Assembly (NCBI GenBank): GCA_964482955.1
Contig: CAYZZW010000004.1
Coordinates: 5,653-69,652, forward strand
From: an uncultured Treponemataceae bacterium
Lineage (GTDB): Bacteria > Spirochaetota > Spirochaetia > Treponematales > UBA12059
Length of the DNA: 64,000 nucleotides
Direction: 5' to 3'
Shown: piece after piece, positions 1-64,000 of the stretch
Layout: every line of letters begins with the position of its first letter
How positions within the stretch are numbered: the first letter of the stretch is position 1
Translations under genes and position numbers: made by a program
Notes under the pieces: model-generated
Databases searched by the model: none
What the model saw: the letters and a program-made list of their open reading frames with translations, nothing else
Told to the model about the DNA's origin: nothing

Positions 1-2785
1 CGCGGTCGAAATCGCCCCTGTCGGCGTACAGGCCGCCCAGGTTGTTGAGGCAGATGGCGACGGTTTCGTGGTCCGGTCCGAAGGCGGCCGTCATGATGTC
101 GTACGAACGCTCGAAGCAGTCGAGGGCGCGGACGAGATCGCCCCGGTCCTGGTACGCGTAGCCCATGTTGTTGAGGGTGACGGCGTAGGAGGGATGCGTG
201 TCGCCGACGGTTTTCGCGAAGATCGCGAGGGCTTGCCCGAACGCGTCCATGCCGGCGCGGTAGTCGCCCTGCCTGATCCGCGCGGTGGCGAGGTTGTTGA
301 GCGCGGCGGCGGTGTCCGCGTGCTCCGGCCCGAGGACGCGCTTCCGGATGGCGAGGGCTTCCTCGAGCTCGGCGATGCCGCGCTCGTAGTCGCCTGAGTC
401 CGTCCTCGTCATGCCGAGGTTGCACAGTGTCGTGGCGGCCGTCGGGCTCTCGCGGCCGAAGGCCTTTGCGAAGATGGCGAGGGCTTTTTCCATGCTGGCG
501 ACGGCGCCCTCGTAATCGCCCTTCGCGTTGAGCACGGTGCCGATGTTCGCGTAGCACGGCGCGATGTCGGGATGCTCCGGGCCGGAGATCTTTTCGAAAA
601 TGGCCTTCGTCCTTCCATAGTATTCGAGCGCGCCGTCGTAATCGCCCTTGTCGGAGAGGACGACCGCGATGTCGTTGCACGCGACCGCGACGTCGCGGTG
701 CAGCGGCCCGCGGACCTTTTCGGAGATTGCCAGGGCGCGACGGTAACTCGCGAGCGCGTCGTCGAAGGCGGCGACCTTGCGGCACTCGTCGCCGAGGAGG
801 ATGTGGACGGGCGCGAGACGCTCGTCGTCCGCGCCGAAGACCGCGGCGAGGAGGTCGAGGCTCCGGCGGAAGGCGGCGATGGCCGCGCGGCTGTCGCCCT
901 TGGCCGCGTGGGCGGTGGCCAGGTTGCCGACGATGTTCGCGGCGTCGGCCGTCTTGTCCCCGAACGCGCGGCGCTGGATGGCCAGCGCCTCCTCGAAGCG
1001 CGCGATCGCGTCGTCGTGGCGCCCGAGGTCGCCGAGGATCAAGCCCAGGTCGTTGAGGGCCGACACCGCGGCTTTTTCGTAGCCTGAGCCGGCCGCGCGG
1101 TAGACCGCGGCGGCCCGCGCCAGGTGTTCCGCCGCCTTGGCCGGATCGCCTTTTCCCATGTAGGCGCGACCCAGGTCGTGGGATACGTCGGCGACGAGCG
1201 GATCGTCCGGACCGAGCGCCTTGAGGCGGACGGCGAGGGCGCGCTCGAAGCGTTGGATGGCGCCCGCCCAATCCTCGAGGGCCGCGTACGACCTGCCCGC
1301 TTCGGCCACCACCTCGACGGCTTGCACGGAGTCCCGGCCGTGCGCGCGCTCGAAGATCGGGACGGCCTTGTCGAGATGCGTCATCGCGCGTTTCCACTCG
1401 CCGCCGTTGTTCGCGGCGATGCCCGCGAGGAAGAGGCAGGTGCCCGTCTCGAGGGAGTCGGCCCCGAACGAAGCCGTGGACCACGCGATGGCCGTCTCGA
1501 ACGCGTTCACCGCTTCGGCGTAGGAGCCCTGGCGGTTGTACGCCTTGCCGAGGCCGATCAGCGCCAGGCAGGGCAGCTCGTCGTCCTTGGACGCGGTCGC
1601 CTTCAAGATCGGCGCGGCTTGCGCGAAATACCCGACGGCCCGTCCGTAGTCCTTGGAAGCCGCGCAGCTCTCGCCGAGATAGTACAGACACATGCCGGCT
1701 TCCCGTCCGTCCGGGCCGAAGAGGAGGGTCGCGGCGGACTTGAGATTTTCGAGCGACTGGATCGCGTCCTCGTACTTTCCTTCCCCCGAGGTTTTCGTGG
1801 CGATGGTGATCCACCCGACGAACATGTCCATGCGCTTGGGGATGGTGTCGACGCGCCAGGTCCACACGCCTTCGACGACCGCGACCTTCGCCGCGTCGCC
1901 CTTCGCCTCGCAGAGGTCGTGGATCGCCTCGAGCGTGCCCGCGAGCATCTTGCCCGAACGGGACAGGCAGCCGCGCAGGAGTTCGGCGTCCGCCTGTTTG
2001 ACGACGAGCGCGCGGTCGACGTCCGAGTTCGTCGCGTAGCGGCAGAACCACAATCCCGTCCAGGCGCCGCGGCTCGACGCGCGGTTTTCGAGGAAGGTGA
2101 CGAGATCGCCGTCGAAGCCCTCGACGACGCCATCGTTGAAATCGGGCTCGAGGACCGTCGCGTCGTAACCCGCGAGGAACCACGCCATGCCGGCGCGATC
2201 GTCCGAGGCGCCGAAAGACGATAAGGCCGCGACGAAGCGCGGGCCGGCGGCGCGGGGTTCGAGCGCGACGGCCTTGTCCGCGTGCGCGACCGACGCGGGC
2301 CACGAGCCGTCGACGTAGTCGAACCACGCCAGGTCCCAGTACAGGAGGTAGCGGTCGCCTTTCCGCACCGCGGCGACCGAGGTGAGGAGGAGGCGATCCG
2401 CTCCGGCGCGGTCGCCTTGTTCGCGCAGCGCGTAGGCGTGCCACGAGTACGGATCGGCTTCCGCGGGATATCGCTTTTCGAGGATGACGAAGGCCGCGAT
2501 CGACTCGTCGTACGCGCCGAGCTGGTAGAGCGAGCAGCCGCGCATCCAGAGGCATTCGTACCACGAATCCTTGACGGTGGCCGACCCGGCCTTGTGCGTC
2601 GCTTCGTACGTGAGGCCTTTCGCCTCCAACTCGAGCGTGATCTCGACCGTCGCCTCCCAATCGCCGCTCTCGTACGCCGCCAAGGCGCGCTTGTAGATGT
2701 CGGCAAGCCTATCGGCCGGCGTTTGCGAGACTGCGGGAAGGATGAACGCGGCAAGGGCGAGCGACAGGACGACGATTTTCTTCAT
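1..2785 (-). CDS. Secreted TPR-repeat protein (TPR_12 / kinesin-light-chain-like repeats); 3' end lies outside the window
   Basis: Absent from the ORF track because the frame runs off the left edge. The reverse-strand ATG at 2785-2783 (ATGAAGAAAATCGTC) opens an uninterrupted frame to position 1. The product starts MKKIVVLSLALAAFILPAVSQ (signal peptide). Its distal two thirds is a run of ~42-aa repeats of the form N(L/I)G..Y...GDY..A...(F/Y)E.AL.I....(F/L)G..HP, e.g. CYANIGTVLNAKGDYEGAVASMEKALAIFAKAFG and ALNNLATARIRQGDYRAGMDAFGQALAIFAKTVG. Confidence 0.8.
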   Translation of the reverse strand, partial: MKKIVVLSLALAAFILPAVSQTPADRLADIYKRALAAYESGDWEATVEITLELEAKGLTYEATHKAGSATVKDSWYECLWMRGCSLYQLGAYDESIAAFVILEKRYPAEADPYSWHAYALREQGDRAGADRLLLTSVAAVRKGDRYLLYWDLAWFDYVDGSWPASVAHADKAVALEPRAAGPRFVAALSSFGASDDRAGMAWFLAGYDATVLEPDFNDGVVEGFDGDLVTFLENRASSRGAWTGLWFCRYATNSDVDRALVVKQADAELLRGCLSRSGKMLAGTLEAIHDLCEAKGDAAKVAVVEGVWTWRVDTIPKRMDMFVGWITIATKTSGEGKYEDAIQSLENLKSAATLLFGPDGREAGMCLYYLGESCAASKDYGRAVGYFAQAAPILKATASKDDELPCLALIGLGKAYNRQGSYAEAVNAFETAIAWSTASFGADSLETGTCLFLAGIAANNGGEWKRAMTHLDKAVPIFERAHGRDSVQAVEVVAEAGRSYAALEDWAGAIQRFERALAVRLKALGPDDPLVADVSHDLGRAYMGKGDPAKAAEHLARAAAVYRAAGSGYEKAAVSALNDLGLILGDLGRHDDAIARFEEALAIQRRAFGDKTADAANIVGNLATAHAAKGDSRAAIAAFRRSLDLLAAVFGADDERLAPVHILLGDECRKVAAFDDALASYRRALAISEKVRGPLHRDVAVACNDIAVVLSDKGDYDGALEYYGRTKAIFEKISGPEHPDIAPCYANIGTVLNAKGDYEGAVASMEKALAIFAKAFGRESPTAATTLCNLGMTRTDSGDYERGIAELEEALAIRKRVLGPEHADTAAALNNLATARIRQGDYRAGMDAFGQALAIFAKTVGDTHPSYAVTLNNMGYAYQDRGDLVRALDCFERSYDIMTAAFGPDHETVAICLNNLGGLYADRGDFDR

Positions 2786-2821
2786 GACGCACCTCGGGGA
2801 CCGATGACGATCCACGAGGTA

Positions 2822-2851
2822 AGTATGGTTCCGGCCGCCCAGGTTCGCCAA
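2822..2851 (-). promoter_or_regulatory. Candidate sigma-70-type promoter for the TPR gene
   Basis: The reverse strand reads TTGGCG-N18-CATACT (-35 at 2851-2846, -10 at 2827-2822), about 37 nt upstream of the ATG at 2785. This is a weak consensus match, called mainly on position. Confidence 0.25.
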
Positions 2852-2852
2852 T

Positions 2853-2914
2853 GCCGCGGCATCTGACGATGCCGTGCCATCTGACGATGCCGCGCCATCC
2901 GACGATGCCGCGGG
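2853..2914. repeat. 18-bp tandem repeat, 3.4 copies
   Basis: The units are gccgcggcatctgacgat (2853-2870), gccgtgccatctgacgat (2871-2888), gccgcgccatccgacgat (2889-2906) and a partial gccgcggg. Each unit carries inverted arms CATC-N4-GATG. The array lies between the divergent TPR and alpha-2-macroglobulin genes. Confidence 0.9.
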
Positions 2915-2938
2915 CCTCCTAGGCCGGCGTTTTCTCCG

Positions 2939-2967
2939 TCGACCTCCGAGCGATGTTCCTCTATAAT
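2939..2967 (+). promoter_or_regulatory. Candidate sigma-70-type promoter for the alpha-2-macroglobulin/pbpC operon
   Basis: TCGACC-N17-TATAAT, with a perfect -10 TATAAT at 2962-2967. It lies 33 nt upstream of ATG 3000. A GAGGAG RBS sits at 2988-2993. Confidence 0.35.
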
Positions 2968-2999
2968 TGGACCCATTCGACCAAAACGAGGAGCCATCC

Positions 3000-5900
3000 A
3001 TGAACCGAACCGTCCGGACGATCTGCCGCGCTACGGCGCTCGTCGCCGCGATCGCGCTCGCCGCATGTGCGCTGACCGGCTGCAAGCCGAAGCCCGCCGC
3101 GGAGCTTCCCGCCGGTTCCGGCGTCCTCGAGACGGCGAACGACGGGCCGCCCGCCCAGTACGAGCTCGAGACGCTCGACGCCCAGCTCGCGTCGTACAAG
3201 ATCAAGTACTACAAGCCCGCCACCCGCGAGGAGCCCGCGCGCGACTCGAAAGAAGGCGCGATCCAGTCCACGTCGAACGAGCCCTTCGAGGCGATCGAGT
3301 TCGGCCCCTCGGGCGAGCTGCCGTCGGACGTGCGCCTGCCCGTGGTCTTCGTCTCATTTTCGCGGCCGGTGATCCCGCTCGCCAAGCTCGGCGAGCCGAT
3401 CAAGGAGTCGACGGTCTTCAAGATCGACCCGCCCCTCAAGGGCGTGTACCGTTGGCTCGGCACGAAGATGCTCTCGTTCCAGGCGGACGAGGCGATGCGC
3501 CCGCTCGTCGAGTACAAGGTCTCGGTCGATCCCGGGCTCAAGGCCCTCGACGGGACCCGGCTCGCCGCGCCGTGTTCGTTTTCCTTCTATAATGAACGCC
3601 TCCGCATGAGCGCGATCCGTCCGGGCACGGACCCCGCGAAGGAAGTCAATCCGGGCGACTGCCCGCCGGCCGAGGCGCGGCGCGTCCTCGTGACCTTTAA
3701 CTACCCGGTGGATCCCGCGGTCGTGTCGAAGGGCATGGAGGTGAAGGCCGGGGAAAAGACCGTCGGCTTCTCCGCGTCGCGCCCGAAGGACGCCGCGAAG
3801 TCCGTCCCGCCGGAACTCCTCGAGCGGCAGCTCGTCCTCGACCTTTCGTCGACCCCGCCCGAAAACGTTCAGGTGCTCGTGATCCTCAAGCGCGGGGCGA
3901 AGTCCGACGCGGACGGCCGGCCGCTCGAGTTCGACGAGTCGCTCGGGTTCCACACCCTCAGGCCCTTCGTCTTCGCCGACTCGTCGACGTACTCGTATTC
4001 CTTCCCGCGCTCCAAGAAAGGCGATTCGAACCCGATCTTCCTCATGTTTTCGCACCCGGTCGACGCGAAGGACGCGTGGAAGAAGATCGCCGCGTCGGGC
4101 GGATTGGCCATCGCCGCGGACAACGTGGAGGTGTACGGCCGCACCGTGCGCGTCAACGACTTGCCGGTGAAGTACGAAACCACGTACACGTTCACGGTGG
4201 ATCCCTCGCTCAAGGACGTCTACGGGCGCGCGCTCGGCAAGACGGCGACGGCCACGATCGAGATCGGCGGGCCCGCGCGTTTCGTGTACATCCCGAACCG
4301 GGGCGCGCGCATGGTCGAGGCGTCGTTCCCGCCGAAGCTCGTGTGGGAAATGCAGGATCCGCTCGAGGCGAGCGTCACCGTCGGAAAGCTCGCGAGCGAT
4401 CCGCTCCTCCGTCGTTCACATCTGCCGAACATTTCGGGCGGGCAGACGAAAAAGATCGATGTCGGCGCCTTGCCCCCGCACACGAAGCACTTCGAAACCA
4501 TCGACTTGAAGCCCTACGTCTCGAAGGAGGGGACGGGCTGGGTGGGCGTCACGTGGAAGGCCGTCACCGGCGTGAAGGATTACCAGAAGGCCGAAGCCGG
4601 ACTCGCCCTGCAGGTGACCGACCTGGCGGCCACGACGCGCTTCGGCGCCAACGGCCTCGTCTGCCTCGTGTCGCGCATCTCGACGGGAGAGGTCGTACCG
4701 GGCGCGGAAGTGGCGCTCAAGAATTTCGAGCGTACCGTGATGACCGCGCGCACGGACGGAAACGGCCTGGCCGAGTTCCGCTACACGCCGTCGGAGTTCC
4801 TGGCGAAGTTCCCGCCATCCTCCGAACGTCAGTGGGCGCGCTACGATCTCGCCGTCGCGGTGACGTACCGCGGCGACCGCATCGAGTACATCCCCGCGGA
4901 CCACGATATGTGGCGCTCCGGCATCTATTCGGTATCGAATCCGGCGGCGATCCAAAAGCCGCGCGCCGAAACCTTCCTCTTCACCGACCGGCGCATCTAC
5001 CGCCCCGGCGAGATCCTGACCTTCCGCGGCATCGACCGGACGCTCCTCATGGGCGCGTATACGGCCTACGAGGGTACGTGGACCATGAAACTCGTCGACT
5101 CCGAAGGCGAGACCGCGGGCTCCGTCTCCGGCTCCACGACCGAGTCCGGCGGCTTTACCGGCACGCTGAGCGTGCCGGACACCCTCGCGCCCGGCGAATG
5201 CCGCATCGAGTACAAGCGGAACGAAGGGCCCACGGAGACCGAGTACCCGACAAGGAGCGAACCAGTCACCGTCTCGTATTTCCGCAGGCTCATCTTCGAG
5301 GCGTCGATTTCAGCTCCTGAACTGCCCGCGTACCAGGGCGACGAACTGTCCTTCGGACTCTCCGCGTCCTACCTCGCCGGCGGCGCGCTCGCCGGCGCGA
5401 CCTACGACGGCTACTGGACGCGCGAACCCGCGTCGTTCAAGCCAGATGGCGCGCGCTGGGCGCCGTACCGCTTCGGTCCCGGCGGCTGGGGCGACCGGCA
5501 GACCCTGTCAGAGGTGAAGGGATCGCTCAACCAGCTCGGCAAGGCGGCCATTTCGCAGAAGACGACGATGGAAGGCGTCGCGGGGCTGCCCTATCGCTAT
5601 CGCCTCAACCTGAACGTGACGGACACGGTGAGCGCGCAGGCCATCGGCGCGTCGAAGGGCGTGGTCGTCCATCCCGCCGAATTCTATGTCGGCGCGCGCA
5701 TGCCCAAGGGCGGCTCGTGGATGCCCTTCCTCGGGAAGGGCGAGACGGGCGACGTCGAGATCGTCCTCGCGGAGCCGGGCGGCGCCGCCGTGTCGGAGCC
5801 CGTCACCGTGAAGGCGGAAGCCGTGCGCTACGAGTGGAAGATGGCGCAACAGCAGGGCGTCGACGCCGTCGACACGCGCTGGGAGCGCGTCGAGACGGTG

Positions 5901-8879
5901 ACCGACCGCGCGACGGTGTCGTATTCGGGATCGCTTTCGAACTACCGCTTCAAGGCCGAGAAGGAAGGCGAGTACGTGATCGTCCTCACCGCGCGCGACC
6001 GCGCCGGACGCGAAGCCGTGACCAAGCTGCCCGTGTACGTGACGGGTTCCGAGTGGATACGCTGGCGAGGCGACTCCGACGAGTCGGTGTCGCTCCTGCC
6101 GGACAAGGAACGCTACGCGCCCGGCGACACGGCGAAGGTGATCCTCGCCTCGCCCCTGCCGTCGGGCACCTACCTCGTCAACGTGGAGCGCGAGGGCATC
6201 CTCGATTCGCGCGTCGTGAAGGTCCAGGGCTCGACCGCCGTCATCGACGTGCCGATCAAGGAAACGTACCTGCCCGTCGTCTACGTGACGGTGTCGTCGT
6301 GGTCGAAGCGCTCGGGCGAGCCTTCGCACACCTACTACCAGCCCGACCTCGACAAGCCGAAGGGGTACTTCGGCGTCACGGCGCTCATGGTGGATTCCGC
6401 CGCGCGCCGCGTCTCGGTCGACATCAAGCCCGACCGCCCGGTGTACGCGCCGGGGCAGGAGGCGCGGATCAAGCTCAGCGCCAGCTTGAACGGCAAGCCC
6501 GTGAAGGGCGCCGAGCTCACCTTCATGGCGGTGGATCGCGGCGTCGTCGACATCGTCGACTACCACGTGCCCGATCCGGTCGCGTTCTTCTACGACCCGG
6601 ACAAGTTCCCCATCGCGACGCAGGGCGGCGATTCCCGCTCGATGCTCATCGATCCGGTCACCTACGAAGTGAAGGACCAGATCGGCGGCGACGCCGAGGA
6701 ATCGAAGATGGCCGAGCGCAAGGACTTCCGGCCGACCGCGGTCTTCGAGCCGGCGCTCGTCACCGGGGCCGACGGCACGGTGGAAGCCGTGTTCACGTGG
6801 CCCGACAACCTGACCACGTATCGCCTGACCGCGGTGGCCGTCAAGGACGACCGCTTCGGCCTGGCCGAAAGCGACCAACGCGTCTCCAACCCGATCAACG
6901 TGAAGGCGGTGTTGCCGCGCGGGCTCCGCGAGCGCGACACGGCGCTGGCCGGCGTCATCGCGACGAACCTGGACGACAAGCCGCACGAAGTGACCGTGCG
7001 CTGCTCCTCGACCCTCGTGTCGGTGGACGGCGTCGCGGAAAAGACGAAGACCGTCGAGCCGCGGGGCACCGTCGAATTCGCCTTCCGCCTGGCGGCCGAC
7101 AAGCCGGGCAAGGGCGAGATCGTCTTCACGACGAGCTCCGACGTCCTCAACGAGCGCCTCCGCGAGCCCTTCGAAGTGCGGCGGCCGTACATCTACGAAA
7201 CCGTGGCCACCATCGGCTCGCTGCCCGCGCGCGCGGGCGACACGGCGAAAGCCGCCGAGGGCGTCGTCATCCCGTCGAGCTCGCCGGACGGCGCGGGCGC
7301 CCTCGGGCTCTCGCTCGCGTCCAGCCGCGTGCCGACCCTTTCGTCCGCGGTCGACTACGTTTTCCGTTATCCCTACGGCTGCCTCGAACAGCGGACTTCC
7401 GCGCTCCTCCCGCTCGTCGCGTTCGGCGAATACGCCGACGCGTTCGGCCTCTCGTCCGAGGTGGGCGACGTCAAGTCCGCGGTGTCGGACGGCATGGCCT
7501 ATCTCAAGCGCTTCCAACAGCGGGACGGCGGTTTCGGCTGGTGGCCCGAATCGAAGCAGTCGGACTTTTACGTGAGCCTCCGCGTCGGGCACCTCGTCGC
7601 CCTCGCGGGCGCGAACGGCTATCAGACGCACGTGGACAAAGCCGCGCTCGCGGCCTATCTGCAAAAGCAGTTCCGGACGAAAGACCGCGGCGCCTACCTG
7701 GGCGCGTACGCAACGTGGGTGCTGGCGAAGCTCGGCGCCGGTTCGCGCGAGGCGATCGACACGGTCGTGCGCGAGGCGGACGCCGTCGGGTTCGTGGGCT
7801 GGTGCTTCGCGGGTTTGGCCGCCCAGGAACTCGGCGACAAGGCTTACGCGGCGGATCTCTTCCGCCGCGTGTCGAACTACATGCGACCCGCGGCCCGCGG
7901 CGTCGACCTGAGCGGCGTGAAGGGAGCCGAGTACGGCTTCTACGGCTCGAAGACCGAGGCGCTGTCGCTCTACCTCATGCTGAGCCTCAAGCTGGCGCCC
8001 GAAAGCGACATGAATTCGCGCATCGTCGACACCCTCGTGGCGGAGCAGAAGACGGGCTACTGGCATTCCACCGCGGAGACCTGGTGGGCCCTGCAGGCCT
8101 TCCGCGCGGCGGTGGACGCCGACGGTTCCGCAAAAGCCGATTTCACGGCGCGCGCCACGTTGGCCGGCGCCACCCTCGCGGAGACGACGTTCAAAGGACT
8201 GTCCGGCGAACGGGACGTCCGTTCGTTCGCCTTCACCGAAGCGCCCTTGAACGCGATGAAGCGCGACGAGATCCTGCCGCTCGAGATATCGCGCGAGGGA
8301 AACGGGGCGCTCTACTACGCCGCGACCCTGCGCTACGCGATTCCCGTGGAGACCGCGAAGGCGCGCGACGAAGGCTTGTCGGTGTATTCGGAAGTCCTCG
8401 ACGAGCATGGCAAGCCCCTCAAGGGCGACAAGCTCGTGAAGGGACGGCTCTACCGCATGCGCGTCGTCGTGTCGTCGAACCTCGACCGCACCTTCGTGGC
8501 CATCCGCGCGCCGGTGCCCTCGGGGTGCGACCTCGTGGACACGAGCCAGGCGACCTCCGTGCTCGTGGGTCCGAAACCGCCGAAAGCGGGCGAAGGCGGC
8601 GGCGATTACGAAAGCGGCTACGGCGGCGAGTATGACGGGTACGACGGGTACGGCGACTACTATTACTACGATCCCTATTCGCCGCTCGTGCGGCTGTACG
8701 ACGCGGAGGCGTGCGTCTTCTTCGACCGCTTCCGGCGGGGCACGCGCGAATACTCGTTCTACTTCCGCGCCGTCGCCAAGGGCGTGTACCCGACCCCGCC
8801 GGCGTCCGCGGAGTGCATGTACGAACCGGAGGTGTTCGGGCGGGACATCGGGCGGCTCTTCCTGATCGACGAAAAATGA
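3000..8879 (+). CDS. Bacterial alpha-2-macroglobulin family lipoprotein (YfhM/ECAM type), thioester-containing
   Basis: Track ORF 2967-8879. The preferred start is ATG 3000, six nt after GAGGAG. The N-terminus MNRTVRTICRATALVAAIALAACALTGC is a lipoprotein signal with lipobox LTGC. The thioester motif is intact in YPYGCLEQRTSALLPL (CLEQ codons 7380-7391). The ~1960-aa, beta-rich protein is typical of bacterial A2M and is paired with pbpC. Confidence 0.9.
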   Translation: MNRTVRTICRATALVAAIALAACALTGCKPKPAAELPAGSGVLETANDGPPAQYELETLDAQLASYKIKYYKPATREEPARDSKEGAIQSTSNEPFEAIEFGPSGELPSDVRLPVVFVSFSRPVIPLAKLGEPIKESTVFKIDPPLKGVYRWLGTKMLSFQADEAMRPLVEYKVSVDPGLKALDGTRLAAPCSFSFYNERLRMSAIRPGTDPAKEVNPGDCPPAEARRVLVTFNYPVDPAVVSKGMEVKAGEKTVGFSASRPKDAAKSVPPELLERQLVLDLSSTPPENVQVLVILKRGAKSDADGRPLEFDESLGFHTLRPFVFADSSTYSYSFPRSKKGDSNPIFLMFSHPVDAKDAWKKIAASGGLAIAADNVEVYGRTVRVNDLPVKYETTYTFTVDPSLKDVYGRALGKTATATIEIGGPARFVYIPNRGARMVEASFPPKLVWEMQDPLEASVTVGKLASDPLLRRSHLPNISGGQTKKIDVGALPPHTKHFETIDLKPYVSKEGTGWVGVTWKAVTGVKDYQKAEAGLALQVTDLAATTRFGANGLVCLVSRISTGEVVPGAEVALKNFERTVMTARTDGNGLAEFRYTPSEFLAKFPPSSERQWARYDLAVAVTYRGDRIEYIPADHDMWRSGIYSVSNPAAIQKPRAETFLFTDRRIYRPGEILTFRGIDRTLLMGAYTAYEGTWTMKLVDSEGETAGSVSGSTTESGGFTGTLSVPDTLAPGECRIEYKRNEGPTETEYPTRSEPVTVSYFRRLIFEASISAPELPAYQGDELSFGLSASYLAGGALAGATYDGYWTREPASFKPDGARWAPYRFGPGGWGDRQTLSEVKGSLNQLGKAAISQKTTMEGVAGLPYRYRLNLNVTDTVSAQAIGASKGVVVHPAEFYVGARMPKGGSWMPFLGKGETGDVEIVLAEPGGAAVSEPVTVKAEAVRYEWKMAQQQGVDAVDTRWERVETVTDRATVSYSGSLSNYRFKAEKEGEYVIVLTARDRAGREAVTKLPVYVTGSEWIRWRGDSDESVSLLPDKERYAPGDTAKVILASPLPSGTYLVNVEREGILDSRVVKVQGSTAVIDVPIKETYLPVVYVTVSSWSKRSGEPSHTYYQPDLDKPKGYFGVTALMVDSAARRVSVDIKPDRPVYAPGQEARIKLSASLNGKPVKGAELTFMAVDRGVVDIVDYHVPDPVAFFYDPDKFPIATQGGDSRSMLIDPVTYEVKDQIGGDAEESKMAERKDFRPTAVFEPALVTGADGTVEAVFTWPDNLTTYRLTAVAVKDDRFGLAESDQRVSNPINVKAVLPRGLRERDTALAGVIATNLDDKPHEVTVRCSSTLVSVDGVAEKTKTVEPRGTVEFAFRLAADKPGKGEIVFTTSSDVLNERLREPFEVRRPYIYETVATIGSLPARAGDTAKAAEGVVIPSSSPDGAGALGLSLASSRVPTLSSAVDYVFRYPYGCLEQRTSALLPLVAFGEYADAFGLSSEVGDVKSAVSDGMAYLKRFQQRDGGFGWWPESKQSDFYVSLRVGHLVALAGANGYQTHVDKAALAAYLQKQFRTKDRGAYLGAYATWVLAKLGAGSREAIDTVVREADAVGFVGWCFAGLAAQELGDKAYAADLFRRVSNYMRPAARGVDLSGVKGAEYGFYGSKTEALSLYLMLSLKLAPESDMNSRIVDTLVAEQKTGYWHSTAETWWALQAFRAAVDADGSAKADFTARATLAGATLAETTFKGLSGERDVRSFAFTEAPLNAMKRDEILPLEISREGNGALYYAATLRYAIPVETAKARDEGLSVYSEVLDEHGKPLKGDKLVKGRLYRMRVVVSSNLDRTFVAIRAPVPSGCDLVDTSQATSVLVGPKPPKAGEGGGDYESGYGGEYDGYDGYGDYYYYDPYSPLVRLYDAEACVFFDRFRRGTREYSFYFRAVAKGVYPTPPASAECMYEPEVFGRDIGRLFLIDEK

Positions 8880-11191
8880 CGAAGTTCCGCGCCCTGGCCC
8901 CCGCCGTCCTGGCGGGGGCCGCGTTGTACGCCCTCGTCCTCGCCCTTCTCGCGTACTGGCCCTACCCGGAACTCGGGTGCCTCCTCGAGCGCCCGTACTC
9001 CCTGCGCGTACTCGATGCCCGCGGCGAACCGCTCTCCGTGACGGCCGTGGACGGCGGCATACGCCGCGAGTGGACCGCGCTCGCCGACATCCCGCCCGCG
9101 GTCCGCGACGCCTTCGTGATCGCCGAAGACCGCTGGTTTTGGCTGCACCCCGGCGTGAACCCGCTTGCGGCCGCGCGCGCCTTCCTGCAAAACCGCGAAG
9201 CGGGCCGCGTCGTCTCCGGCGCGGCCACCCTCACGATGCAAGTGGCGCGTATGGCGGCCGCCGCGTATGCGAACGCCGGCCCGGGAACGGATGCCGAGGC
9301 CGCGCCATTCGCGGACGCGCGGGCGGGCGGCATGGCGGCCAAGCTGCGCGAGTCGATGAACGCCTTCCTCATCGAAGCGCGGCTTCCGAAGGCGCGCATC
9401 CTCGAACTCTACCTCAACAATGTCCCCTTCGGCCGAGGCGCCGAGGGCGTGCGTTCAGCGGCGTTCCGCTATTTCGGGAAGCCCCTCGACGAACTGTCGC
9501 GCGTCGAGGCGGGCTTGCTCGCCGTGGTGCCGCGGAGTCCGGGGGCGTACGATCCCGGGCGTTACCCCGACGAGACGGGCAGGGCGGCGTGGCGCTCGCT
9601 CGGTTCGTCTCGGACCTTCCGCGAGACCGCAGGACCCGCGGGCGCGGCAGCCTTCGTCGACGCGGCGAAAGCGTCTCGACCCGGCGCCTGGCCGTTCCGC
9701 GCGCCGCACTTTACGCGTTGGCTGATTTCGACGCGGCCGGACGTGGCCGCCGCGCGCGAGGCGCCGACCACGCTCGACCCCGGACTGCAAGTCGCCGCGG
9801 AGCGCCTGCTCGCGGAAGCCGTGGACGAGGCGAGCGCGAACCGGATCACGACCGGCGCCGTCCTCGTCCTCGACGCGCATACGGGAGCCGTGCTGGCGTG
9901 GGTCGGCTCGCGCGATTTCGCCGACGAGGCGAACGACGGCCAGGTGGACGGCGTCCTTTCGCTGTACCAGCCGGGCTCCTGCCTGAAACCCTTCCTGTAC
10001 GAGCTCGCCCTCGAGCGCGGCTTCACGCCGGCGACCGTGCTCCCGGACATCCCGCTCGAGTTCGGCCAGGCGGAAGTCTACCTGCCGCTCAACTACAACA
10101 ACCGCTTCAACGGCCCGGTGCGACTCCGCGTGGCGCTCGCGTCCAGCCTCAACGTGCCGGCCGTGTACGTCCTCGAGCGCCTGGGCGTGCAGGCGTTCTG
10201 CGACCGCCTCGTGGACCTGGGCTTCGACTCCATCGAAGCCCAGCGCGGCGAGCTCGGCGTGGGGCTGGCGCTCGGCAACGCGCGCGTGTCGCTCCTCGAG
10301 CTGACGCGCGCCTTCGTGACCTTTCCGCGCGGCGGCGAAACGCTCGAGCTCCGGCCCCTCAAGAACCCGCGCGTCAGACGCGACGCGGCGGCCGACGCGG
10401 ACGGCGTGCCCGTCATGACGCGTTACGGCGCGAACCTCGTGTGCTCCATCTTGAGCGACGACGCGAGCCGCTTCGCGGGCTTCGGCGCCGGCCGGACGAT
10501 GAATACGGACTTCGACGCCATCTTCAAGACGGGCACCGCCAACCAGTTCCAGAGCGTGTGGGCGCTCGGCGCCACGCCGGATTACGTCGTGGGCGTATGG
10601 ATGGGGAACTTCACGGGCGAGACGGTGGTCGGCCGCTCCGGCTCGGGGATACCCGCCCGCGTCGCGGCCCGCGTCTTGAGTCGCCTGGCGATTCCGGGTT
10701 CGGCCTTCCCGAAGCCCGAGGGCGCGCGCGAATACCGCGTGTGCTCCCTCTCCGGCGGAACCCCGACGGACGCGTGCCCGAGCGTCGTGTCCGAGTGGGT
10801 TCCGTACGGCGAGGAGCCCGCGCCCTGCGACTACCACGTCCGGGCGGGTAGCCGGGTCGACGTGCGGTATCCGCCCGAATACGCGCGTTGGCTGCGCGAC
10901 GGCGGGCGGAGCGGCACGGTCGACTCCGGCGAGGGAAGCCCGCGCTTCCTCCGACCGACGGACGGCGCGGTGTATTTTTACGATCCATCCGCGCCGGGGG
11001 GAGCCCAGGCGATCGCCGTGGAAGTCGCGGGGGGCGCCGACGTCGACTTAGGCTTGACCGTCGACGGCGCGCCGGTGTCGGGCCGCTTGCCCGACGGCCG
11101 CTGGTTCGTGAATCTCCGAACCGGCAGGCACCGTCTCGAGTTGCGGAACGGCCCCGAGGTCTTCGACGCCGTCACGATCACGGTGGAGTGA
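8876..11191 (+). CDS. pbpC: Penicillin-binding protein 1C (bifunctional glycosyltransferase/transpeptidase)
   Basis: ATG 8876 overlaps the A2M stop codon (ATGA at 8876-8879). The N-terminal TM is [30 protein letters not shown]51 motifs are [13 protein letters not shown] and GAATLTMQ. Transpeptidase motifs are SCLK (SxxK), SLN (SxN) and KTGT. The C-terminal beta-rich extension is of PBP1C type. Confidence 0.88.
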
Positions 11192-11205
11192 CGGGCGCGA
11201 CGAGT

Positions 11206-11233
11206 TTGACAGGCACCATCCTTTATGAATACT
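11206..11233 (+). promoter_or_regulatory. Candidate sigma-70-type promoter for trxA
   Basis: TTGACA (11206-11211)-N16-AATACT (11228-11233), lying 36 nt upstream of the trxA GTG start. Confidence 0.4.
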
Positions 11234-11268
11234 TTCAAGGAAGCGAAAATTCCGAACAGGAGCATCAC

Positions 11269-11589
11269 GTGAGCGAAATCACCCTGACGAAAGCGAATTT
11301 CCAGGAAGAAGTCCTCAAGTCGACCATGCCCGTCCTCGTCGACTTCTGGGCGCCCTGGTGCGGCCCGTGCCGGCAGATAGCGCCGGTCGTCGAGGAGCTG
11401 GCCCGCGAATACGCCGGCAAGGCCAAGGTCGGCAAAGTCAACGTCGACGACGAAGGCGACTTGGCCAACCGATACGGCGTCGTGTCCATTCCCACGCTCA
11501 TCGTCTTCAAGAACGGCGCCGAGGCGGCCAAGAAGATCGGCGCCGGCAACAAGCGCGACCTCGAAGCCTTCCTCCTCGACAACATGTGA
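11269..11589 (+). CDS. trxA: Thioredoxin
   Basis: This is the tail of track ORF 10888-11589. GTG 11269 lies six nt after AGGAG (11258-11262). The 106-aa product carries the active site [16 protein letters not shown]. Confidence 0.9.
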
Positions 11590-11655
11590 CCGCGCCCGAA
11601 GCGGCGGCGACCGCGCGCCGCCCGCCCCGCGCCAGGGGTTGAACGGAAAGACCGG

Positions 11656-11677
11656 AGAAGGCGGCTACCGCCGCCTT
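11656..11677. terminator. GC-rich hairpin downstream of trxA
   Basis: GAAGGCGGC-TACC-GCCGCCTTC gives a 9-bp stem. No U-tract follows. Confidence 0.3.
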
Positions 11678-11701
11678 CGAGGACTTGGAGTGAAAACCCG
11701 G

Positions 11702-11727
11702 CCGGTCGGACGCGCGCGTCCGACCGG
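11702..11727. terminator. 26-nt perfect palindrome between convergent genes
   Basis: CCGGTCGGACGCG/CGCGTCCGACCGG lies between the 3' ends of trxA (+) and the YeiH-like gene (-). There is no U-tract on either side. Confidence 0.35.
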
Positions 11728-11755
11728 GGCGCCCAATCCCGTCAGGACAAGCGAC

Positions 11756-12787
11756 TCACCACGCTCCCGCGAGCGACTGGTACGCGAGGCTCGCGAGGGT
11801 CACGGCCGCCCAGACCGCGAAGCCGAGGACGAGCGGTTTCGGGCCCGAGGCCGCGATGGCCCGGAGGTCGGTCTTGAAGCCGATGCCGGCCAGCGCGAGG
11901 GCGATGAGGAATTTGCCGGCGGCCTTGATGCAGGGGATCCAGGCGGGCGGGAAGACGCCCGCGCTGTTGAGGGCCGACATCGCGAGGAAGCCGAGGACGA
12001 ACCACGGGAAGACCGCGAGCGCGCCCGTGAAGCCTTTTTTACCGCCGGAAGCGCGGGCGCCCCACGAGACGAACGCCGTGAAGGCGAGGGCGACGGGGAC
12101 GATCATCACGGTGCGGGTCAGCTTGACGACCGTGGCGTAGTCGCCCGCCTCGTCGCCGTAGAGGTAGCCGGCCGCGACGACCGACGACGTGTCGTTGATG
12201 GCCGTGCCCGCGAAGAGCCCGAAGCCGCGTTGGCTGAGCCCGAGCGCGGAGCCGAGGGCGGGGAAGACGAACACCGCGGCCAGGTTGAAGAGGAAGATGG
12301 TCGAGACGGCGTAGGCGGTCTCGTCGTCGTCCGCGTCGATGATGGGCGCGACCGCCGCGATGGCCGAGCCGCCGCAGATGGCCGTGCCGACGCCGATGAG
12401 GCTCGCGAGGTTGCGCTTGACGCCGAGGAGGCGCGCCGCGGCGACCGTGGCGACGAGCGCGGCTGCCATCGTGACGGCGATGGCGACGAGGGACGAGCGG
12501 CCGGTGCCGAGCACGACGCCGAGGGTGAGGCCGCCTCCGAGCACGACGATCGAATAGCGGAGTATCTTCTTCGACGAATAGTCGACGCCCGGTTTCAGCG
12601 CGGCCGGCAGCCCGACGACGAGGCGGAGCAGGATGCCGAGCGTGAGCGCGAAGACCGAGGGGCCGACGACGGGGACGAGGGCGCCGAGCAGGCTGGCGAT
12701 TCCCGCGACGAGGGCGCACGCGAGGACGCCGGGGACGATGCGGCCGGCCGCGGAGAACGCGTTCGGGAGGTTTCTGGTTTCGTTCAT
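11756..12787 (-). CDS. YeiH/UPF0324 family putative sulfate-exporter-type membrane transporter
   Basis: Track ORF 11756-12931; the preferred start is ATG 12787 (MNETRNLPNAF...). The protein is polytopic and hydrophobic throughout. The motifs GVGTAICGGSAIAAVAP and GTAINDTSSVVAAG are as I remember for the YeiH family. Confidence 0.7.
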   Translation of the reverse strand: MNETRNLPNAFSAAGRIVPGVLACALVAGIASLLGALVPVVGPSVFALTLGILLRLVVGLPAALKPGVDYSSKKILRYSIVVLGGGLTLGVVLGTGRSSLVAIAVTMAAALVATVAAARLLGVKRNLASLIGVGTAICGGSAIAAVAPIIDADDDETAYAVSTIFLFNLAAVFVFPALGSALGLSQRGFGLFAGTAINDTSSVVAAGYLYGDEAGDYATVVKLTRTVMIVPVALAFTAFVSWGARASGGKKGFTGALAVFPWFVLGFLAMSALNSAGVFPPAWIPCIKAAGKFLIALALAGIGFKTDLRAIAASGPKPLVLGFAVWAAVTLASLAYQSLAGAW

Positions 12788-12843
12788 GCCCGCCAGCCTA
12801 GCCCGCCGCATGGAATCGCCGCAACCCTCGTCTTGCCAAAGCA

Positions 12844-12900
12844 AGCCGTGTCTCTCTTCGAGAGCCGTGTCTCTCTTCGAGAGCCGTGTCTCTCTTCGAA
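12844..12900. repeat. 19-bp tandem repeat, 3 copies
   Basis: agccgtgtctctcttcgag occurs at 12844-12862 and 12863-12881, then agccgtgtctctcttcgaa at 12882-12900. Each unit junction carries inverted arms CTCTC-TTC-GAGAG. Confidence 0.9.
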
Positions 12901-12909
12901 AGACGCAGC

Positions 12910-12938
12910 TTGCGCCCAGGTGATCGGTCATTTATGCT
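12910..12938 (+). promoter_or_regulatory. Candidate sigma-70-type promoter for the GAF/HD-GYP gene
   Basis: TTGCGC (12910-12915)-N17-TATGCT (12933-12938), 39 nt upstream of ATG 12977 and 10 bp downstream of the tandem array. Confidence 0.4.
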
Positions 12939-12976
12939 AGTTAACGGACCGGCGTGAAACCACAACGGGGGCTTGT

Positions 12977-14206
12977 ATGGACAACGGCTGCGACGACATC
13001 AAAAACATCCTGGCGATCGATTCGGAATTGAACCGGATCAAGGACTATGACTTGCTCCTCGAGCGCATCCTCAGGGAGGCGCGCCGCATCACGCACGCGG
13101 ACGCGGGCAGCATCTACGTGAAGGACGGCGCCACGCTGTCCATCAAGTTCGCCCAGAACGATACCCTGGCGGCGAAACTCCCGCCCGGCGAAAAACTCCT
13201 CTATAAAGTCTTTTCCATCCCGGTCTCCGACCGCACCATCTCGGGCTTCGCGGCGTTGAGCGGTCGCGTCGTCAACGTGCCCGACGCCTACGCCATTCCC
13301 GCGGACGCCACCTATGGCTACGACCCGAGCTACGACCGCGTGGCGGGCTACCGCACCACGTCCATGCTGGCGGTGCCGCTCGTCATGTCCTCGGGCGAGG
13401 TGCTCGGCGTGCTCCAGGTGATCAACGCGCAGGATCCCGAAACGAAGCGCGTCGTGCCCTTTGACGACAACGACGTGCAGCTCGTGTCGCATTTCGCGTC
13501 GAACGCCGTCGTGGCGATGGAGCGCGCCATGCTCACCCGGACCATCATCCTGCGCATGATCCGCATGGCCGAGCTGCGCGACCCCAAGGAGACCGGCCCC
13601 CACGTCAACCGCGTGGCGGGCTACGCGGCGGAGATCTTCGAGCATTGGGCGATGCGTCGCGGCATGTCGCCGGAAGACGTCGAGCGCCGCAAGGATCTCC
13701 TCAAGCTAGCGTCCATGCTGCACGACGTCGGGAAGGTTGCCATCTCCGACCTCATCCTCAAGAAACCGGCGCGCTTCACGCCCGAGGAATTCCTCGTCAT
13801 GCAGCGTCACACCGTGGAAGGCGCCCGGCTGTTCTCCGATTCGCGTTCGGAGCTGGACCGGATCTCCGCCGCCGTCGCCGCGACGCACCACGAAAACTGG
13901 AACGGCACGGGCTACCCGGGGCGCCTCGATCCCGCGACCGGCGAGCCGCTGGTCGGACCCGACGGCAAGCCCGCGAGCCTCGCGGGCGACGCCATCCCCA
14001 TCGAAGGCCGCATCGTCGCCGTGGCCGACGTGTACGACGCCCTCGTTTCCCGCCGCGTCTACAAGGAAGCCTGGCAAGAGGACGACGTGCTCGCCGAAAT
14101 GCGCTCGCTGTCCGGCGTCAAGTTCGACCCCGAAGTCCTCGATGTCTTCATGGAAATCCTCCCCCGCATCCACCAGATCCGCGAACTCTACCCCGACGCG
14201 GATTAG
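12977..14206 (+). CDS. GAF domain / HD-GYP domain protein (putative c-di-GMP phosphodiesterase)
   Basis: The 409-aa ORF has an N-terminal GAF-like region (ILREARRITHADAGSIYVKDG...GVLQVINA). The HD motif is in LASMLHDVGKVAI and the GYP motif is in HHENWNGTGYPGRL. Confidence 0.85.
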   Translation: MDNGCDDIKNILAIDSELNRIKDYDLLLERILREARRITHADAGSIYVKDGATLSIKFAQNDTLAAKLPPGEKLLYKVFSIPVSDRTISGFAALSGRVVNVPDAYAIPADATYGYDPSYDRVAGYRTTSMLAVPLVMSSGEVLGVLQVINAQDPETKRVVPFDDNDVQLVSHFASNAVVAMERAMLTRTIILRMIRMAELRDPKETGPHVNRVAGYAAEIFEHWAMRRGMSPEDVERRKDLLKLASMLHDVGKVAISDLILKKPARFTPEEFLVMQRHTVEGARLFSDSRSELDRISAAVAATHHENWNGTGYPGRLDPATGEPLVGPDGKPASLAGDAIPIEGRIVAVADVYDALVSRRVYKEAWQEDDVLAEMRSLSGVKFDPEVLDVFMEILPRIHQIRELYPDAD

Positions 14207-14357
14207 GCCGTCACGGCCTCGGCGCTCGGGAAGGTTTCTAGCCGAGCGAACCCTGCCCGACTACGTTGCCCGCACTCTGGTCGCTATTCGAAGGCAGTCG
14301 TGCGGCGTTACTGGAGAAACCCGCCGCCCGATGACGAACCGGATGCGACCGCCGGAC

Positions 14358-14428
14358 GGGGCATACAAGTACCCGCGCCGAATATTGCGAGTACTCTCGC
14401 CTATTCGGCGCGGGTACTTGTATGCCCC
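14358..14428. repeat. 71-nt nested inverted repeat (27-bp perfect arms plus inner 5-bp hairpin)
   Basis: The left arm is GGGGCATACAAGTACCCGCGCCGAATA (14358-14384). The exact reverse complement is TATTCGGCGCGGGTACTTGTATGCCCC (14402-14428). The 17-nt centre contains GCGAG-TACT-CTCGC. The element sits between the convergent 3' ends of the HD-GYP gene and cobS. Confidence 0.95.
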
Positions 14429-14493
14429 AAGCCCCGGTCACTCCGTTCCGACACCCGTCCGCCGCACCCTTCTGTATCGCCTCAAAGGGAGCT

Positions 14494-15264
14494 TCAGAAC
14501 AACGACCCGGCCGCCGCGTAGGAGAGCAGGAACGCGACCTCGCCGAGTTCCACCGCCGCCCCGAGCGAGTCGCCGGTGAAGCCGCCGAGCTTGCGGGCGG
14601 CCGAGAGCGCCACGGCCACGCCGACGGCCACCGCGACGAGGAGCCCTCCGACCGCGACGAAGAGCGCGCCGACCAGGCCGTCCACGACGGCTGCGACCGC
14701 GAAGGCGGGCGTCGCGGCGAGCGCGAAGCCGACGAGCGCGTCCTGGAGCCGGAGGCCGTGCATGATCGCGCCGAGCCCCTCGGGCTTGGCCGGGTGCGCC
14801 GCGAGGCCGACGAACACCGCCGCGCTGCGGCCGACGACGGGCGCGGCGAGCAGGGCAGCGGCCGTCGACATGGACGGCTCCGACAGCGCGCCGACGCGGG
14901 CCAGCACGACGAGGACGCCGGCGAACACGGCGTACGAGCCGGAGCGCGGATCCTTGAGGATCTCGAAGCGGCGCTCGCGCGAAACGGCGGGCAGCATCGC
15001 GTCGGCCGAATCGAGCAGGCCGTCGTAATGGAAGAGGTTGAAGGCGAAGTACTGCGCGGCGATGGCGGCGACGGCGGGCGGAATGGGCCCGAGGAAGGCG
15101 AGGTCGGCCACCCAGTACGCGAACAGGGCCACGAAGCCGGCGACGCAGCCGACGATCGGCAGGAACAAGTCCAGCCGGGTCAGGTCCGGCTCCTCGTCGA
15201 GCTTGACCGGAACGCGGGACATGAGCGAAAAGGCGCTGAGCAGGCGCTTGAGCCAGGGCTTCAC
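14494..15264 (-). CDS. cobS: Adenosylcobinamide-GDP ribazoletransferase (cobalamin synthase)
   Basis: The 256-aa polytopic membrane protein starts (V)KPWLKRLLSAFSLMSRVPV and contains HYDGLLDSADA, typical of CobS/CobV. GTG 15264 overlaps the upstream stop codon (GTGA). Confidence 0.85.
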   Translation of the reverse strand: MKPWLKRLLSAFSLMSRVPVKLDEEPDLTRLDLFLPIVGCVAGFVALFAYWVADLAFLGPIPPAVAAIAAQYFAFNLFHYDGLLDSADAMLPAVSRERRFEILKDPRSGSYAVFAGVLVVLARVGALSEPSMSTAAALLAAPVVGRSAAVFVGLAAHPAKPEGLGAIMHGLRLQDALVGFALAATPAFAVAAVVDGLVGALFVAVGGLLVAVAVGVAVALSAARKLGGFTGDSLGAAVELGEVAFLLSYAAAGSLF

Positions 15265-15962
15265 TTCGAACCACCTCCGCGACCGATGAGATCGCGCAAC
15301 GCGTCAAGACAGCGGGACAGCCCCGCGGCCGAAAACACTTCCACTTCCACGACGCCGCCGAAGCGCTCCAGGAAGGGTCGGAACTCGGCGAGCCAGGGCT
15401 CGGTCCCGTCGAAGGGGGCGTGGTCCTTCCCGTTCCCGACGCCGTGCAGGTGCACTTCGCCGATCGTCCGTCCCGCCGCGGTCAGCTCGGCCGCGAGCTC
15501 GGCCGGCGAACGTCCGGCGAGCAGCGCGTGCCCCGTGTCCAGGCAAACCGCGGCGTCCGGAAGCGCCTCGAGGGCGCGCCGGAACGAGGCGTCGTCCACG
15601 TTCTCGACGAACACCGGCGCCTCGACGGAGGCGACCGACGCGCGGTGCCACGCGGCGAAGTCGTCCAGCGCCGCGGCGTCGCGCGGGGGATGGACCACGT
15701 AGCGCGACGCCAGGCGCGCGGTGTCTTCGAGCGCGGCGTCCCGTTCGTCGGGGTGCCTGGGCAGATGGACGCCGTATCCGAAGCGCCCGCCCGCGGCGAT
15801 CTTTTCGAGTTCCGGCAGATCGCGGAGGAATTCCCCACGCGAATCCGCGTCGTACGAAAAGAGGAGGAGCTCCACCGACGCGACGCGGCCCTCGCCGGCC
15901 AGGTGCCGCGCGTTTTCCGCCCAGGTGCCCGGAATGACCCACGAGGGCGCCGAAAGCGTCAC
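15261..15962 (-). CDS. Xylose-isomerase-like TIM-barrel (AP_endonuc_2) protein; CbiR-like candidate cobamide-remodelling phosphodiesterase
   Basis: Track ORF 15261-16220. The preferred GTG 15962 overlaps the cobU stop (GTGA at 15959-15962), giving 233 aa that start VTLSAPSWVIPGTWAEN. TIM-barrel metal-site-like motifs are VCLDTGHALLAG, EVHLHGV and VEVEVF. The gene sits between cobU and cobS. Confidence 0.5.
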   Translation of the reverse strand: MTLSAPSWVIPGTWAENARHLAGEGRVASVELLLFSYDADSRGEFLRDLPELEKIAAGGRFGYGVHLPRHPDERDAALEDTARLASRYVVHPPRDAAALDDFAAWHRASVASVEAPVFVENVDDASFRRALEALPDAAVCLDTGHALLAGRSPAELAAELTAAGRTIGEVHLHGVGNGKDHAPFDGTEPWLAEFRPFLERFGGVVEVEVFSAAGLSRCLDALRDLIGRGGGSK

Positions 15963-16447
15963 GCGCCCTTGATCCGCACGGGAATGCCCGCGACCATGAG
16001 CTCGACCACGTCCGCCGCTCGGGCGAGGGCCGCGTTGACGCGACCGAGCCGTTCGCCGTAGCGCCGCGAAAGCGCGTCGGCCGGAATGACGCCCCAGCCC
16101 GTCTCGTTCGTGACGATGACGACGTTGGCCGGCAGGCGCTCGAGGAACGACGCGAGCACTTCGTCGATCTCGTTTTCGCGCTCTGAAAAGAACATGTTGT
16201 TGAGCCACATCGGGACGCAATCGACGATCATGTTCTCCCGCACGGCCACGTCGATGCGGTAGGGCTCCTCGACGGTGTCGAAGGCGCCGCGCCGCTCGTC
16301 GCGGTGGCGGGCGATCTTCGCGCGCATTTCGTCGTCGAAGGCGAGGGCGGTCGCCAGGAAGGAACGCGGCTCCGCGAAGGACGCGGCGAGTTCGAGGGCC
16401 CGCGTGCTCTTTCCGGATTTCACGCCGCCGGTCACGAGGTATCTCAT
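15959..16447 (-). CDS. cobU: Adenosylcobinamide kinase / adenosylcobinamide-phosphate guanylyltransferase
   Basis: 162 aa. The P-loop is MRYLVTGGVKSGKST, followed by HRDERR and VIVTNETGWGVIP, typical of CobU/CobP. Confidence 0.85.
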   Translation of the reverse strand: MRYLVTGGVKSGKSTRALELAASFAEPRSFLATALAFDDEMRAKIARHRDERRGAFDTVEEPYRIDVAVRENMIVDCVPMWLNNMFFSERENEIDEVLASFLERLPANVVIVTNETGWGVIPADALSRRYGERLGRVNAALARAADVVELMVAGIPVRIKGA

Positions 16448-16474
16448 CGCCCTGTTTGTACCATTAAAAGGGGC

Positions 16475-18265
16475 TCAGGTAAAGCGTCCGGCTGCGATGA
16501 GCCCGAGGTTGCGCGCGGCCGAGTCGGCGATGCCGCGGTAGATGCCGTCCGAGTGCGCGAGGATTTCCTCGAAGCTCCGCGCGGTGTTCGAGGCGAAGTC
16601 GTGGACCTGCGGAAAGAGGAAACCGGTCACGTCCTTCGCGGCGTTGGCCAAGATGCGTTCGTCGACGCGGTCGAGCCGCCCGAGCCAGGGCTTCACGTCC
16701 TCGCCGCGCCTGGCCGCTTGCCGCGCTCCGGCCACGAGTTCCGTGCCCGTCGTTCCCAGGCGCTTCATGTCCTCGAGCATGCCGACGAGTTCGTCCAGCG
16801 CGGCGTCGACCTCGGCTTCCCGGTCCACGGCCTGGCGCTTCGCGTCCGCCAGGAACGCGTCGACTCGGCCGCGCGCCTCGGGCAAGGCACCGAGTTCGCC
16901 GACCGGCGAGTGTTTCATGCCCGCGATGGCGAGCCCGCGCGCGGCGAGGGTGCGCGTGTCGGCCTCCGGGTGCTTCCCGACGCGGCTTTCGAACCACCAC
17001 GAATAGAGGATCATGCGCTTGTCGGTGATGGTCGTGCCGCCCGAGTTGTCGGGCGCCTTGAACGGCCCCGCGCCGAGCAGGGCGGCGAAGCCCTCGGTGG
17101 CCGCCGGCTTCAGGCGCTCGCCGCGCGTGAGGGCGCGCTGCTCGAAGAGGCTCGCCTTCGCGTGCGTGTGCCCGCCCGGGAACGAGAGGTCGAGCCCCGC
17201 CATGTAGATGGGGGCGCAGCCGAGCGTGCGCGCGAAGTCCCACGCCGTCGTGGCCACGGAGCCGCCGGCCCCGAGCTGCCCTTTCGGCGCGCCCGCGCGC
17301 CGTTCGAGGAAGGAGCCGAGCGGGAAGAGCGACGAGCAGAGGTAGGTCGCCGCGCACGGGAAGCGGAAGGTACTAGGCCACGCCGCGCACTCGGTCACGA
17401 GAATGGACGAAGGCGACGCCGAGCGGTCGAGGTGCCGGGCGTTCCAGTACTGCGGATCGACGACGACGACGAAGTCGGGCTCGACGCCCGCGCGGAGGAG
17501 GCTCCGGAGCGCCGTGTCGACGGCCACGATCACCGCGCCGCGACGCGCTTCCTTGAGGACGGGCAGGACTTCGTCCAGGCTCGGCCCCGCCGCGCAGACG
17601 AGGGCCGGCACGCCAGCGAGTCCGCCCGCGAGGGACGCCACGCCGGGCCTTCTCCCGATCTCGCGCGCGTTGCGGGCGATGTTGCGCACCCAGAGCTTCC
17701 CGAAGCGCTTGAGCGTGTTCCGGTTGATCGTCTCCTTCCCCTCGAAGCGCTCGACGGCCGACTTCGCGCCTGCATACCACTCCGGCGCGAGGGCGGTGAC
17801 CGCCTTGCACTCGTGCACGGCGACGCGACGCGTCTCGAGCCGGTCGAAGGCCCAGTAGACGGCTTCCGGATCCGAGGCGACGAGGAGCCCGACTTCCTCG
17901 CGGGCGAGGAGGTGCGACACGTCGCGGTGGCGGAGGCAGGAGGCGAGCACGTTCCCCGAGGCTTCCGCGACGAGGAGGCGCGCGCGCGGCAGGCGCTGGA
18001 GCACAGCCTCGGCGACGTAGCCGAGGCCGAGCCCGAAGAGCACGACGGTGTCGGGCGACGACGCGGCCAGCTCCGACGCGACGCGGTCCGCCTCCGAGCG
18101 CGGGTCGTAGCGCGAGTGGAGGAGGAGCCCGCCGATCGCCGCGGTCGCCTCGCCGCGGGACGAGACGACCTTCTCCACCGCGACGGGTTCGGCAGCGGCG
18201 AGTTCCTCCGCGAGCGCGGGGAAGCGGAGCGCGATGGCTCCCAGGTTGCGTTCGAGGGCGGTCAT
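16475..18265 (-). CDS. DUF115 / MptE-like, motility-associated-factor (Maf) family protein
   Basis: This is the C-terminal 596 aa of track ORF 16475-20137. The true start, ATG 18265, overlaps the PBP stop (ATGA). The product starts MTALERNLGAIALRFPALAEEL. The core LVCAAGPSLDE...IVAVDTALRSLLRAGVEPDFVVVVDPQ resembles the MptE-like/DUF115 fold of Maf proteins; this assignment is from memory of the family, not a search. Confidence 0.55.
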   Translation of the reverse strand: MTALERNLGAIALRFPALAEELAAAEPVAVEKVVSSRGEATAAIGGLLLHSRYDPRSEADRVASELAASSPDTVVLFGLGLGYVAEAVLQRLPRARLLVAEASGNVLASCLRHRDVSHLLAREEVGLLVASDPEAVYWAFDRLETRRVAVHECKAVTALAPEWYAGAKSAVERFEGKETINRNTLKRFGKLWVRNIARNAREIGRRPGVASLAGGLAGVPALVCAAGPSLDEVLPVLKEARRGAVIVAVDTALRSLLRAGVEPDFVVVVDPQYWNARHLDRSASPSSILVTECAAWPSTFRFPCAATYLCSSLFPLGSFLERRAGAPKGQLGAGGSVATTAWDFARTLGCAPIYMAGLDLSFPGGHTHAKASLFEQRALTRGERLKPAATEGFAALLGAGPFKAPDNSGGTTITDKRMILYSWWFESRVGKHPEADTRTLAARGLAIAGMKHSPVGELGALPEARGRVDAFLADAKRQAVDREAEVDAALDELVGMLEDMKRLGTTGTELVAGARQAARRGEDVKPWLGRLDRVDERILANAAKDVTGFLFPQVHDFASNTARSFEEILAHSDGIYRGIADSAARNLGLIAAGRFT

Positions 18266-20160
18266 TCGAGCGTGAGCCTCACCGTCATGCCCGCGACGAC
18301 GGACGTGCCCGCCGCCGGTTCCTGCGCGACCACGTAGCCCTCGCCCTCGATGACGACCGTGAGGTCCTTCCGCGCGAGGAGGCCGAGGAGTCTGCGCTTC
18401 GGCACGCCGGTCAGGTCGGGCATGACGCTCCCGATCTCGACCGGACCGGTGTCCGGCACCGGTACGACGCCGGGATGCCGCACCGTCGTGGACGAACCCC
18501 GCGCGAGACCGTAGTGGCGGATGACCAGCTCGGCGGTTTCGCGCACCGGCGGGGCCGCGATGCGTCCGCCCTGGATCGAGTCGCCGCGCGGCTTCGAGAG
18601 CGCCAGATAGACGACGAAGCGCGGGGCCTCCGTCGGGAAGATGGCGATGCACGAGGCGATGAAGTCGGTGGCCGAGTAGCCGCGCTTGCCGGGCTCCGTC
18701 ATTTGCGCGGTGCCCGTCTTCACGGACACGCGGACGTCGGGGATCTTGGCGCGCCAGCCGGAGCCGCCCTCGAGCGAAGCGGCTTCCATGGCGGCGAGCA
18801 CGGCGCGCGCCGTCTCCGCCGACACGACGCGGACGCCGGAGGGCGCGATCTCGCGCGCGGTCGAGCCGTCGGCCGCGACGACGCGCCGGGCGACGATCGG
18901 CTTCATCATCACGCCGCCGTTCCCAACGGCGCTCGCCGCCTGCACGATCTGGAGGGCGGTCACCGAGATCTCCTGGCCGAACGCGATCGTCGGCTTCGTG
19001 CGTCCCGACCAGTCCTCGACCTTCGCGAGGCGTCCCGGGCTCTCGCCGGGGAGGGTGACGCCGGTGCGCGAGCCGAACCCGAAGCGCGTGAGCATGTCGT
19101 AGAAGTCGAGGGCCGGCACGCGGTCCGCGGCGTAGGCGGCTCCCGCGTTGCACGAATACATGAGGATGCTCGTGAGGTCGACGGTTCCGTGGACGCCCAT
19201 GTCCTTGATGACGATGCGTTCGCCGAGGCCCGTCACGCGGACGTAGCTCCCGTCGCACGCGAACGTCGTGGTCGGGTCGATCGCGCCGAGCTCGAGGACC
19301 GACGCCATCGTGAAGACCTTCATCACGGAGCCCGGCTCGAAGGCCGAGGTGGCGGGCAAATCCGCGTAGCGTTCGGCGGGATAGGACAGGAAGTCGTTCG
19401 GATCGAAGTCGGGCAGGGCGACGTACGCGGCGATCTCGCCCGTATCCACCGCGGAGACGAGGAGGATGGCGGACTCGGCCTTGTTGTCCTCGAGGGCGCG
19501 CCGGGCGATCTCCTCCGCCTGGAACTGGAGGTCGGCGTCGATCGACAGGATGACCGAGTCGCCGCGGACGCCGCCGTCCGGCCCGGGCGCGCGGCCGCGT
19601 GGCGAGAGGTCCTCGTCGAAGCGCTGTTCGATGCCGACGAGGCCGTGGCCGTCGTCGCCCGTGAAGCCGACGAGGCGGCTCGCGAGCGTGCCCTCCGGAT
19701 AGACGCGGCCGGGCACGCGCTCGACGACGAAGCCGCGGAGGCCGCCGGAGCGGCGGGCGTCCTGCACGCGCCGCGCCACCGACGGCTGCACGCGCTTGGC
19801 GACATAGAGGAAGTCGCTGCCGCTCGATTCGATTTTCGACGCGATCTCGAGCGAGGTCGGGGGCGCGCCGTCCGACCCTTCGGCGAGCAGGCCGGCGAGG
19901 AACTCGGCGTCGGAAGCCAGCGCGGCCCTGTCGAGCTCGGGACGCCACACGGCGATGTTGTAGAGGGAGGTCTCGAAGGCCAGCGATCGCCCGTTCGCGT
20001 CGAGGATCTCGCCGCGCGTCACCTGCGGCGACCGCTCCGCCTGAGCGGACGGACCGAGGGCCGCGAGCCTGGCGTAGGTGGCGAGGATGTAGGCGGCAAA
20101 CGCGCCGATCGCGGCCAGCACGGCGGCGCGGCGCCAATGAAGGCGGACGGGTGATGCCAT
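18262..20160 (-). CDS. Class B penicillin-binding protein (transpeptidase) with C-terminal PASTA domain
   Basis: 632 aa with an N-terminal TM anchor (AAVLAAIGAFAAYILATYA). Motifs are SVMK (SxxK), SCN (SxN) and KTGT. The C-terminal PASTA-like module is MPDLTGVPKRRLLGLLARKDLTVVIEGEGYVVAQEPAAGTSVVAGMTVRLTLE. Confidence 0.85.
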   Translation of the reverse strand: MASPVRLHWRRAAVLAAIGAFAAYILATYARLAALGPSAQAERSPQVTRGEILDANGRSLAFETSLYNIAVWRPELDRAALASDAEFLAGLLAEGSDGAPPTSLEIASKIESSGSDFLYVAKRVQPSVARRVQDARRSGGLRGFVVERVPGRVYPEGTLASRLVGFTGDDGHGLVGIEQRFDEDLSPRGRAPGPDGGVRGDSVILSIDADLQFQAEEIARRALEDNKAESAILLVSAVDTGEIAAYVALPDFDPNDFLSYPAERYADLPATSAFEPGSVMKVFTMASVLELGAIDPTTTFACDGSYVRVTGLGERIVIKDMGVHGTVDLTSILMYSCNAGAAYAADRVPALDFYDMLTRFGFGSRTGVTLPGESPGRLAKVEDWSGRTKPTIAFGQEISVTALQIVQAASAVGNGGVMMKPIVARRVVAADGSTAREIAPSGVRVVSAETARAVLAAMEAASLEGGSGWRAKIPDVRVSVKTGTAQMTEPGKRGYSATDFIASCIAIFPTEAPRFVVYLALSKPRGDSIQGGRIAAPPVRETAELVIRHYGLARGSSTTVRHPGVVPVPDTGPVEIGSVMPDLTGVPKRRLLGLLARKDLTVVIEGEGYVVAQEPAAGTSVVAGMTVRLTLE

Positions 20161-20166
20161 GGCGTC

Positions 20167-20688
20167 TTATTCGCCGAAAGGTAGCACGGTTCCGATCACC
20201 TTCTCAATCGGGAGCGGCCCGTAGGACCGCGAGTCGACGGACTCGAACCAGTTCGTGCCGACGAGGAAGACCGTGCCCGCGGGCACGGCGATCGACCCGG
20301 TCGCCTCCGAGCCGGCGGCCGAGGGCACCCGGGCGCCGTCCGGCCGCGCGATCCCGCCGCCCGAAACCGCGAGCGCGCAGGGTCCGACGGCGAAGACGCG
20401 CTTGACGATCCTGCCGCGCGGTCCGTCCGCGGCCACGAGCTCGTCCTGGGCCGGCGTCCGCCACCGGAGCGCGTAGACCGAGGCGATCGGGATCCGAAGC
20501 CCGTAGGCGCAGCGCGCGACGAGCACCACGTCGCCCTGGGACAGGGACGGTTCCATGGAACCGCCCTGCACGAAGGCCAGGTCGACGAAGCACGACTTGA
20601 CGACGAGGGCCAGCGCGATCGCCAGGGCCACGATCCGGCCGGGGGCGGCCGCGGGTGGCTTGCGTCGCGTCGGAGGCGTTTCGTCCAT
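20167..20688 (-). CDS. lepB: Signal peptidase I
   Basis: 173 aa with a TM anchor. The Ser box is GGSMEPSL, the Lys box is IVKRVFAV, and the C-terminal box is VGTNWFESVDSRSYGPLP. Confidence 0.85.
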   Translation of the reverse strand: MDETPPTRRKPPAAAPGRIVALAIALALVVKSCFVDLAFVQGGSMEPSLSQGDVVLVARCAYGLRIPIASVYALRWRTPAQDELVAADGPRGRIVKRVFAVGPCALAVSGGGIARPDGARVPSAAGSEATGSIAVPAGTVFLVGTNWFESVDSRSYGPLPIEKVIGTVLPFGE

Positions 20689-20718
20689 GATTCGGGTCGA
20701 GTCCGTGTCGCGCTCCTT

Positions 20719-20817
20719 GCCGAATCCGCCTGATTCGCCGAATCGTCTTGATTCGCGGAATCAGGCGGATTCGCGGAATCAGGCGGATTCGCGGAATCAG
20801 GCGGATTCGCGGAATCC
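20719..20817. repeat. 18-bp tandem repeat, 5.5 copies, each unit GAATC-N5-GATTC
   Basis: The units are gccGAATCcgcctGATTC (20719-20736) and gccGAATCgtcttGATTC (20737-20754). These are followed by three copies of gcgGAATCaggcgGATTC (20755-20772, 20773-20790, 20791-20808) and a partial gcggaatcc. The array lies in the 172-bp divergent region between lepB and the M23 peptidase gene. Confidence 0.95.
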
Positions 20818-20860
20818 TACTGTAAAAAGACGCGCGCTTTTTGTCGATAAGAAAAGGGCA

Positions 20861-22141
20861 ATGGAATTCGACGGCATCATCGGCACCCAAAAAGTAGACC
20901 GCAGGGCGGCGGCCCCGGCCCGCGACGACGCGCGCCCCGCCACCTTCGCGCTGAACCGCCAGACGCCCGTGCGGCGTCCGGCGGACCGTCCCGCGCGCGC
21001 GGTCGCCGCGAAAGGCGACGGCTTCCGCTTCGAGTCGATCCTGCCCGTCGGGGCGTCGGCTTCCGCGAATGTCGCCGTGGCGCCGAACGGAATGTCCCGT
21101 CAGGCGGTTCTGCCCGCCTTCGGCCGGACGAGCCGGGTCCTCAAGCGGCTCGCGGGGAAACTCCGGGGCTTTGGCCAAGGGCAAGGACCCGGCCTTGGCC
21201 CGGGCAGACTCGCCGTCCTGGCGCCGATCGCGCTGTCCTTCCTCGTCGCCGCGATTCTCGTCTCTTGGTCCCTGTCGCTGTCCGTCAGCGACGCGGTGGC
21301 CCCCATCGCCCTGCCCGCCGAGACCGCGAGCGAATCGGACCTGCTCCTTTCCTTCATATCGCCCGGACTCCAGGCGGACGACGAATCCGAAACCATCGAC
21401 GTGCCCAAGACCCCGGTGACCCTCACCGTGACCACCTACACCATCCGCCGCGGCGACAGCCTCGGGGGCATCGCCACGAAGTTCGGCGTGAGCCTGGACA
21501 GCCTCCTCAGCATGAACGGCATCAGGAACGCCTCGCGGGTGGCCGCGGGCACGGTGCTCAAGATCCCCAACATGTCCGGCATCGTCCACAAGGTGGCGCG
21601 GGGCGAAAACCTCTCCGCCATCTCGACGCGCTACAAGGTTCCCGTCGTGACCATCCTCGACGCGAACGACCTGGCCTCGGAAACCCTTGCCGTCGGCATG
21701 ACGCTCTTCATCCCCGGCGCGCGCCTGTCGCAGAGCGAAATGAACCGCGCGCTCGGAAAGCTCGTCATCTGGCCCGTACGCGGCCGCCTCAGTTCCTATT
21801 ACGGCTACCGCACGAGCCCCTTCTCCGGCGCGCGGCAGTTCCACAACGGCCTCGACATCGTGGCGGACTACGGCACCGGCGTGAAAGCCGCCATGGAAGG
21901 CAGCGTCGCCGACACGGGCTACAACACCGTGTACGGCAACTACGTCATCCTGTCCCATCCGGGCGGATACCAGACGATGTACGGTCACATGAGCAAGGTG
22001 AACGTCCGCAAGGGCGCCTCGCTCAAGCAGGGCGCGATCATAGGCGCGGTGGGCAATTCCGGCATCAGCACCGGATCGCACCTCCACTTCTCGTTGTTCA
22101 AGGGCGGTTCCGCGATCAATCCGCTCAAACTGCTGAACTAG
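20861..22141 (+). CDS. Membrane-anchored LysM-domain M23 family metallopeptidase
   Basis: Track ORF 20555-22141. The preferred start is ATG 20861, after AAAAGGG. There is a TM segment LAVLAPIALSFLVAAILVSW. Two LysM modules are present (YTIRRGDSLGGIATKFGVSLDSLLSMNG and HKVARGENLSAISTRYKVPVVTILDAN). The M23 motifs are HNGLDI and GNSGISTGSHLHFS. Confidence 0.88.
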   Translation: MEFDGIIGTQKVDRRAAAPARDDARPATFALNRQTPVRRPADRPARAVAAKGDGFRFESILPVGASASANVAVAPNGMSRQAVLPAFGRTSRVLKRLAGKLRGFGQGQGPGLGPGRLAVLAPIALSFLVAAILVSWSLSLSVSDAVAPIALPAETASESDLLLSFISPGLQADDESETIDVPKTPVTLTVTTYTIRRGDSLGGIATKFGVSLDSLLSMNGIRNASRVAAGTVLKIPNMSGIVHKVARGENLSAISTRYKVPVVTILDANDLASETLAVGMTLFIPGARLSQSEMNRALGKLVIWPVRGRLSSYYGYRTSPFSGARQFHNGLDIVADYGTGVKAAMEGSVADTGYNTVYGNYVILSHPGGYQTMYGHMSKVNVRKGASLKQGAIIGAVGNSGISTGSHLHFSLFKGGSAINPLKLLN

Positions 22142-22160
22142 CGCCTTTTTTCGCGTGCTT

Positions 22161-22181
22161 CGTCACGCTTTTGGCGTGACG
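22161..22181 (+). terminator. Candidate terminator hairpin after the M23 gene
   Basis: CGTCACGC-TTTTG-GCGTGACG gives an 8-bp stem. It is followed by the T-rich stretch gatcttgatttt. Confidence 0.35.
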
Positions 22182-22234
22182 GATCTTGATTTTCGCTGCG
22201 GTCGGATGTAGGATTCCGCGGTCGGGGGAATGCC

Positions 22235-22366
22235 ATGAGAAAACTCGTCGTCGTCGTCATCGTCATGCTTGCAATCTTCACCTTCATCCGCGAAATGCCG
22301 TCGGCTTCGGGCGCTGACGCCGCCAGCGTCCAGAACGCGGCCATGTCGGTCATCGGCCAGAACTGA
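22235..22366 (+). CDS. Small hydrophobic peptide (43 aa), hypothetical
   Basis: The ORF is below the track size cut-off. ATG 22235 lies 4 nt after GGGGGA. The product is MRKLVVVVIVMLAIFTFIREMPSASGADAASVQNAAMSVIGQN, ending at TGA 22364-22366. The N-terminus looks like a signal or TM segment. No homology is known to me. Confidence 0.35.
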   Translation: MRKLVVVVIVMLAIFTFIREMPSASGADAASVQNAAMSVIGQN

Positions 22367-22407
22367 ACCTCGGATTCCGACTGGACCCGTGTCCCGCTGA
22401 ATCGCGC

Positions 22408-22456
22408 TAAAAATCCAAAATCTCCAAAAAGTCCAAAACCTCCAAAACCTCCAATC
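22408..22456. repeat. Imperfect ~9-bp A-tract repeat (TCCAAAAnC), 5 copies
   Basis: The sequence ctaaaaatccaaaatctccaaaaagtccaaaacctccaaaacctccaatc has A4-5 tracts recurring every 8-9 bp. It lies inside the AT-rich island upstream of the sigma factor gene. Confidence 0.85.
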
Positions 22457-22508
22457 TGAACGAATATCTCTAATTTAGACAATGATTTGCATGCAACTAC
22501 CCGTCATA

Positions 22509-22553
22509 AAAGTAGACAGCAATACATGAGTCGTTTGGCGAATAAAGTAGACA
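22509..22553 (+). promoter_or_regulatory. Direct repeat AAAGTAGACA x2 (candidate upstream activator sites)
   Basis: AAAGTAGACA occurs at 22509-22518 and 22544-22553, a 35-bp spacing. The copies lie about 140 and 105 bp upstream of the sigma-54 -24 element, the usual distance for enhancer-binding-protein sites. Confidence 0.3.
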
Positions 22554-22648
22554 CTTATACCCCGGGGTCCAGCATCCTGCCATGCCGTAAAATTGTAATT
22601 CGTTATCACGCAATAGAATACCGTTTTAGTTCAACTCTTCAACGGTCT

Positions 22649-22664
22649 TGGCACGGTCTTTGCT
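22649..22664 (+). promoter_or_regulatory. Sigma-54 (RpoN) dependent -24/-12 promoter
   Basis: TGGCAC(22649-22654)-GGTCT-TTGCT(22660-22664) is an exact match to TGGCAC-N5-TTGCW. The GG (22650-51) and GC (22662-63) are 12 bp apart. The element lies 19 nt upstream of ATG 22683. Confidence 0.7.
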
Positions 22665-22682
22665 TTACTAAAGGCGGAGACT

Positions 22683-23531
22683 ATGATGAAGACCACCACG
22701 AAGACCGTCGATCGCGAGGACACGCTCAATGCGTACTACGCGAAAATCAAGCTGATTCCCCTCCTGAGCGCCGAAGATGAAGCCGAGCTGTCGCGGCGAA
22801 TCCGAGCGGGAGACGAAGCGGCGCGCAAGCGACTCATCGAGTCGAACCTCCGGCTCGTCGTCAAGATCGCGCGGTCCTTCGCCACGAGCGACGTGCCCCT
22901 CGTCGATCTCATCCAGGAAGGCAACATGGGCTTGATCCGCGCCGCGGAAAAGTACGACGACCGCCGCCAGGTGCGTTTTTCCACCTACGCTTCCTGGTGG
23001 ATCAAGCAGGCCATCACCCGCTCCCTCGTCAACTCGCGCCGCTCCATCCGCCTGCCCCACCGCAAGGAAGAGCTTCTCCGCAAGGTGCAGAAGTCCTACG
23101 CGGGCCTCACGCAGACCCTCGGACGCGAGCCCACCACCGCGGAGCTCTCGCACGACGTCGGCCGCCCCGAAGACGTCGTCGGCAAGGTGCTCGGCATGTC
23201 CGCCTCGCCCGTGTCGCTCGACGGCGAAACCGGCGACGAGTCCGGCAGCTTCCTCGACGTGTTCGAAGACTATACCTACAGCCCCGACGGCGACCTCATG
23301 AAGGAATGCCTCCGCCAGAAGGCGCTCGAGATGCTCGAAGTGCTCATGGAAAAGGAAAAGCAGATCCTCATGTACCGCTTCGAGTTCTACCAGGGCCGGA
23401 AGTACACCCTCAAGACCATCGGCGACCGCCTCGGCATCTCGCCGGAGACCGTCCGCCAGATCGAAAAGCGAGCCATCCGCCGCCTCCGCGCCGAGAGCAC
23501 GGAAGAACTCCTCGAGTTCGTCGGGGCTTGA
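22683..23531 (+). CDS. Sigma-70 family RNA polymerase sigma factor, RpoS-like (group 2/3)
   Basis: 282 aa. Region 2 is LIESNLRLVVKIARSF...LIQEGNMGLIRAAEKYD...FSTYASWWIKQAITRS. Region 3 is TAELSHDVG. Region 4 is ILMYRF...YTLKTIGDRLGISPETVRQIEKRAIRRLR. Two adjacent ATGs are present (22683 and 22686); the second has better spacing from GGAG 22676-22679. Confidence 0.85.
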   Translation: MMKTTTKTVDREDTLNAYYAKIKLIPLLSAEDEAELSRRIRAGDEAARKRLIESNLRLVVKIARSFATSDVPLVDLIQEGNMGLIRAAEKYDDRRQVRFSTYASWWIKQAITRSLVNSRRSIRLPHRKEELLRKVQKSYAGLTQTLGREPTTAELSHDVGRPEDVVGKVLGMSASPVSLDGETGDESGSFLDVFEDYTYSPDGDLMKECLRQKALEMLEVLMEKEKQILMYRFEFYQGRKYTLKTIGDRLGISPETVRQIEKRAIRRLRAESTEELLEFVGA

Positions 23532-23538
23532 TTCCGGC

Positions 23539-24312
23539 TTATAAGTCGACGACGAGGCCGTCGTAGGCCGGGGCGCAGACGCAGGCGCCGGGCGCCGCGG
23601 CGCAGATCGCTTCCAGTTCGACGTGCGAGTGGTCGTGGCAGACGTGCGTGAGGAAGGCCCGGCGCGCCCCGATGCGCGACGCCTCCTCGAGGGCGCGTTG
23701 GACGGTGAAGTGGGTCGCATGCGGCCGCGACCTGAGGCCGTCGATCACGAGCGTCGAAATCCCCTCGAGCAGGCGGTACGACGCGGCCGGAATTTCCGAA
23801 CAATCCGTCAGGTACGCGAAGCTCCCGATGCGCCAGCCCAAGACGGGCAGGGTGCCGTGGAGGAGCGGCACCGGCAGCGCCAGGCACGAGCCGACGCGGA
23901 AGCCGCCCGGGCCGACCGCCGTCAACGCGAGCTTCGGGACGCCGCCGCCCGCCTGGCGCGGCGAAAAGGCGTAGGAGAACCGGACGCGGAGCTCCTCGAT
24001 GCAGTCGGCGTCACCGACCACCGCGACGGGCTTTTGCCGGCTCAGCGCGCGGAGGTCGTCGATGCCGTGGACGTGGTCCGCGTGGGCGTGCGTCACGAGC
24101 AGCGCGTCGACCCGGGTTATGCCCGCGCGTATCGCCTGGAGGCGGAACTCCGGCCCCGCGTCGATCAGGATCGCCTCGCCACCGTCCCCCCTGACCAGCG
24201 CCGACGAGCGCCAGCGCGTGTCGCGCGGATCGGCCGAGGAGCACACCCGGCACGCGCAGCCCGGCACCGGAACGCCGTGGCTCGTGCCCGTGCCCAGGAA
24301 TTCGAGCGTCAT
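23539..24312 (-). CDS. MBL-fold metallo-hydrolase (PhnP/GPMB-like)
   Basis: This is the C-terminal 257 aa of track ORF 23539-25440. ATG 24312 overlaps the upstream stop codon (ATGA). The product starts MTLEFLGTGTSHGVP and carries the metal motif LLVTHAHADHVHGIDDL. Confidence 0.75.
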   Translation of the reverse strand: MTLEFLGTGTSHGVPVPGCACRVCSSADPRDTRWRSSALVRGDGGEAILIDAGPEFRLQAIRAGITRVDALLVTHAHADHVHGIDDLRALSRQKPVAVVGDADCIEELRVRFSYAFSPRQAGGGVPKLALTAVGPGGFRVGSCLALPVPLLHGTLPVLGWRIGSFAYLTDCSEIPAASYRLLEGISTLVIDGLRSRPHATHFTVQRALEEASRIGARRAFLTHVCHDHSHVELEAICAAAPGACVCAPAYDGLVVDL

Positions 24313-25673
24313 CGGGGCGGGAGGGGCGGCGGATCGAACTCGGCTTCGGCCGGAAAGCGGATGAGCCGCGCGAAGTCCTGGCCGTAGCGCGTCCGCACCG
24401 ACCGGAGCGAGGTTTCGGCGCCGCTTTCGAAGACCGCCACCGCGAAGCGGCCGGTTTCGTCGAAATACGGGAACAGCGCCGCGACGTGCGAAAAGCGCCG
24501 GAGTCGCGCCTTCGTCGTTTTGTCGACGGCGTTGAAGGCCGCCAGGTACCAGCGCCCCGGTTCGCGGATCGCCAGGACGTAGAGCGCGGCCTCCAGGCCG
24601 TCGACGCGGTAGCCGTCCGTCGCGAAGTCGATGGGGTAGCTCGAGTACTTGCCGCCGTTCAGGAGGTCCTGGTCGGACACGACGAGGGCGAAGGGCTGGA
24701 TGTCGACGTCGTTGTCCGCGACGCCGGGCTTCGCGGAGGGATGCCTCGCGCGCGACGTGGCCAGGGCCAGGTTGCGCGTGAAGTCGAGGCCGAAATACGG
24801 ATCCAGCTCGGTTTCGAACGGCTTCGTGAAACCGGTGCCGCGCTCGTCCTCGTGGCGCTCCAGCAGGGGCGCGAGTTCGAGCCACTCGCCCGTCGTCGGC
24901 TTCACGACGCCGTCGACGAGCCATTTCGCGAAGCCCGAACAGTTGACGCCGCCCCTGCCCGGTTGCGGCTTCCCCGTCGACATGAACACCGGTCGCCCCT
25001 GCCCGTCGAAGGCGCCGTCCTCGACGTAGTCGAAGAGGGGAAGCCGGGACCGGACGGAGGCGATCATCGAGCGGGACGCGGCGTAGAGCCCCGGATCGGG
25101 CGCGAAGAGCGACCACTCCACGGTCCCCAGGGTCCAGGACACGATGTCGCGCAGGGGCGAGACGAGGAGCTTCTCGATGGGAACCGGCAAGGTCACTTCC
25201 CGCCTGAGCACGCCGCCGTAGAGGACGACGTCGAGTTTCGAGCGGTCGGCGAAGGGATAGAAGCGTAGGAAGGCGTTCGCGTCGCCGCCCATGAAGAGCT
25301 TCGCCTGGACGACGCGGCCGTCTCCGAGCGAGCGCTTCACGATCCACGCGCCCTTGCCCCAGACCGGGTACGTGCCGTCGCCCTTCGGGAGGAGGAGGAC
25401 GTAGAGCGCGCCGTTTTTCGTTTCGGTGCGGAGCCGCCACGGACCGACGTCGTTGGAAAGCGTCGCGGGCTTCAGCGCGCGCGCGACGTCGAGCGGCGCC
25501 AGGTACGCCGCGTCGAGGAGCGATGTCCGCAGGTCGTCGCTTTCGGGGAAGTCGCGGAAGGCGCGGGCTTGGCGGGGATCGGGCCCGAACGGGATCTGCG
25601 CCCGCGCGTCGACGGCCGCGAACAGGAGCGGCAGGATCACCAGCGCGGAGAGGCGCGTTCTGAACGGTTTCAT
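24309..25673 (-). CDS. Secreted hypothetical protein
   Basis: Track ORF 24309-25865; the preferred start is ATG 25673, giving MKPFRTRLSALVILPLLFAAVDARAQ (signal peptide). The 454-aa product has no motif I can assign. Confidence 0.6.
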   Translation of the reverse strand: MKPFRTRLSALVILPLLFAAVDARAQIPFGPDPRQARAFRDFPESDDLRTSLLDAAYLAPLDVARALKPATLSNDVGPWRLRTETKNGALYVLLLPKGDGTYPVWGKGAWIVKRSLGDGRVVQAKLFMGGDANAFLRFYPFADRSKLDVVLYGGVLRREVTLPVPIEKLLVSPLRDIVSWTLGTVEWSLFAPDPGLYAASRSMIASVRSRLPLFDYVEDGAFDGQGRPVFMSTGKPQPGRGGVNCSGFAKWLVDGVVKPTTGEWLELAPLLERHEDERGTGFTKPFETELDPYFGLDFTRNLALATSRARHPSAKPGVADNDVDIQPFALVVSDQDLLNGGKYSSYPIDFATDGYRVDGLEAALYVLAIREPGRWYLAAFNAVDKTTKARLRRFSHVAALFPYFDETGRFAVAVFESGAETSLRSVRTRYGQDFARLIRFPAEAEFDPPPLPPR

Positions 25674-25894
25674 CGATATATTATCGACAGGGAGGGACGA
25701 CGCCTTCAAGGCATTCGGGTCCGCGCGCACTCGCACGCGTACGCGCGTACTCGCGCGCGGTTTCCCGCGCGATTTCGCGCGCGATTTCGCGCGGAACCGC
25801 GCTTCATGTTCCGCGAAGACGGGCCGATAGACTAAAGGGGATGGGGGACCATCCGGCATCAGCACCCACAGTCGTTCCTCGAGGAGCCCGTTCC

Positions 25895-26938
25895 ATGCGT
25901 TCTGCCGTCCGTCGCGCGTCGTTCCGCCGCGTCCTGCCCCTGCTGGTCGCGTTCTGCATCGTTTCGTCCGTCCTGGCCCAGGGCGCGGCCTCGGGCCAGG
26001 CGCCCCAGTCGTCCCACGACACCCGCCTGGAACCGCCCGTGCCGTACCGCCTCTTCCCCGGCATGTACTACCGCGACATCTACGAACGCTTCCTCCTCGA
26101 GCATCCGGCGTCGTACGACGTGCCGACCGCGGAGGATTTCGCCGCCCGCGACGCCTCGTCGCGCGTGCCGGATCTCGCGCGCGCCCACATCGTCTCCTTC
26201 TACGGCAAGCCGAATTCCAGGTCGATGGGCATCCTCGGCGAGTATCCCAAGGAAAAGCTCGCGACGATGCTGGCCGGGTACGCCAAGCTCTACGACGACG
26301 AAAACGGCGATTCCGGCGTCATCCCCGCCTTCTACCTGATCTATGGCACCTGCTGGCCCGGCGGCGAGATAGGCCTCCTCAAGGACCAGGTCGTCAAGGA
26401 ATACGTCGAGTACGCCGCCTCGCTCGGCTGGCTCGTGTTCCTCGATCACCAGATCGGCAAGTACACCGTGGACGAAGCCATGGCGAAACTGCTTCCCTGG
26501 CTCGCGTATCCCAACGTCCACCTGGCCCTCGATCCCGAGTGGCATACCACCGTGCCCATGGAGAAGATCGGCTCCGTCGACGCCGCCGACCTGAACCGCG
26601 CCCAGGAGATCATGGAGCGCTACCTGATCGACAACCGGATTCCGGGCGTCCGGATGCTCGTCGTCCACCAGTTCACCGAAGGCATGATCGCGGGACGGGC
26701 GGGGCTCCGGGCGGATTTCGACCGCGTCCTCCTCGTCCACACGGCCGACGGCTTCGGCGCGCCGGCGCTCAAGAAGTACACCTACCGCAACAACGCCCGC
26801 GCGGCGCAACTGCCGACCAAGGGCTTCAAGCTCTTCTTCGAGGCGAGGACGCCGGGCGCCGGCTGGGACAATCCGCTCCTGACCCCGAAGGAAGTGCTCG
26901 GTCTCGATCCCCAGCCGCTCCTCATCATGTACCAGTAG
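25895..26938 (+). CDS. Secreted hypothetical protein
   Basis: Track ORF 25841-26938; the preferred start is ATG 25895, eight nt after GAGGAG (25881-25886). The product starts MRSAVRRASFRRVLPLLVAFCIVSSVLAQG (signal peptide). I recognise no catalytic motif. Confidence 0.6.
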   Translation: MRSAVRRASFRRVLPLLVAFCIVSSVLAQGAASGQAPQSSHDTRLEPPVPYRLFPGMYYRDIYERFLLEHPASYDVPTAEDFAARDASSRVPDLARAHIVSFYGKPNSRSMGILGEYPKEKLATMLAGYAKLYDDENGDSGVIPAFYLIYGTCWPGGEIGLLKDQVVKEYVEYAASLGWLVFLDHQIGKYTVDEAMAKLLPWLAYPNVHLALDPEWHTTVPMEKIGSVDAADLNRAQEIMERYLIDNRIPGVRMLVVHQFTEGMIAGRAGLRADFDRVLLVHTADGFGAPALKKYTYRNNARAAQLPTKGFKLFFEARTPGAGWDNPLLTPKEVLGLDPQPLLIMYQ

Positions 26939-27157
26939 GATCCCGTCCCGACCGCGCCCATCGCCGTCCGGCGGCGTTCGCGCGGCCACCCGGCGGTTTC
27001 GCCCCCGATTCCGCGATATCGGTATACTATGGATACGCCGCGGCGCCGGTAACCACTCGGCCGTCCGCGGGCTTTTCATTGGAGGGCTCGCCGCCCGCCT
27101 TGTCAGGTACACCACCCAAAACGGAAGGCCTCCGCGCCGACCGGTATGGAGGAAATC

Positions 27158-30100
27158 ATGTCGATCAAACGAAAAGCCCTGGTTCCGCTCCTCGGCCTCG
27201 TCTGCGCGGGCATCGCGCTGGCCTACGACCCCCCGGTCGGCGGAGACGCCCTGTCCGGGCTCCAGTTCGCCCCGACGGTGGCCAGCGGTTCGAGCGTCAC
27301 CGCCGCCGATTCGCCCTGGGCGGACGCGGCCAACCCGGCCGCCTCGGGCAGCCAGCAGCGGGCCGTCATCGACCTGTCCTACGTCGTGCTGGCCGGCTTC
27401 GAGGGCGGCGAGGGCTTCGGGCAGGGCGCCTCGCTCGGCTTGACCCTCCCCAAGGCGTACGGCGTCTGGACCTTCGGCGCCGGCTTCTTGAGCGTGCCCG
27501 ACACCATCCCCTCGATGCCGCTCGGCACGTCTGGAACCGGGCGCGTCTCCTTTTCGAAGGACCTGTACCCGAATCTGAACGCCGGCATCGGGCTCGAAGG
27601 CCGCTTCGGCACGGCGCCCTCCGGCGACTCCGACTGGGCGTTGGGCGCCTCCATCGGCATCATCCACTCGCTCGGAGACGTCGCGTTCGTCCGCGACCTG
27701 TCGTGGGGTCTGGCGGTCTCCGGCCTCGGCAAGGCGTACGCGCCGTCCGGCGCCGCCGCCGAGGGCGGCAGCGCGTCCGGCTATCCCTCTCCCTTCACGC
27801 CGGCCGTCGGAGTCCGCGGCAACCTGGTCAAGACGGACTCGTTCCGGCTCGGGCTCGCCCTCGACCTCTCGTCGCCCTTCTTCCAGAACCTCCTGTTCAA
27901 CGCGGGACTCGAAGCCGGCATCGGAAAGCACGTGACGGCCCGCGTGGGCTGGAATTTCAACGCGCGCGAATTCGGACGCGGCGAGCACGACTCCTTCCTG
28001 CCGTCGTTCGGGCTCACCGGCCTCATCCCGCTCGACCGCAAGAGCGACGAATCCTTCATATCGAAGCAGGGCTGGGACAAGAGCGAGCTCAAGCCGACCG
28101 TCGCGGCGCAGCCGCTCTACGACGGCGGCTGGGCCATCGCCGCGGGACTCGCGGTGCCGCTCGGCGTCGTGGACAAGAATCCGCCGAAAATCGCGGCGAA
28201 ATTCCCCGAATCCAAATACGATTCCTATTACATCTCCCCGAACGACGACGGGAAGCGCGACCAGGTCGAGTTCCCGCTCGACATCAAGGACGAGCGCTAC
28301 CTCCAGTCCTACACGATGTACGTGTACAAGAAGGGCGAGGAGGACAAGGACCCCGTCCGCGTGATCGGCAACAAGGAAGCCCGCCCGTCCACCGAGGGCT
28401 TCAAGGGCGTGTGGGATCGCATAACGTACGTGAAGAAGGGCATCCCCGTCCCCGAGACGCTTTCGTGGAACGGCGTCCTCGAATCCGGCGAAGTGGCCCC
28501 CGACGGCGACTACGTCATCGTCATCGAGGCGAAGGACGACAACGGCAACCTGGCCCGCAGCGAGCCCAAGGCCGTCTCCGTGGACCGCACCGCGCCGGTC
28601 GCGACAATCGAACAGCCGAAGGGCGCCGACGACCTCATCTTCAGCCCGGACGGCGACGGCGCCAAGGACGTCCTCACGCTGCCGCAGTCGGGCAGCAAGG
28701 AAGACGAGTGGGTCGGCACCGTGTCCGACGCTTCCGGCAAGGCCGTCCGCGTCGCGAAGACGAGCGCCGCCGCTCCCGCCGCCTTTGCCTGGGACGGCGC
28801 CGACGACAAGGGCGCGGTCGTGCCCGACGGCGTCTACTCCTACAAGCTGACCACGGTCGACCGCGGGGACAACGCCGCGGAGGCGACGGTCGGCAACATC
28901 ATCGTCAACACGAAGAAGCCGCCGGTGAACCTCTCGCTCGATAAGGCCTTCTTCAGCCCCAACAAGGACGGCGTGAAGGACACGGTCGGCATCGTGCCGG
29001 ACGTGCCCTCGCTCGAGGGCATCGCCTCGTGGAAGCTCGACGTGAAGAACGCCGCGGGCGACGAAGTCTGGTCCGTGACCGGCAAGGGCGCCGAGGGCGT
29101 CGAAGCCAAGCGCGATTTCGACGGCCTCCGCTCCGGGGCGGTCCTTCCCGAAGGTCAGTATCAGGCCACGTTGGCGGTGCTCTACCGCAACGGCCACGCC
29201 CCGACGGCCACCACGTCGAAGTTCGTCCTCGACGTCACGCCGCCTAAGGCGAAGCTCTCCGTCGACCGCCTCGCGTTCGATCCGTCCGCCGAGGGCGACA
29301 AGGGTCGCGTGCGCGTGTCGCAGGACGCCTCCGAAGAGACCGCGTGGTTCGCCGAGATCGAGGGCGAAGGCAAGGTCGTACGCCGCTTCAAGTTCATCGG
29401 CAAGCCCGAAGCGTCCGTAGACTGGGACGGCCGCGACGAGGCGGGCGCCATCGCCGCCGACGGCCTCTACGCGTACTCCCTCGCGTCGGAGGACGAAGCC
29501 GGCAACTCCTTCAAGACCGCCACCGGGCGCATCAAGCTCGACACCGAAAAGAAGGCCGCGCTCCTCTCGACCGACCGCCGCGCGTTCAGCCCGAACGGCG
29601 ACAAAGTGTTCGACACGGTCACGATATCGCCAGACGTGCGCTCCTCCGACGCCCCCGTCGAGTGGACGCTCCGGATCAATCCGGTTTCCGACGCGCTGAA
29701 ACCCGTCCGCACGCTCACCGGAAAGGGCGCCTATCCGAAGCCCTTCGCGTGGGACGGAAAGGACGACAAGGGAGGCAGGCTCCCCGACGGCGCGTACAAG
29801 GCCCGCCTCGACCTCCTCTTCGCGAACGCCGCCACGACCACCGTGGAAACCGGCGAGATAGCGCTCGATACGGTGGCGCCCAAGATCGAGGTGCGCGTCG
29901 ACCGCGTTCTCTTCTCGCCGAACGGCGACGGCCGCAAGGACGCGGTCACCTTCACGCAGGTATCCGTGCCCGGCGACTCCTGGGACGGCGCCATCATGGA
30001 CGCGGCGGGCAATAAGCTCCGCGCGTATTCGTGGAAGAACAAGGCCGAAACCTTCTCGTGGGACGGCACGGACGCGAACGGCAACAAGGTGCCCGACGGT

Positions 30101-31285
30101 TCGTACGCGTACGCCGTCGAGTCGACCGACGCGGCCGGCAACACGGGTTCGGCCCGCGTGCCGCGCGTGTCGCTCGACACCCGCGACGTCTCGGTGTTCG
30201 TCACGTCCTCCGCCGCGGGCTTCTCCCCGAACGGCGACGGCAAGTTCGACGAGCTCTCCTTCGGCGCCATCGTGACGCCCAAGGACGGCGTCGCGTCCTG
30301 GTCGCTCAAGGTGCTCGACAAGAAGGGCCAGGCGATCCGCTCGTGGACGGGCACGGGCTCGGGTTCCGTCCCGGCCAAGACCCCCTGGAACGGCCTCGGC
30401 GACGACGGCACGCTCCGCCAGGGCGCCTTCACCGCCGTCTTCGCGGTCGAGTACGAGCGCGGCGACCTCGTCGAGGCGACGACGACCCCGTTCACCCTCG
30501 ACACCGAAGGGCCGCGCATCTCGCTCAAGACCTCTCCCGAGTACTTCAGTCCCGACAACGACGGCGTCGACGACGAACTGGCCATCGACCTCTCGGTCGA
30601 GGACGCCTCGCCCGTCGCCGCCTGGAAGCTCGACATCACCGAAACCTCGTCCGAGAACATCGACGGCCCCGGCAAGCAGCGCGCCTTCACGGGCTTCGGC
30701 GGCACGGGCACGCCGGCGTCGCGCATCGTGTGGGACGGCCGTTCGCGCAAGGGCGAGCTCGTCGATTCCGCCACCGATTACCCGATCGGCCTCTCCGTCG
30801 TCGACGCGTGGGGCAACGAGGCGACCATGACCACCACGGTGACCACGGACATCCTCGTCATCAAGGAAGGCGACCGCTACAAGATCAAGGTGCCCTCCAT
30901 CGTGTTCGTCCCGATGCGCGTGGACTTCTCCGGCCTTCCGGCCGACCGCCTCGACCGCAACATGCTCGTGCTCAAGCGCATCGCCGCCAGCTTGAACCGC
31001 TTCAAGGACTACCGCGTCGCGGTGGAAGGCCACGCGGTGAACGGCGCCAAGCTCGAAGGGAAAGGCGCCGCCGCCGTCGAGCAGGAAGAGACGTCGTTCA
31101 CGCTGCCGTTCTCGATCAAGCGCGCGCAGTCGATCCTCGACATGCTCGTGAAGCTCGGCGTGGACCGCGCGCGGCTCACGGTGGTCGGCCGCGGCTCGAG
31201 CAGTCCCGCCGTGCCGCTCACCGACGTGGAAAACCGCTGGAAGAACCGCCGAGTCGAGTTCATCCTCGAAAAGAACGTGAAGTAA
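27158..31285 (+). CDS. OmpA-family protein: barrel-like N-domain, eight FlgD-Ig-like repeats, C-terminal OmpA peptidoglycan-binding domain
   Basis: Track ORF 27146-31285; the preferred start is ATG 27158, four nt after GGAGGA. The signal peptide is MSIKRKALVPLLGLVCAGIALA. About 330 aa of Gly/Ser/Ala-rich sequence with alternating hydrophobicity follow. Next come eight ~100-aa repeats, each with FSP(N/D)GDG..D ... W(D/N)G.D..G..(V/L)PDG.Y. The C-terminus is RVAVEGHA...SIKRAQSILDMLVKLGVDRARLTVVGRGSSSP...NRRVEFIL (OmpA_C-like). Confidence 0.8.
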   Translation: MSIKRKALVPLLGLVCAGIALAYDPPVGGDALSGLQFAPTVASGSSVTAADSPWADAANPAASGSQQRAVIDLSYVVLAGFEGGEGFGQGASLGLTLPKAYGVWTFGAGFLSVPDTIPSMPLGTSGTGRVSFSKDLYPNLNAGIGLEGRFGTAPSGDSDWALGASIGIIHSLGDVAFVRDLSWGLAVSGLGKAYAPSGAAAEGGSASGYPSPFTPAVGVRGNLVKTDSFRLGLALDLSSPFFQNLLFNAGLEAGIGKHVTARVGWNFNAREFGRGEHDSFLPSFGLTGLIPLDRKSDESFISKQGWDKSELKPTVAAQPLYDGGWAIAAGLAVPLGVVDKNPPKIAAKFPESKYDSYYISPNDDGKRDQVEFPLDIKDERYLQSYTMYVYKKGEEDKDPVRVIGNKEARPSTEGFKGVWDRITYVKKGIPVPETLSWNGVLESGEVAPDGDYVIVIEAKDDNGNLARSEPKAVSVDRTAPVATIEQPKGADDLIFSPDGDGAKDVLTLPQSGSKEDEWVGTVSDASGKAVRVAKTSAAAPAAFAWDGADDKGAVVPDGVYSYKLTTVDRGDNAAEATVGNIIVNTKKPPVNLSLDKAFFSPNKDGVKDTVGIVPDVPSLEGIASWKLDVKNAAGDEVWSVTGKGAEGVEAKRDFDGLRSGAVLPEGQYQATLAVLYRNGHAPTATTSKFVLDVTPPKAKLSVDRLAFDPSAEGDKGRVRVSQDASEETAWFAEIEGEGKVVRRFKFIGKPEASVDWDGRDEAGAIAADGLYAYSLASEDEAGNSFKTATGRIKLDTEKKAALLSTDRRAFSPNGDKVFDTVTISPDVRSSDAPVEWTLRINPVSDALKPVRTLTGKGAYPKPFAWDGKDDKGGRLPDGAYKARLDLLFANAATTTVETGEIALDTVAPKIEVRVDRVLFSPNGDGRKDAVTFTQVSVPGDSWDGAIMDAAGNKLRAYSWKNKAETFSWDGTDANGNKVPDGSYAYAVESTDAAGNTGSARVPRVSLDTRDVSVFVTSSAAGFSPNGDGKFDELSFGAIVTPKDGVASWSLKVLDKKGQAIRSWTGTGSGSVPAKTPWNGLGDDGTLRQGAFTAVFAVEYERGDLVEATTTPFTLDTEGPRISLKTSPEYFSPDNDGVDDELAIDLSVEDASPVAAWKLDITETSSENIDGPGKQRAFTGFGGTGTPASRIVWDGRSRKGELVDSATDYPIGLSVVDAWGNEATMTTTVTTDILVIKEGDRYKIKVPSIVFVPMRVDFSGLPADRLDRNMLVLKRIAASLNRFKDYRVAVEGHAVNGAKLEGKGAAAVEQEETSFTLPFSIKRAQSILDMLVKLGVDRARLTVVGRGSSSPAVPLTDVENRWKNRRVEFILEKNVK

Positions 31286-31297
31286 GATACGTTCGCG

Positions 31298-31340
31298 AAA
31301 AAAACGGGCCGCGTTCCCAAGGGAGCGCGGCCCGTTTTTT
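31298..31340. terminator. Bidirectional Rho-independent terminator
   Basis: A7-CGGGCCGCG-ttcccaagggag-CGCGGCCCG-T6. The 9-bp GC stem has an extra inner pairing and is flanked by an A-tract and a T-tract. It begins 13 nt after the OmpA-family stop codon. Confidence 0.8.
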
Positions 31341-31396
31341 GGTGTCAGACACCCGCCACAATTAACCAAACACGGTGTCAGACACCCGCCACAATT
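31341..31396. repeat. Two identical 23-bp direct repeats, each containing the palindrome GTGTCAGACAC
   Basis: ggtgtcagacacccgccacaatt occurs at 31341-31363 and again at 31374-31396, a 33-bp period. The repeats lie between the two terminators of convergent operons. Confidence 0.95.
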
Positions 31397-31405
31397 CGCG
31401 GCGTC

Positions 31406-31439
31406 AAAAAAAGAGGCGCGACCGCCAGGGTCGCGCCTC
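31406..31439 (-). terminator. Rho-independent terminator of the liv operon
   Basis: The reverse strand reads GAGGCGCGACC-ctggc-GGTCGCGCCTC followed by T7. It lies 23 nt after the livF stop codon. Confidence 0.8.
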
Positions 31440-31461
31440 CGTCGTTCGGGTGAGTCGATCG

Positions 31462-32175
31462 TCAGGCGCCTGAGCCGGAACCGAGGTACGCCGCCCGGAT
31501 GGACGGGTCGTTCTCGATGTCGCGGGCGTTGCCCGACTTCACGATGCGGCCCTGCTCGAGGACGTACGCGCGGTCGGCCACTTCGAGCGCCTGGAAGGCG
31601 TTCTGCTCGACGAGGAGGATCGTCTTGCCCATCTTGCGGATGGAGACGATGATCTCGAAGACCGTCTGCACGAGAAGCGGCGCGAGCCCGAGGCTCGGCT
31701 CGTCCATGAGGACGAGGTCGCCGTTCGTCATGAGCGCGCGGCCCATCGCGAGCATCTGCTGCTCGCCGCCGGAGAGCGTGCCCGCGATCTGCTTGTCGCG
31801 TTCCTTCAGGCGGGGGAAGAGCTCGTACACCTTCTCGAGGTCCGCGGCGATGCCCTTCTTGTCCGTGCGCAGGTAGGCGCCGAGGAACAAGTTGTCGCGC
31901 ACCGTGAGGTTCGTGAAGACGAGACGGCCTTCCGGCACGTGGCACACGCCGAGCTTGACGATCTTGGCCGGCTGGCGGCCGAGCTTCGTGCCCTTGTAGA
32001 CGATGTCGCCCTTCGTGGTCTTGAGGAAGCCGGAGATCGCGTTGAGGAGCGTCGACTTGCCGGCGCCGTTCGCGCCGATGATCGTGACGATCTCGCCCTG
32101 GTTGACCTCGAGCGAGACGCCTTTGAGCGCCCGGATGCCGCCGTAGGCGACGTGGAGATCGTTGACGGTGAGCAT
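31462..32175 (-). CDS. livF: Branched-chain amino acid ABC transporter ATP-binding protein
   Basis: This is the C-terminal 237 aa of track ORF 31462-32643. ATG 32175 overlaps the livG stop codon (TGATG). Walker A is GANGAGKST, the signature is LSGGEQQ and Walker B is LVLMDEPS. Confidence 0.88.
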   Translation of the reverse strand: MLTVNDLHVAYGGIRALKGVSLEVNQGEIVTIIGANGAGKSTLLNAISGFLKTTKGDIVYKGTKLGRQPAKIVKLGVCHVPEGRLVFTNLTVRDNLFLGAYLRTDKKGIAADLEKVYELFPRLKERDKQIAGTLSGGEQQMLAMGRALMTNGDLVLMDEPSLGLAPLLVQTVFEIIVSIRKMGKTILLVEQNAFQALEVADRAYVLEQGRIVKSGNARDIENDPSIRAAYLGSGSGA

Positions 32176-32951
32176 CAGTGTTTCCCTCCCTGGGCGCCGA
32201 GGTACGCTTCCACGACCTTCGGGTCGTTCCGCACCGTCTGGGCCGGGCCCTCGGCCAGCTTGCAGCCGAAGTTGAGCACGACGATGTCCTCGCAGAGCCC
32301 CATGACGAGATCCATGTGGTGCTCGATCACGAGGACCGACAGCTTGAAGCGGTCGCGGATCTCGCCGATGAGCTTCATGAGATTCTCGGTTTCGTCGGGA
32401 TTCATGCCCGCCGCGGGTTCGTCGAGGAGGAGCACCTTCGGATCGAGCGCCAGGGCGCGGACGATCTCGAGCCGGCGCTGGAGGCCGTAGGGAAGGTTGT
32501 TGGCCTCGAGGTCGGCGCGGTCCTGGAGTCCCATGATCTCGAGGAGGCCCATCGCCTTGTCCTGGAGCGCCTTCTCCTCCTTCCGGAAGCGGGGCAGTCG
32601 CAGGATGGATTCGAGGATGCTGTACTGCGCGCCCATGTGGCACGCGGTCAGCACGTTCTCGTACACGGACAGGTTCTTGAACAATCGGATGTTCTGGAAG
32701 GTGCGCGTGACGCCGAGGTCGGCGATCTTGTAGGGCTCCATGTTCGAGATGGGCTTGCCCCGGAAGGAGATGGTTCCCGCGCTCACCTTGTAGACGCCCG
32801 TGATCAGGTTGAAGATGGTCGTCTTGCCGGCTCCGTTCGGGCCGATGAGGCCCATGATGCCGCCTTCCCGCAACGAGAAAGTGACGTCGTTGACGGCCGT
32901 GAGGCCGCCGAAACGCTTGGTCAGGCCGTTGATTTCGAGGATGGCGCTCAC
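32175..32951 (-). CDS. livG: Branched-chain amino acid ABC transporter ATP-binding protein
   Basis: 258 aa. Walker A is GPNGAGKTT, the signature is [11 protein letters not shown] and Walker B is [10 protein letters not shown]. The GTG start overlaps the livM stop codon (GTGA). Confidence 0.88.
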
Positions 32952-33928
32952 GGCTGCCCCCTTTTCGCGCCCGTGGCGGGGCGTTCGAGTTCGGCCTCGG
33001 CTTGCGCGTCGGCGTCCGCCTTTTCGGCGATGGCCTTCATCTGCGCCATGTGCCTGCGCGCCGCGAAGTGCTTGCGGATCGAATTCGGCGTGAGCTCGAA
33101 GCCGCCCATGAGGCCCTTCGGCCTCGAGATCATCACGATGATGACCGCGACGCCGTAGAACACGAGGCGCCAGAGGTCGAAGATCCGGAGCATTTCCGGC
33201 AGGAAGGTCAGGAACACCGCCGCGATCACCGAGCCGGAGATGGAGCCCATGCCGCCGAGGATGACCATGATCGTCAGCTCCGTGGACTTCGTCATGTTGA
33301 AGATCTTGGGCTGGATGAAGGTCAGGTAGTTGCCCAGCATGAAGCCCGCGATGCCGGCGTACACCGCGCTCACGACGAGCGCGATCATCTTGTACTTGAA
33401 GACGTTGACGCCGGATACCTGCGCGGCCAGCTCCTCCTCGCGGACGGCGATCATGTTGCGGCCGTGGCGCGAGCGCACGAGGTTGGCCAGGAACAGCACC
33501 GCGATCACGTCGATCGCGAGGATGATCCAGATGTCGTAGGCGTGCTTGGTCTGGCCGAGCGGCCAGCCGCGCGAACCGCCGAAGCGCTGCACGTTGTTGA
33601 AGATCAGGCGGATGGCCTCGCCGAAGCCGAGCGTGGCGATGCAGAAGTAGTCGCCCTTGAGGTTGAGCGAGATGCGCCCGATGAACCAGCTCACGATGCC
33701 GGCCGCCGCGCCGCCCGCGGCGATGCCGAGGACGTAGTGGAGGCCGAAGCCGGCCGGCGACATGGTCGGCGACACGGTGACGAGCGCGCCGACGTACGCG
33801 CCGATGGCCATGAAGCCCGCGTGTCCGAAGGAAAAGAGCCCGGTGAACCCGGTGAGGAGGCTCAACCCGAGGACCGCGATCAGGTTGATGCCGGAGAGCA
33901 TGATGATGCCCTGGTAGTATGCGTCCAT
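32948..33928 (-). CDS. livM: Branched-chain amino acid ABC transporter permease
   Basis: 326-aa polytopic protein containing [22 protein letters not shown], typical of LivM. It sits within the liv gene order. Confidence 0.85.
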
Positions 33929-33938
33929 AGCCTCTCTC

Positions 33939-34817
33939 CTACGCCTTGTCCTCGGTCACTTTGCCCATCAGCCCGGACGGCCTGAAGATCAGGACGCCGA
34001 TCAGGATGGCGAAGGACAGGAGGTCCCGGTACTGCGACGAGAAGTAGCCGGACACGAGGGTTTCGATCACGCCGAGGATGACGGATCCCAACACCGCGCC
34101 GGGCAGGCTGCCGAGGCCGCCGAACACCGCCGCGATGAACGATTTCGTGGTGATATTGCCGATCTGCGGGTACACCGTGTATTTCATCCCGAAGAACACC
34201 CCGGCCACGCCGGCCAGGAATCCGCCGAGGGCGAAGACCACGATGACGATGAGGTCGGTGTTGATGCCCATGAGGGCGCTGGCTTTCATGTTGTAGGCCG
34301 ACGCCTGGATGGCCTTGCCCATCTTCGTCTTGTCGATGAAGAGGACGAGCGCCGTCAGGCAGACCGCCGAGACCGCGAACATGAGCAGGTCGAGCTGGCC
34401 GATGGACACCGGGCCGAGCGGGACCTGGACGCGCGATACGATGTCCGGATAGGTCTTGAACGTCGGGCCGATCGTCGCGATGACGAAGTTCTCGATGAAC
34501 ATCGAGGCGCCCATCGCGGAGATGATGAAATAGAGGAAGGGGGCGCGCCGCTCGCGGAGCGGCTTGTAGGCCACGCGCTCGACGAGGACGGCCACGAGCG
34601 CCGTGCCGAGCGAGGCGACCGCGAAGGCCACGCCGAAGGGCAGCTTGAACGCCGTGAGGGCGTAGAACCCGAAGTACGCGCCGAGCATGATGACGCCGCC
34701 GTGCGCGAAGTTCGAGAAGTTCATGATGCTGTACACGAGCGAATAACCGACCGCCATCAGCGCGTATACGGAGCCGATGGAAAGGCCATTGATCAGCTGT
34801 TGCAGGAATTGGGTCAT
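33939..34817 (-). CDS. livH: Branched-chain amino acid ABC transporter permease
   Basis: 292 aa. The product starts MTQFLQQLINGLSIGSVYALMAVGYSLVYS and contains INFAHG-like NFSNFAHGGVIMLGAY, typical of LivH. Confidence 0.85.
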   Translation of the reverse strand: MTQFLQQLINGLSIGSVYALMAVGYSLVYSIMNFSNFAHGGVIMLGAYFGFYALTAFKLPFGVAFAVASLGTALVAVLVERVAYKPLRERRAPFLYFIISAMGASMFIENFVIATIGPTFKTYPDIVSRVQVPLGPVSIGQLDLLMFAVSAVCLTALVLFIDKTKMGKAIQASAYNMKASALMGINTDLIVIVVFALGGFLAGVAGVFFGMKYTVYPQIGNITTKSFIAAVFGGLGSLPGAVLGSVILGVIETLVSGYFSSQYRDLLSFAILIGVLIFRPSGLMGKVTEDKA

Positions 34818-34886
34818 GATATCCCCGATCGTCTGGATTGGGACGGACGAGGGTCCGCGAACGGAACCGTCGGATCCCCGTGACCG

Positions 34887-34927
34887 AAAAAAAAGCCGGC
34901 CCCTTCGGGCTACCCGCGGGGGCCGGC
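34887..34927 (-). terminator. Intra-operon Rho-independent terminator/attenuator between the binding-protein gene and livH
   Basis: The reverse strand reads GCCGGCCCC-...-GGGGCCGGC followed by T8. It lies 17 nt after the substrate-binding-protein stop codon and ~70 nt before livH. Confidence 0.6.
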
Positions 34928-34943
34928 GTGTCGCCTGTCGGGC

Positions 34944-36104
34944 TTAGTTGCCCGGGGCGTAGCTCTGCTGGAACACGTACTTGCCGCCCACGACCTTGAG
35001 GATCGCGCCGTCCTTGCCTTCCGGATTGTGGGTCTCGGCGCTGATGCGGATGCGGCCCGTGATGCCCTGGATGTCCGTGGTCTCGAACGCCTTGGCGAGG
35101 GCTTCGCCGTCGACCTTGCCGGCCCTCTGGAGGCCGTCGACGAGCATGAGCACCGCGTCGTGGACGAGGAAGCCGTTGAGCTCGGTTTCCTTGCCGTACT
35201 TGGTCCGATAGCGGGCCTTGTAGTCCTGGACGGTCGGCTGGTCGTAGTCGAGGTGGTTCACGAAGTAACCGCCTTCGACCGCGGCGCCGCCCATGCTGAT
35301 GAGCTGGTCCGAGGGCCAGCCGTCGCCGCCCATGAGCACGGCGTCGATGCCGAGGTCGCGGGCCTGTTTGGCGGAGAGCGCCACTTCCTTGAAGAAGTAG
35401 GGCATGAAGATGATCTGGGGCTTCGCGGCCTTGATCTTGGAGAGCTGGGCGCGGAACTCGACCTCGCCGCCCTGGAAGCCTTCCTTGGCGACGATGGTGC
35501 CGCCCTTGGCGACGAAGGACTTCTCGAAGAACTCGGTGAGTCCCTGGGAGTAGTCGTCGGCGACGTCGTAGAGCACGGCGGCCTTGGTGAACTTGAGCAC
35601 GTCGTAGGCGTAACCGGCGGCGACGGCGCCCTGGTACGGGTCGATGAAGCAGACGCGGAAGTTGTACGGCTTCACCTTGCCGTCCATCACGGTGACCTTC
35701 GGGTTCGTGGCCACGGTGGCGATGTCGGGCACCTTGCCCTGCTCGAGCACGGACGCGATGGGGATGGCGTTGCCGGAGGCGTTCGGGCCGAGGATGCACA
35801 CCACCTTGTCCTGGGAGATCAGGCGGTTGGTGACGTTGACGGCTTCCTGGGCGTCGCCCTTGTTGTCGTAGCCGATGACTTCGAGGGTGTACTTCTTGCC
35901 ACCGACTTCGATGCCGCCCTTGGCGTTGTACTCTTCGAAGAGCATCTTGACGGTGTTGAGCTCGTTTTCGCCCCACACGGCCTGGTCGCCGGTGAGGGCT
36001 CCGAACCAACCCACCTTGATGACGTTGGACTTCGCCGAACCCGGGCAACCCATGAGCATGAGGCCGGTGGCGAGCAGCGCGAGAATCAGCGCAGCTTTCT
36101 TCAT
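34944..36104 (-). CDS. Branched-chain amino acid ABC transporter substrate-binding lipoprotein (LivJ/K type)
   Basis: 386 aa. The signal MKKAALILALLATGLMLMGC includes a lipobox. The type I periplasmic-binding fold sequence begins IKVGWFGALTGDQAVWG. The RBS is AGGAGG. Confidence 0.85.
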   Translation of the reverse strand: MKKAALILALLATGLMLMGCPGSAKSNVIKVGWFGALTGDQAVWGENELNTVKMLFEEYNAKGGIEVGGKKYTLEVIGYDNKGDAQEAVNVTNRLISQDKVVCILGPNASGNAIPIASVLEQGKVPDIATVATNPKVTVMDGKVKPYNFRVCFIDPYQGAVAAGYAYDVLKFTKAAVLYDVADDYSQGLTEFFEKSFVAKGGTIVAKEGFQGGEVEFRAQLSKIKAAKPQIIFMPYFFKEVALSAKQARDLGIDAVLMGGDGWPSDQLISMGGAAVEGGYFVNHLDYDQPTVQDYKARYRTKYGKETELNGFLVHDAVLMLVDGLQRAGKVDGEALAKAFETTDIQGITGRIRISAETHNPEGKDGAILKVVGGKYVFQQSYAPGN

Positions 36105-36140
36105 ACTGATCTACCTCCTGGAGGGATTTTACTCGGGATG

Positions 36141-36169
36141 AGTATAGTCTTGACCGCGTGATCACGCAA
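36141..36169 (-). promoter_or_regulatory. Candidate sigma-70-type promoter of the liv operon, overlapped by a 12-bp palindrome
   Basis: The reverse strand reads TTGCGT (36169-36164)-N17-TATACT (36146-36141), ~37 nt upstream of ATG 36104. The perfect palindrome GCGTGATCACGC (36156-36167) overlaps the -35 and spacer. Confidence 0.45.
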
Positions 36170-36252
36170 TGAGAATACGACGATTTCTTATCGATTGTGA
36201 CGGGCTCGACGACGTACACCCTTTGGCGTATTCGCGCGCCCGCCCGGAAGGA

Positions 36253-36762
36253 TTACGGTTCGACGACGGCGGGAAAGGCGCGCTCGGGGGGCGCGGAACG
36301 CGAGAAGAACAGGAAGCGGTCGGCGAAGCGCGCGACGAAGGCTTCGCGTCCGGAAAAACCGTCCGGAAAGGAAAAGAACAGGAGGCGATCCGAAAGCCGC
36401 GCGGCCAGGACGCCCGTCGCCGGATCTTCGTAGAGTTCGGCGCCCGGCGCGAACGCGAGCGCTCGCGACGCCGAGCGCTTCCATGTTTCGGGCGGCGCCA
36501 CGAAGGCGGTCGCGAGCCGGACCCGGATCCGCGCGGGCTCCGCGTCGTATTCCCGCGTCCGGGGATAGTCGCGCCAGCGGATCCATGCGGCGTGGTCGGC
36601 GTAGTCCGCGGCGACGCAGGGCACCGCGTCGAGGCCGGGCACGGGCAGGCCCCGGGCGGCCGCCGGCCCGGACAGGAGGGCGTAGCGGACGGCCGGGGCA
36701 GACCCGGCGGGTGCCGGGAAAAACGCGGCCAGCGCGAGGGCCGCCGCCGCGACGGCGGTCAT
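36253..36762 (-). CDS. Secreted hypothetical protein
   Basis: Track ORF 36253-36885; the preferred start is ATG 36762, giving MTAVAAAALALAAFFPAPAGSAPA (signal peptide). The longer form would leave only 24 bp to the divergent hutH. Confidence 0.45.
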   Translation of the reverse strand: MTAVAAAALALAAFFPAPAGSAPAVRYALLSGPAAARGLPVPGLDAVPCVAADYADHAAWIRWRDYPRTREYDAEPARIRVRLATAFVAPPETWKRSASRALAFAPGAELYEDPATGVLAARLSDRLLFFSFPDGFSGREAFVARFADRFLFFSRSAPPERAFPAVVEP

Positions 36763-36909
36763 CCGGCGCGTCGTCGATCCGACCGCCGCGGCCGCGGTTT
36801 CTATCGGCCGGAACGCCGCGCGGAATATCGCCCGGACGCGTTCCAAAAACGCGGCGAATCGTAGTAGACTGTCGTCGTTATTCAATCACGACCCCGGAGA
36901 GGAACACCC

Positions 36910-38454
<1,545 letters not shown>

Positions 38455-38534
38455 GCCATTCGCGGCTTCGGCTCCGTGGTTGCCTTCCATGCGGTTGGTC
38501 GATTTCATCGGTGGTCGGTTTCGTCGGAGGTGAC

Positions 38535-38954
38535 ATGCGCGCGTCCCTGTATCTCTACGAACCCCGCGGCGACTGCGTCCTCTGCGGTCGCCATGCGGAC
38601 CGCGTCGTCCGGTACTCGTGCGACGACTGCGATCTCGACGATCCGGTCGTGGACGTGCCGATGCACCGCGCGTGCGGTCCGCGCGCCGGCTTTGCCACCG
38701 CCGCGGCCGGGGCGTTCGCGGGTGCGGCGCTGTGGGCCGCCCTCGTAACCGCGGAACTCATCGTCGCGAACCTCGGGCGCTTCGCCGCGCGCGATTCGTT
38801 CGCGGCCCTGTTCGCGCGGCTGCCCGGCTGGCTCGTCGCGATCGACGGCGTCATCGCCTTGCTTGCCGGGCTCGTCGCGGCCGCCCGCTCGCACGCCGCC
38901 TGCCGCGACAGGATCAACCGCGCCATACGCCTGAAAAGCTACCCGGTGGATTGA
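38535..38954 (+). CDS. Hypothetical membrane protein with N-terminal 4-Cys zinc-ribbon-like motif
   Basis: This is the tail of shadow ORF 36483-38954. ATG 38535 follows GGAGGTG. The product starts MRASLYLYEPRGDCVLCGRHADRVVRYSCDDCD (C-x2-C-x11-C-x2-C). Two hydrophobic segments follow. Confidence 0.45.
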   Translation: MRASLYLYEPRGDCVLCGRHADRVVRYSCDDCDLDDPVVDVPMHRACGPRAGFATAAAGAFAGAALWAALVTAELIVANLGRFAARDSFAALFARLPGWLVAIDGVIALLAGLVAAARSHAACRDRINRAIRLKSYPVD

Positions 38955-39009
38955 GCCGAAACTGCTTCGGGTTCGCCGTTGCCTTCCTCGCGGTGGGTTC
39001 TCTTCATTC

Positions 39010-42000
39010 TCAGTTGCTCCAGCCGGCGGCGCGGAGGGTTTTCTCGACGGCGGCGAGGGCGCGGCGGTGTTCCGGGCCGAGGGGCGCGTTCGCCAGGGCG
39101 TCGAGCCAGTCGATCAGGCGTACGGCGAGGACGGGGTCGGCGAGCGCGTCCGGATCGAACGGCGTGCCGGCGACGAGGACGACGAAGCGCGGCTCGGCGC
39201 GGAGCGAGGCGAACTCGTCGTCTCCGAAGAGTTCGGCGGCGCGTTCCTCCGAAGCTCCCTGGACCTTCACGTAGCGTTCGAGGTCATCCAACGCGCCTTC
39301 CTCGTCCCCGAGGAGCGCGCGGACGCAGGCGCGCTCGTACAGGACCTGCTCGTCGTCGGCGTTCGCGCCGGCCGCGGCGTCGAGTTTTTCGAGGGCCGCG
39401 CGGAGTTCGCCGCGGACGTTGTGGAGGAGCCAGCCGTGCAGGAAGAGGAGGCCGGGGTCGGCATCGATGCCGATGCCCGCGCTTTCAAGGAGCGCGAGGG
39501 CTGCCGCCTTGTTTCCCGAGTCCATCGCCGCTTGGACGCGCTCCGCGAGATCGTTCCCTGTTTCGGATTCATCCGGTGGCGGCACGGGCGCGGGCGAGTC
39601 TCCGAACATGCCTGACAGATAGCTCCCGTCGTCGGTCGTATCCTCAACTTCGACGGCGTCGCGCGCGGGCGGCACGAAAGGCGCCCGACCGAGGAACGAG
39701 GCGAATTCGGGAGCGGCGAGGGCGTCGTCGCCGGAGACGCCGGGGTCGCGCGGGTCGGCGAAATCGAGGAAGGCTTCGTAGTCTTCCGCCGCGTCCTCGA
39801 AGGAGCCGAGCGAGGCGCGGAGCTTCGCGCGCTCGAGCCGGAGCGAACGGTCGTGTGGGTCGAGTCCGACGGCCCCGTCGAGCGCGGCGAGCCGCGCGTC
39901 GGTGACGCCGTCGTTTCTGGAGAGCAAGCCTTCGTAACAGCGAAACTCGAGCGCGCTCCGGAGCGGCCTCCGCGCGCGAACCGTCTCGAAGAGCGCGAGC
40001 CCTCGGCGGGCTCCGGCATCGTCCAGGCCGTCGAGGACGTCGAGGCCGATGAGCCACGCGTCGCCCGCCGCGAGGAGCCCCACGAGCGCCTCCGAGACCG
40101 GCCGCAGGCGCTGGGGCAACCGGACCGCGTCCGCGAGCGTCGCCTCTTGCCAGCAGGACGTTTCGTACGCTTCGAGACTCCGCGCGGCGCCGTCGACGTC
40201 GCCCAGGCGGAAACGCGCCAGGGCTTCGTAGAACGGGGCGTTCGGCGGGTAAAACCCGCGCTCCCGCGCCCGCCCGACGAGCTCGAGCCCGCGTGCGGGC
40301 TCGGCGCGGTCGGCGATGGCGGCGAGCCCCAGATGGAACACGAGTTCGGGGAGCGGTAGTTCGAAGCGGGACGCGGCCCACTCGAGGAGCTTCGTCGGGG
40401 CGTCGAGCTCGAGTCGCCAGCAGGTTTCGTCCGTGCGGTCGACGAGGCCGAGCAGGCACGACCAAGCTTCGGCGCGCGGCGAACCGGAGGCCAGTTCGCT
40501 CACGATGAACTTCGTCTTCTCGACGACGCCCGATTCGCGTGTCAGCGTTTTTCCGTCCTGCCCCGAAGCCGGGAGGCCGTCGTAGGCGTCGCGGTAACGT
40601 TCGGCCTTGAGCTTGGCTAGGAGCAGGAGCGCGGGCGACAGCGACGGATCGAGGGCACGGGCGCGCTCGAGGAGGGCGCTGACACGCGCTTCGGCGTCTT
40701 TCGGGACGGAGGGCCGACGCTTGGGAGCGAAGATGTCGTCCGAGTCGTCCGCCGCGCCCGCCGCGAAGAGGCGCTCGAACTCGGCCTTGGCGCGCGCGAG
40801 CCAGTACCGCGATGTCGCCTTCGCGTCGGCTTCGAGGCGCTTGGCGATCTCGGCCGCGGAGCCGTGGAACGCCTCCCGGGGCGGCTGCGGCTGGTTCGTT
40901 CCGGCGGGCCATTCGACGCGGATCCGGAAGCTCGTAATGGGATCGGCCGCGTCCGGAATGATCGCTTCTCCAGTGCGGCTGACGGTCACCGTGCCGTCGT
41001 CTTCGAGACGCGCGCCGACCGGGAACGGCGCGTGCCACTCGGTCAGCGTCGCGCGCGTGTCCGGGTCGATCAGCGCGAAGCCGCAGGGCTTTTCTTCGAG
41101 CAGGCAGTGGAGCGGCCGCACCGTGCCCGGGGCGTAGCCGAGCGCTTCCAGGAAAACGGCGGGCGCCGTCGTGACGGGCCACGACGCGATCTCGGCGCCT
41201 TCCGCCCCGATGAGCTCGACCGTGCCGCCGCCGGGGGCGTCGGAGGCGAAGCTTCGACGGAGCGTGAAGGAAGTTTCCGATCCGATGAGCGTTTCCGCCG
41301 GTTTGCGCGGAAGATCCTCGGACGCGACGACGGAGCGTAACAAGCGAGGACGCTCGAGGATGAACAGGATACCGTCCGACTGCATGACGCGGCTCATCGG
41401 CAGGTCGTAGGTGTCGAGTTCCGCGGCCAGGGCCGCGTCGGTTTCCGATACGACGAAGGTCTGGGGGTCGACGCGAACCCAGCGGCCTGCCAGTCCGGAA
41501 TCGGTGCCCTCGTAGTCGCCGAGGACGCCGAAGTTGAGATATGCCATTCCGTCCCGCGCGACCGACGCGTTGACGTAAAAGTCGGGCAGGGGACGCCCGT
41601 CGCCCTCGACGCTCGGCGGGCGCGGAGCGGCGACGGGGCGGGCTCCCGGGAATTCGAGCGCGATGAACGCGTCAGCGTCGGACCAGCCGAGGACGCGGTT
41701 TCCCCCGAGCGGCAGGAGCTGCGTCGGCGAGCCGTCCATGTGGACGGACTCGAGTTGCGTCCCGTCTTTCGCGTAGCGGACGAGGAGCCGCGTCCGCTCG
41801 GCGCTGCGTCCCGTCCCGCGCACCGGATTCCACTGGTACATGCGCGCGACGACGGCGAGGATCGATCCGGATTCCGGAAGCCACGCCGCGTCGAGGAAGG
41901 CGTGCCAGCCATCGGGCGGCCTGATGACCGGCCCCGCGCCGTCCGCGTCGACGAGCGCGATCCCGAGGCTGCCGAACGCGACGAGTCGGTCAGCCCCCGC

Positions 42001-42510
42001 GGGGCGGAGCGACGACAGCTCGAAGCGCGCGCCGAGTTTCGCGCCGAAGACGGGCAGGCCGTGCGCGGCGTCGTGGACGAGGACGTTCCCTTCGTCGTCG
42101 GCGAGCGCGACGCAGTCGGGCGCCCCGGCCCACGAACAGCGCGGGCAGACCGCCGCGACGGTTCCCGACGGGGCTTCGAACACGGAGCGGACGCCTGCGG
42201 GGAGGGCGATCGACGTTTCCGAGCGGCAGAGCGGCCAATCGGCGCGGTGCTCGGTCAGCCAACGCGTCGCCTCCGCGCGGATCGTTTCCTCGGGCGCGTC
42301 GAGCGCCAGCTGGAGGAAGACGCGCGCGACGGGCCAGTCGGCGTTTGCGCGCGCGAGGACCGCGTGGTTCCGGCGGAAAAAACCGAGCCACGGCGAGGGA
42401 GGAACGCCCGTTTCCGCGTCGCGGCGGAGTCGTTCTACGAGGGGCGCGAGACCGCCTCGCTCGAGACGCGCGGCGATGGCGGAAAAGGTCAGGGTATCCG
42501 GTTCGGTCAT
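39010..42510 (-). CDS. Large cytoplasmic hypothetical protein with C-terminal TPR-like helical repeats
   Basis: The 1166-aa ORF has a coherent amino-acid composition and no signal peptide. The N-terminal ~600 aa look beta-rich. The C-terminal ~500 aa are helical, with TPR-like pairs such as LGDVDGAARSLEAY and LGDEEGALDDLERYV. Confidence 0.65.
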   Translation of the reverse strand: MTEPDTLTFSAIAARLERGGLAPLVERLRRDAETGVPPSPWLGFFRRNHAVLARANADWPVARVFLQLALDAPEETIRAEATRWLTEHRADWPLCRSETSIALPAGVRSVFEAPSGTVAAVCPRCSWAGAPDCVALADDEGNVLVHDAAHGLPVFGAKLGARFELSSLRPAGADRLVAFGSLGIALVDADGAGPVIRPPDGWHAFLDAAWLPESGSILAVVARMYQWNPVRGTGRSAERTRLLVRYAKDGTQLESVHMDGSPTQLLPLGGNRVLGWSDADAFIALEFPGARPVAAPRPPSVEGDGRPLPDFYVNASVARDGMAYLNFGVLGDYEGTDSGLAGRWVRVDPQTFVVSETDAALAAELDTYDLPMSRVMQSDGILFILERPRLLRSVVASEDLPRKPAETLIGSETSFTLRRSFASDAPGGGTVELIGAEGAEIASWPVTTAPAVFLEALGYAPGTVRPLHCLLEEKPCGFALIDPDTRATLTEWHAPFPVGARLEDDGTVTVSRTGEAIIPDAADPITSFRIRVEWPAGTNQPQPPREAFHGSAAEIAKRLEADAKATSRYWLARAKAEFERLFAAGAADDSDDIFAPKRRPSVPKDAEARVSALLERARALDPSLSPALLLLAKLKAERYRDAYDGLPASGQDGKTLTRESGVVEKTKFIVSELASGSPRAEAWSCLLGLVDRTDETCWRLELDAPTKLLEWAASRFELPLPELVFHLGLAAIADRAEPARGLELVGRARERGFYPPNAPFYEALARFRLGDVDGAARSLEAYETSCWQEATLADAVRLPQRLRPVSEALVGLLAAGDAWLIGLDVLDGLDDAGARRGLALFETVRARRPLRSALEFRCYEGLLSRNDGVTDARLAALDGAVGLDPHDRSLRLERAKLRASLGSFEDAAEDYEAFLDFADPRDPGVSGDDALAAPEFASFLGRAPFVPPARDAVEVEDTTDDGSYLSGMFGDSPAPVPPPDESETGNDLAERVQAAMDSGNKAAALALLESAGIGIDADPGLLFLHGWLLHNVRGELRAALEKLDAAAGANADDEQVLYERACVRALLGDEEGALDDLERYVKVQGASEERAAELFGDDEFASLRAEPRFVVLVAGTPFDPDALADPVLAVRLIDWLDALANAPLGPEHRRALAAVEKTLRAAGWSN

Positions 42511-42589
42511 GGCGTTGTCCTGTGGCGCCGGGTCGACGGACGGGACGGTCGACGATCGCGCGCCGGAACGGCTTTGGAAGGGAGAGCGC

Positions 42590-42626
42590 GAGAGGGGAAC
42601 CTTTCGGCTTGAAAGGTTCCCCTCTC
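42590..42626 (-). terminator. Strong 16-bp hairpin between the FecR-like gene and the 1166-aa gene
   Basis: GAGAGGGGAACCTTTC-ggctt-GAAAGGTTCCCCTCTC has a perfect 16-bp stem and no U-tract. It lies 29 nt after the FecR-like stop codon. Confidence 0.45.
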
Positions 42627-42654
42627 GTTCGGGGTCACGCGCGGGGAAAGGGGA

Positions 42655-43608
42655 TCACAGGTAGCCGTCGAGGGAGATGCCCGCGGCTTTCAGGATGGCC
42701 AGGTAGGTCAGGCGGAATTCGTAGTCGGCGTACGCGGCCGCGCGCGCCATGGTCCGGTCGAACTCGGTGGCGTTCGCGCCGACGCGGGTCTTCGCCTCGT
42801 CCTCGACGTACGCGACGTCGTCGGCCGTGCGGACCACGAAGCCCGTGCCCCAGGACCGCTCGCTGCCGTCCTCGAGGACGAAGGTGAAGCGGACGATGTA
42901 GGGCTCGCCGGCCTCGTACGCGAAGCTCCGGAACTCGAAGCGCCAGGCCCCGTCGCGCTTCTCGAGCTCCACGGCCTTCGTCGAGCGCGGCTCCATCGCG
43001 GCGTCGAGGAGCTCGGCCTTGACGGCCTTCGGCGCGACGTCCTTTTCGAAGCGGTAGCGGAGCGGGTCGAGGGCGTAGGTCTCGTTCGAGGGGGCGTCCG
43101 CGCCGAAGACGATCGCGAGTCCCCGGTCGATGTCGGCCGCCACGAGGCCGCCGAGGTTGCCGTAGTTCTTCGGCACGCCGTAATCCTCGGTGGGGACGCG
43201 GATGAACCAGTCGAGGACCTTTTCGCCGCCCTTCGTGCCGCGGGTGCCGCTCGTGAGCGGCTGGCCGCCGATGCCGGCCAGGATGCGGTCGGTCTGGTCG
43301 CGCGGGAGCGGCTTCACGCTCGCGGCGGTGAAGGTGACCGGGAAGCGGGTGAAGGTCACGAGGCCTTCCGCCGCCATGTAGATCTGGACCATGCCCGCCT
43401 TCGAGCCGGCGGCGAGCGCGAGCACCGAATTCTTGTAGAGCAGCGTGCCCGGCGCGGCGCCGAGGTCGGCGATGCCCTGCTGCTTGACGATGACGCCCGG
43501 CTTCGCCGACATGACGATGCCGACCGGCTCGGTCTGCGCCGCGAGGCTGCCGACCGTCACCAGGGCCGCGACGAGGGCGGCGGCGAGCGTGTTCGCGTTC
43601 CGTTTCAT
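42655..43608 (-). CDS. Secreted FecR-like domain protein
   Basis: 317 aa with the signal peptide MKRNANTLAAALVAALVTVGSLAAQ. The N-terminal ~90 aa (GIVMSAKPGVIVKQQG...LLYKNSVLALAAGSKAGMVQIYM...GLVTFTRF) resemble the FecR beta-sandwich pattern. The ATG overlaps the CHASE2 gene stop codon (ATGA). Confidence 0.45.
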   Translation of the reverse strand: MKRNANTLAAALVAALVTVGSLAAQTEPVGIVMSAKPGVIVKQQGIADLGAAPGTLLYKNSVLALAAGSKAGMVQIYMAAEGLVTFTRFPVTFTAASVKPLPRDQTDRILAGIGGQPLTSGTRGTKGGEKVLDWFIRVPTEDYGVPKNYGNLGGLVAADIDRGLAIVFGADAPSNETYALDPLRYRFEKDVAPKAVKAELLDAAMEPRSTKAVELEKRDGAWRFEFRSFAYEAGEPYIVRFTFVLEDGSERSWGTGFVVRTADDVAYVEDEAKTRVGANATEFDRTMARAAAYADYEFRLTYLAILKAAGISLDGYL

Positions 43609-45896
43609 TCTTCCACTCCTTTGTCCGACGCGGACGTCCGTCCGGATCGGGTTCGTTGCCGTTCGTCGGGCAGGTCTTTCGAAAGGAAGACCGTGCGGCC
43701 GAATTTCGTCTCGTGCCAGTCGCCGTCAGGACCCGGCTCCGGGGCTGCGGCGAGCGCGGCCTTGAAGTCGAGCGAGAGCGCGAGGCTCGACTGGCGGTCG
43801 TAGGACCGCGAGAGGGCGTAGGACGCGGCCAGGCTCACGCCCGTACCTGAAACCGTGAAGGACGCGGCGTCGTTACGGACGGAAAAGCCCGCCCAGCCGT
43901 CGCAGACGTGGAGGCACGCGTCCAGGAACACGCGGTAGCCCGTCTTGCCGCGCGAGAGGCGGTCTGCCTTGGCCTGCAGTTCCGCCACGCGCGAGAGGAT
44001 GGCCTCGGCGCAGTCGAGGGCCGCGTCCGCGGAGCCGGCCTCCGCCTCGGGATAGTTCCACACGCCCATGATGTCGTCGGTCGGGCCGAGGACGTGCATG
44101 CCGTTCCGCCGCTCGACCTCGTCGAACACGGCGGCCGTCATGTCTTCGCGCACTTCCGCGTGGAACACCTCGTCGAATTCCTCGTCTCCCGAGCGGGGCG
44201 TGCGCTTGAGGACCACCGCCATGATGACGAGGCCGCGCTTCATGGCGGGCTTGTGCCATTCGGGGATGCTCTTGAGGGCGGCGAGCTTGTCCCAACCGAA
44301 GAAGCGCGTGGACGCGGTCTCGAGGATGTCGTTCCGCGTCATCGTGTAGATGAAGCGCACGAGCGCGGTCAGGCTGAAGCCGAGCAGGGTGGCGGCCACC
44401 ATCGCGCGGACCGCGAGGAAGATCCCGAGGCAGAAGAGCGCGAACGAGAGGACCATCATGCCGGCGACGCAGAGCGCGGCGAAGAAGAGGCTCTTCGCGA
44501 CGCTCTTCCGCCAGGAGACGAGGGCGGCCGCGGCGAAGGCGACGGCGGAGACGAGGGCGGCGATCCAGTCCGGCATCCTGTCCATGAAGAAGCGGTTGCG
44601 GAGGTTCGACAGCGCCACGACGTGGCCCATGACGCCGAGCGAGGCTTCGCGCTGGTAGGTGAAGGAGTTCTCCGGGGCGGCCGGCGACGCCATCGTGTCG
44701 TTCCGCTCGCCCTCGCCGAGCAGGTACTCGGGCATGAGGTCGGGCGCGACGAAAAAGTAGCGGACCGGCCCCGGCTTCGACTCGCTTCCGAGCGCGGTCT
44801 TCTCCCAGTTCGCGATGTCGCCGTAGCCGTTGGCCACGCCGCCGAAGGGATCGCCCGGGTCGAGGGGCTTGCGGACGGTCGAGAGCCAGAGGTAGTGGGG
44901 CTTGAAGCGGTCGTCGCGGATGTCGGACCGGGAGAAGAAGTTGTAGTAGGTGAGCGAATAGAGGGACGCCGGGCTGCGGCCGATGCGCTCGAGGAGCTTG
45001 CGGGCGATGACGTCGTCGACCTCGGTACCCGCGGCGGCGGCGGCTTCGGCGGCCGCGGCCGAGGGCACGTAGCCCGAAAAGCCCTCGTAGAAGTCGGTCG
45101 CGAAGTTCCAGCCGCCCTCCGGATTCTCCTCCATGATCTCGCCGACGACGTACATGGCCAGGGGCAGCGAGTAGAAGGCCTTGCGCGAGCCCGAGCCGAA
45201 GATGGGGGCGTAGCCGACGGCGATCTGCGACCCGCCGTCCGCGTCGTTGCCCGAGCGCATCGTCGCGTCCATGCGGTGGATGTGCCCGAGGAAGAGCCGT
45301 TCCATGGCGTCCGGGTGGCGGTTCATGAGCGCGTTGAACAGCTGCGACGAGCGGAGCGTCGTGAGCGAGTCCGGGCGCTTGGCGATCATGCTGCCGGCCA
45401 CGACGAAGACGTTGGGCGGCAGTCGCTCCACGGCTGACAGGAATTCGTCGAGGAGCCAGGTGTCCCGCTCGGCGAGCGCGAAGGGATAGTCCACGCCGAC
45501 CACGACGCGCTGGCCGGGCCTCGTGGCCGCGTACTCGCCGACCGCGGCGAGCGCCTCGCCGATGAGGCCCACCGTGACCGACAGGGTGTCCGAGGGCGGC
45601 GCCACGGGCTTTCCGTCCGCGTCGCGGCCGACGGGCAGGCCCGCGAGCCGGGCTTCCTGGTCGACGCCGATGCAGACGATGTCTTTCAGGAAACGCTCGG
45701 CGTTCCGTTCGGTGAGGAGGGCGTTCCGCGCGCGCGTGTAGGCGGCGTACTGGTAGAGCGGGTTCGAGAGGAAGAGGAGCCCCCACACGAACACGAAGAG
45801 GCTCGCGAGGATGTTGATGGCGGTGTCGATGAAGAGCGGCGCCGCCTTGAGTTCGCCCGCGATCGGCCGGAAGCGCAGGAACGATGGAAGTTTCAT
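43605..45896 (-). CDS. CHASE2-type membrane sensor with C-terminal degenerate class III nucleotidyl-cyclase-like domain
   Basis: 763 aa. An N-terminal TM is followed by a ~400-aa extracytoplasmic region (IVCIGVDQEA..., VVVGVDYPFA...). Three TM segments come next, then a 210-aa C-terminal domain that aligns by eye to the cyclase homology domain. Confidence 0.55.
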   Translation of the reverse strand: MKLPSFLRFRPIAGELKAAPLFIDTAINILASLFVFVWGLLFLSNPLYQYAAYTRARNALLTERNAERFLKDIVCIGVDQEARLAGLPVGRDADGKPVAPPSDTLSVTVGLIGEALAAVGEYAATRPGQRVVVGVDYPFALAERDTWLLDEFLSAVERLPPNVFVVAGSMIAKRPDSLTTLRSSQLFNALMNRHPDAMERLFLGHIHRMDATMRSGNDADGGSQIAVGYAPIFGSGSRKAFYSLPLAMYVVGEIMEENPEGGWNFATDFYEGFSGYVPSAAAAEAAAAAGTEVDDVIARKLLERIGRSPASLYSLTYYNFFSRSDIRDDRFKPHYLWLSTVRKPLDPGDPFGGVANGYGDIANWEKTALGSESKPGPVRYFFVAPDLMPEYLLGEGERNDTMASPAAPENSFTYQREASLGVMGHVVALSNLRNRFFMDRMPDWIAALVSAVAFAAAALVSWRKSVAKSLFFAALCVAGMMVLSFALFCLGIFLAVRAMVAATLLGFSLTALVRFIYTMTRNDILETASTRFFGWDKLAALKSIPEWHKPAMKRGLVIMAVVLKRTPRSGDEEFDEVFHAEVREDMTAAVFDEVERRNGMHVLGPTDDIMGVWNYPEAEAGSADAALDCAEAILSRVAELQAKADRLSRGKTGYRVFLDACLHVCDGWAGFSVRNDAASFTVSGTGVSLAASYALSRSYDRQSSLALSLDFKAALAAAPEPGPDGDWHETKFGRTVFLSKDLPDERQRTRSGRTSASDKGVEE

Positions 45897-45923
45897 GGGG
45901 ACGCCGCCTTTCCGTCGCCGGGA

Positions 45924-45951
45924 AGTATAGCAAGTTAGCCGAAAGCGTCAA
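45924..45951 (-). promoter_or_regulatory. Candidate sigma-70-type promoter of the CHASE2 operon
   Basis: The reverse strand reads TTGACG (45951-45946)-N16-TATACT (45929-45924), ~28 nt upstream of ATG 45896. Confidence 0.5.
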
Positions 45952-46002
45952 GTTTCGCGTCCGCCGAGGTCGCCCCGCCGCCATCGCCGCGGGCCGCCGC
46001 GC

Positions 46003-46030
46003 TTGCGTTTTCGGGCGCATCGCTTATGCT
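46003..46030 (+). promoter_or_regulatory. Candidate sigma-70-type promoter of the eight-gene cluster
   Basis: TTGCGT (46003-46008)-N16-TATGCT (46025-46030), 63 nt upstream of ATG 46093. Confidence 0.4.
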
Positions 46031-46092
46031 GGAAACCGGGCGGGGATCCGGTCGCCCGCCCCCGATCCCGACCCGAGAGGAAGCGTCCGACC

Positions 46093-47529
46093 ATGGAAAA
46101 ATTCGCCAACGACACCTTCATCGTCCCGAACGACGGGCGGATCGACGACATTCCGGCCGGCTTCGAGCCGCGCGCCTTCGGGCTCCAGTTCATCCCGTTG
46201 CTCCGGGTCCGGATCAACCGCGTCGACACGCTCCTCATGAAGCCCGGCGGGGCGGGCTGGTCGGGCTACAACGTCGAAAGCGTCCGCGTGCCCGTCCCCG
46301 CGGGGCGCGACGCCTTCCTCGCCGCCCGCGACGCGGCGCTCGCCGCCCTCCGGTCCGGCCCGGGCTGGGACGCGGCGCTCGATCGGGCGCTCGCCGCCGC
46401 GCTGCCAGGCTCGGGCTTTTCGATACGCCGGCTCCTCGACGACCTCCTCCGCGACTTCGGCATGGACGCCGCGCGCGCGGGGAACGCCGTGCGCCTCGAG
46501 CCGTTTTCCGAGCCGCCGCACGTCCTCTATTCGGCGTGGGACGACGCCGCCGGGGTCCCGACGCTCTACGCGGCGGTCTTCCTCAAGCTGGTCGTCGAAA
46601 CCGACGACGACTCCTTCCTCGAGTACCGCAACCTCGAGTACGTGCCGATCGGCTTCTTTTCGCCGGCGCTGCGCTTGCACCCGCGCTACGCCCTCCACAC
46701 GGCCGTGATCGCCCTGTTCCGGAAATACGGACTGCCCGTCGCCGGCTCCGTCTGCGACGAGATTCCGGTCCACGTCTGGAACATGCGCCGCCGCCAGGCC
46801 GACGCGATCACCTTCGCGTGCGATCTTTCCTATTATTACGACAACGTAGGCGATCCCCAGCTCTTCGAGCGCGGTTTCTTCCCGCCCAATCCGGAAAGCC
46901 GGGAAGAGCGCTTCCTCGCCGACCTGCGCGCCCTCGTCGACGAAGGCTTGCGCCCGGACCTGTTCGGGCCGCGCGCGCTCGCCCTGCTCGACGGCTACGC
47001 CATCGAGGCGCTCGTGCGGAGCGGCATGTTTTTCCGCTCGTACTCGCCGGGCATGTTCGCGGGCATCGTGGAGACGTCCGATCTGGACGACGGCGAAGGC
47101 CGCAGTTCGCTGTCGCCGTTCCACGCCTTCGCCGACCTCGCGCGGTTTTTCCGCCGCGTTCGCGTCGTCATCGACCGCAAGCGCATCGACGCGGTCGGGC
47201 CGCTCTACGACGATCCCGAGCGCTGGTTCAACCTCCGCCGGGACATCGTCCCCTTCGACGCCGAGCGCGAGCTGGCGCGGGCCGGCTCCTTGCTCGAGCG
47301 CGCGCCGGTGCCCGCGGCCTCCGGGGCCGCCGACACGGGCTTCAGGCGATACGGACTCGTCCTCACGGAGGCGGCCGCCTCGTATGTCGACCTTTCGGGG
47401 ATCCTGACCGGCGAGGACGGGCGCCCGGCGACCGCCGTCGAGCCCGGATCGCTCTACGTCGCGAGCCGCGACGACGCGCTCTATTGCTACCGCGCGGGCG
47501 GCGAGACGTTTATATGGAGGAAAGCATGA
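46093..47529 (+). CDS. Cytoplasmic hypothetical protein (cluster gene 1)
   Basis: Track ORF 46003-47529; the preferred start is ATG 46093, after GAGAGGAAG. The 478-aa product has no signal peptide or TM. I recognise no motif. Confidence 0.6.
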   Translation: MEKFANDTFIVPNDGRIDDIPAGFEPRAFGLQFIPLLRVRINRVDTLLMKPGGAGWSGYNVESVRVPVPAGRDAFLAARDAALAALRSGPGWDAALDRALAAALPGSGFSIRRLLDDLLRDFGMDAARAGNAVRLEPFSEPPHVLYSAWDDAAGVPTLYAAVFLKLVVETDDDSFLEYRNLEYVPIGFFSPALRLHPRYALHTAVIALFRKYGLPVAGSVCDEIPVHVWNMRRRQADAITFACDLSYYYDNVGDPQLFERGFFPPNPESREERFLADLRALVDEGLRPDLFGPRALALLDGYAIEALVRSGMFFRSYSPGMFAGIVETSDLDDGEGRSSLSPFHAFADLARFFRRVRVVIDRKRIDAVGPLYDDPERWFNLRRDIVPFDAERELARAGSLLERAPVPAASGAADTGFRRYGLVLTEAAASYVDLSGILTGEDGRPATAVEPGSLYVASRDDALYCYRAGGETFIWRKA

Positions 47530-49358
47530 ACCGAATCGCGAAAGCCGCGGCGCTCGCCGCGATGGTCCTCGTCGCGGTCGCGACGGTGTCCGCGCAAAAA
47601 CCGGTGGAGCTCGGGTACGACGCGTTCGCGAAGCTGCTGGCCGGCCAACCGACGCCGCTCTCCGCGCTCATGCGGCCGAAAGGTTCCTACGAGATCGTCG
47701 GCAGCAAGGAATTCTACGACCTCCCGAACAACGTCATCCTCCGCGAGGACTGCATCCAGCTGCCCGAAGAGCAGGTGAAGTACCTCGAGGAGTACAAGAA
47801 GCACCTCGGCAAGGCCATGGGCACGGTGATCGAGTTCCTCTTCGACAAGGACGTGACGGACCGCTTCGACGATTCCTTCTATTACGCCTATACCTTCCAG
47901 GAACCCTCGCAGGGTAAGCTCAGGCTCAACGCCGATTACGCCGCGCTCGTCATGGCGCAGCGGCATTTCCCCCGCGCGATCGAATTCACCTTCTGGCCGT
48001 GGACGGACCAGGGCAAGGTGAACGGCCTCTACATCGACTCGGGGCCGAGCCAGGGCGGGATCATCCAGCTGTCGCTCTTCGACACCTTCCAGCAGGACGC
48101 GGTTCTGAAGGCCGTGAAGGCGCAGGATCCGGGCTGGAAGTACGCCGATCCGTATTCCTCGGTTTTCGGCGCGATGCAGAAGGCCGGCGTGGCGGAGCGC
48201 ATGCCGATCGTGCAGGTCTTCCTCCACGAGGGCACGCACGCGGTGCTCCAGTTCTCCCGGGGGCAGGGTTTCGAGGAGAACGACCGCAGGCTTTTCGAGG
48301 GCGTGACCGAGTTGCTCGCGCTCCGCGCCGCGCACTGGTTCTCCGCCGGCTACGAGGACTTCATCGACGTCTTCGCGTACCCGGGCGGCGTCTTCATGGC
48401 GTCGCTGCTCTTTTCGATCGATCCCCAGGGACTGCTCGAGTGGTACACGCGCGGCAAGCCGAACGCCGACGCCGCGTTCGCCGAGAGCATGGCGGCGAAG
48501 CTGTCGGCCATCCGCGACGTGCGGGGCGGCACGCCCGCCCTCGACCCGACGCGCGCCGCCGCGTTCAAGGAGGCGTTCAAGATCGCGTACCTGGACGGCG
48601 CGGCGCTCAAGCGCGAGCAGTACTGCGCGCCCTTCGCCGACTACTGCGACCTCAAGATCCTCTGGGACTGGATCCGGGAGAACGGCACCTACTTCAACCA
48701 GATGCCGCTCAAGCTCCGGCTCTTCGTCGTTTCCAACTTCTTCGGCCTCGACGCCTTCCGCGTCGGTCCCGATCCCAAGCGCTTCGAGCAGCAGGTGCGC
48801 GACGCGCTCTCCAAGGCCGAGCGCAAGAACTGGAACAACACCGTGGAGAAGGAGATCGAGGGGCTCGTGCGCGATCCGGGCGGCGAGACGACGGACGCGA
48901 GTCCCCTCGGCATCATGGTGTCCCAGCCGAAGAAGGACGCGAGCGAAGAGGAGAAGATGGAGGGCGCGAAGGAATCCAAGGTGCTCGACTCCAACTCGGG
49001 CGTTTCGGGCGGGCCCGAGGAAGAGCGGTGGAAGAAGGAGAAGGTCAAGACGTTCGTCCCCGACCAGGCCGAACAGCCGCGCTCCTCGTTCCCGCCGGTG
49101 GACAAGTGGTTCGCCGAGTACTGGAAGAAGAACGGGAAGCCGGCCGACGCGGAATACGGCAAGCGGCGCGACGCCCTCGTCGCCGTGTTCACGCTGACCG
49201 GGGTCGACCAGATCACCGATTTCGTGATCGCCTCGAAGCTGTCGAAGCAGGCGGCGCTCGAGTGGCTGGCCTTCCTCGACACCTACATCGCGCCGAACCT
49301 GAGCAAGGGCAAGGACTCGCTCCGCATCCCGCAGGTCCGCATGAAGACCGTGTACTGA
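47526..49358 (+). CDS. Secreted putative zinc metallopeptidase, gluzincin-like HExxH...E (cluster gene 2)
   Basis: This is the tail of shadow ORF 46026-49358. ATG 47526 overlaps the gene 1 stop codon (ATGA). The signal peptide is MNRIAKAAALAAMVLVAVATVSAQ. The motif VFLHEGTHAV places HEGTH at 48225-48239. A Glu in LFEGVTELLA lies 20 residues after the second His (codon 48297-48299). Confidence 0.6.
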   Translation: MNRIAKAAALAAMVLVAVATVSAQKPVELGYDAFAKLLAGQPTPLSALMRPKGSYEIVGSKEFYDLPNNVILREDCIQLPEEQVKYLEEYKKHLGKAMGTVIEFLFDKDVTDRFDDSFYYAYTFQEPSQGKLRLNADYAALVMAQRHFPRAIEFTFWPWTDQGKVNGLYIDSGPSQGGIIQLSLFDTFQQDAVLKAVKAQDPGWKYADPYSSVFGAMQKAGVAERMPIVQVFLHEGTHAVLQFSRGQGFEENDRRLFEGVTELLALRAAHWFSAGYEDFIDVFAYPGGVFMASLLFSIDPQGLLEWYTRGKPNADAAFAESMAAKLSAIRDVRGGTPALDPTRAAAFKEAFKIAYLDGAALKREQYCAPFADYCDLKILWDWIRENGTYFNQMPLKLRLFVVSNFFGLDAFRVGPDPKRFEQQVRDALSKAERKNWNNTVEKEIEGLVRDPGGETTDASPLGIMVSQPKKDASEEEKMEGAKESKVLDSNSGVSGGPEEERWKKEKVKTFVPDQAEQPRSSFPPVDKWFAEYWKKNGKPADAEYGKRRDALVAVFTLTGVDQITDFVIASKLSKQAALEWLAFLDTYIAPNLSKGKDSLRIPQVRMKTVY

Positions 49359-49371
49359 ACGGAGCCGCCCG

Positions 49372-51648
49372 GTGTTTCAGGCCATGTCCAAGATCCGCGC
49401 GGCGCTCGCCGCTGCCTGCCTCCTCGCCGCGTCGCCCGCGTTTCCGCAGGGCGGCGCCGCGCCGGGCGACGCGTACTCGCGCCTGTCCGAGCGCTTCGTG
49501 TCCGAGCTCGGCGATCCGGCGCGCCTCAAGGCGTACGCGCTCCGTCCGGCGCCGGACACGAACGGGCTGTCGGTCGACGAGCTTATGCTCCATTTTTCCG
49601 AGGGCGCGTCCGACCTCGACGCCCTGGGTGAACAGTACGCCTCCGTCCTCGAACGGATCGACGCGGGCATGGCGGAGGCGGACGCGAAGGCCGCGTGCGG
49701 CTTCGAGCTCCTGTCGCTCTCGCTCGTCTTCGAGGAGTTCAAGAAGTCGCCGGCCCTGGTTTCGGGGATTCTCCCGGCGGGAGGACTCCCGGGGCTCGCG
49801 CTGTTCGCGGAAAAGCCGGCGGTGGACCGCTTCGTCGCCGCAGCGCGCGCGTTCGGCGCTGAGGCGGACAAGCGCTTTTCCGGCCGGCAGCCGGACATCG
49901 CCGCGTTCGTCGCCTCGTACCGCGCCAAGGAAAAACTGTCCTACGACGACCGCAAGGCCCTGATCGGGCTCATGAGCTTTTCGCGCGAGGCGGTGAAGCG
50001 CCACTTCGACCGCGCGCTCGACGCGAAGGACGCCGTGGGCAAGGTCCGCGCCTTCCTCAAGATCTACGGCGAATACCTCTCGTTCTCCGCTCAGCCCGCC
50101 GAAGAGGAGTTCGCCGGCCTTCTCTCGGCGCTCTTCGACCGGCGGATCGCGGGCACGCTCGCGCTCTCGGAGGCGGACGTGAAGGCGGCGCTCGCCGTCG
50201 CGTCGGCCTCGCTTTCCGCGGAGAACAAGTACCGGGCGTGGGTGCTGTCGGACAAGGCCGCCTGGGCCGACGCCGCGGCAGCGGCCGTCAAGGGCGCCGC
50301 GCCGCTCAAGGCCTTCTACCAGAAGCTCGACGCCGATTCGCTCAACGCGCTCGTCGCCGCCGATTTCGAGGGCGCCGCCGCGTTCGCCGCCGCCGCCCTG
50401 GACCAGCTCAAGCGCTCGGGTTCGGCGAAGGCAGGCGAGCTCCTCGCCGGCTTGCGCGCGGAAACCGGCTATGCGCTCGCCGCCGCGGACGGCCGACTCG
50501 GCGCTCCCGCGGTCAGGGATCTGGTCGCGCTTCTCGACAAGGCGCCGGCCCCGGCGGGCGGCGTCAATCCGTACCCGCTCCTCCGGAAACTCTACGACCG
50601 GCTCGATCCGGACGCAACCAAGGCGGCGCGTTACGCGATCCAGTCGTATCCCGGGTATTTCGCGCTCGTTTTCCTCCGCGACCGCGCCGCGGCCCTGCCC
50701 GAGACCGCCCTGCCGGCGGACAAGGCGACGCTCGCGCCCGCGCTCGCCGCCCTCGCGGCCAGGACGGCGGCCCTCGTCGACTCGGCGCGCCCGTCCTCGG
50801 TCCAGCCCTTCGACGGCGGCGAACCGGGCTTCCTGTTCGCGAACGCCGTCGCGCACGGGCCGGTCGCCCCCGAGTTCGCGAAAGCCTGCGATTCGATCTT
50901 CGCGCTCAGGCGGAAACGCGCGCCCGAGCGCCGCGATTTCTACCTGCCCTTCGCGGTCTTCGCCGCCTCCGATCCGGCGCACGAAACGCTCGACTACCTC
51001 CGGGGCGGGCTCCCGTCGCGCTCGCTCGGCCGCCTCTTCATGGAAACCGGCCGCTTCGACGAGGTCGTCGCCGTGCTCGCCCTCGACGACGCGGGCGTCC
51101 TCGTCGCGGCCGACCTGCCGCTCCAGGTGCTCCAGTACCGCATGGCCCTGTCGGGACGGGACGCGTCCGCGCTGGTCCGCCTCGGGTCGCGCAACGCGGA
51201 GCTCAAGGCGCGCATGGATTCGGTGAGCGAATACCTGACCGCCGCGCGGGCGGCCGATTCCGGATTCCGGCCGCCGGCGAAGGAGCTGCTCGCCTACATC
51301 GCGGCGATGCGCGGGGCCGAGGGTGACCTCGCGGCGCCCGCCGTGAACGCCGCGAACGCCGAAGCCGTGCTCGACCTGGCCGCCGCGGTCGTCGTCCTCT
51401 GGGACGCGTCGATACCGCGCGGACGCGGGGCGCCGGTGACGGGATCGTACGCGTACAGGCTCGTGGAAGTCGTCGTCGACTGGGTGGACTCGGGCGCCAA
51501 GGGCGCGGACGCCGACGCGCGCGACGCCCTCGAGGCCTTCGCCGACTGGGAGTACAAAGGCGTCCTCACGAAGGAGCGGTTCGGGGAGGCGCGCAAGAAC
51601 GCCGTCGATCTCGTCCAGCTCGTGGACGCGATCGGATTGGGACTCTGA
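49372..51648 (+). CDS. Secreted Ala-rich helical hypothetical protein (cluster gene 3)
   Basis: 758-aa ORF. GTG 49372 lies seven nt after GGAG (49361-49364). The signal-like N-terminus is MFQAMSKIRAALAAACLLAASPAFPQG. I recognise no motif. Confidence 0.6.
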   Translation: MFQAMSKIRAALAAACLLAASPAFPQGGAAPGDAYSRLSERFVSELGDPARLKAYALRPAPDTNGLSVDELMLHFSEGASDLDALGEQYASVLERIDAGMAEADAKAACGFELLSLSLVFEEFKKSPALVSGILPAGGLPGLALFAEKPAVDRFVAAARAFGAEADKRFSGRQPDIAAFVASYRAKEKLSYDDRKALIGLMSFSREAVKRHFDRALDAKDAVGKVRAFLKIYGEYLSFSAQPAEEEFAGLLSALFDRRIAGTLALSEADVKAALAVASASLSAENKYRAWVLSDKAAWADAAAAAVKGAAPLKAFYQKLDADSLNALVAADFEGAAAFAAAALDQLKRSGSAKAGELLAGLRAETGYALAAADGRLGAPAVRDLVALLDKAPAPAGGVNPYPLLRKLYDRLDPDATKAARYAIQSYPGYFALVFLRDRAAALPETALPADKATLAPALAALAARTAALVDSARPSSVQPFDGGEPGFLFANAVAHGPVAPEFAKACDSIFALRRKRAPERRDFYLPFAVFAASDPAHETLDYLRGGLPSRSLGRLFMETGRFDEVVAVLALDDAGVLVAADLPLQVLQYRMALSGRDASALVRLGSRNAELKARMDSVSEYLTAARAADSGFRPPAKELLAYIAAMRGAEGDLAAPAVNAANAEAVLDLAAAVVVLWDASIPRGRGAPVTGSYAYRLVEVVVDWVDSGAKGADADARDALEAFADWEYKGVLTKERFGEARKNAVDLVQLVDAIGLGL

Positions 51649-54600
51649 TGGGCGGACCGTCCGCGCGGCGCGGAAAGGCCGCGCTCACGTGCCTCGTCGC
51701 CGCGGCGTTCGTCGTCGCGGTCGCGGCGGCGGCCGAAGGGATCGACCTCGCGCAGTTCGCCAAGGCCGTCGCGAAAATCAACGACTACATAGTCTCCGGC
51801 GACGGCGTCGACGAAACCTGGTTCAAGCGCGTCGTGAAGCACCTGCCGGAAACCGACTCGGGCGCCGAGCTCGAAACCGTCGAAGGCTATCCCGCGTTTC
51901 GCGACGCGTTCGCGAAGGGGCACGCCTCGCTCAAGCTGAATCGCGAGCTCCGCTTCGCCGTCCTCGTCAAGCTGGGCGACGGCGCCGGAGTCACGACCCT
52001 GCTCGACGGGGCCGAATTCCCCGACTTCCGCGAAGTCCTCTCGCTCATGGCCCGGATCGACGCGATGCGCGGCGGCCCCGGCGTGCCCTGCGACGGCGTG
52101 CCGGTGACGGTCGGCCGCGACCGCCGCTACCTGGTCGCCGACGCGTTGCGCGCCTCTTCTTCCTTCGCGGAACGGATCGGTCTCTCCGGCAAGGACATGG
52201 CCGCGGCCATGGAAAACTACACGGAGCTCGAAACCTACTTCTCCGGCTGGCCGGGCTGGGAGGAGCTGCGCGATTTCCTCGTCCGCGGCAAGGACATCGG
52301 CATCGCCATCGAAAACCCGATCTCGCCGGAGACCCTCGCGGCGTGGCTGTCGGACAAGCCGGTAGCCCTCTCGACGTTCCGCGAGCTCCAGCCCCTCGCG
52401 CCGAAGATCGAGACGCCCGAGCCCCTGTACGCGTGGCTGTCGGCGTTCGGATCCACGCGCTACGGCGCCGACGGAACGCTGCTCTCCAAGGGGGCCTTCG
52501 CCTCGCGCGCGTGCTTCGAGGAGCTCGCCTCGGTCGGCGCGGCGCTTTCGAGACTGTTCGCGGACTCGGGCAGCGGGCGCGGCGGCTCGCGGCCGAAAAA
52601 GCGGCACGATCCGGCCGTTCTCCGCGCCCGCCTCGACGCGGGGATGGAAGCTCGCCTGGCCGGCCCTCCGACTGGCGCCCCGACCGCGCCGCCCGAGTCG
52701 GGAACCGTTTCGGCGAACGCCGATTTTTCCGCCGGCGCGGCGCTCGAACTGCGCCTGGCGCTCGGCGACGAAGTCGACGGCTTCGTGTCGCGCAACGCGT
52801 CGCGTCTCGTGGGCGCGGCGCTCTTTCCCGACGCGGGTCCGAGCGCCCTGCAGGACGAGCTCGACGCGCTCCTCCGCCGTCCCGAAATCGTGAAGCTCCT
52901 TCTCGCGCAGCTCTCGCGCGGCCTGTACCCGCCCGCGCAACGCACCCTCTACCGGCGCTTTTTCGAGGGCGTCGTCGGCTCGTGGGACGGCAAGGCTCCC
53001 GCCCGGGGCGACGCGGGCTTCGTCGCGCCCGGGGAACCCGCGACCACCGTCGGAGCGCAGTTCCTCGCGTTCTTCCTCTCGTACCACCGCGACGTCGAGA
53101 CGACCGCGTTCGTCAGGTATTCCGATGCGCTGTGGCGCGCCTTCGACTTCGGGCCGGACGGCGCGAAGCTCGAGGCGTTCGCCGCCTTCCTCGCCGACAC
53201 GGCCGAACGGCTCGAGCTGTCGGGTTTCATGACGGACGAGGCGCTCGCGTTCCTCGCGGAGCGGATCTTCCGCGGCCCCTGGGAGGACGGGTCCGCGGGG
53301 GCGCGCCTCTTCCTCCATCTCGTGGAAAACCGCTACGTGAAGCCGGACGTCCCCGCGTCCGAAAAGAACCGCATCCTCACGAAGACCGTCCCCGCGCTCG
53401 AGGCGATCCGCGACGCGAACGCCCGGGACGCCTTCGGGCCGTTCCGCGAATTCTACGCCGGGTACGCCGCGCGCCTGGCGGAGCGCGTCGCCGCGCCGGA
53501 CTTCGACGCGTGGTCGGATTTCCGGACGCGGGCCGCGCTCTGCGAACTGGCCCCGGCTTTCGCGAACGCGAACCCGGGCGTCGTGCCCGCGTCCGTCGGC
53601 TGGGCGCTCGGCCGCTACCGCCTGTTCGATCCCTTCGTCGCGGAGCGGAAGCTCGAGGAGGAGACGGTCGAAAAGGAATTCTTCGGCGAACGCCGCCACG
53701 CGCCGCCCGCGGGCCTCGACTACCGCTTCCTGTCCGACGGGACGACCGCGGCGCCTCCGGACCGCGACGACAAGGCCGAAGAGACCCTGGCGCTCGTCGC
53801 GAAAGGGGCGCTCAGGCGGATTTCCGCGTTGCGCGATCCCGTCGCGTCGAGGAGCTGCATGGAAGCGACGGTGTCCGTGATGCGGGCGGTGCCCGGCGGC
53901 GAGGGCGGCATCGAGACGCTCGTGGGCGGCCAGAAGCCCAAGCTCCTCGCGCGCCGCGCCTTCGAGTATGCGATGATCCTCCTCGGCGGCGAACAGGGCT
54001 ACGACCCGGAGGAGTTCGCCGCGGGCAGCGAGGAAGAGGTCGTCGGGAAACTCTCGCGCCTCCTCGGCGTCGCGGTGGCCATCGACGGCAAGCCCGTCGC
54101 GGCGCGCATGAAGGAACTGCGCGACCAGGCGGCCGCCCTGCCCGCGGGGGAATCGGAAGCCCGGGCGACGTGCGTCCGCGACTTCGTCGGGCTCGTGGCC
54201 GGGCTCGAGGACTTCATGTACAAGCTGGCGACGCCCGAGCTGGCCGCCTCGATCCGCGAAACCGCGCTCATCCTCGACGACGCGGGCGCGTACGCCGCCG
54301 TGGTCAAGGCGCTCGTCAAGATCGTCTACTACCATCCGGATCCGCGCGTATCCACGCTCGTGGCCGCGGAATTCGTGAAGCTGTTCGGCGGGGCGGGGGC
54401 CATCCCCCCGGAGCTCTACGGCGATTACGCGCGCATCTGCTTCTTCTCGTTCCGCGACGACCGGAAGCTCCTGGCAGACGCCTTCGACAACCTGTACCGC
54501 CGCTACCGCGAATCGCCCGAGCGCGGCGGGCACTACGTGGAGGCCATGCTCGTCTTCGCCGACGATCCGCGCATGCGCGAGGGCATCGCGAAGGTACTCG

Positions 54601-57395
54601 CGGAGGATCCGGGGTTCCGCGCGTCGATCGGCTTCACGCCGGAGGAATCGCTTTTCGTCTACCGCGTGCTCGGGCCGGCCGATTACGCCGCGCTCGCCGC
54701 GAAGCCGGAATTCCGCGACGCCTTCCTCGCGGACTTCGTCGCGTTCGCGCCCGCGGTGAAAAAGGTCTTCGAGGACTGCTGGCGACGCCTCCGCGCGGAC
54801 CAGGCCGACGCGACCGCCCGCGCCATCGACGCGCGCGTGCGGGAACTCGTCGCCGAGTGCTACGACGCGTGGTCGGTCTCGATGAAGGGCCTCGCGCACT
54901 TTTCGAGGCGCGGCGAGCTCGATCAAAAGACGGCCGACGCCGCCCGGGAGACGGGCGCGGCGCTCTTCGGCTTTTTCGTGAACGAGGCGCGCGTGCTCTC
55001 GGGCGAGTTCCTCGATTCGGACATCTTCTATTTCCCCCGGCCCATGCGGAAGTTCATCGACGCCCCCGCCGCCTGGGAGCGCGCGGTCGAGGCGGCGCGC
55101 CCGATCGGGGGAGCCGCCTCGTGGTTCGATTTCCTCGCGGACGGCATGGCGTTCTACTTCGGCCTCGAGCCGCGCTTCGGCGTCCGCGACTTCGCCTCCG
55201 GCCTCGTCTACGCGAACCACGCCATCTACGTCGCGACGCGCGCCATCATCGACCTCGAGCGCGCGGGCAAGCGGGAGGAGGCCGACCGCGTGTGGAACGG
55301 CAAGGTGGTCGCCGGCATCTTCGACCCGGTGCTGCGCGGGCGGATCTTCGACGGGCGGGATTACTCGTACGAAAAGTACGACGGGCTCCGCAACATCCGC
55401 TTCGCGTCGGGCTCCCGCTACGACGGCACGCATTTCCTCCTCGAGTCGCTCTACGTGAGCTGGATCCGCGAGGAGCTCGGCGCGCTGCAGCCGATCATGG
55501 CCCGGCGCTTCACCGCGATGATGGCCACCTTCTTCGAGTCGGCGGTCAGGGGCATCAGCGTCGACTATAGCCAGGCTTTCCTTGACAAGACCCTCCTGCC
55601 GCTCTTCCTGCGGACGGTGGAGGGCGGCAAGTTCGACTACGGCCCGGTGGCCGGCGGCATCTACCCGAAGCAAGAGGATTTCTTCGCGGATCCCTGCAAG
55701 CCGCTCTACGTCGACCGGCGCTTCAACTACGGCCGCTACAATTACCTCTGGAACCTCCGCGGCGGCGACCGCCTCAAGGAAAGCCTCTCGGCGTGGTACC
55801 GCTTCGCGCCGGACAACGCGCGTTTCTTCGAGCTCATGCCCGCCCTCATCCTGCGCGACGAGCAGCTGACGGCGGGAACCCGGCGGAACGGCAACTTCGA
55901 TCCCGCGCGAGCGAGCTGGGGCTTCTATCTCCATCGCATCGACGTGCCCGTCTCCGAGGAAGAACGGACCTCGATCTCCGTCCCGGGCTTCCTGCGTTTC
56001 CCCGGCAACGTGAACGAAGTCGTCCTGCTGTCCGATCCGGTCGAGCCCGCGCCGCCTGGGGAAGCGGAGGCGCCGCCCGAGGGAACGGCGCCGGATCTGG
56101 CGCCGGAGGGTGCGGCGCCCGCGGACGAAACCGCGGAGCCTCCGGAAACCGCGACCGAGCAGGGCGACGCGCCGCGTTGGGCGATCGCCGCGCCGAACGC
56201 GACGAGTTCCGTCCGCTACGAGTTCACCTACCTCCAGAACGACCGCTCGGGCACCGCCGTGAGCACGGCCGGCATCGCGTCCGGCTCGGGCGGCGCGGGC
56301 GACCTCGGGGCGTACCTCGCGGGCGTCGTCTTCGCGCCGGGCGACGCGGTCTACCGCAACCTCAAGCGCAACGCGGACCTCGTCGTCGCGGCGCCCGGCG
56401 CGGCGGCGGATCCCGCGTCGCTCACGCTCTTTTCCGAGGGACGCTGGCTCCGGGTCGACGCCGAGCGTTTCCGCATGGACGGCTTCACGTCGATGGACGA
56501 CGTGTTCAGCCTGAACGGAACCGTCGACCGGACCGACGCGCTCTCCGCGTTCGCGGGCGCCAGGCGCGTCCCGCTCGCGAAGAATCCCGTGATCGCGCTC
56601 GACCGTAAAAAGACCTTCGACACGGTGTACTTCGCCGCGATCGAGAAGAAGGGACAACTCGGGCTGGTCGAACTGGCCGCGGCCGGATCGAAATTCCGGT
56701 TCGTCTTCCGCCGGCTCGAAGGCGCGTCGGAAGCCGAGTGCTGGCCGATCGAGATCGTGACGGAAGGCTACAACTCGGTGAAGTTCCGCTTTTCGCGCTT
56801 CGGGACGAAGAAGGCGCCGCCGCCCGTCGAGGACGTCGCCATCTCCTTCGCCATCGTCCGCTCCGACGCCGACTCGGCCGTGCCCGACGCGTTCTGCGTC
56901 GGCGTGGACCCGGCGACGGGCCGCGTGCGCACCTGGGAAAAGCTCGTCGGCGTGAAGACCGAGATCGCCTTCGACGCGCCCCTGCCGAAGGAGACGAAGG
57001 CGGTGATCGTGCGCGACAAGGTCCTGCCGAAGCGCGAATACCCCGGTTGGCTCAAGCCCGGTTCCACCGATGCGGACTCCGGCCGCCTGGTCGGGGGCGC
57101 GGTCGCGATCCAGCCCGAGCTCTTCGCCGCCCTCGACCGCGCGGGCCTCTCCGCCATGCCGGCGTCGCGCAACGTCTTCGTGCGTTACGCGGTGCCCGAG
57201 GACCCGCGCGGGCGGAGCGCCTTCGTGACGGCGACCGCCGGCCGCTACGCGGTGACGCCCGCCTACGGCGACGTCTACTTCCTCGGCATCTTCAACCGCT
57301 TCATCATGTACGAATCCGCGGAACGTTACCGCCGAGAAATCGGCGAGGCGGTGTCGCGCTGGTACGCGTTCGACGGCTTCGGGGGCGGCAAATGA
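51648..57395 (+). CDS. Giant exported hypothetical protein, 1915 aa (cluster gene 4)
   Basis: The ATG overlaps the gene 3 stop codon (TGATG at 51646-51650). The N-terminal signal or anchor is RRGKAALTCLVAAAFVVAVAAAAEG. The composition is coherent over 5.7 kb. A Pro/Glu/Ala linker at ~56034-56174 separates a ~1460-aa mostly helical part from a ~400-aa beta-looking C-terminal part. Confidence 0.7.
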   Translation: MGGPSARRGKAALTCLVAAAFVVAVAAAAEGIDLAQFAKAVAKINDYIVSGDGVDETWFKRVVKHLPETDSGAELETVEGYPAFRDAFAKGHASLKLNRELRFAVLVKLGDGAGVTTLLDGAEFPDFREVLSLMARIDAMRGGPGVPCDGVPVTVGRDRRYLVADALRASSSFAERIGLSGKDMAAAMENYTELETYFSGWPGWEELRDFLVRGKDIGIAIENPISPETLAAWLSDKPVALSTFRELQPLAPKIETPEPLYAWLSAFGSTRYGADGTLLSKGAFASRACFEELASVGAALSRLFADSGSGRGGSRPKKRHDPAVLRARLDAGMEARLAGPPTGAPTAPPESGTVSANADFSAGAALELRLALGDEVDGFVSRNASRLVGAALFPDAGPSALQDELDALLRRPEIVKLLLAQLSRGLYPPAQRTLYRRFFEGVVGSWDGKAPARGDAGFVAPGEPATTVGAQFLAFFLSYHRDVETTAFVRYSDALWRAFDFGPDGAKLEAFAAFLADTAERLELSGFMTDEALAFLAERIFRGPWEDGSAGARLFLHLVENRYVKPDVPASEKNRILTKTVPALEAIRDANARDAFGPFREFYAGYAARLAERVAAPDFDAWSDFRTRAALCELAPAFANANPGVVPASVGWALGRYRLFDPFVAERKLEEETVEKEFFGERRHAPPAGLDYRFLSDGTTAAPPDRDDKAEETLALVAKGALRRISALRDPVASRSCMEATVSVMRAVPGGEGGIETLVGGQKPKLLARRAFEYAMILLGGEQGYDPEEFAAGSEEEVVGKLSRLLGVAVAIDGKPVAARMKELRDQAAALPAGESEARATCVRDFVGLVAGLEDFMYKLATPELAASIRETALILDDAGAYAAVVKALVKIVYYHPDPRVSTLVAAEFVKLFGGAGAIPPELYGDYARICFFSFRDDRKLLADAFDNLYRRYRESPERGGHYVEAMLVFADDPRMREGIAKVLAEDPGFRASIGFTPEESLFVYRVLGPADYAALAAKPEFRDAFLADFVAFAPAVKKVFEDCWRRLRADQADATARAIDARVRELVAECYDAWSVSMKGLAHFSRRGELDQKTADAARETGAALFGFFVNEARVLSGEFLDSDIFYFPRPMRKFIDAPAAWERAVEAARPIGGAASWFDFLADGMAFYFGLEPRFGVRDFASGLVYANHAIYVATRAIIDLERAGKREEADRVWNGKVVAGIFDPVLRGRIFDGRDYSYEKYDGLRNIRFASGSRYDGTHFLLESLYVSWIREELGALQPIMARRFTAMMATFFESAVRGISVDYSQAFLDKTLLPLFLRTVEGGKFDYGPVAGGIYPKQEDFFADPCKPLYVDRRFNYGRYNYLWNLRGGDRLKESLSAWYRFAPDNARFFELMPALILRDEQLTAGTRRNGNFDPARASWGFYLHRIDVPVSEEERTSISVPGFLRFPGNVNEVVLLSDPVEPAPPGEAEAPPEGTAPDLAPEGAAPADETAEPPETATEQGDAPRWAIAAPNATSSVRYEFTYLQNDRSGTAVSTAGIASGSGGAGDLGAYLAGVVFAPGDAVYRNLKRNADLVVAAPGAAADPASLTLFSEGRWLRVDAERFRMDGFTSMDDVFSLNGTVDRTDALSAFAGARRVPLAKNPVIALDRKKTFDTVYFAAIEKKGQLGLVELAAAGSKFRFVFRRLEGASEAECWPIEIVTEGYNSVKFRFSRFGTKKAPPPVEDVAISFAIVRSDADSAVPDAFCVGVDPATGRVRTWEKLVGVKTEIAFDAPLPKETKAVIVRDKVLPKREYPGWLKPGSTDADSGRLVGGAVAIQPELFAALDRAGLSAMPASRNVFVRYAVPEDPRGRSAFVTATAGRYAVTPAYGDVYFLGIFNRFIMYESAERYRREIGEAVSRWYAFDGFGGGK

Positions 57396-58879
57396 ACGGC
57401 GCGCCGGTCTACTTCGTCCTGAACGCCCTCGTCGCCGCGCTGGCCTGCCTGGTCCTCGGCGGCGTCTTCCCGCGAAGCGGCGTCGGCGAGCCCGAGGCCG
57501 TCGCGGCCGCGCTCGCGGTCTACGCCTTCGCGTCCTTCGTCTCGTCGCGCTTCCGAAAGCCGCTCCACGGCTACCTCCCGCCGCGCTTCGAGGCCGCGGG
57601 CGCCGCGCCGCGCCGCGCCTTCGACCTCCGGCACTTCGCGTGCAATTTCCACGCCCCGCTCGTCGTCTCGGTCGCCGGGCTCTTCGCCTTCATGAACGTG
57701 ATGGCGAGCCCCACGATGGAGGTGTACCCGATCGTGCGCGGGCAGATCCTCGTGATCGCCAAGACGAACCACAAGATGGCCGACAACCGCGGCTATCCCT
57801 TCGCGGACCAGGCGGGCTCCGACCTGCTCCTCCACACCGTGATCGGCCTCAAGGAGTCGGTGTCGGACATCGCGTCGAAGACCGCGTCCAAGTTCGTGAA
57901 GGAGAAGAAGGCCGCGCGCTGGAAGGAAATCCTCGAGGCGCTCCGGAAGTTCTCGCTCCGCGATCTCCTTTCGAGCGTCGTCACCCGCGTGCGCTGGAGC
58001 GGCAAGCCGCCCATCCTGCTCTACGGCATCCGCGTCGTGAACTACACGGGCAGCCCGCTGCCGGCGTCGATGGTGCGCTCCGGCGTGTCGTTCGAGAGTT
58101 ACCGCCTGCCGCCATACGTCGGCCGTGTCGTCACCCTGCGCGACGGTCTCGAGGAGGACGACACGCGCCTGCTCGAGCTGCCGCGCGACTGGTCGCGCTT
58201 CGGGTCGATGCCGGACAGCTACAATTTCCTCCGGAGTTTCTACGCGCTCGGCCTGTACCGCGACGCCTTCCCGAAGGATTCGTTCGATTACGCGCGCTTG
58301 GCGGACGGCTTCGCCGAGCCGTCGACGCGTCCCGTGCTCGTGTGGTTTTCCGACGACTGCTACGAACCCGACCGGCTCGAGCGCTATCCGGACTACCCGG
58401 GCTTCCGCGACCCGGCCGATCCGACCCTGCGGAGCGAGGGCGCGGTCGAGAACGCGCTCTTCGGCCGCTTCTTCGGCAAGCGGCTCTTCATCCAGATGAC
58501 GGGACTCCAGCAATACGAAAACGCGGAAGTGCGCGGAAAGACCATTCGCACGAACCTCGGCGTCGAGCGCTACTTCTCGGCGGCGGAGCGCGTCGAGCTG
58601 CCCGCCATCCGCTTCGCCGACCCGGCCGTCGGGCGCAAGGACCTCAAGAAGGCGGTGGACGCCCTGCACGAAGGCCTCGAACCCTTCGTGGAGTCGCTGC
58701 TCGCGGAAGGGCTCGGCATCGACCTCGTCTCGGCCCCCGCGGACGCCCTTTCGCGCGTCGAGCGGGAAGGGCTCATCTTCCGCTACGACGAGATCGCGGC
58801 GATCGTCATGGCGCCCTTCGCGCTCTGGGTGACGATCATGATTTTGCGGACGCTCGCGTACCGCAAGGTGGAGGGTTAG
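57392..58879 (+). CDS. Polytopic membrane hypothetical protein (cluster gene 5)
   Basis: This is the tail of ORF 56738-58879. ATG 57392 overlaps the gene 4 stop codon (ATGA). The 495-aa product has three N-terminal hydrophobic segments and one C-terminal segment (IAAIVMAPFALWVTIMILRTLAY), flanking a ~330-aa soluble domain. Confidence 0.6.
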   Translation: MNGAPVYFVLNALVAALACLVLGGVFPRSGVGEPEAVAAALAVYAFASFVSSRFRKPLHGYLPPRFEAAGAAPRRAFDLRHFACNFHAPLVVSVAGLFAFMNVMASPTMEVYPIVRGQILVIAKTNHKMADNRGYPFADQAGSDLLLHTVIGLKESVSDIASKTASKFVKEKKAARWKEILEALRKFSLRDLLSSVVTRVRWSGKPPILLYGIRVVNYTGSPLPASMVRSGVSFESYRLPPYVGRVVTLRDGLEEDDTRLLELPRDWSRFGSMPDSYNFLRSFYALGLYRDAFPKDSFDYARLADGFAEPSTRPVLVWFSDDCYEPDRLERYPDYPGFRDPADPTLRSEGAVENALFGRFFGKRLFIQMTGLQQYENAEVRGKTIRTNLGVERYFSAAERVELPAIRFADPAVGRKDLKKAVDALHEGLEPFVESLLAEGLGIDLVSAPADALSRVEREGLIFRYDEIAAIVMAPFALWVTIMILRTLAYRKVEG

Positions 58880-58883
58880 GCCG

Positions 58884-59903
58884 ATGACGCCGCTCCGCGC
58901 CGCGATCGTCACGTACGCCGCCTCGGCGATCGCCATCCTGTGCGCCCTGGTCGTCGCCTGGGTCGCGGGGGCGTCGCGGGCCAGGGCGCTCGCCGCGTCC
59001 GGGGGCGCGGGACTCAGGCTCCGCGCCCGCCAGACCTGGACGCGCTTCGTCCTCGTCGCCCTCCTTCCGCTCGCGGGCTTTTCGTACTTCTTCTTCCCGA
59101 CCCGCACGCTCTCGAAGAAGAATCCCGAGCTGGACGACCGCCGGCCCATCCTCGTCGTGAACGTGGACGCGAACTGGTACATGGGACTCGCGCTGTCGCA
59201 GAATCCTTCGATGGCGGCCAACGTACGGCGGATCGTCGCGCGGCTCGCGGCCACCGGGGCGGACATGAAGCTCGTCGCCTTTTCGATGAACGAAGTCCGC
59301 TCGTCGAGTTCCTTCTATTATAAAAGCGGCAAGCGCGAGGCGCCGGACTCGCTCGCGGGGCGCTACTTCGGCGCCGCGGCCGCGAGCCAGGCGTACAAGA
59401 ACGTGCGCGACAGCCTCTTCACGGCCGCCTTCTACTACCGCCTGGTCGGATCGGCCTTCGGCGAAGTGGACGGGCTCGTGTCCATCCTCGACAAGATCGA
59501 GGAAGTCCGCGCGTACAAGACCGGCGAACGGAAGACCGTGAAGGCTGACGTCTTCGTCGTCACGCTCTCGAAGCGCAACATGAACGTGCGCACCTGCCTC
59601 GACGGCGCCGAAAACGTCCCGCGGAGCGAGGAGCCGAGACGGCTCGCGACGGGCAACCGGTATTCCACGTACGTGCTCTTCGAGGATTCGGGGGCGCTGT
59701 CGGCTTCGGAAGCCGCGCGCCTCGACCGCTTCGTCGAGAGCGTGCTCAAGGCCGAGAACAAGCCGGACTTGTCCAAGATGGAAATCAATTTCGGGCTCGA
59801 CCGCTCGGAGACCGCGATGGCGGGCTGGGCGCTCATAGCCGGGCTTCTAGCCGCGCTCGTGGCGCAGGCGTGGTTCGATTCGATCAAGATCAGGATAGCG
59901 TAA
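58884..59903 (+). CDS. Membrane protein, possible BatA-like vWA fold with degenerate MIDAS (cluster gene 6)
   Basis: 339 aa, starting 4 nt after the gene 5 stop codon. There are two N-terminal TM segments and one C-terminal TM. The sequence ILVVNVDANWYM occupies the position of the vWA DxSxS strand. MKLVAFSMNE and ADVFVVTLSKRN sit where later vWA strands would be. The vWA assignment is by eye only. Confidence 0.5.
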   Translation: MTPLRAAIVTYAASAIAILCALVVAWVAGASRARALAASGGAGLRLRARQTWTRFVLVALLPLAGFSYFFFPTRTLSKKNPELDDRRPILVVNVDANWYMGLALSQNPSMAANVRRIVARLAATGADMKLVAFSMNEVRSSSSFYYKSGKREAPDSLAGRYFGAAAASQAYKNVRDSLFTAAFYYRLVGSAFGEVDGLVSILDKIEEVRAYKTGERKTVKADVFVVTLSKRNMNVRTCLDGAENVPRSEEPRRLATGNRYSTYVLFEDSGALSASEAARLDRFVESVLKAENKPDLSKMEINFGLDRSETAMAGWALIAGLLAALVAQAWFDSIKIRIA

Positions 59904-59920
59904 GGCGCGGGGAGGATCGC

Positions 59921-62900
59921 ATGCTGAAGGGATTCACGATGGAGCTGGTCACGGCGGAAGCCGCGTTTTCGCGGCGCTACGCGAAAACCGCCTCGAGGGA
60001 GATCCGCAGGGCCGAGCGGGCGCTCCACGCGCTGCTTGCGCCGCTCGCGCGGAAGGCCAAGGGCGAAGCGGTGCGCACGCCGCTCAAGTACCGTCCGGGC
60101 GGAAAGCCGACCCTCGCGCTGCGCGGCGGCCCGCTCGCGCGCGCTCTCTCGCTGTCGGTCGGCGACGACGGCTTCGTCTCGCTCTCCCGCGCGGCGGCAG
60201 GCGCCCGGCGCGAGGACGCGGACGTGCTCCGCTTCGTCTTCCTGTCCGATTACGAAGGCGATGCGGCGAACCAGGCGCCCGCGCTCCGCCTCAGGCGCAT
60301 CAAGATCGCGCTGTTCATCGCCCTCGCGGACGCGGTGCTCGAAGAAAAGGGCGGCCCCGACGACGAGGACAACGTCGCCGTGCGGTGCATGATGGACGCG
60401 CTCTACTACCGCGCCTACGAATCCGACGACGGCCTCCTGGCCGAGCCCTCGGGCATCCGGCGCGCCGCCGCGAAGTTCTTCTACCGCTTCAACACCGCGC
60501 ACTCGGCGCTCCGCGCCGCCTACTCGGACAACCTCGCGCGCCTGGCGGGGCGCATGCGCACCGAGGAGGATTTCCTCGAGGCGTGGGCGGGGTGCGCGCT
60601 CTTCTCGCTCAACCTGAAGCGCCAGAAGGCGCAGGACGTCGAGGCGTTCGTGCGGAAGGCCGTCGCGTACGAGGAGGGCGATCCCGAGGCCGACCGCGAA
60701 CTGCGCGCGCGGTCGTCGGGCATAAGCGCGTTCATGGAATCGAACCTGGCCTCCGCCTTCGCCTCCACCATCGTGGCCGACCTCAAGGCCGCCATGGCGA
60801 CCACGAGCGGCGAGGCGTATCGCCTCTACGAGCGGACGCTCTTCCTGTTCGAGCGGAAGTCCTACGAGGACATCTTCGGCGTCTTCCGCCGCATGATCGA
60901 CTCGGGCTACCTTTCCTCGTCGCGCGATTACTTCCTCTTCTACCGCGTGTTCGCGTTCTCCCGCTTCGAAGCCGGTTACCCGCGCCCCGGGCGCGCCTCG
61001 GTCACGGACGCCGAGCGCGCGGCCACGCTCAACCGCTTCACCTACGTCTCGTCCTTCATGAACCGCCTCGTCGTGGCGGAGGACGCCTTCCGCGGCGGGC
61101 GCGGCCGGGGGCGGCGAACGCTCCGCTCGCGGCTCGGCTCGTTCGCCGCGTTCGGCCTGGCGCTGTACGCGGTCGGCCTCGCGCTCTCGCTCGTCGCCGC
61201 GCTCGCGCTCGGGAAGCGCGACCCCGACCTGCTCGCGCAGACCGTGCCGTGGCTCGGGAAGGGCGTGGACGCGCTCGTCCGGTCCATCCTGGCGCTCGAC
61301 GGGGCCAAGGCGGGCGCGCTCGGCTGGGCGCTCGCGGTCGGCGCGGTCCTCTTCCTCGGCTACCTCGCGTACTGGATCGCCGGCACCGCCGCCCGCGCCC
61401 TCGGCCGCGGCGTCTCGAAGCTGCGCTCGCGCAACCTGCTCTTCTTCGTCGGCGTCAACGCGCTCTCGTTCCTCGTCGTCTTCGGCTTCGCCTCGGAACT
61501 CGTCCACTGGTCGCGCGAGCCCTTCGTGCGCGAGCCCATCCTCTACGTCACCAACGCGGAATCGGTGGAGAACACGCGGCCCGATCCCTTCATGGAGAAC
61601 TTCATCCTCGACAAGGGGCTCGCGTCGCGCTATAGGCTCGTCCGCGCGTCGGTCGCCCGGCTCAACGCGGACGTCGCTTCCCGGAAGGGCGATCCGGCCG
61701 CGCTCGACGCGTTCCTCTCCGGCTTCGACGCCTACGCGAAGATCCTCTTCGCCGTGGCGCCGAACCGGCCCGGCATCGACGACTACCGGCCCGAGGTGTT
61801 CGAGTACGATCCCTTCCTCGTCGAGCTCGTCCGCCGCTGGAAGGCGTCCGGCGCGGCGCGGGACCTCGACCTCGTGTTCATGTATCCCTTCCGCTACGCG
61901 CGGCCCGCAGCCTTCGAGGGCTTTCCCGCCCTCGAGCGGATGACGGTGGTCGGCTGCGTCGACGAACGCGGCCCCCTCGGCCTCGGCTACCTGCCCGACC
62001 GTCTGACCCTGCCCGGCGGCAGGAAGACCGACGCGAAGCTCTTCTTCCTGCCCGACGAGACGACCGGCAAGCAGATCCTCGAGCAGATCAAGGGACTCCG
62101 TCGCGCGCAGGACATGAAGGTCGAACAGCTCCGCAGCATGAACGTCGAGTACTACTACGACTTTTCGCCGAAGGAGACGGCCGCGGGTCAGGAGGGCGAT
62201 CCGGAACGCGACGCCCTCTTTTCGCCGCTCAACGTCGTGGCGTATCCGGTGGCGGATCCCGTCCGCGCCGGATCGTGCAACGCGTTCGTCTACGTCCTCC
62301 CGGGTGGTGGCGCGGCGCGAGCGGGCATCGCCAATGCCGGCCGCTTCGGCGTGCTCGCGCTCGACCAGGCGTACCTCACGATGGATTCCGACCTCGACGC
62401 CTTCCTCGAAGAGGACTTTTTCGCGGCGCGGAAGCCCAAGGCGGAAGATCCCGTCGACCGGGGCGCCTTCGTCGCGACGCGCGTCGCGTTCGCGGTCGTC
62501 GCCTTCGCGCTCTTCGCCCTCCTCTCGTCCACCACGGCGCGGCAACGCCTTCTCATGGCGCTCGCGGGCGCCGTGGCGCTCTTGCCGGCGGCGCTTTCGC
62601 TCGTCGCCACGAACGGCCAGCCCTTCCCCGGCGCGAGCCTCCCGCCCTGGTTCTTCGCGGGCTGGGACGGCACGCTCGCGATCGGCGCGATGGCCCTCGC
62701 GACGCTCTACTACCTGGCGCAGGTGATCGGCCTTTCGAAGAACGCGCAGTGCCTCGTCTACGCGTGGAGCCTCGCGGCCGTGTCCGTCGGAACCGCGGTG
62801 GCCGGCTGGTTCGCGGTCGTCGACGCGCGCGCCCTGCGCGACTTCCTTTCGTCCGCGCCGGGGCTCGGGCTCTCGCTCGGCCTCGCGGCCGCGACGGCGG

Positions 62901-62944
62901 CGTTGTCGTGGGCGTTCTTCACGTTCCGGCTCAGGGCGAAATAG
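59921..62944 (+). CDS. Large polytopic membrane hypothetical protein (cluster gene 7)
   Basis: Track ORF 59870-62944; the preferred start is ATG 59921, four nt after GGAGGA. The 1007-aa product has a ~430-aa cytoplasmic N-domain, then three TM segments, then a ~350-aa loop domain. Four to five C-terminal TM segments follow. Confidence 0.6.
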   Translation: MLKGFTMELVTAEAAFSRRYAKTASREIRRAERALHALLAPLARKAKGEAVRTPLKYRPGGKPTLALRGGPLARALSLSVGDDGFVSLSRAAAGARREDADVLRFVFLSDYEGDAANQAPALRLRRIKIALFIALADAVLEEKGGPDDEDNVAVRCMMDALYYRAYESDDGLLAEPSGIRRAAAKFFYRFNTAHSALRAAYSDNLARLAGRMRTEEDFLEAWAGCALFSLNLKRQKAQDVEAFVRKAVAYEEGDPEADRELRARSSGISAFMESNLASAFASTIVADLKAAMATTSGEAYRLYERTLFLFERKSYEDIFGVFRRMIDSGYLSSSRDYFLFYRVFAFSRFEAGYPRPGRASVTDAERAATLNRFTYVSSFMNRLVVAEDAFRGGRGRGRRTLRSRLGSFAAFGLALYAVGLALSLVAALALGKRDPDLLAQTVPWLGKGVDALVRSILALDGAKAGALGWALAVGAVLFLGYLAYWIAGTAARALGRGVSKLRSRNLLFFVGVNALSFLVVFGFASELVHWSREPFVREPILYVTNAESVENTRPDPFMENFILDKGLASRYRLVRASVARLNADVASRKGDPAALDAFLSGFDAYAKILFAVAPNRPGIDDYRPEVFEYDPFLVELVRRWKASGAARDLDLVFMYPFRYARPAAFEGFPALERMTVVGCVDERGPLGLGYLPDRLTLPGGRKTDAKLFFLPDETTGKQILEQIKGLRRAQDMKVEQLRSMNVEYYYDFSPKETAAGQEGDPERDALFSPLNVVAYPVADPVRAGSCNAFVYVLPGGGAARAGIANAGRFGVLALDQAYLTMDSDLDAFLEEDFFAARKPKAEDPVDRGAFVATRVAFAVVAFALFALLSSTTARQRLLMALAGAVALLPAALSLVATNGQPFPGASLPPWFFAGWDGTLAIGAMALATLYYLAQVIGLSKNAQCLVYAWSLAAVSVGTAVAGWFAVVDARALRDFLSSAPGLGLSLGLAAATAALSWAFFTFRLRAK

Positions 62945-62953
62945 GGGGACGGC

Positions 62954-64000
62954 ATGACCAGGCTCAAGGAATGCGGCGCGCAGATGGTGGCGCTGGCCGA
63001 CGAGATCGGCAAGGAACTCTTCAACGTCGAGGACACCATCAAGATGGCCGTCCTCACGATCTTCGCGTCGCCCGACGGGCGCTATTCGCACTTCCTCCTC
63101 GAGGCGCCGCCGGGCATGGGCAAGACGGTGCTCTGCAAGACGATCGCGCGATTCTGCAACCTCACCTTCAAGCGCATCCAGCTGACGCCCGACATGCAGC
63201 CCGGCGAGATCGTGATGACGCAGGAACTCGAGATGCAGGAAGGCGGCATGCGCACGAAGCAGGTCTTCGGCCCCGTCTTCACGAACATCCTGCTCGCGGA
63301 CGAGATCAACCGCACGCCGCCGCGCACGCAGTCGTCCATCCTCCAGCCCATGGCCGAGTGCGAGACGACCTACGGCGGCAAGACCTATTACCTCGGCCAC
63401 GAGATGGGCGAACTCGACGCCCTCCGCGGCGACGCGTACAACGAGCGCATCCGGGAACTCTACGAGACCGGCCCGTGGACGAAGCCCGCGCCCTCCGCGC
63501 TCTTCTACGTGTTCGCGACGCAGAACCCGATCGAGAACGAGGGCACCTACCGCCTGCCCGAGGCGCAGCTCGACCGCTTCCTCTTCAAGATGGACCTCGA
63601 CTATCCGGAAGAATCGACCGTCCGCGAGATCCTCAAGCGCAAGGCGGCCGTCGGGCAGTACCTACGCTCGTACTACGAGGCGATGGCGAAGGAATCGGCC
63701 GCGGTCAAGGGCGTCGAGGCCCTGGTCCCGGGCCTGCCGAATCTCGACGACGCGCTCGCGAAGGCGCAGACCGCCTTCATCGCCGAACTCGAACCGCGTC
63801 TTTCTCGGATGTACGACCTGGATCTCCGCGACGAACGCGACGCCGCCTGCGTGCGCGACGAGACGAAGAAGCTCGTCTTCGAAAAGCGGGACTTCCTCAA
63901 GAAGCTCGAGCGGAAGGGCACGCTCGACCCTGCGAAGGTGATCGACATCAGGCGGAGCATGGCGCTCGGCGTCGGCGTGGGAAGCCCGCTCTACTACGAG
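62954..64000 (+). CDS. MoxR-family AAA+ ATPase (cluster gene 8), 3' end outside the window
   Basis: The gene is not in the ORF track because it runs off the right edge. ATG 62954 lies 9 nt after the gene 7 stop codon, preceded by AGGGGGA. Walker A is LLEAPPGMGKT and Walker B is ILLADEINRTPP. The sensor is VFATQNPIE and the Arg-finger region is YRLPEAQLDRFLFK. The frame is open for 349 codons to the window end. Confidence 0.85.
   Translation, partial: MTRLKECGAQMVALADEIGKELFNVEDTIKMAVLTIFASPDGRYSHFLLEAPPGMGKTVLCKTIARFCNLTFKRIQLTPDMQPGEIVMTQELEMQEGGMRTKQVFGPVFTNILLADEINRTPPRTQSSILQPMAECETTYGGKTYYLGHEMGELDALRGDAYNERIRELYETGPWTKPAPSALFYVFATQNPIENEGTYRLPEAQLDRFLFKMDLDYPEESTVREILKRKAAVGQYLRSYYEAMAKESAAVKGVEALVPGLPNLDDALAKAQTAFIAELEPRLSRMYDLDLRDERDAACVRDETKKLVFEKRDFLKKLERKGTLDPAKVIDIRRSMALGVGVGSPLYYE

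Follow-up and report, generated by a model that had tools for sequence, protein, structure and literature searches.

A probable sigma-54 promoter with a candidate upstream enhancer precedes the rpoS counterpart of a GC-rich spirochaete

Analysis of a 64-kb stretch of DNA (the whole stretch is referred to here as the window) indicates that a 16-bp motif on its forward strand, TGGCAC-GGTCT-TTGCT at positions 22649-22664, is most probably a functional sigma-54 (RpoN) promoter of the spirochaete counterpart of rpoS. From the sequence comparisons described below we assign this reading a probability of about 0.85. An initial annotation of the same DNA had already proposed a sigma-54 promoter for an RpoS-like gene, and the proposal is supported by the conservation of the core in all 30 spirochaete loci compared, by a palindrome about 100 nt further upstream and by the presence of rpoN in a related locus, L008.

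Results

The core motif and its surroundings

The letters at 22649-22664 of the forward strand are TGGCACGGTCTTTGCT, and the GG (22650-22651) and GC (22662-22663) doublets of this -24/-12 core promoter are exactly 10 nt apart. The pattern TGGCAC-N5-TTGCW has this single match in the window, on either strand. Its chance expectation, calculated from dinucleotide-preserving shuffles of the window (n=100), is a mean of 0.01 matches, one of the 100 shuffles containing a match. Together with its flanks (cTTGGCACGGtctTTGCTtta), the core also matches the extended sigma-54 consensus YTGGCACGr-N3-TTGCW, which is said to go back to Barrios and colleagues (1999). The two 500-nt segments covering 22001-23000 have a GC content of 55%, the lowest in the window, the others ranging from 62 to 76%. 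The end of the core is separated by 18 nt from an ATG at 22683 and by 21 nt from an ATG at 22686. The statements of the initial annotation about this place were borne out, namely the exact and, as we found, unique motif, the AT-rich intergenic island and the position just upstream of a sigma-70-family open reading frame (ORF) of 282 aa.

Further candidates for sigma-54 promoters in the window, with up to 2 mismatches, were only intragenic or badly placed. A simple consensus scan, which is blind to weak or atypical promoters and to read-through, found no sigma-70-type promoter in 22100-23700, and no Rfam family matched the intergenic region.

The sigma factor and its gene neighbourhood

The two ATGs at 22683 and 22686 open the same frame, which ends at 23531 on the forward strand and encodes an alternative sigma factor of 282 or 281 aa, respectively. 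The second ATG is most likely the start codon (gene at 22686-23531, 281 aa), since locus L081, the closest relative, has only one ATG, which falls opposite it in the alignment, and since an identical database protein, P0001, has 281 aa; these observations agree with the earlier suggestion that the second ATG is the one used. Pfam regions 1.2, 2, 3 and 4 are present in the protein, with region 1.2 beginning at residue 12, and no region 1.1 was found in the 281-aa sequence by the Pfam scan.

The best NCBIfam match of the protein is rpoS_proteo, with 235 bits against a cutoff of 378.7. Membership in proteobacterial RpoS was considered and ruled out, because the scores for the models TIGR02394 (235 vs 378.7) and PRK05657 (224 vs 394) are below the curated equivalog cutoffs. 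The identity to Escherichia coli RpoS is 39%, and in a comparison with PDB entries the protein was about equally similar to the C-terminal parts of SigA/RpoD and to RpoS. These comparisons place it as a group-2-like alternative sigma factor, for which the name RpoS would be valid only in the Borrelia sense. The label "RpoS-like" given to it earlier can be kept in that sense, but not in the sense of proteobacterial RpoS.

Among the matches listed, the closest database relatives of the protein are 81% (assembly GCA_026398615.1) and then 60-68% identical, and all of them are from spirochaete MAGs, labelled Spirochaetes, Spirochaetia, Spirochaetales or Rectinemataceae. The best matching genome loci belong to Spirochaetaceae, Treponemataceae and Treponema MAGs, and the GC content of the window is about 69%. 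The source organism, judged by these matches and by its composition, is a GC-rich spirochaete of the same phylum as Borrelia. In public annotations these proteins are named "RpoD/SigA" or "primary sigma factor", an assignment that is probably wrong.

The upstream neighbour of the sigma gene in the window is a LysM + M23 peptidase gene of the NlpD/DipM-like type (20555-22141, forward strand), which lies outside the promoter and whose product retains the catalytic H-x-H (HLHF). A 40-aa ORF is also located upstream of the sigma gene, and a terminator-like hairpin is found at 22159-22183, 3' of the peptidase gene. On the other side, a convergent gene for an MBL-fold hydrolase starts 8 nt past the stop codon of the sigma gene, which is for this reason taken to be monocistronic.

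A LysM + M23 peptidase gene also precedes the sigma gene in loci L081, L084, L085, L001, L006 and L093. In 11 loci the order is instead flgI (PF02119), flgJ (PF10135) and sigma gene; in one of these, L002, the flgI match to PF02119 has 303 bits, and the flgJ gene, a small one of the rod-binding kind, matches PF10135. Since either the peptidase gene or flgJ can stand upstream, the promoter appears to have moved together with the sigma gene through at least one rearrangement.

Conservation of the core among spirochaete loci

The comparison drew on 163 fetched loci with genes for relatives of the sigma factor, and in each of them the 250 nt preceding the gene were scanned. The spirochaete set consists of 30 loci, that is the window and 29 fetched loci, and the controls are about 130 non-orthologous loci with Firmicutes SigA and similar proteins, 38-44% identical to the window sigma factor. 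A core of the form TGGCAY-N5-(T/C/A)TGCW is present just upstream of the sigma gene in 30 of the 30 spirochaete loci with 0-1 mismatch, at 12-86 nt before the start codon. The loci that carry it are every locus with a sigma factor at least 47% identical to that of the window and, in addition, one Treponema locus at 44%. None of the roughly 130 control sigma loci has a strict match, and a match with 2 mismatches occurs in one only. In 274 kb of spirochaete loci, both strands considered, the strict core occurs 24 times, and all occurrences are at this promoter. An alignment of orthologous upstream regions had been suggested in the initial annotation, with the GG-N10-GC elements as the feature to follow, and these are kept throughout the 30 loci.

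Within the core, the TGGCA and TGC positions are constant in the 30 loci and the 5-nt spacer is free (GGTCT, GATTA, GCTTC, AATAA and others). Fixed TGGCA/TTGC elements combined with a variable spacer are the pattern expected of a site read by sigma-54, and the conservation looks unlike that resulting from RNA structure or from recent duplication. When only the window and L081 are compared, the conserved islands are two upstream copies of a palindrome (see below), the core, GGAGAC with the Shine-Dalgarno sequence, and the ATG, the spacer DNA being otherwise diverged.

Candidate enhancer and other upstream elements

The upstream regions of the loci were aligned on the -24/-12 core, and an 18-bp palindrome, TGTATA-N6-TATACA, was seen. 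Allowing up to 3 mismatches, 24 of the 30 loci have it with its centre 93-107 nt upstream of the GG (shuffles: mean 0.9, maximum 4), and with up to 2 mismatches it is found at 93-107 nt in half of them (15/30; shuffles: mean 0.14). A second, weaker copy lies about 33 bp, or approximately three helical turns, further upstream in most loci. Within the 274 kb of spirochaete loci, copies with at most 1 mismatch are confined to the DNA upstream of this promoter. The distance between palindrome and core is unchanged whether the upstream gene is flgJ, the M23 peptidase gene or a divergent Sua5 gene, which argues that the palindrome is part of the promoter and does not go with the adjacent gene.

In the window, the candidate proximal enhancer (UAS) is TGGCGAATAAAGTAGACA at 22536-22553 on the forward strand, with its centre 105 nt upstream of the -24 GG. 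This copy has diverged from TGTATA-N6-TATACA by 4 mismatches and is near-identical to the L081 sequence TGGCGACAAAAGTATACA, located at an equal distance. The candidate distal enhancer (UAS) is CCGTCATAAAAGTAGACA at 22501-22518 on the same strand, centred about 140 nt upstream of the GG, and has an intact right half-site, AAAGTAGACA, and a degenerate left half. Its register was set by alignment to the L081 sequence TGCCTACAAAAGTATACA, the fixed-window scan having scored a slightly shifted 18-mer. Through their right halves the two copies form a direct-repeat pair 35 bp apart (family D2). Both of them depart from the family consensus at 4 or more positions and retain an intact right half-site only, the left halves having drifted in the window and in L081 alike, and both are conserved as footprints between the window and L081. 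By analogy, a pair of palindromes about 100 nt upstream corresponds to the classic layout of an NtrC-type enhancer, and the window promoter probably has an upstream enhancer of its own, for which these copies are the candidates.

A second element was found closer to the core. The pattern AATTCCTTA-N5-TAAGGAATT, with up to 5 mismatches and a centre 37-41 nt upstream of the GG, occurs in 15 fetched loci and in the window, and L008 has perfect 10-nt arms. The tentative copy in the window, AATTCGTTA-TCACGC-AATAGAATA at 22597-22620 on the forward strand, is centred about 41 nt upstream of the GG and matches weakly, differing at 5 of 18 positions and having a spacer of 6 nt; with L081 poorly conserved over this part, its assignment in the window is weak. 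As a matter of speculation, the element could be the site of a DNA-bending protein, for which a place between enhancer and core would be suitable, or of a second regulator. Repeats of the 9-bp sequence TCCAAAACC at 22409-22454 were also considered as phased bending elements and rejected; they lie further upstream than either enhancer copy, and L081 lacks them.

Predicted transcription start and leader

At sigma-54 promoters, the transcription start usually follows the C of the -12 GC by about 11-13 nt. With this geometry, the stretch 22665-22676 of the forward strand comprises the AT-rich segment to be melted, TTACTAAAGG, and a predicted +1 at about 22674-22676. Nearly all related loci, including those from GC-rich genomes, are AT-rich over the 10 nt that follow the -12 element. 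The Shine-Dalgarno sequence GGAG (22676-22679, forward strand) would then occupy about +2 to +5 of the predicted mRNA. It is part of the GGAGAC conserved between the window and L081, and a purine-rich GGAG/AGGA box is found at the same place in most related loci.

From the same geometry the leader in the window is predicted to be about 11 nt long, with the ribosome-binding site at its 5' end, and about 11-15 nt would be typical of the family. A leader of this kind is unusually short, and we counted it against the promoter reading. In 18 of the 30 loci, nevertheless, 21-27 nt lie between core and start codon, most commonly 22-23 nt, and so short a distance is the commonest state in the set; the very short leader, which had been singled out earlier as an oddity, thus appears to be real. 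In L005 and L084 only 12-14 nt separate the end of the core from the start codon, and their mRNAs would be essentially leaderless, while at the other extreme the distance reaches 86 nt. Leader length therefore seems to be variable within the family.

rpoN and activator genes

A six-frame search of the 64-kb window for the GAFTGA motif, the activator Walker A motif and the RpoN box detected neither rpoN nor an activator gene, and no Pfam domain of RpoN or of such activators was found in its sizeable ORFs. Among the flanks of the 29 related loci there were no activator genes, and rpoN was present in L008 only, at 2.2 kb from the sigma gene; the RpoN protein of this locus scores 370 bits against TIGR02395 (cutoff 277). 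The strong purifying selection that the core site appears to be under argues indirectly for the presence of sigma-54 in the genome from which the window comes.

Discussion

Proposed mechanism and alternative explanations

Taken as a sigma-54 promoter, the region would work as follows. The sigma-54 RNA polymerase would bind 22649-22664 as a closed complex that is unable to open alone. An activator of the NtrC family, presumably the counterpart of Rrp2, would bind as dimers at 22501-22518 and 22536-22553, oligomerise, loop to the polymerase and use ATP to open the AT-rich 22665-22674, and the AT-rich element near 22597-22620 may assist the looping. Transcription would begin at about 22675, GGAG would stand at the 5' end of a leader some 11 nt long, and translation would start at ATG 22686. 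The product of this single-gene mRNA would be a sigma factor that redirects RNA polymerase to its own set of genes.

Three other explanations were weighed against this one. The motif might be a chance look-alike, the gene depending on a sigma-70-type promoter that escaped recognition or on read-through from the peptidase and small-ORF genes. The lack of an rpoN or activator gene within the 64-kb window would fit such an explanation, and additional promoters are plausible in view of the longer rpoS transcript that B. burgdorferi makes from an upstream promoter (PMC1976401). A chance origin is hard to reconcile, however, with an expectation of 0.01 matches, with a core found in 30 of 30 spirochaete loci and, in its strict form, absent from about 130 controls and from all other places in 274 kb of related DNA. 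The simple consensus scan of 22100-23700 revealed no sigma-70-like promoter, and the hairpin at 22159-22183 after the peptidase gene would act against read-through. We regard this explanation as extremely unlikely. Only a little more credit can be given to the proposal that the 16-mer and the palindromes are sites for other proteins, such as a repressor or a BosR-like factor of the Fur family, with sigma-54 uninvolved. The palindromes have no known cognate protein, and BosR was earlier reported to bind around the Borrelia rpoS promoter (PMC3037356); the current view, however, has BosR acting on the rpoS mRNA instead of the promoter (PMC11109971). Conservation falls on precisely the positions contacted by sigma-54, with the spacer left free, and a pair of sites spaced about 33 bp, some 100 nt upstream, is the classic geometry for an activator. 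In addition, the same core at the orthologous Borrelia locus is sigma-54-dependent by experiment (PMC1976401).

The remaining explanation accepts a sigma-54 promoter and differs in how it is activated: it would work without an enhancer, as Rrp2 does in Borrelia, and the palindromes would serve a second regulator or a nucleoid protein. In B. burgdorferi a minimal -24/-12 promoter was sufficient and Rrp2 did not bind the upstream DNA (PMC1976401), and the degenerate state of the palindrome copies in the window is compatible with such a mode of action. Against it, the palindromes keep a fixed distance to the promoter across families and behind any upstream gene, copies with at most 1 mismatch are found nowhere else in the loci, and both copies persist as conserved footprints when the window is compared with L081. 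We therefore consider enhancer-free activation improbable and favour a sigma-54 promoter that is served by the upstream palindromes.

Comparison with the rpoS promoter of Borrelia

In B. burgdorferi, flgI and flgJ precede rpoS (BB0771) in this order, the sigma-54 promoter being located between flgJ and rpoS (Burtnick et al. 2007, PMC1976401), and the transcription start of rpoS, which is rpoN-dependent, was mapped there by primer extension (PMC1976401). The Borrelia core, taken from primer sequences, is TGGCACAGTTTTTGCA (PMC1976401). The two systems share the form of this core directly upstream of the sigma gene (TGGCACAGTTTTTGCA in Borrelia, TGGCACGGTCTTTGCT in the window) and a short sigma factor of about 270-280 aa without region 1.1, and the flgI-flgJ-rpoS order recurs in the 11 loci related to the window that were described above. 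The window promoter is almost certainly homologous to that of B. burgdorferi rpoS. Because the host is itself a spirochaete and 11 loci keep flgI-flgJ-rpoS, the parallel is best read as shared ancestry and not as convergence. The initial annotation had left open whether the cascade was conserved or convergent; the first of these stands and the second does not.

There are also clear differences. The upstream gene is a LysM-M23 peptidase gene in the window and flgJ in Borrelia. The Borrelia promoter is enhancer-free, whereas the family of the window has a pair of palindromes about 100 and 135 nt upstream. The Borrelia rpoS leader has 50 nt and is bound by BosR, which controls the stability of the mRNA (PMC11109971), whereas the approximately 11 nt predicted for the window would leave no room for such control. 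Finally, Borrelia is an AT-rich, tick-borne pathogen, and the host of the window is a GC-rich (69%), uncultured spirochaete known from metagenomes only.

These results suggest that the RpoN-to-RpoS cascade was inherited across spirochaetes and is not a speciality of Borrelia. In the Lyme-disease spirochaete the sigma-54-to-RpoS (Rrp2-RpoN-RpoS) cascade acts as the central switch for virulence, and the Lyme literature treats it as a novel, Borrelia-specific network. A full-text literature search of incomplete coverage found no description of RpoN-to-RpoS wiring outside Borrelia. In the loci compared here the same wiring appears in free-living, GC-rich and gut or sediment spirochaetes, Treponema-type genomes included, which would date the circuit to before the origin of the Lyme pathogen. 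We lean slightly towards a wider view, in which the class Spirochaetia (Spirochaetaceae, Treponemataceae, Rectinemataceae and relatives) inherited the cascade from its common ancestor and activation originally depended on an enhancer. If this is true, the original form had TGTATA-N6-TATACA about 100 nt upstream of the promoter, as a rule twice with a spacing of about 33 bp, and a near-leaderless mRNA, and Borrelia would have acquired its enhancer-independent Rrp2 and the 50-nt leader under BosR control secondarily. The helix-turn-helix domain of the Rrp2 family would in that case have its long-sought DNA target in the palindrome, and the candidate enhancer could explain why Rrp2 retains a DNA-binding domain that is dispensable at Borrelia rpoS. 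An enhancer with an 11-nt leader here and an enhancer-free promoter with a 50-nt regulated leader in Borrelia offer a natural comparison, one that would show a shift of regulation from transcription to mRNA stability.

Comparison with enteric promoters and conserved residues

In the enteric promoter glnAp2, the archetype of enhancer-dependent sigma-54 promoters, the NtrC sites, of the form TGCACC-N5-GGTGCA, are located at about -108 and -140. This promoter and that of the window have in common a -24/-12 core and two sites about three helical turns apart, some 100-140 nt upstream. They differ in the site itself, which is TGTATA-N6-TATACA here, and in the target, which is glutamine synthetase there and a sigma factor here; the activator of glnAp2 is NtrC.

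The E. coli nlpD-rpoS locus also resembles the window, as in both a gene of the LysM + M23 peptidase family lies directly upstream, on the same strand, of a gene for an RpoS-type sigma factor. In E. coli, most rpoS transcription is due to sigma-70 and starts from a promoter within nlpD, and the mRNA has a long leader that is subject to regulation. The NlpD protein of E. coli has lost the catalytic H-x-H, whereas the window peptidase keeps HLHF, and the window sigma factor differs from proteobacterial RpoS in falling below the model cutoff. Given that most related spirochaete loci have flgJ upstream, the resemblance may be a coincidence.

At the level of single residues, the position of K173 in E. 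coli RpoS is occupied by Glu in the window sigma factor. Residues I79 and R121/K122 of Borrelia RpoS (PMC6719511) have counterparts at equal offsets, as the Arg-Lys pair R126/K127 of the window protein, just before that Glu, lies 42/43 residues after the conserved Ile84.

Sigma factor names and predicted leader length in related loci

Among the matches listed, the database proteins related to the sigma factor of the window (P0002-P0120) carry the public annotation 'RpoD/SigA' or 'RNA polymerase primary sigma factor'. Both names are likely to be incorrect, since the proteins are about 280 aa long without region 1.1, and the gene has a sigma-54 promoter and synteny with Borrelia rpoS. In one of the related loci encoding this sigma factor, L008, the RpoS-like gene is followed 2.2 kb downstream by an rpoN gene (5749-7140; TIGR02395, 370 bits), and a SpoIID/TPR gene of opposite orientation lies in between; this genome thus carries both sigma genes of the cascade close together. 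The interval between the sigma-54 core and the ATG is very short in two other loci, L005 (5353-5383) and L084 (about 3970-4003), where the ATG lies only 12-14 nt after the end of the core, so that the rpoS mRNA predicted from these sequences would be leaderless or nearly so.

Repeats and a second palindrome near the probable sigma-54 promoter

We detected a second conserved palindrome, AATTCCTTA-N5-TAAGGAATT, in the stretch that separates the enhancer from the core promoter, some 40 nt before the -24 GG. It is present in the related loci L008, L095 and L097-L100 and at 22597-22620 in the window. Both 10-nt arms are perfect in the L008 copy, and the window copy is weak. This palindrome may be bound by a DNA-bending protein or by an additional regulator.

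Two tandem repeats were also identified in this region of the window. An 11-nt direct repeat, ACGGTCTTGGC / ACGGTCTTTGC (repeat family D3; 22642-22663), encloses the -24 and -12 elements; as it is absent from the other loci, the position of these elements within it is probably a coincidence. An array of about 4.6 copies of the 9-bp unit TCCAAAACC (22409-22454), which forms phased A-tracts, lies directly 3' of a small ORF and further 5' than either enhancer copy; it showed no conservation when the window was compared with the closest relative, L081.

Genes upstream of the sigma gene

The gene directly upstream of the sigma gene (20555-22141) encodes a LysM + M23 peptidase, and the pair resembles nlpD-rpoS of E. 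coli, although the peptidase of the window retains the catalytic HLHF motif, unlike E. coli NlpD. Such a peptidase is the neighbour in seven of the 30 spirochaete loci with this sigma gene, the window included, and flgI-flgJ takes its place in 11. The likeness to nlpD-rpoS may reflect an ancient linkage or a coincidence, and we favour neither. The interval from the peptidase gene to the sigma promoter contains a hydrophobic small ORF of 40 aa (MRKLVVVVIVMLAIFTF...; 22246-22368) with a ribosome-binding site in front of it; the ORF is kept in L081 and in another related locus, L083, where it is also gene-called.

Other genes in the window

Elsewhere in the window, seven large ORFs stand in a row (316, 762, 508, 758, 1915, 339 and 1024 aa; 42655-62944). 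They have a strong coding GC3 signal, but the Pfam scan found no domain in them at E <= 1e-5; next comes a MoxR-type AAA ATPase (62954 onward). A gene for a bacterial alpha-2-macroglobulin of 1970 aa abuts or overlaps one for a PBP1C-type transglycosylase/transpeptidase (2967-11191), which is the known A2M-PbpC pairing. We also found a 1379-aa protein (27146-31285) that contains repeats of the FlgD-Ig and CHU_C domains, the latter type IX secretion signal-like, together with a C-terminal OmpA domain.

Follow-up and report, generated by a model that had tools for sequence, protein, structure and literature searches.

The window analysed here is a stretch of 64,000 nucleotides from an uncultured Treponemataceae bacterium, and its distal part carries the first eight genes (g1–g8) of a nine-gene operon whose last member, g9, lies just beyond the window end. 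All eight are encoded on the plus strand. The first gene of the conserved unit, g1 (46,093–47,529), specifies a cytoplasmic protein of 478 aa from an orphan family. It is followed by three genes for secreted or periplasmic proteins: g2 (47,526–49,358; 610 aa), which carries a gluzincin-type zinc-peptidase motif, the Ala-rich g3 (49,372–51,648; 758 aa), and the giant g4 (51,648–57,395; 1915 aa), the latter two being orphan families. Next come three genes for inner-membrane proteins, namely g5 (57,392–58,879; 495 aa, about four predicted TM helices), g6 (58,884–59,903; 339 aa), which resembles BatA/BB0173 and has a degenerate MIDAS site, and the polytopic g7 (59,921–62,944; 1007 aa), again an orphan family. 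Finally, g8 (62,954–64,000) encodes a MoxR-type AAA+ ATPase and is incomplete at the window end. A contig identical to that of the window (L002) provides the full-length MoxR of 458 aa, followed after 7 nt by g9 (7074–8042 on L002), which encodes a DUF58-like, vWA-fold protein of 322 aa, and then by a strand change. The cluster thus does not end with MoxR, as an earlier note on this DNA had it. The same note had proposed, as an alternative, that MoxR heads a Bat-like operon extending past the window. A DUF58/vWA-fold gene does indeed come next, but it is that one gene only, and it forms the tail of the operon.

The genes are packed almost without gaps. From g1 to g8, the junctions measure -4 (ATGA), +13, -1 (TGATG), -4 (ATGA), +4, +17, and +9 nt, and the eight reading frames are supported by a third-codon-position GC of 0.88–0.93 in the called frames. 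Coordinates and third-position GC together bear out the gene number, lengths, start codons, and gap-free junctions first reported. A hydropathy scan detected no hydrophobic segment in g1, signal-like N-termini in g2, g3, and g4 (present in their orthologues too), and a polytopic organization for g5, g6, and g7, in agreement with the complementary compartments proposed from the outset. The further idea of a trans-envelope system gained no support: the predicted products are confined to cytoplasmic, inner-membrane, and signal-peptide proteins, with no outer-membrane component identified among them. Inspection by eye of g2 and g4 for an outer-membrane signature, the C-terminal aromatic beta-signal, revealed nothing conserved between lineages. 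Unlike the other scanned genes of the window, most of which received confident Pfam assignments, g1–g7 gave no match in Pfam, NCBIfam, or PADLOC. An NCBIfam search with 24 orthologues yielded only noise, and PDB sequence and profile searches with g2, g4, g5, g6, g7, and g9 returned nothing below E 0.3. The initial view that no product upstream of MoxR can be assigned stands for most of them; the exceptions are g6, with its BatA/BB0173-like character, and g2, with its conserved gluzincin-type motif.

The only sizeable non-coding gap before the gene string is an intergenic region of 196 nt (45,897–46,092) between g1 and the divergent gene u1, which is presumed to hold the operon promoter. The promoter that had been proposed there (46,003–46,030; TTGCGT-16-TATGCT) has just 8 of 12 matching positions, scores under the scan threshold, does not exceed chance, and is not retained. 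The scan of this region returned a single site, on the minus strand (45,951–45,924; 10/12), facing u1. Membership of the divergent upstream genes u1 and u2 in the operon was examined and rejected: the L020 lineage lacks them and has DUF362/Fer4, HAD, and glycogen-synthase genes ahead of g1. Terminators between the genes would speak against a single unit, but none of the terminator-like sites lies at a gene junction, and their number shows no excess (13 observed vs 13.7 expected from shuffles).

Conservation across lineages of Spirochaetota supports the description of the locus as a unit. All nine genes are found in the same order and at near-identical sizes in the window genome and in the L006, L020/L014, and L017/L010 lineages, and partial contigs of two more lineages carry g3–g9 (L019) and g4–g9 (L018/L013). 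The overlapping or near-abutting junctions are likewise kept. Gene order is identical at only 21–47% identity between lineages, the flanking genes differ between lineages on both sides of the cluster, and the GC content of the cluster follows that of its host, from 0.38 to 0.69. The same order and sizes, the variable flanks, and the wide range of host GC thus define a conserved functional unit. Genes g1–g9 are conserved together and coupled at the translational level as a single module, which is no chance neighbourhood, and the synteny check therefore upholds the original proposal on this point. TPR and canonical vWA genes adjoin the cluster in two lineages only, and CHAT, TIR, and WD40 genes do so in a single one (L010). 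The operon is confined to few Spirochaetota lineages. Its host organisms are known only from metagenomic assemblies.

The four proteins encoded in the first part of the operon differ in what can be read from them. The hydropathy scan found neither a TM segment nor a signal peptide in g1, whose orthologues in L006 (67% identity), L020 (33%), and L017 (partial) share the invariant block VGP.Y.DP.RWFNL.RD..PFD. The second protein, g2, harbors the motif H234-E235-x-x-H238 together with E258, which stands in an 'FEG' context 20 residues past H238. All these residues are invariant in four lineages at 40% identity, confirming the HExxH noticed earlier, and all four orthologues have a signal-like N-terminus. 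An HExxH motif followed 20 residues on by a glutamate in an 'EG' context is seen in thermolysin and M1-type enzymes. With gluzincins (clan MA(E)), g2 thus shares the HExxH-x19-E pattern, invariant across its own orthologues; it differs from them in that its sequence matches no peptidase family model, even at E<=10, and no solved structure in the PDB sequence search. On this motif evidence, g2 is a putative gluzincin-type Zn-peptidase. The third protein, g3, has a length well kept across lineages (758/768/758/751 aa) at 21–56% identity, and has no family match in Pfam or NCBIfam. As for the giant g4, a word-indexed search of 5.8 billion clusters retrieved only itself and one relative of 63% identity, and a scan of its alignment against metagenomes gave no confirmed relative. 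Other lineages have orthologues of 1819, 1791, and 1893 aa at this position, with 21–28% identity. No PDB match was obtained for g4.

Among the inner-membrane proteins, g5 shows by hydropathy about four TM helices, three N-terminal and one C-terminal, separated by a domain of ~360 aa that is predicted to be periplasmic by the positive-inside rule. An alignment of four lineages revealed the invariant blocks EEYP..RG.IL...K.N.K, RVR..GKPP..LY, PDS.NF, and W.SDD.YEP, and no family or PDB match was found for this protein. In g7, the hydropathy scan flags 5 segments, the remaining topology being read from the sequence: a cytoplasmic N-domain of ~400 aa, 3 TM helices, a periplasmic domain of ~325 aa, and a C-terminal bundle of ~5 TM helices are predicted. 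When 1.84 billion representatives were searched exhaustively with a HMMER profile of g7, 8 proteins were recovered, all at E<1e-100 and with no remote tail, and all relatives whose contexts were examined sit in the same cluster. This protein has no Pfam or PDB match either. At the level of sequence, g1, g3, g4, g5, and g7 are thus without detectable relatives. Sub-threshold Pfam matches to Wzy_C on the L014 orthologue of g6 and to MFS_1 on the L018 orthologue of g5 were judged spurious, as they fall on TM helices and concern a single member each.

The g6 protein is the one membrane component that can be compared with a known family. Its TM segments (residues 6–24, 55–73, and 311–329) give it a BatA-type topology, that of a protein of ~340 aa whose periplasmic domain is flanked by two TM helices at the N-terminus and one at the C-terminus. 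In BB0173 from Borrelia, TM segments lie at 7–25, 57–77, and 310–328, a VWFA domain spans residues 87–328 with the MIDAS at 99–103, and the vWA domain was determined experimentally to face the periplasm (PMC5700661). The AF2 model of g6 is of low confidence (pLDDT 61.9, pTM 0.54); it shows beta strands and alpha helices alternating as in a vWA fold, with its elements in the expected vWA order (beta1-alpha-beta2-beta3-alpha-alpha-beta4-alpha-beta5-alpha). Foldseek matches are weak (E 0.01–0.3, best 0.011; TM-scores 0.2–0.4), and the top ones are mostly vWA/I domains: INTS13, ANTXR2, factor B, vWF A1, CLCA1, MIC2, and p44. The DxSxS of the MIDAS is absent, the loop after beta1 reading D95-A-N97-W-Y99, of which D95-A-N97-x-Y99 is invariant. 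Neither the window copy nor four orthologues matched the Pfam BatA N-terminal (PF07584) or VWA families or NCBIfam, and an hhalign comparison with a planctomycete BatA-VWA protein reached E 0.12. Taken together, g6 looks like a membrane protein of the BatA/BB0173 type whose periplasmic domain is vWA-like in a weak model and devoid of a MIDAS. Paralogy of g5, g6, g7, and g9, as degenerate vWA proteins all, was also considered and gained no support at the sequence level, hhalign comparisons with profiles of 2, then 4–6 sequences having found nothing.

At the other end of the operon, g8 is a MoxR AAA+ ATPase by sequence, as the earlier note had recognized. Pfam AAA_3 matches both the part within the window (E 5.5e-43) and the full-length copy (E 1.3e-42), AAA_lid_2 matches the latter (E 3e-5), and the motifs GMGKT (Walker A), LLADEINR (Walker B), ATQNP, and LDRF are intact. 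It belongs to a cluster-specific clade of long MoxR proteins with four insertions. Only 6 clusters belonging to this clade were retrieved (47–100% identity), beyond which scores fall from 369 to ~170 bits, corresponding to generic MoxR. A Planctomycetales protein (P0009, from ZRK34) examined as a distant member of the clade was rejected as a tandem MoxR; it is encoded in an ordinary DUF4159/DUF58/BatA/GATase1-like cluster.

In four lineages, g9 starts at -4 to +7 nt relative to the stop codon of MoxR; in L019 the distance is +42 nt. Its AF2 model (pLDDT 75, pTM 0.77, residues 98–318 confident) retrieves with Foldseek the vWA domains of Rpn10 (E 5e-4, prob 1.0) and Ku70/80, Rea1-MIDAS, INTS14, and integrin I domains, and, as modelled, g9 is a cytoplasmic vWA-fold protein. 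The Rea1 MIDAS domain among these matches is an AAA+-docking one. Kinship with DUF58 (PF01882) is shown at the sequence level for an orthologue, that of L019 (24.8 bits vs a gathering cutoff of 23.4; E 1.4e-5). The L018 and L014 orthologues score below threshold (E 0.029 and 0.069), and g9 of the window genome itself, as well as the L006 and L010 copies, have no Pfam match. In a weak hhalign alignment, the most conserved block of g9 falls on the DUF58 signature. The DxSxS...T...D MIDAS motif was not found in g9. At the MIDAS position, the five lineages read ENSEA, DRSDA, DASDA, DRGAP, and DYGAE, a D/E-x-S/G-x-A/P/E pattern that is only partly kept and not conserved between lineages.

The combination of a MoxR ATPase (g8), a DUF58/vWA partner (g9), and a BatA-like membrane protein (g6) places the cluster with the MoxR-DUF58-vWA kind. 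We therefore lean towards the reading that g1–g9 is a strongly expanded and divergent member of this 'Bat-like', MRP-type MoxR class of envelope-associated systems, a reading that we judge somewhat probable. If so, the cluster would be an expanded variant of a described kind and not the wholly undescribed system first suggested. In such a system, g5, g6, and g7 would form an inner-membrane platform, each having, in the predicted topologies, a large periplasmic domain between TM helices; a vWA-like fold in this platform is modelled for g6 only. The putative Zn-peptidase g2, the Ala-rich g3, and the 1915-aa g4 may assemble on it in the periplasm. On the cytoplasmic side, the g8 MoxR hexamer would work with the vWA-fold adaptor g9, which, if NorQ/NorD and similar MoxR/VWA couples are a guide, could plug the ATPase ring and dock on the cytoplasmic face of the platform. 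The candidate docking site is the N-domain of ~400 aa of g7, perhaps joined by g1, and the energy of ATP hydrolysis would serve to assemble, mature, or remodel the complex. Against the Bat-like reading, no more than two or three of its nine proteins link the cluster to the Bat/MoxR-vWA kind, the gene order is reversed with respect to the canonical one, and no equivalents of BatD or TPR/BatC/BatE are recognisable.

In a different proposal, the locus encodes a machine of a new kind, for example for the assembly of a periplasmic or surface structure or for the dedicated secretion or anchoring of the 1,915-aa protein. The work would be done by the six orphan families, and MoxR-DUF58 would be just a generic assembly chaperone that was recruited, so that the resemblance to Bat would be superficial. 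Such a view is favored by the orphan status of g1, g3, g4, g5, and g7 (established by an exhaustive search for g7 and a word-indexed one for g4), by the failure to detect families specific to Bat (BatA N-domain, BatD, TPR), by the separate MoxR clade with its four insertions, and by the presence of a giant secreted protein and a putative protease, neither of which has a Bat counterpart. Against it, the only products open to interpretation, g8, g9, and g6, correspond precisely to the defining triad of MoxR-DUF58-vWA membrane systems. The analysis also identified no secretion ATPase, secretin, outer-membrane barrel, or sortase-like element, and orphan status may simply reflect rapid divergence within a small clade. 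We consider this proposal rather unlikely. Its most far-reaching form, a tentative possibility, is that the six orphan families (g1, g3, g4, g5, g7, and g2, known by its motif only) constitute an undescribed AAA+-powered machine, anchored in the inner membrane of a small free-living Spirochaetota clade, that builds or maintains a periplasmic structure around the ~1,900-aa protein. MoxR-DUF58 would then be a co-opted motor, and the machine a new functional class instead of a homologue of Bat.

MoxR-vWA modules are also the cores of described conflict systems (PMC7159879), and an NTP-dependent conflict or defence role, in which either the secreted peptidase or the giant g4 would be the effector, would agree with the patchy, rare distribution of the cluster, its variable flanks, and the CHAT, TIR, and WD40 genes next to it in L010. 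We regard this as improbable, given that PADLOC gives no match, that the cluster itself contains neither a beta-propeller nor a nuclease, TIR, or other effector domain, that membrane or periplasmic proteins make up six of its nine products, and that CHAT and TIR neighbours are limited to one lineage. The host-adapted composition and the identical order at low identity also point to long vertical descent more than to a mobile defence island. As for a chance neighbourhood or mis-called ORFs, GC-rich DNA does yield many long spurious ORFs; however, the third-position GC in the called frames, the same-length orthologues of every protein in genomes of 38–66% GC, and the gene order kept in five further lineages refute this reading, which retains a negligible probability.

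The Bat-like reading also bears on a wider question. MoxR-DUF58-vWA ('Bat') loci are widespread, yet they have no known mechanism or client. The g1–g9 operon is the most elaborate version found, combining an ATPase-adaptor pair with three inner-membrane and three periplasmic proteins, one of them a putative protease. Its coupling and co-conservation give an explicit list of parts and single out the g5-g6-g7 platform as a candidate client of the MoxR motor, so that co-folding and reconstitution experiments are well defined. Nine proteins, 'hypothetical' where they were named at all, now have either a family or an explicit orphan status, and a new MoxR clade has been defined. The value of the system is limited by its uncultured hosts and its very narrow distribution.

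Several known systems can be set beside this operon. It shares a MoxR and vWA core with the MoxR-vWA-beta-propeller ternary conflict systems (PMC7159879), but differs from them in consisting mostly of envelope proteins, with no beta-propeller, cytoplasmic effector, or sensor domains; Pfam bpMoxR scores only 16.8–17.9 bits on g8 vs a cutoff of 27. NorQ/NorD, RavA/ViaA, and CbbQ/CbbO likewise combine a MoxR hexamer with one adjacently encoded vWA-fold adaptor. The target of a MoxR-VWA couple can be an integral membrane protein that is remodelled from the cytoplasm (PMC9976466). MoxR hexamers are reported to bind a VWA partner, which plugs the pore and applies its MIDAS face to a membrane-protein target (PMC9976466; PMC13036017). 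Whereas adaptors of the NorQ/NorD type have a functional DxSxS-T-D MIDAS and a defined enzyme client, the MIDAS position of g9 is only partly kept. The MRP-type MoxR operons, such as mycobacterial moxR1 and the bifidobacterial PFNA cluster, also encode adjacent MoxR and DUF58 proteins together with one or more membrane proteins, the role of DUF58 being unknown (PMC12067865). They consist of three to five genes, among which vWA or transglutaminase partners can be recognised; by contrast, g1–g9 has seven genes upstream of MoxR, none recognisable by sequence, and neither a transglutaminase nor a kinase.

Finally, the operon can be compared with the Bat clusters, exemplified by Borrelia bb0170-bb0176 and the Leptospira bat locus, for which a periplasmic complex of unknown function has been proposed (PMC5700661, PMC3557215); the study of the Leptospira bat genes concluded that the function of Bat is still elusive. 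A whole Bat operon is not present here: MoxR, a DUF58-like protein, and one BatA-like protein were found in g1–g9, but no BatD or TPR/SH3 protein. Pfam BatA, VWA, BatD, and TPR have no match in g1–g7, and g6 has lost its MIDAS. The moxR-DUF58 pair is distal in g1–g9 and proximal in canonical Bat operons, and the Leptospira bat genes are apparently independently transcribed, whereas the junctions of g1–g9 overlap. In addition, the operon encodes six extra orphan families, including the 1,915-aa periplasmic protein, the 1,007-aa polytopic protein, and the putative Zn-peptidase, and its MoxR forms a clade with four insertions. What both have in common is a MoxR ATPase encoded beside a DUF58 protein (here the DUF58-like g9), proteins of ~340 aa with a TM-TM/periplasmic vWA/TM layout (here g6, vWA-like only by a weak model), further signal-peptide proteins, and spirochaete hosts.

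Eight co-directional genes (g1 to g8, window 46093-64000), which an earlier note had taken for a tightly coupled string, hold up as coding sequence. Because the DNA is GC-rich (0.62-0.72), long spurious ORFs are common in the window. The g1-g8 frames are borne out by a third-codon-position GC of 0.88-0.93 and by uninterrupted translations of 478, 610, 758, 1915, 495, 339 and 1007 aa for g1-g7, followed by an ATPase truncated at the window end. Junction spacings, claimed to be gap-free, measure in order -4, +13, -1, -4, +4, +17 and +9 nt, exactly as described. The proposed compartments agree with a hydropathy scan: g1 is free of hydrophobic stretches, each of g2-g4 carries a signal-like N-terminal segment, and g5, g6 and g7 are polytopic. 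Terminators between the genes, which the earlier note had said would count against it, were not found: a scan gave 13 terminator-like sites in all vs 13.7 in shuffles, with none at the gene junctions. The candidate operon promoter did not survive: TTGCGT-16-TATGCT has 8/12 matches, under the scan threshold. The best and sole sigma-70-like site detected in the divergent intergenic region (window 45924-45951, minus strand; TTGACG-16-TATACT with an upstream TG, 10/12 matches) faces the divergent gene u1, away from the operon.

An exact look-up of g7 reached identical contigs, including L002, which extends past g8. There the MoxR ATPase g8 is complete at 458 aa, and a ninth gene, g9 (322 aa), starts 7 nt later; MoxR is thus correctly identified but does not end the cluster. 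The strand then switches 3' of g9, where a canonical vWA protein, convergent with the cluster, comes next, along with a beta-CASP RNase. The idea that MoxR opens a Bat-like (Bacteroides aerotolerance) operon past the window is partly right: a DUF58-like g9 does follow, but it is the only further gene, and MoxR-DUF58 forms the tail of this operon.

For g4, a word-indexed search gave a single relative (63% identity); it belongs to a Lake Pavin sediment MAG labelled 'Spirochaetes bacterium' (L006/L003), which carries g1-g9 in unchanged order at 55-78% identity. Searching with MoxR g8, chosen as the best-conserved cluster protein, delineated a distinct long-MoxR clade of 6 clusters (90% identity), followed by a steep score fall to generic MoxR; the contigs encoding this clade carry the same genes as the window cluster. 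All nine are present in L007/L014/L020 (494/619/758/1819/501/346/1006/482/323 aa) and in L010/L016/L017 (491+/611/751/1791/512/342/1010/478/321 aa), g4-g9 in a 'Spirochaetales bacterium' MAG (L013/L018), and g3-g9 in L019, which was among the new proteins from a g7 profile search. This HMMER search, exhaustive over 1.84 billion representatives, recovered 8 proteins, each at E<1e-100, and no remote tail. Co-conservation, which the earlier note had proposed to check, thus extends to lineages where identity to the window proteins falls to 21-47% for g1-g7 and g9, vs 57-60% for MoxR, and where locus GC spans 0.38-0.66; junctions mostly still overlap or lie a few nt apart. Flanks are unrelated between lineages: L020 has DUF362/Fer4, HAD and glycogen synthase genes upstream and a GH1 glycosidase downstream, and other lineages have other neighbours. 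Since gene order is kept while the flanks are unrelated, the conserved unit comprises the nine genes g1-g9 and is sharply bounded. About eight lineages at 50% identity make up its whole range, the submitter-labelled ones being Spirochaetota.

No match at E<=0.1 was obtained for g1-g7 in Pfam, NCBIfam or PADLOC; g8 matches Pfam AAA_3 (E 5.5e-43). Most other scanned window genes were readily assigned (alpha-2-macroglobulin/PBP1c, PBP2, signal peptidase, LysM-M23, sigma-70, Liv transport, HutH), so the orphan state of g1-g7 is not a general trait of the organism. For g1, g3, g4, g5 and g7, no family, PDB-sequence or profile-profile link was found to anything, one another included, and the source name of cluster proteins was 'hypothetical protein' in every case met. 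The claim that all seven upstream products are unassignable stands for these five, but not for g6, with its BatA-like topology, or g2, with its Zn-peptidase-type motif. Elsewhere, the window encodes a ~1,970-aa bacterial alpha-2-macroglobulin (MG2, A2M_BRD, A2M, bMG10) and, just downstream, a bifunctional penicillin-binding protein of PBP1c type (2967-11191, plus strand), together a known conserved pair, as well as a 1,410-aa protein with several FlgD_ig/CHU_C-type Ig-like repeats and a C-terminal OmpA domain (27053-31285, plus strand). Two further ORFs, of 424 aa (25664-26938, plus strand) and 210 aa (36253-36885, minus strand), have coding-type third-position GC and no Pfam match.

The HExxH noted in g2 is real: H234-E-x-x-H238 and E258 ('FEG', 20 residues past H238) are invariant across orthologues at 40% identity, within the most conserved block. 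Gluzincins have this spacing; no peptidase model or solved structure was matched by sequence. The g6 protein (339 aa) has TM segments at 6-24, 55-73 and 311-329, near-coincident in length and position with the Borrelia protein BB0173 (7-25, 57-77, 310-328), a BatA-domain protein adjoining MoxR and DUF58 whose vWA domain was experimentally mapped to the periplasm (PMC5700661). Its AF2 model is weak (pLDDT 62, pTM 0.54; four lineages aligned) and places two TM helices before a vWA-type beta-alpha-beta-beta-alpha-alpha-beta-alpha-beta-alpha order and a final TM helix; Foldseek matches, at E 0.01 or weaker, are nevertheless mostly vWA/I domains. The orthologue alignment lacks DxSxS at the MIDAS loop, with an invariant D-A-N-W-Y instead. 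By the positive-inside rule, g5 and g7 are predicted to present large periplasmic domains, like g6, and g7 a cytoplasmic N-domain of ~400 aa as well.

The g9 model (pLDDT 75, pTM 0.77; six sequences, five lineages) has vWA folds at the top of the Foldseek matches in the PDB: Rpn10 (E 5e-4, prob 1.0), Ku70/80, Rea1 MIDAS, INTS14, integrin I, LapA vWFA and Ro60. With orthologues scanned singly against Pfam, that of L019 exceeds the DUF58 gathering score (24.8 vs 23.4 bits, E 1.4e-5), while another two match DUF58 under threshold; hhalign places the best-conserved part of g9, NLVFGTNRS...EKW.PGKP...N.RAT...F.DDR.L...D.S.A, on the signature of a planctomycete DUF58, at only E 0.05. MoxR-DUF58 is the classical pair of MRP-type MoxR operons (PMC12067865), and the modelled vWA fold together with the L019 match argues that g8-g9 is such a pair. 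Residues 38-97 of g9 (L002 7185-7364, outside the window) are its most conserved stretch, yet the sole model part with pLDDT <50; they may become ordered only once bound to MoxR or a membrane partner. All catalytic motifs of g8 are intact. Its clade (window 62954-64000; L002 5690-7066) differs from generic MoxR by a conserved NDPRFSGIE-type C-terminal tail and four insertions: ~5 aa upstream of Walker A, ~45 aa after TTYGGKTY.LG, ~100 aa between ATPase core and lid, and ~15 aa within the lid. In L006, the gene directly after g9 (~23640-24593, plus strand) encodes another MoxR, this one of the usual length (~318 aa; 36% identity to g8), which suggests that a canonical MoxR locus adjoins the expanded cluster in the Lake Pavin MAG.

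A second, variable gene set lies beside the cluster in only two or three lineages (window 39010-45896, minus strand; L002 8099-9322, minus strand; L010 12505-19251, plus strand). In the window genome, u1 (763 aa; TM helix, periplasmic domain, three TM helices, cytoplasmic domain; no Pfam match), u2 (317 aa, secreted) and u3 (1166 aa, TPR_9) are divergent and upstream, and the canonical vWA protein (signal peptide, DVSTSM MIDAS, C-terminal TM helix) is convergent and downstream. In L010, the genes that follow g9 co-directionally encode a vWA protein (37% identity), a TPR-CHAT protein and relatives of u2 (E 2e-4) and u1 (E 8e-21). The set could represent an accessory module of Bat-like type, or merely adjoin the cluster without any relation to it. 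The TPR-CHAT, TIR (ThsB-like) and WD40 genes downstream of the cluster in this one lineage (L010 13883-21437, plus strand) look like a conflict-system island.

The cluster itself is best read as a new, much-expanded form of the MoxR-DUF58-vWA (Bat-like) class. A distinctly less probable reading, though one to be taken seriously, is a new machine that merely borrowed MoxR-DUF58; the chief difference between the two lies in the folds they imply for the orphan proteins. That the nine genes form a conflict system is improbable, given the envelope localisation of their products, the lack of effector domains and PADLOC matches, and a composition that follows the host. A chance neighbourhood is excluded by the conserved order. 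The earlier observation is confirmed, and its interpretation stands as regards a conserved unit of mostly orphan products, but not a wholly undescribed type. Nor is 'trans-envelope' upheld, because no outer-membrane element was found among the cluster products; 'inner-membrane/periplasmic' is the safer description.

We count as established the conserved operon, the intact MoxR, its vWA-fold DUF58-like partner, the BatA-like topology of g6, the Zn-peptidase-type motif of g2 and the signal peptides of g2-g4. In studied MoxR/VWA couples, a single VWA protein forms a plug in the pore of the hexamer and directs the motor onto its target (PMC9976466; PMC13036017), which may be an integral membrane protein, as for NorQD-cNOR (PMC9976466). 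By the same token, the cytoplasmic g8-g9 pair would have a platform of g5, g6 and g7 as its target; the most plausible point of contact is the N-domain of g7, perhaps together with g1, and a periplasmic complex with g2-g4 would be assembled or remodelled. For the canonical Bat loci of Leptospira, deletion gave no phenotype, and the study's conclusion was that 'Bat function remains elusive' (PMC3557215). Although its carriers are uncultured, the nine-gene cluster sets out clearly which parts are involved and points to a candidate client of the MoxR motor.
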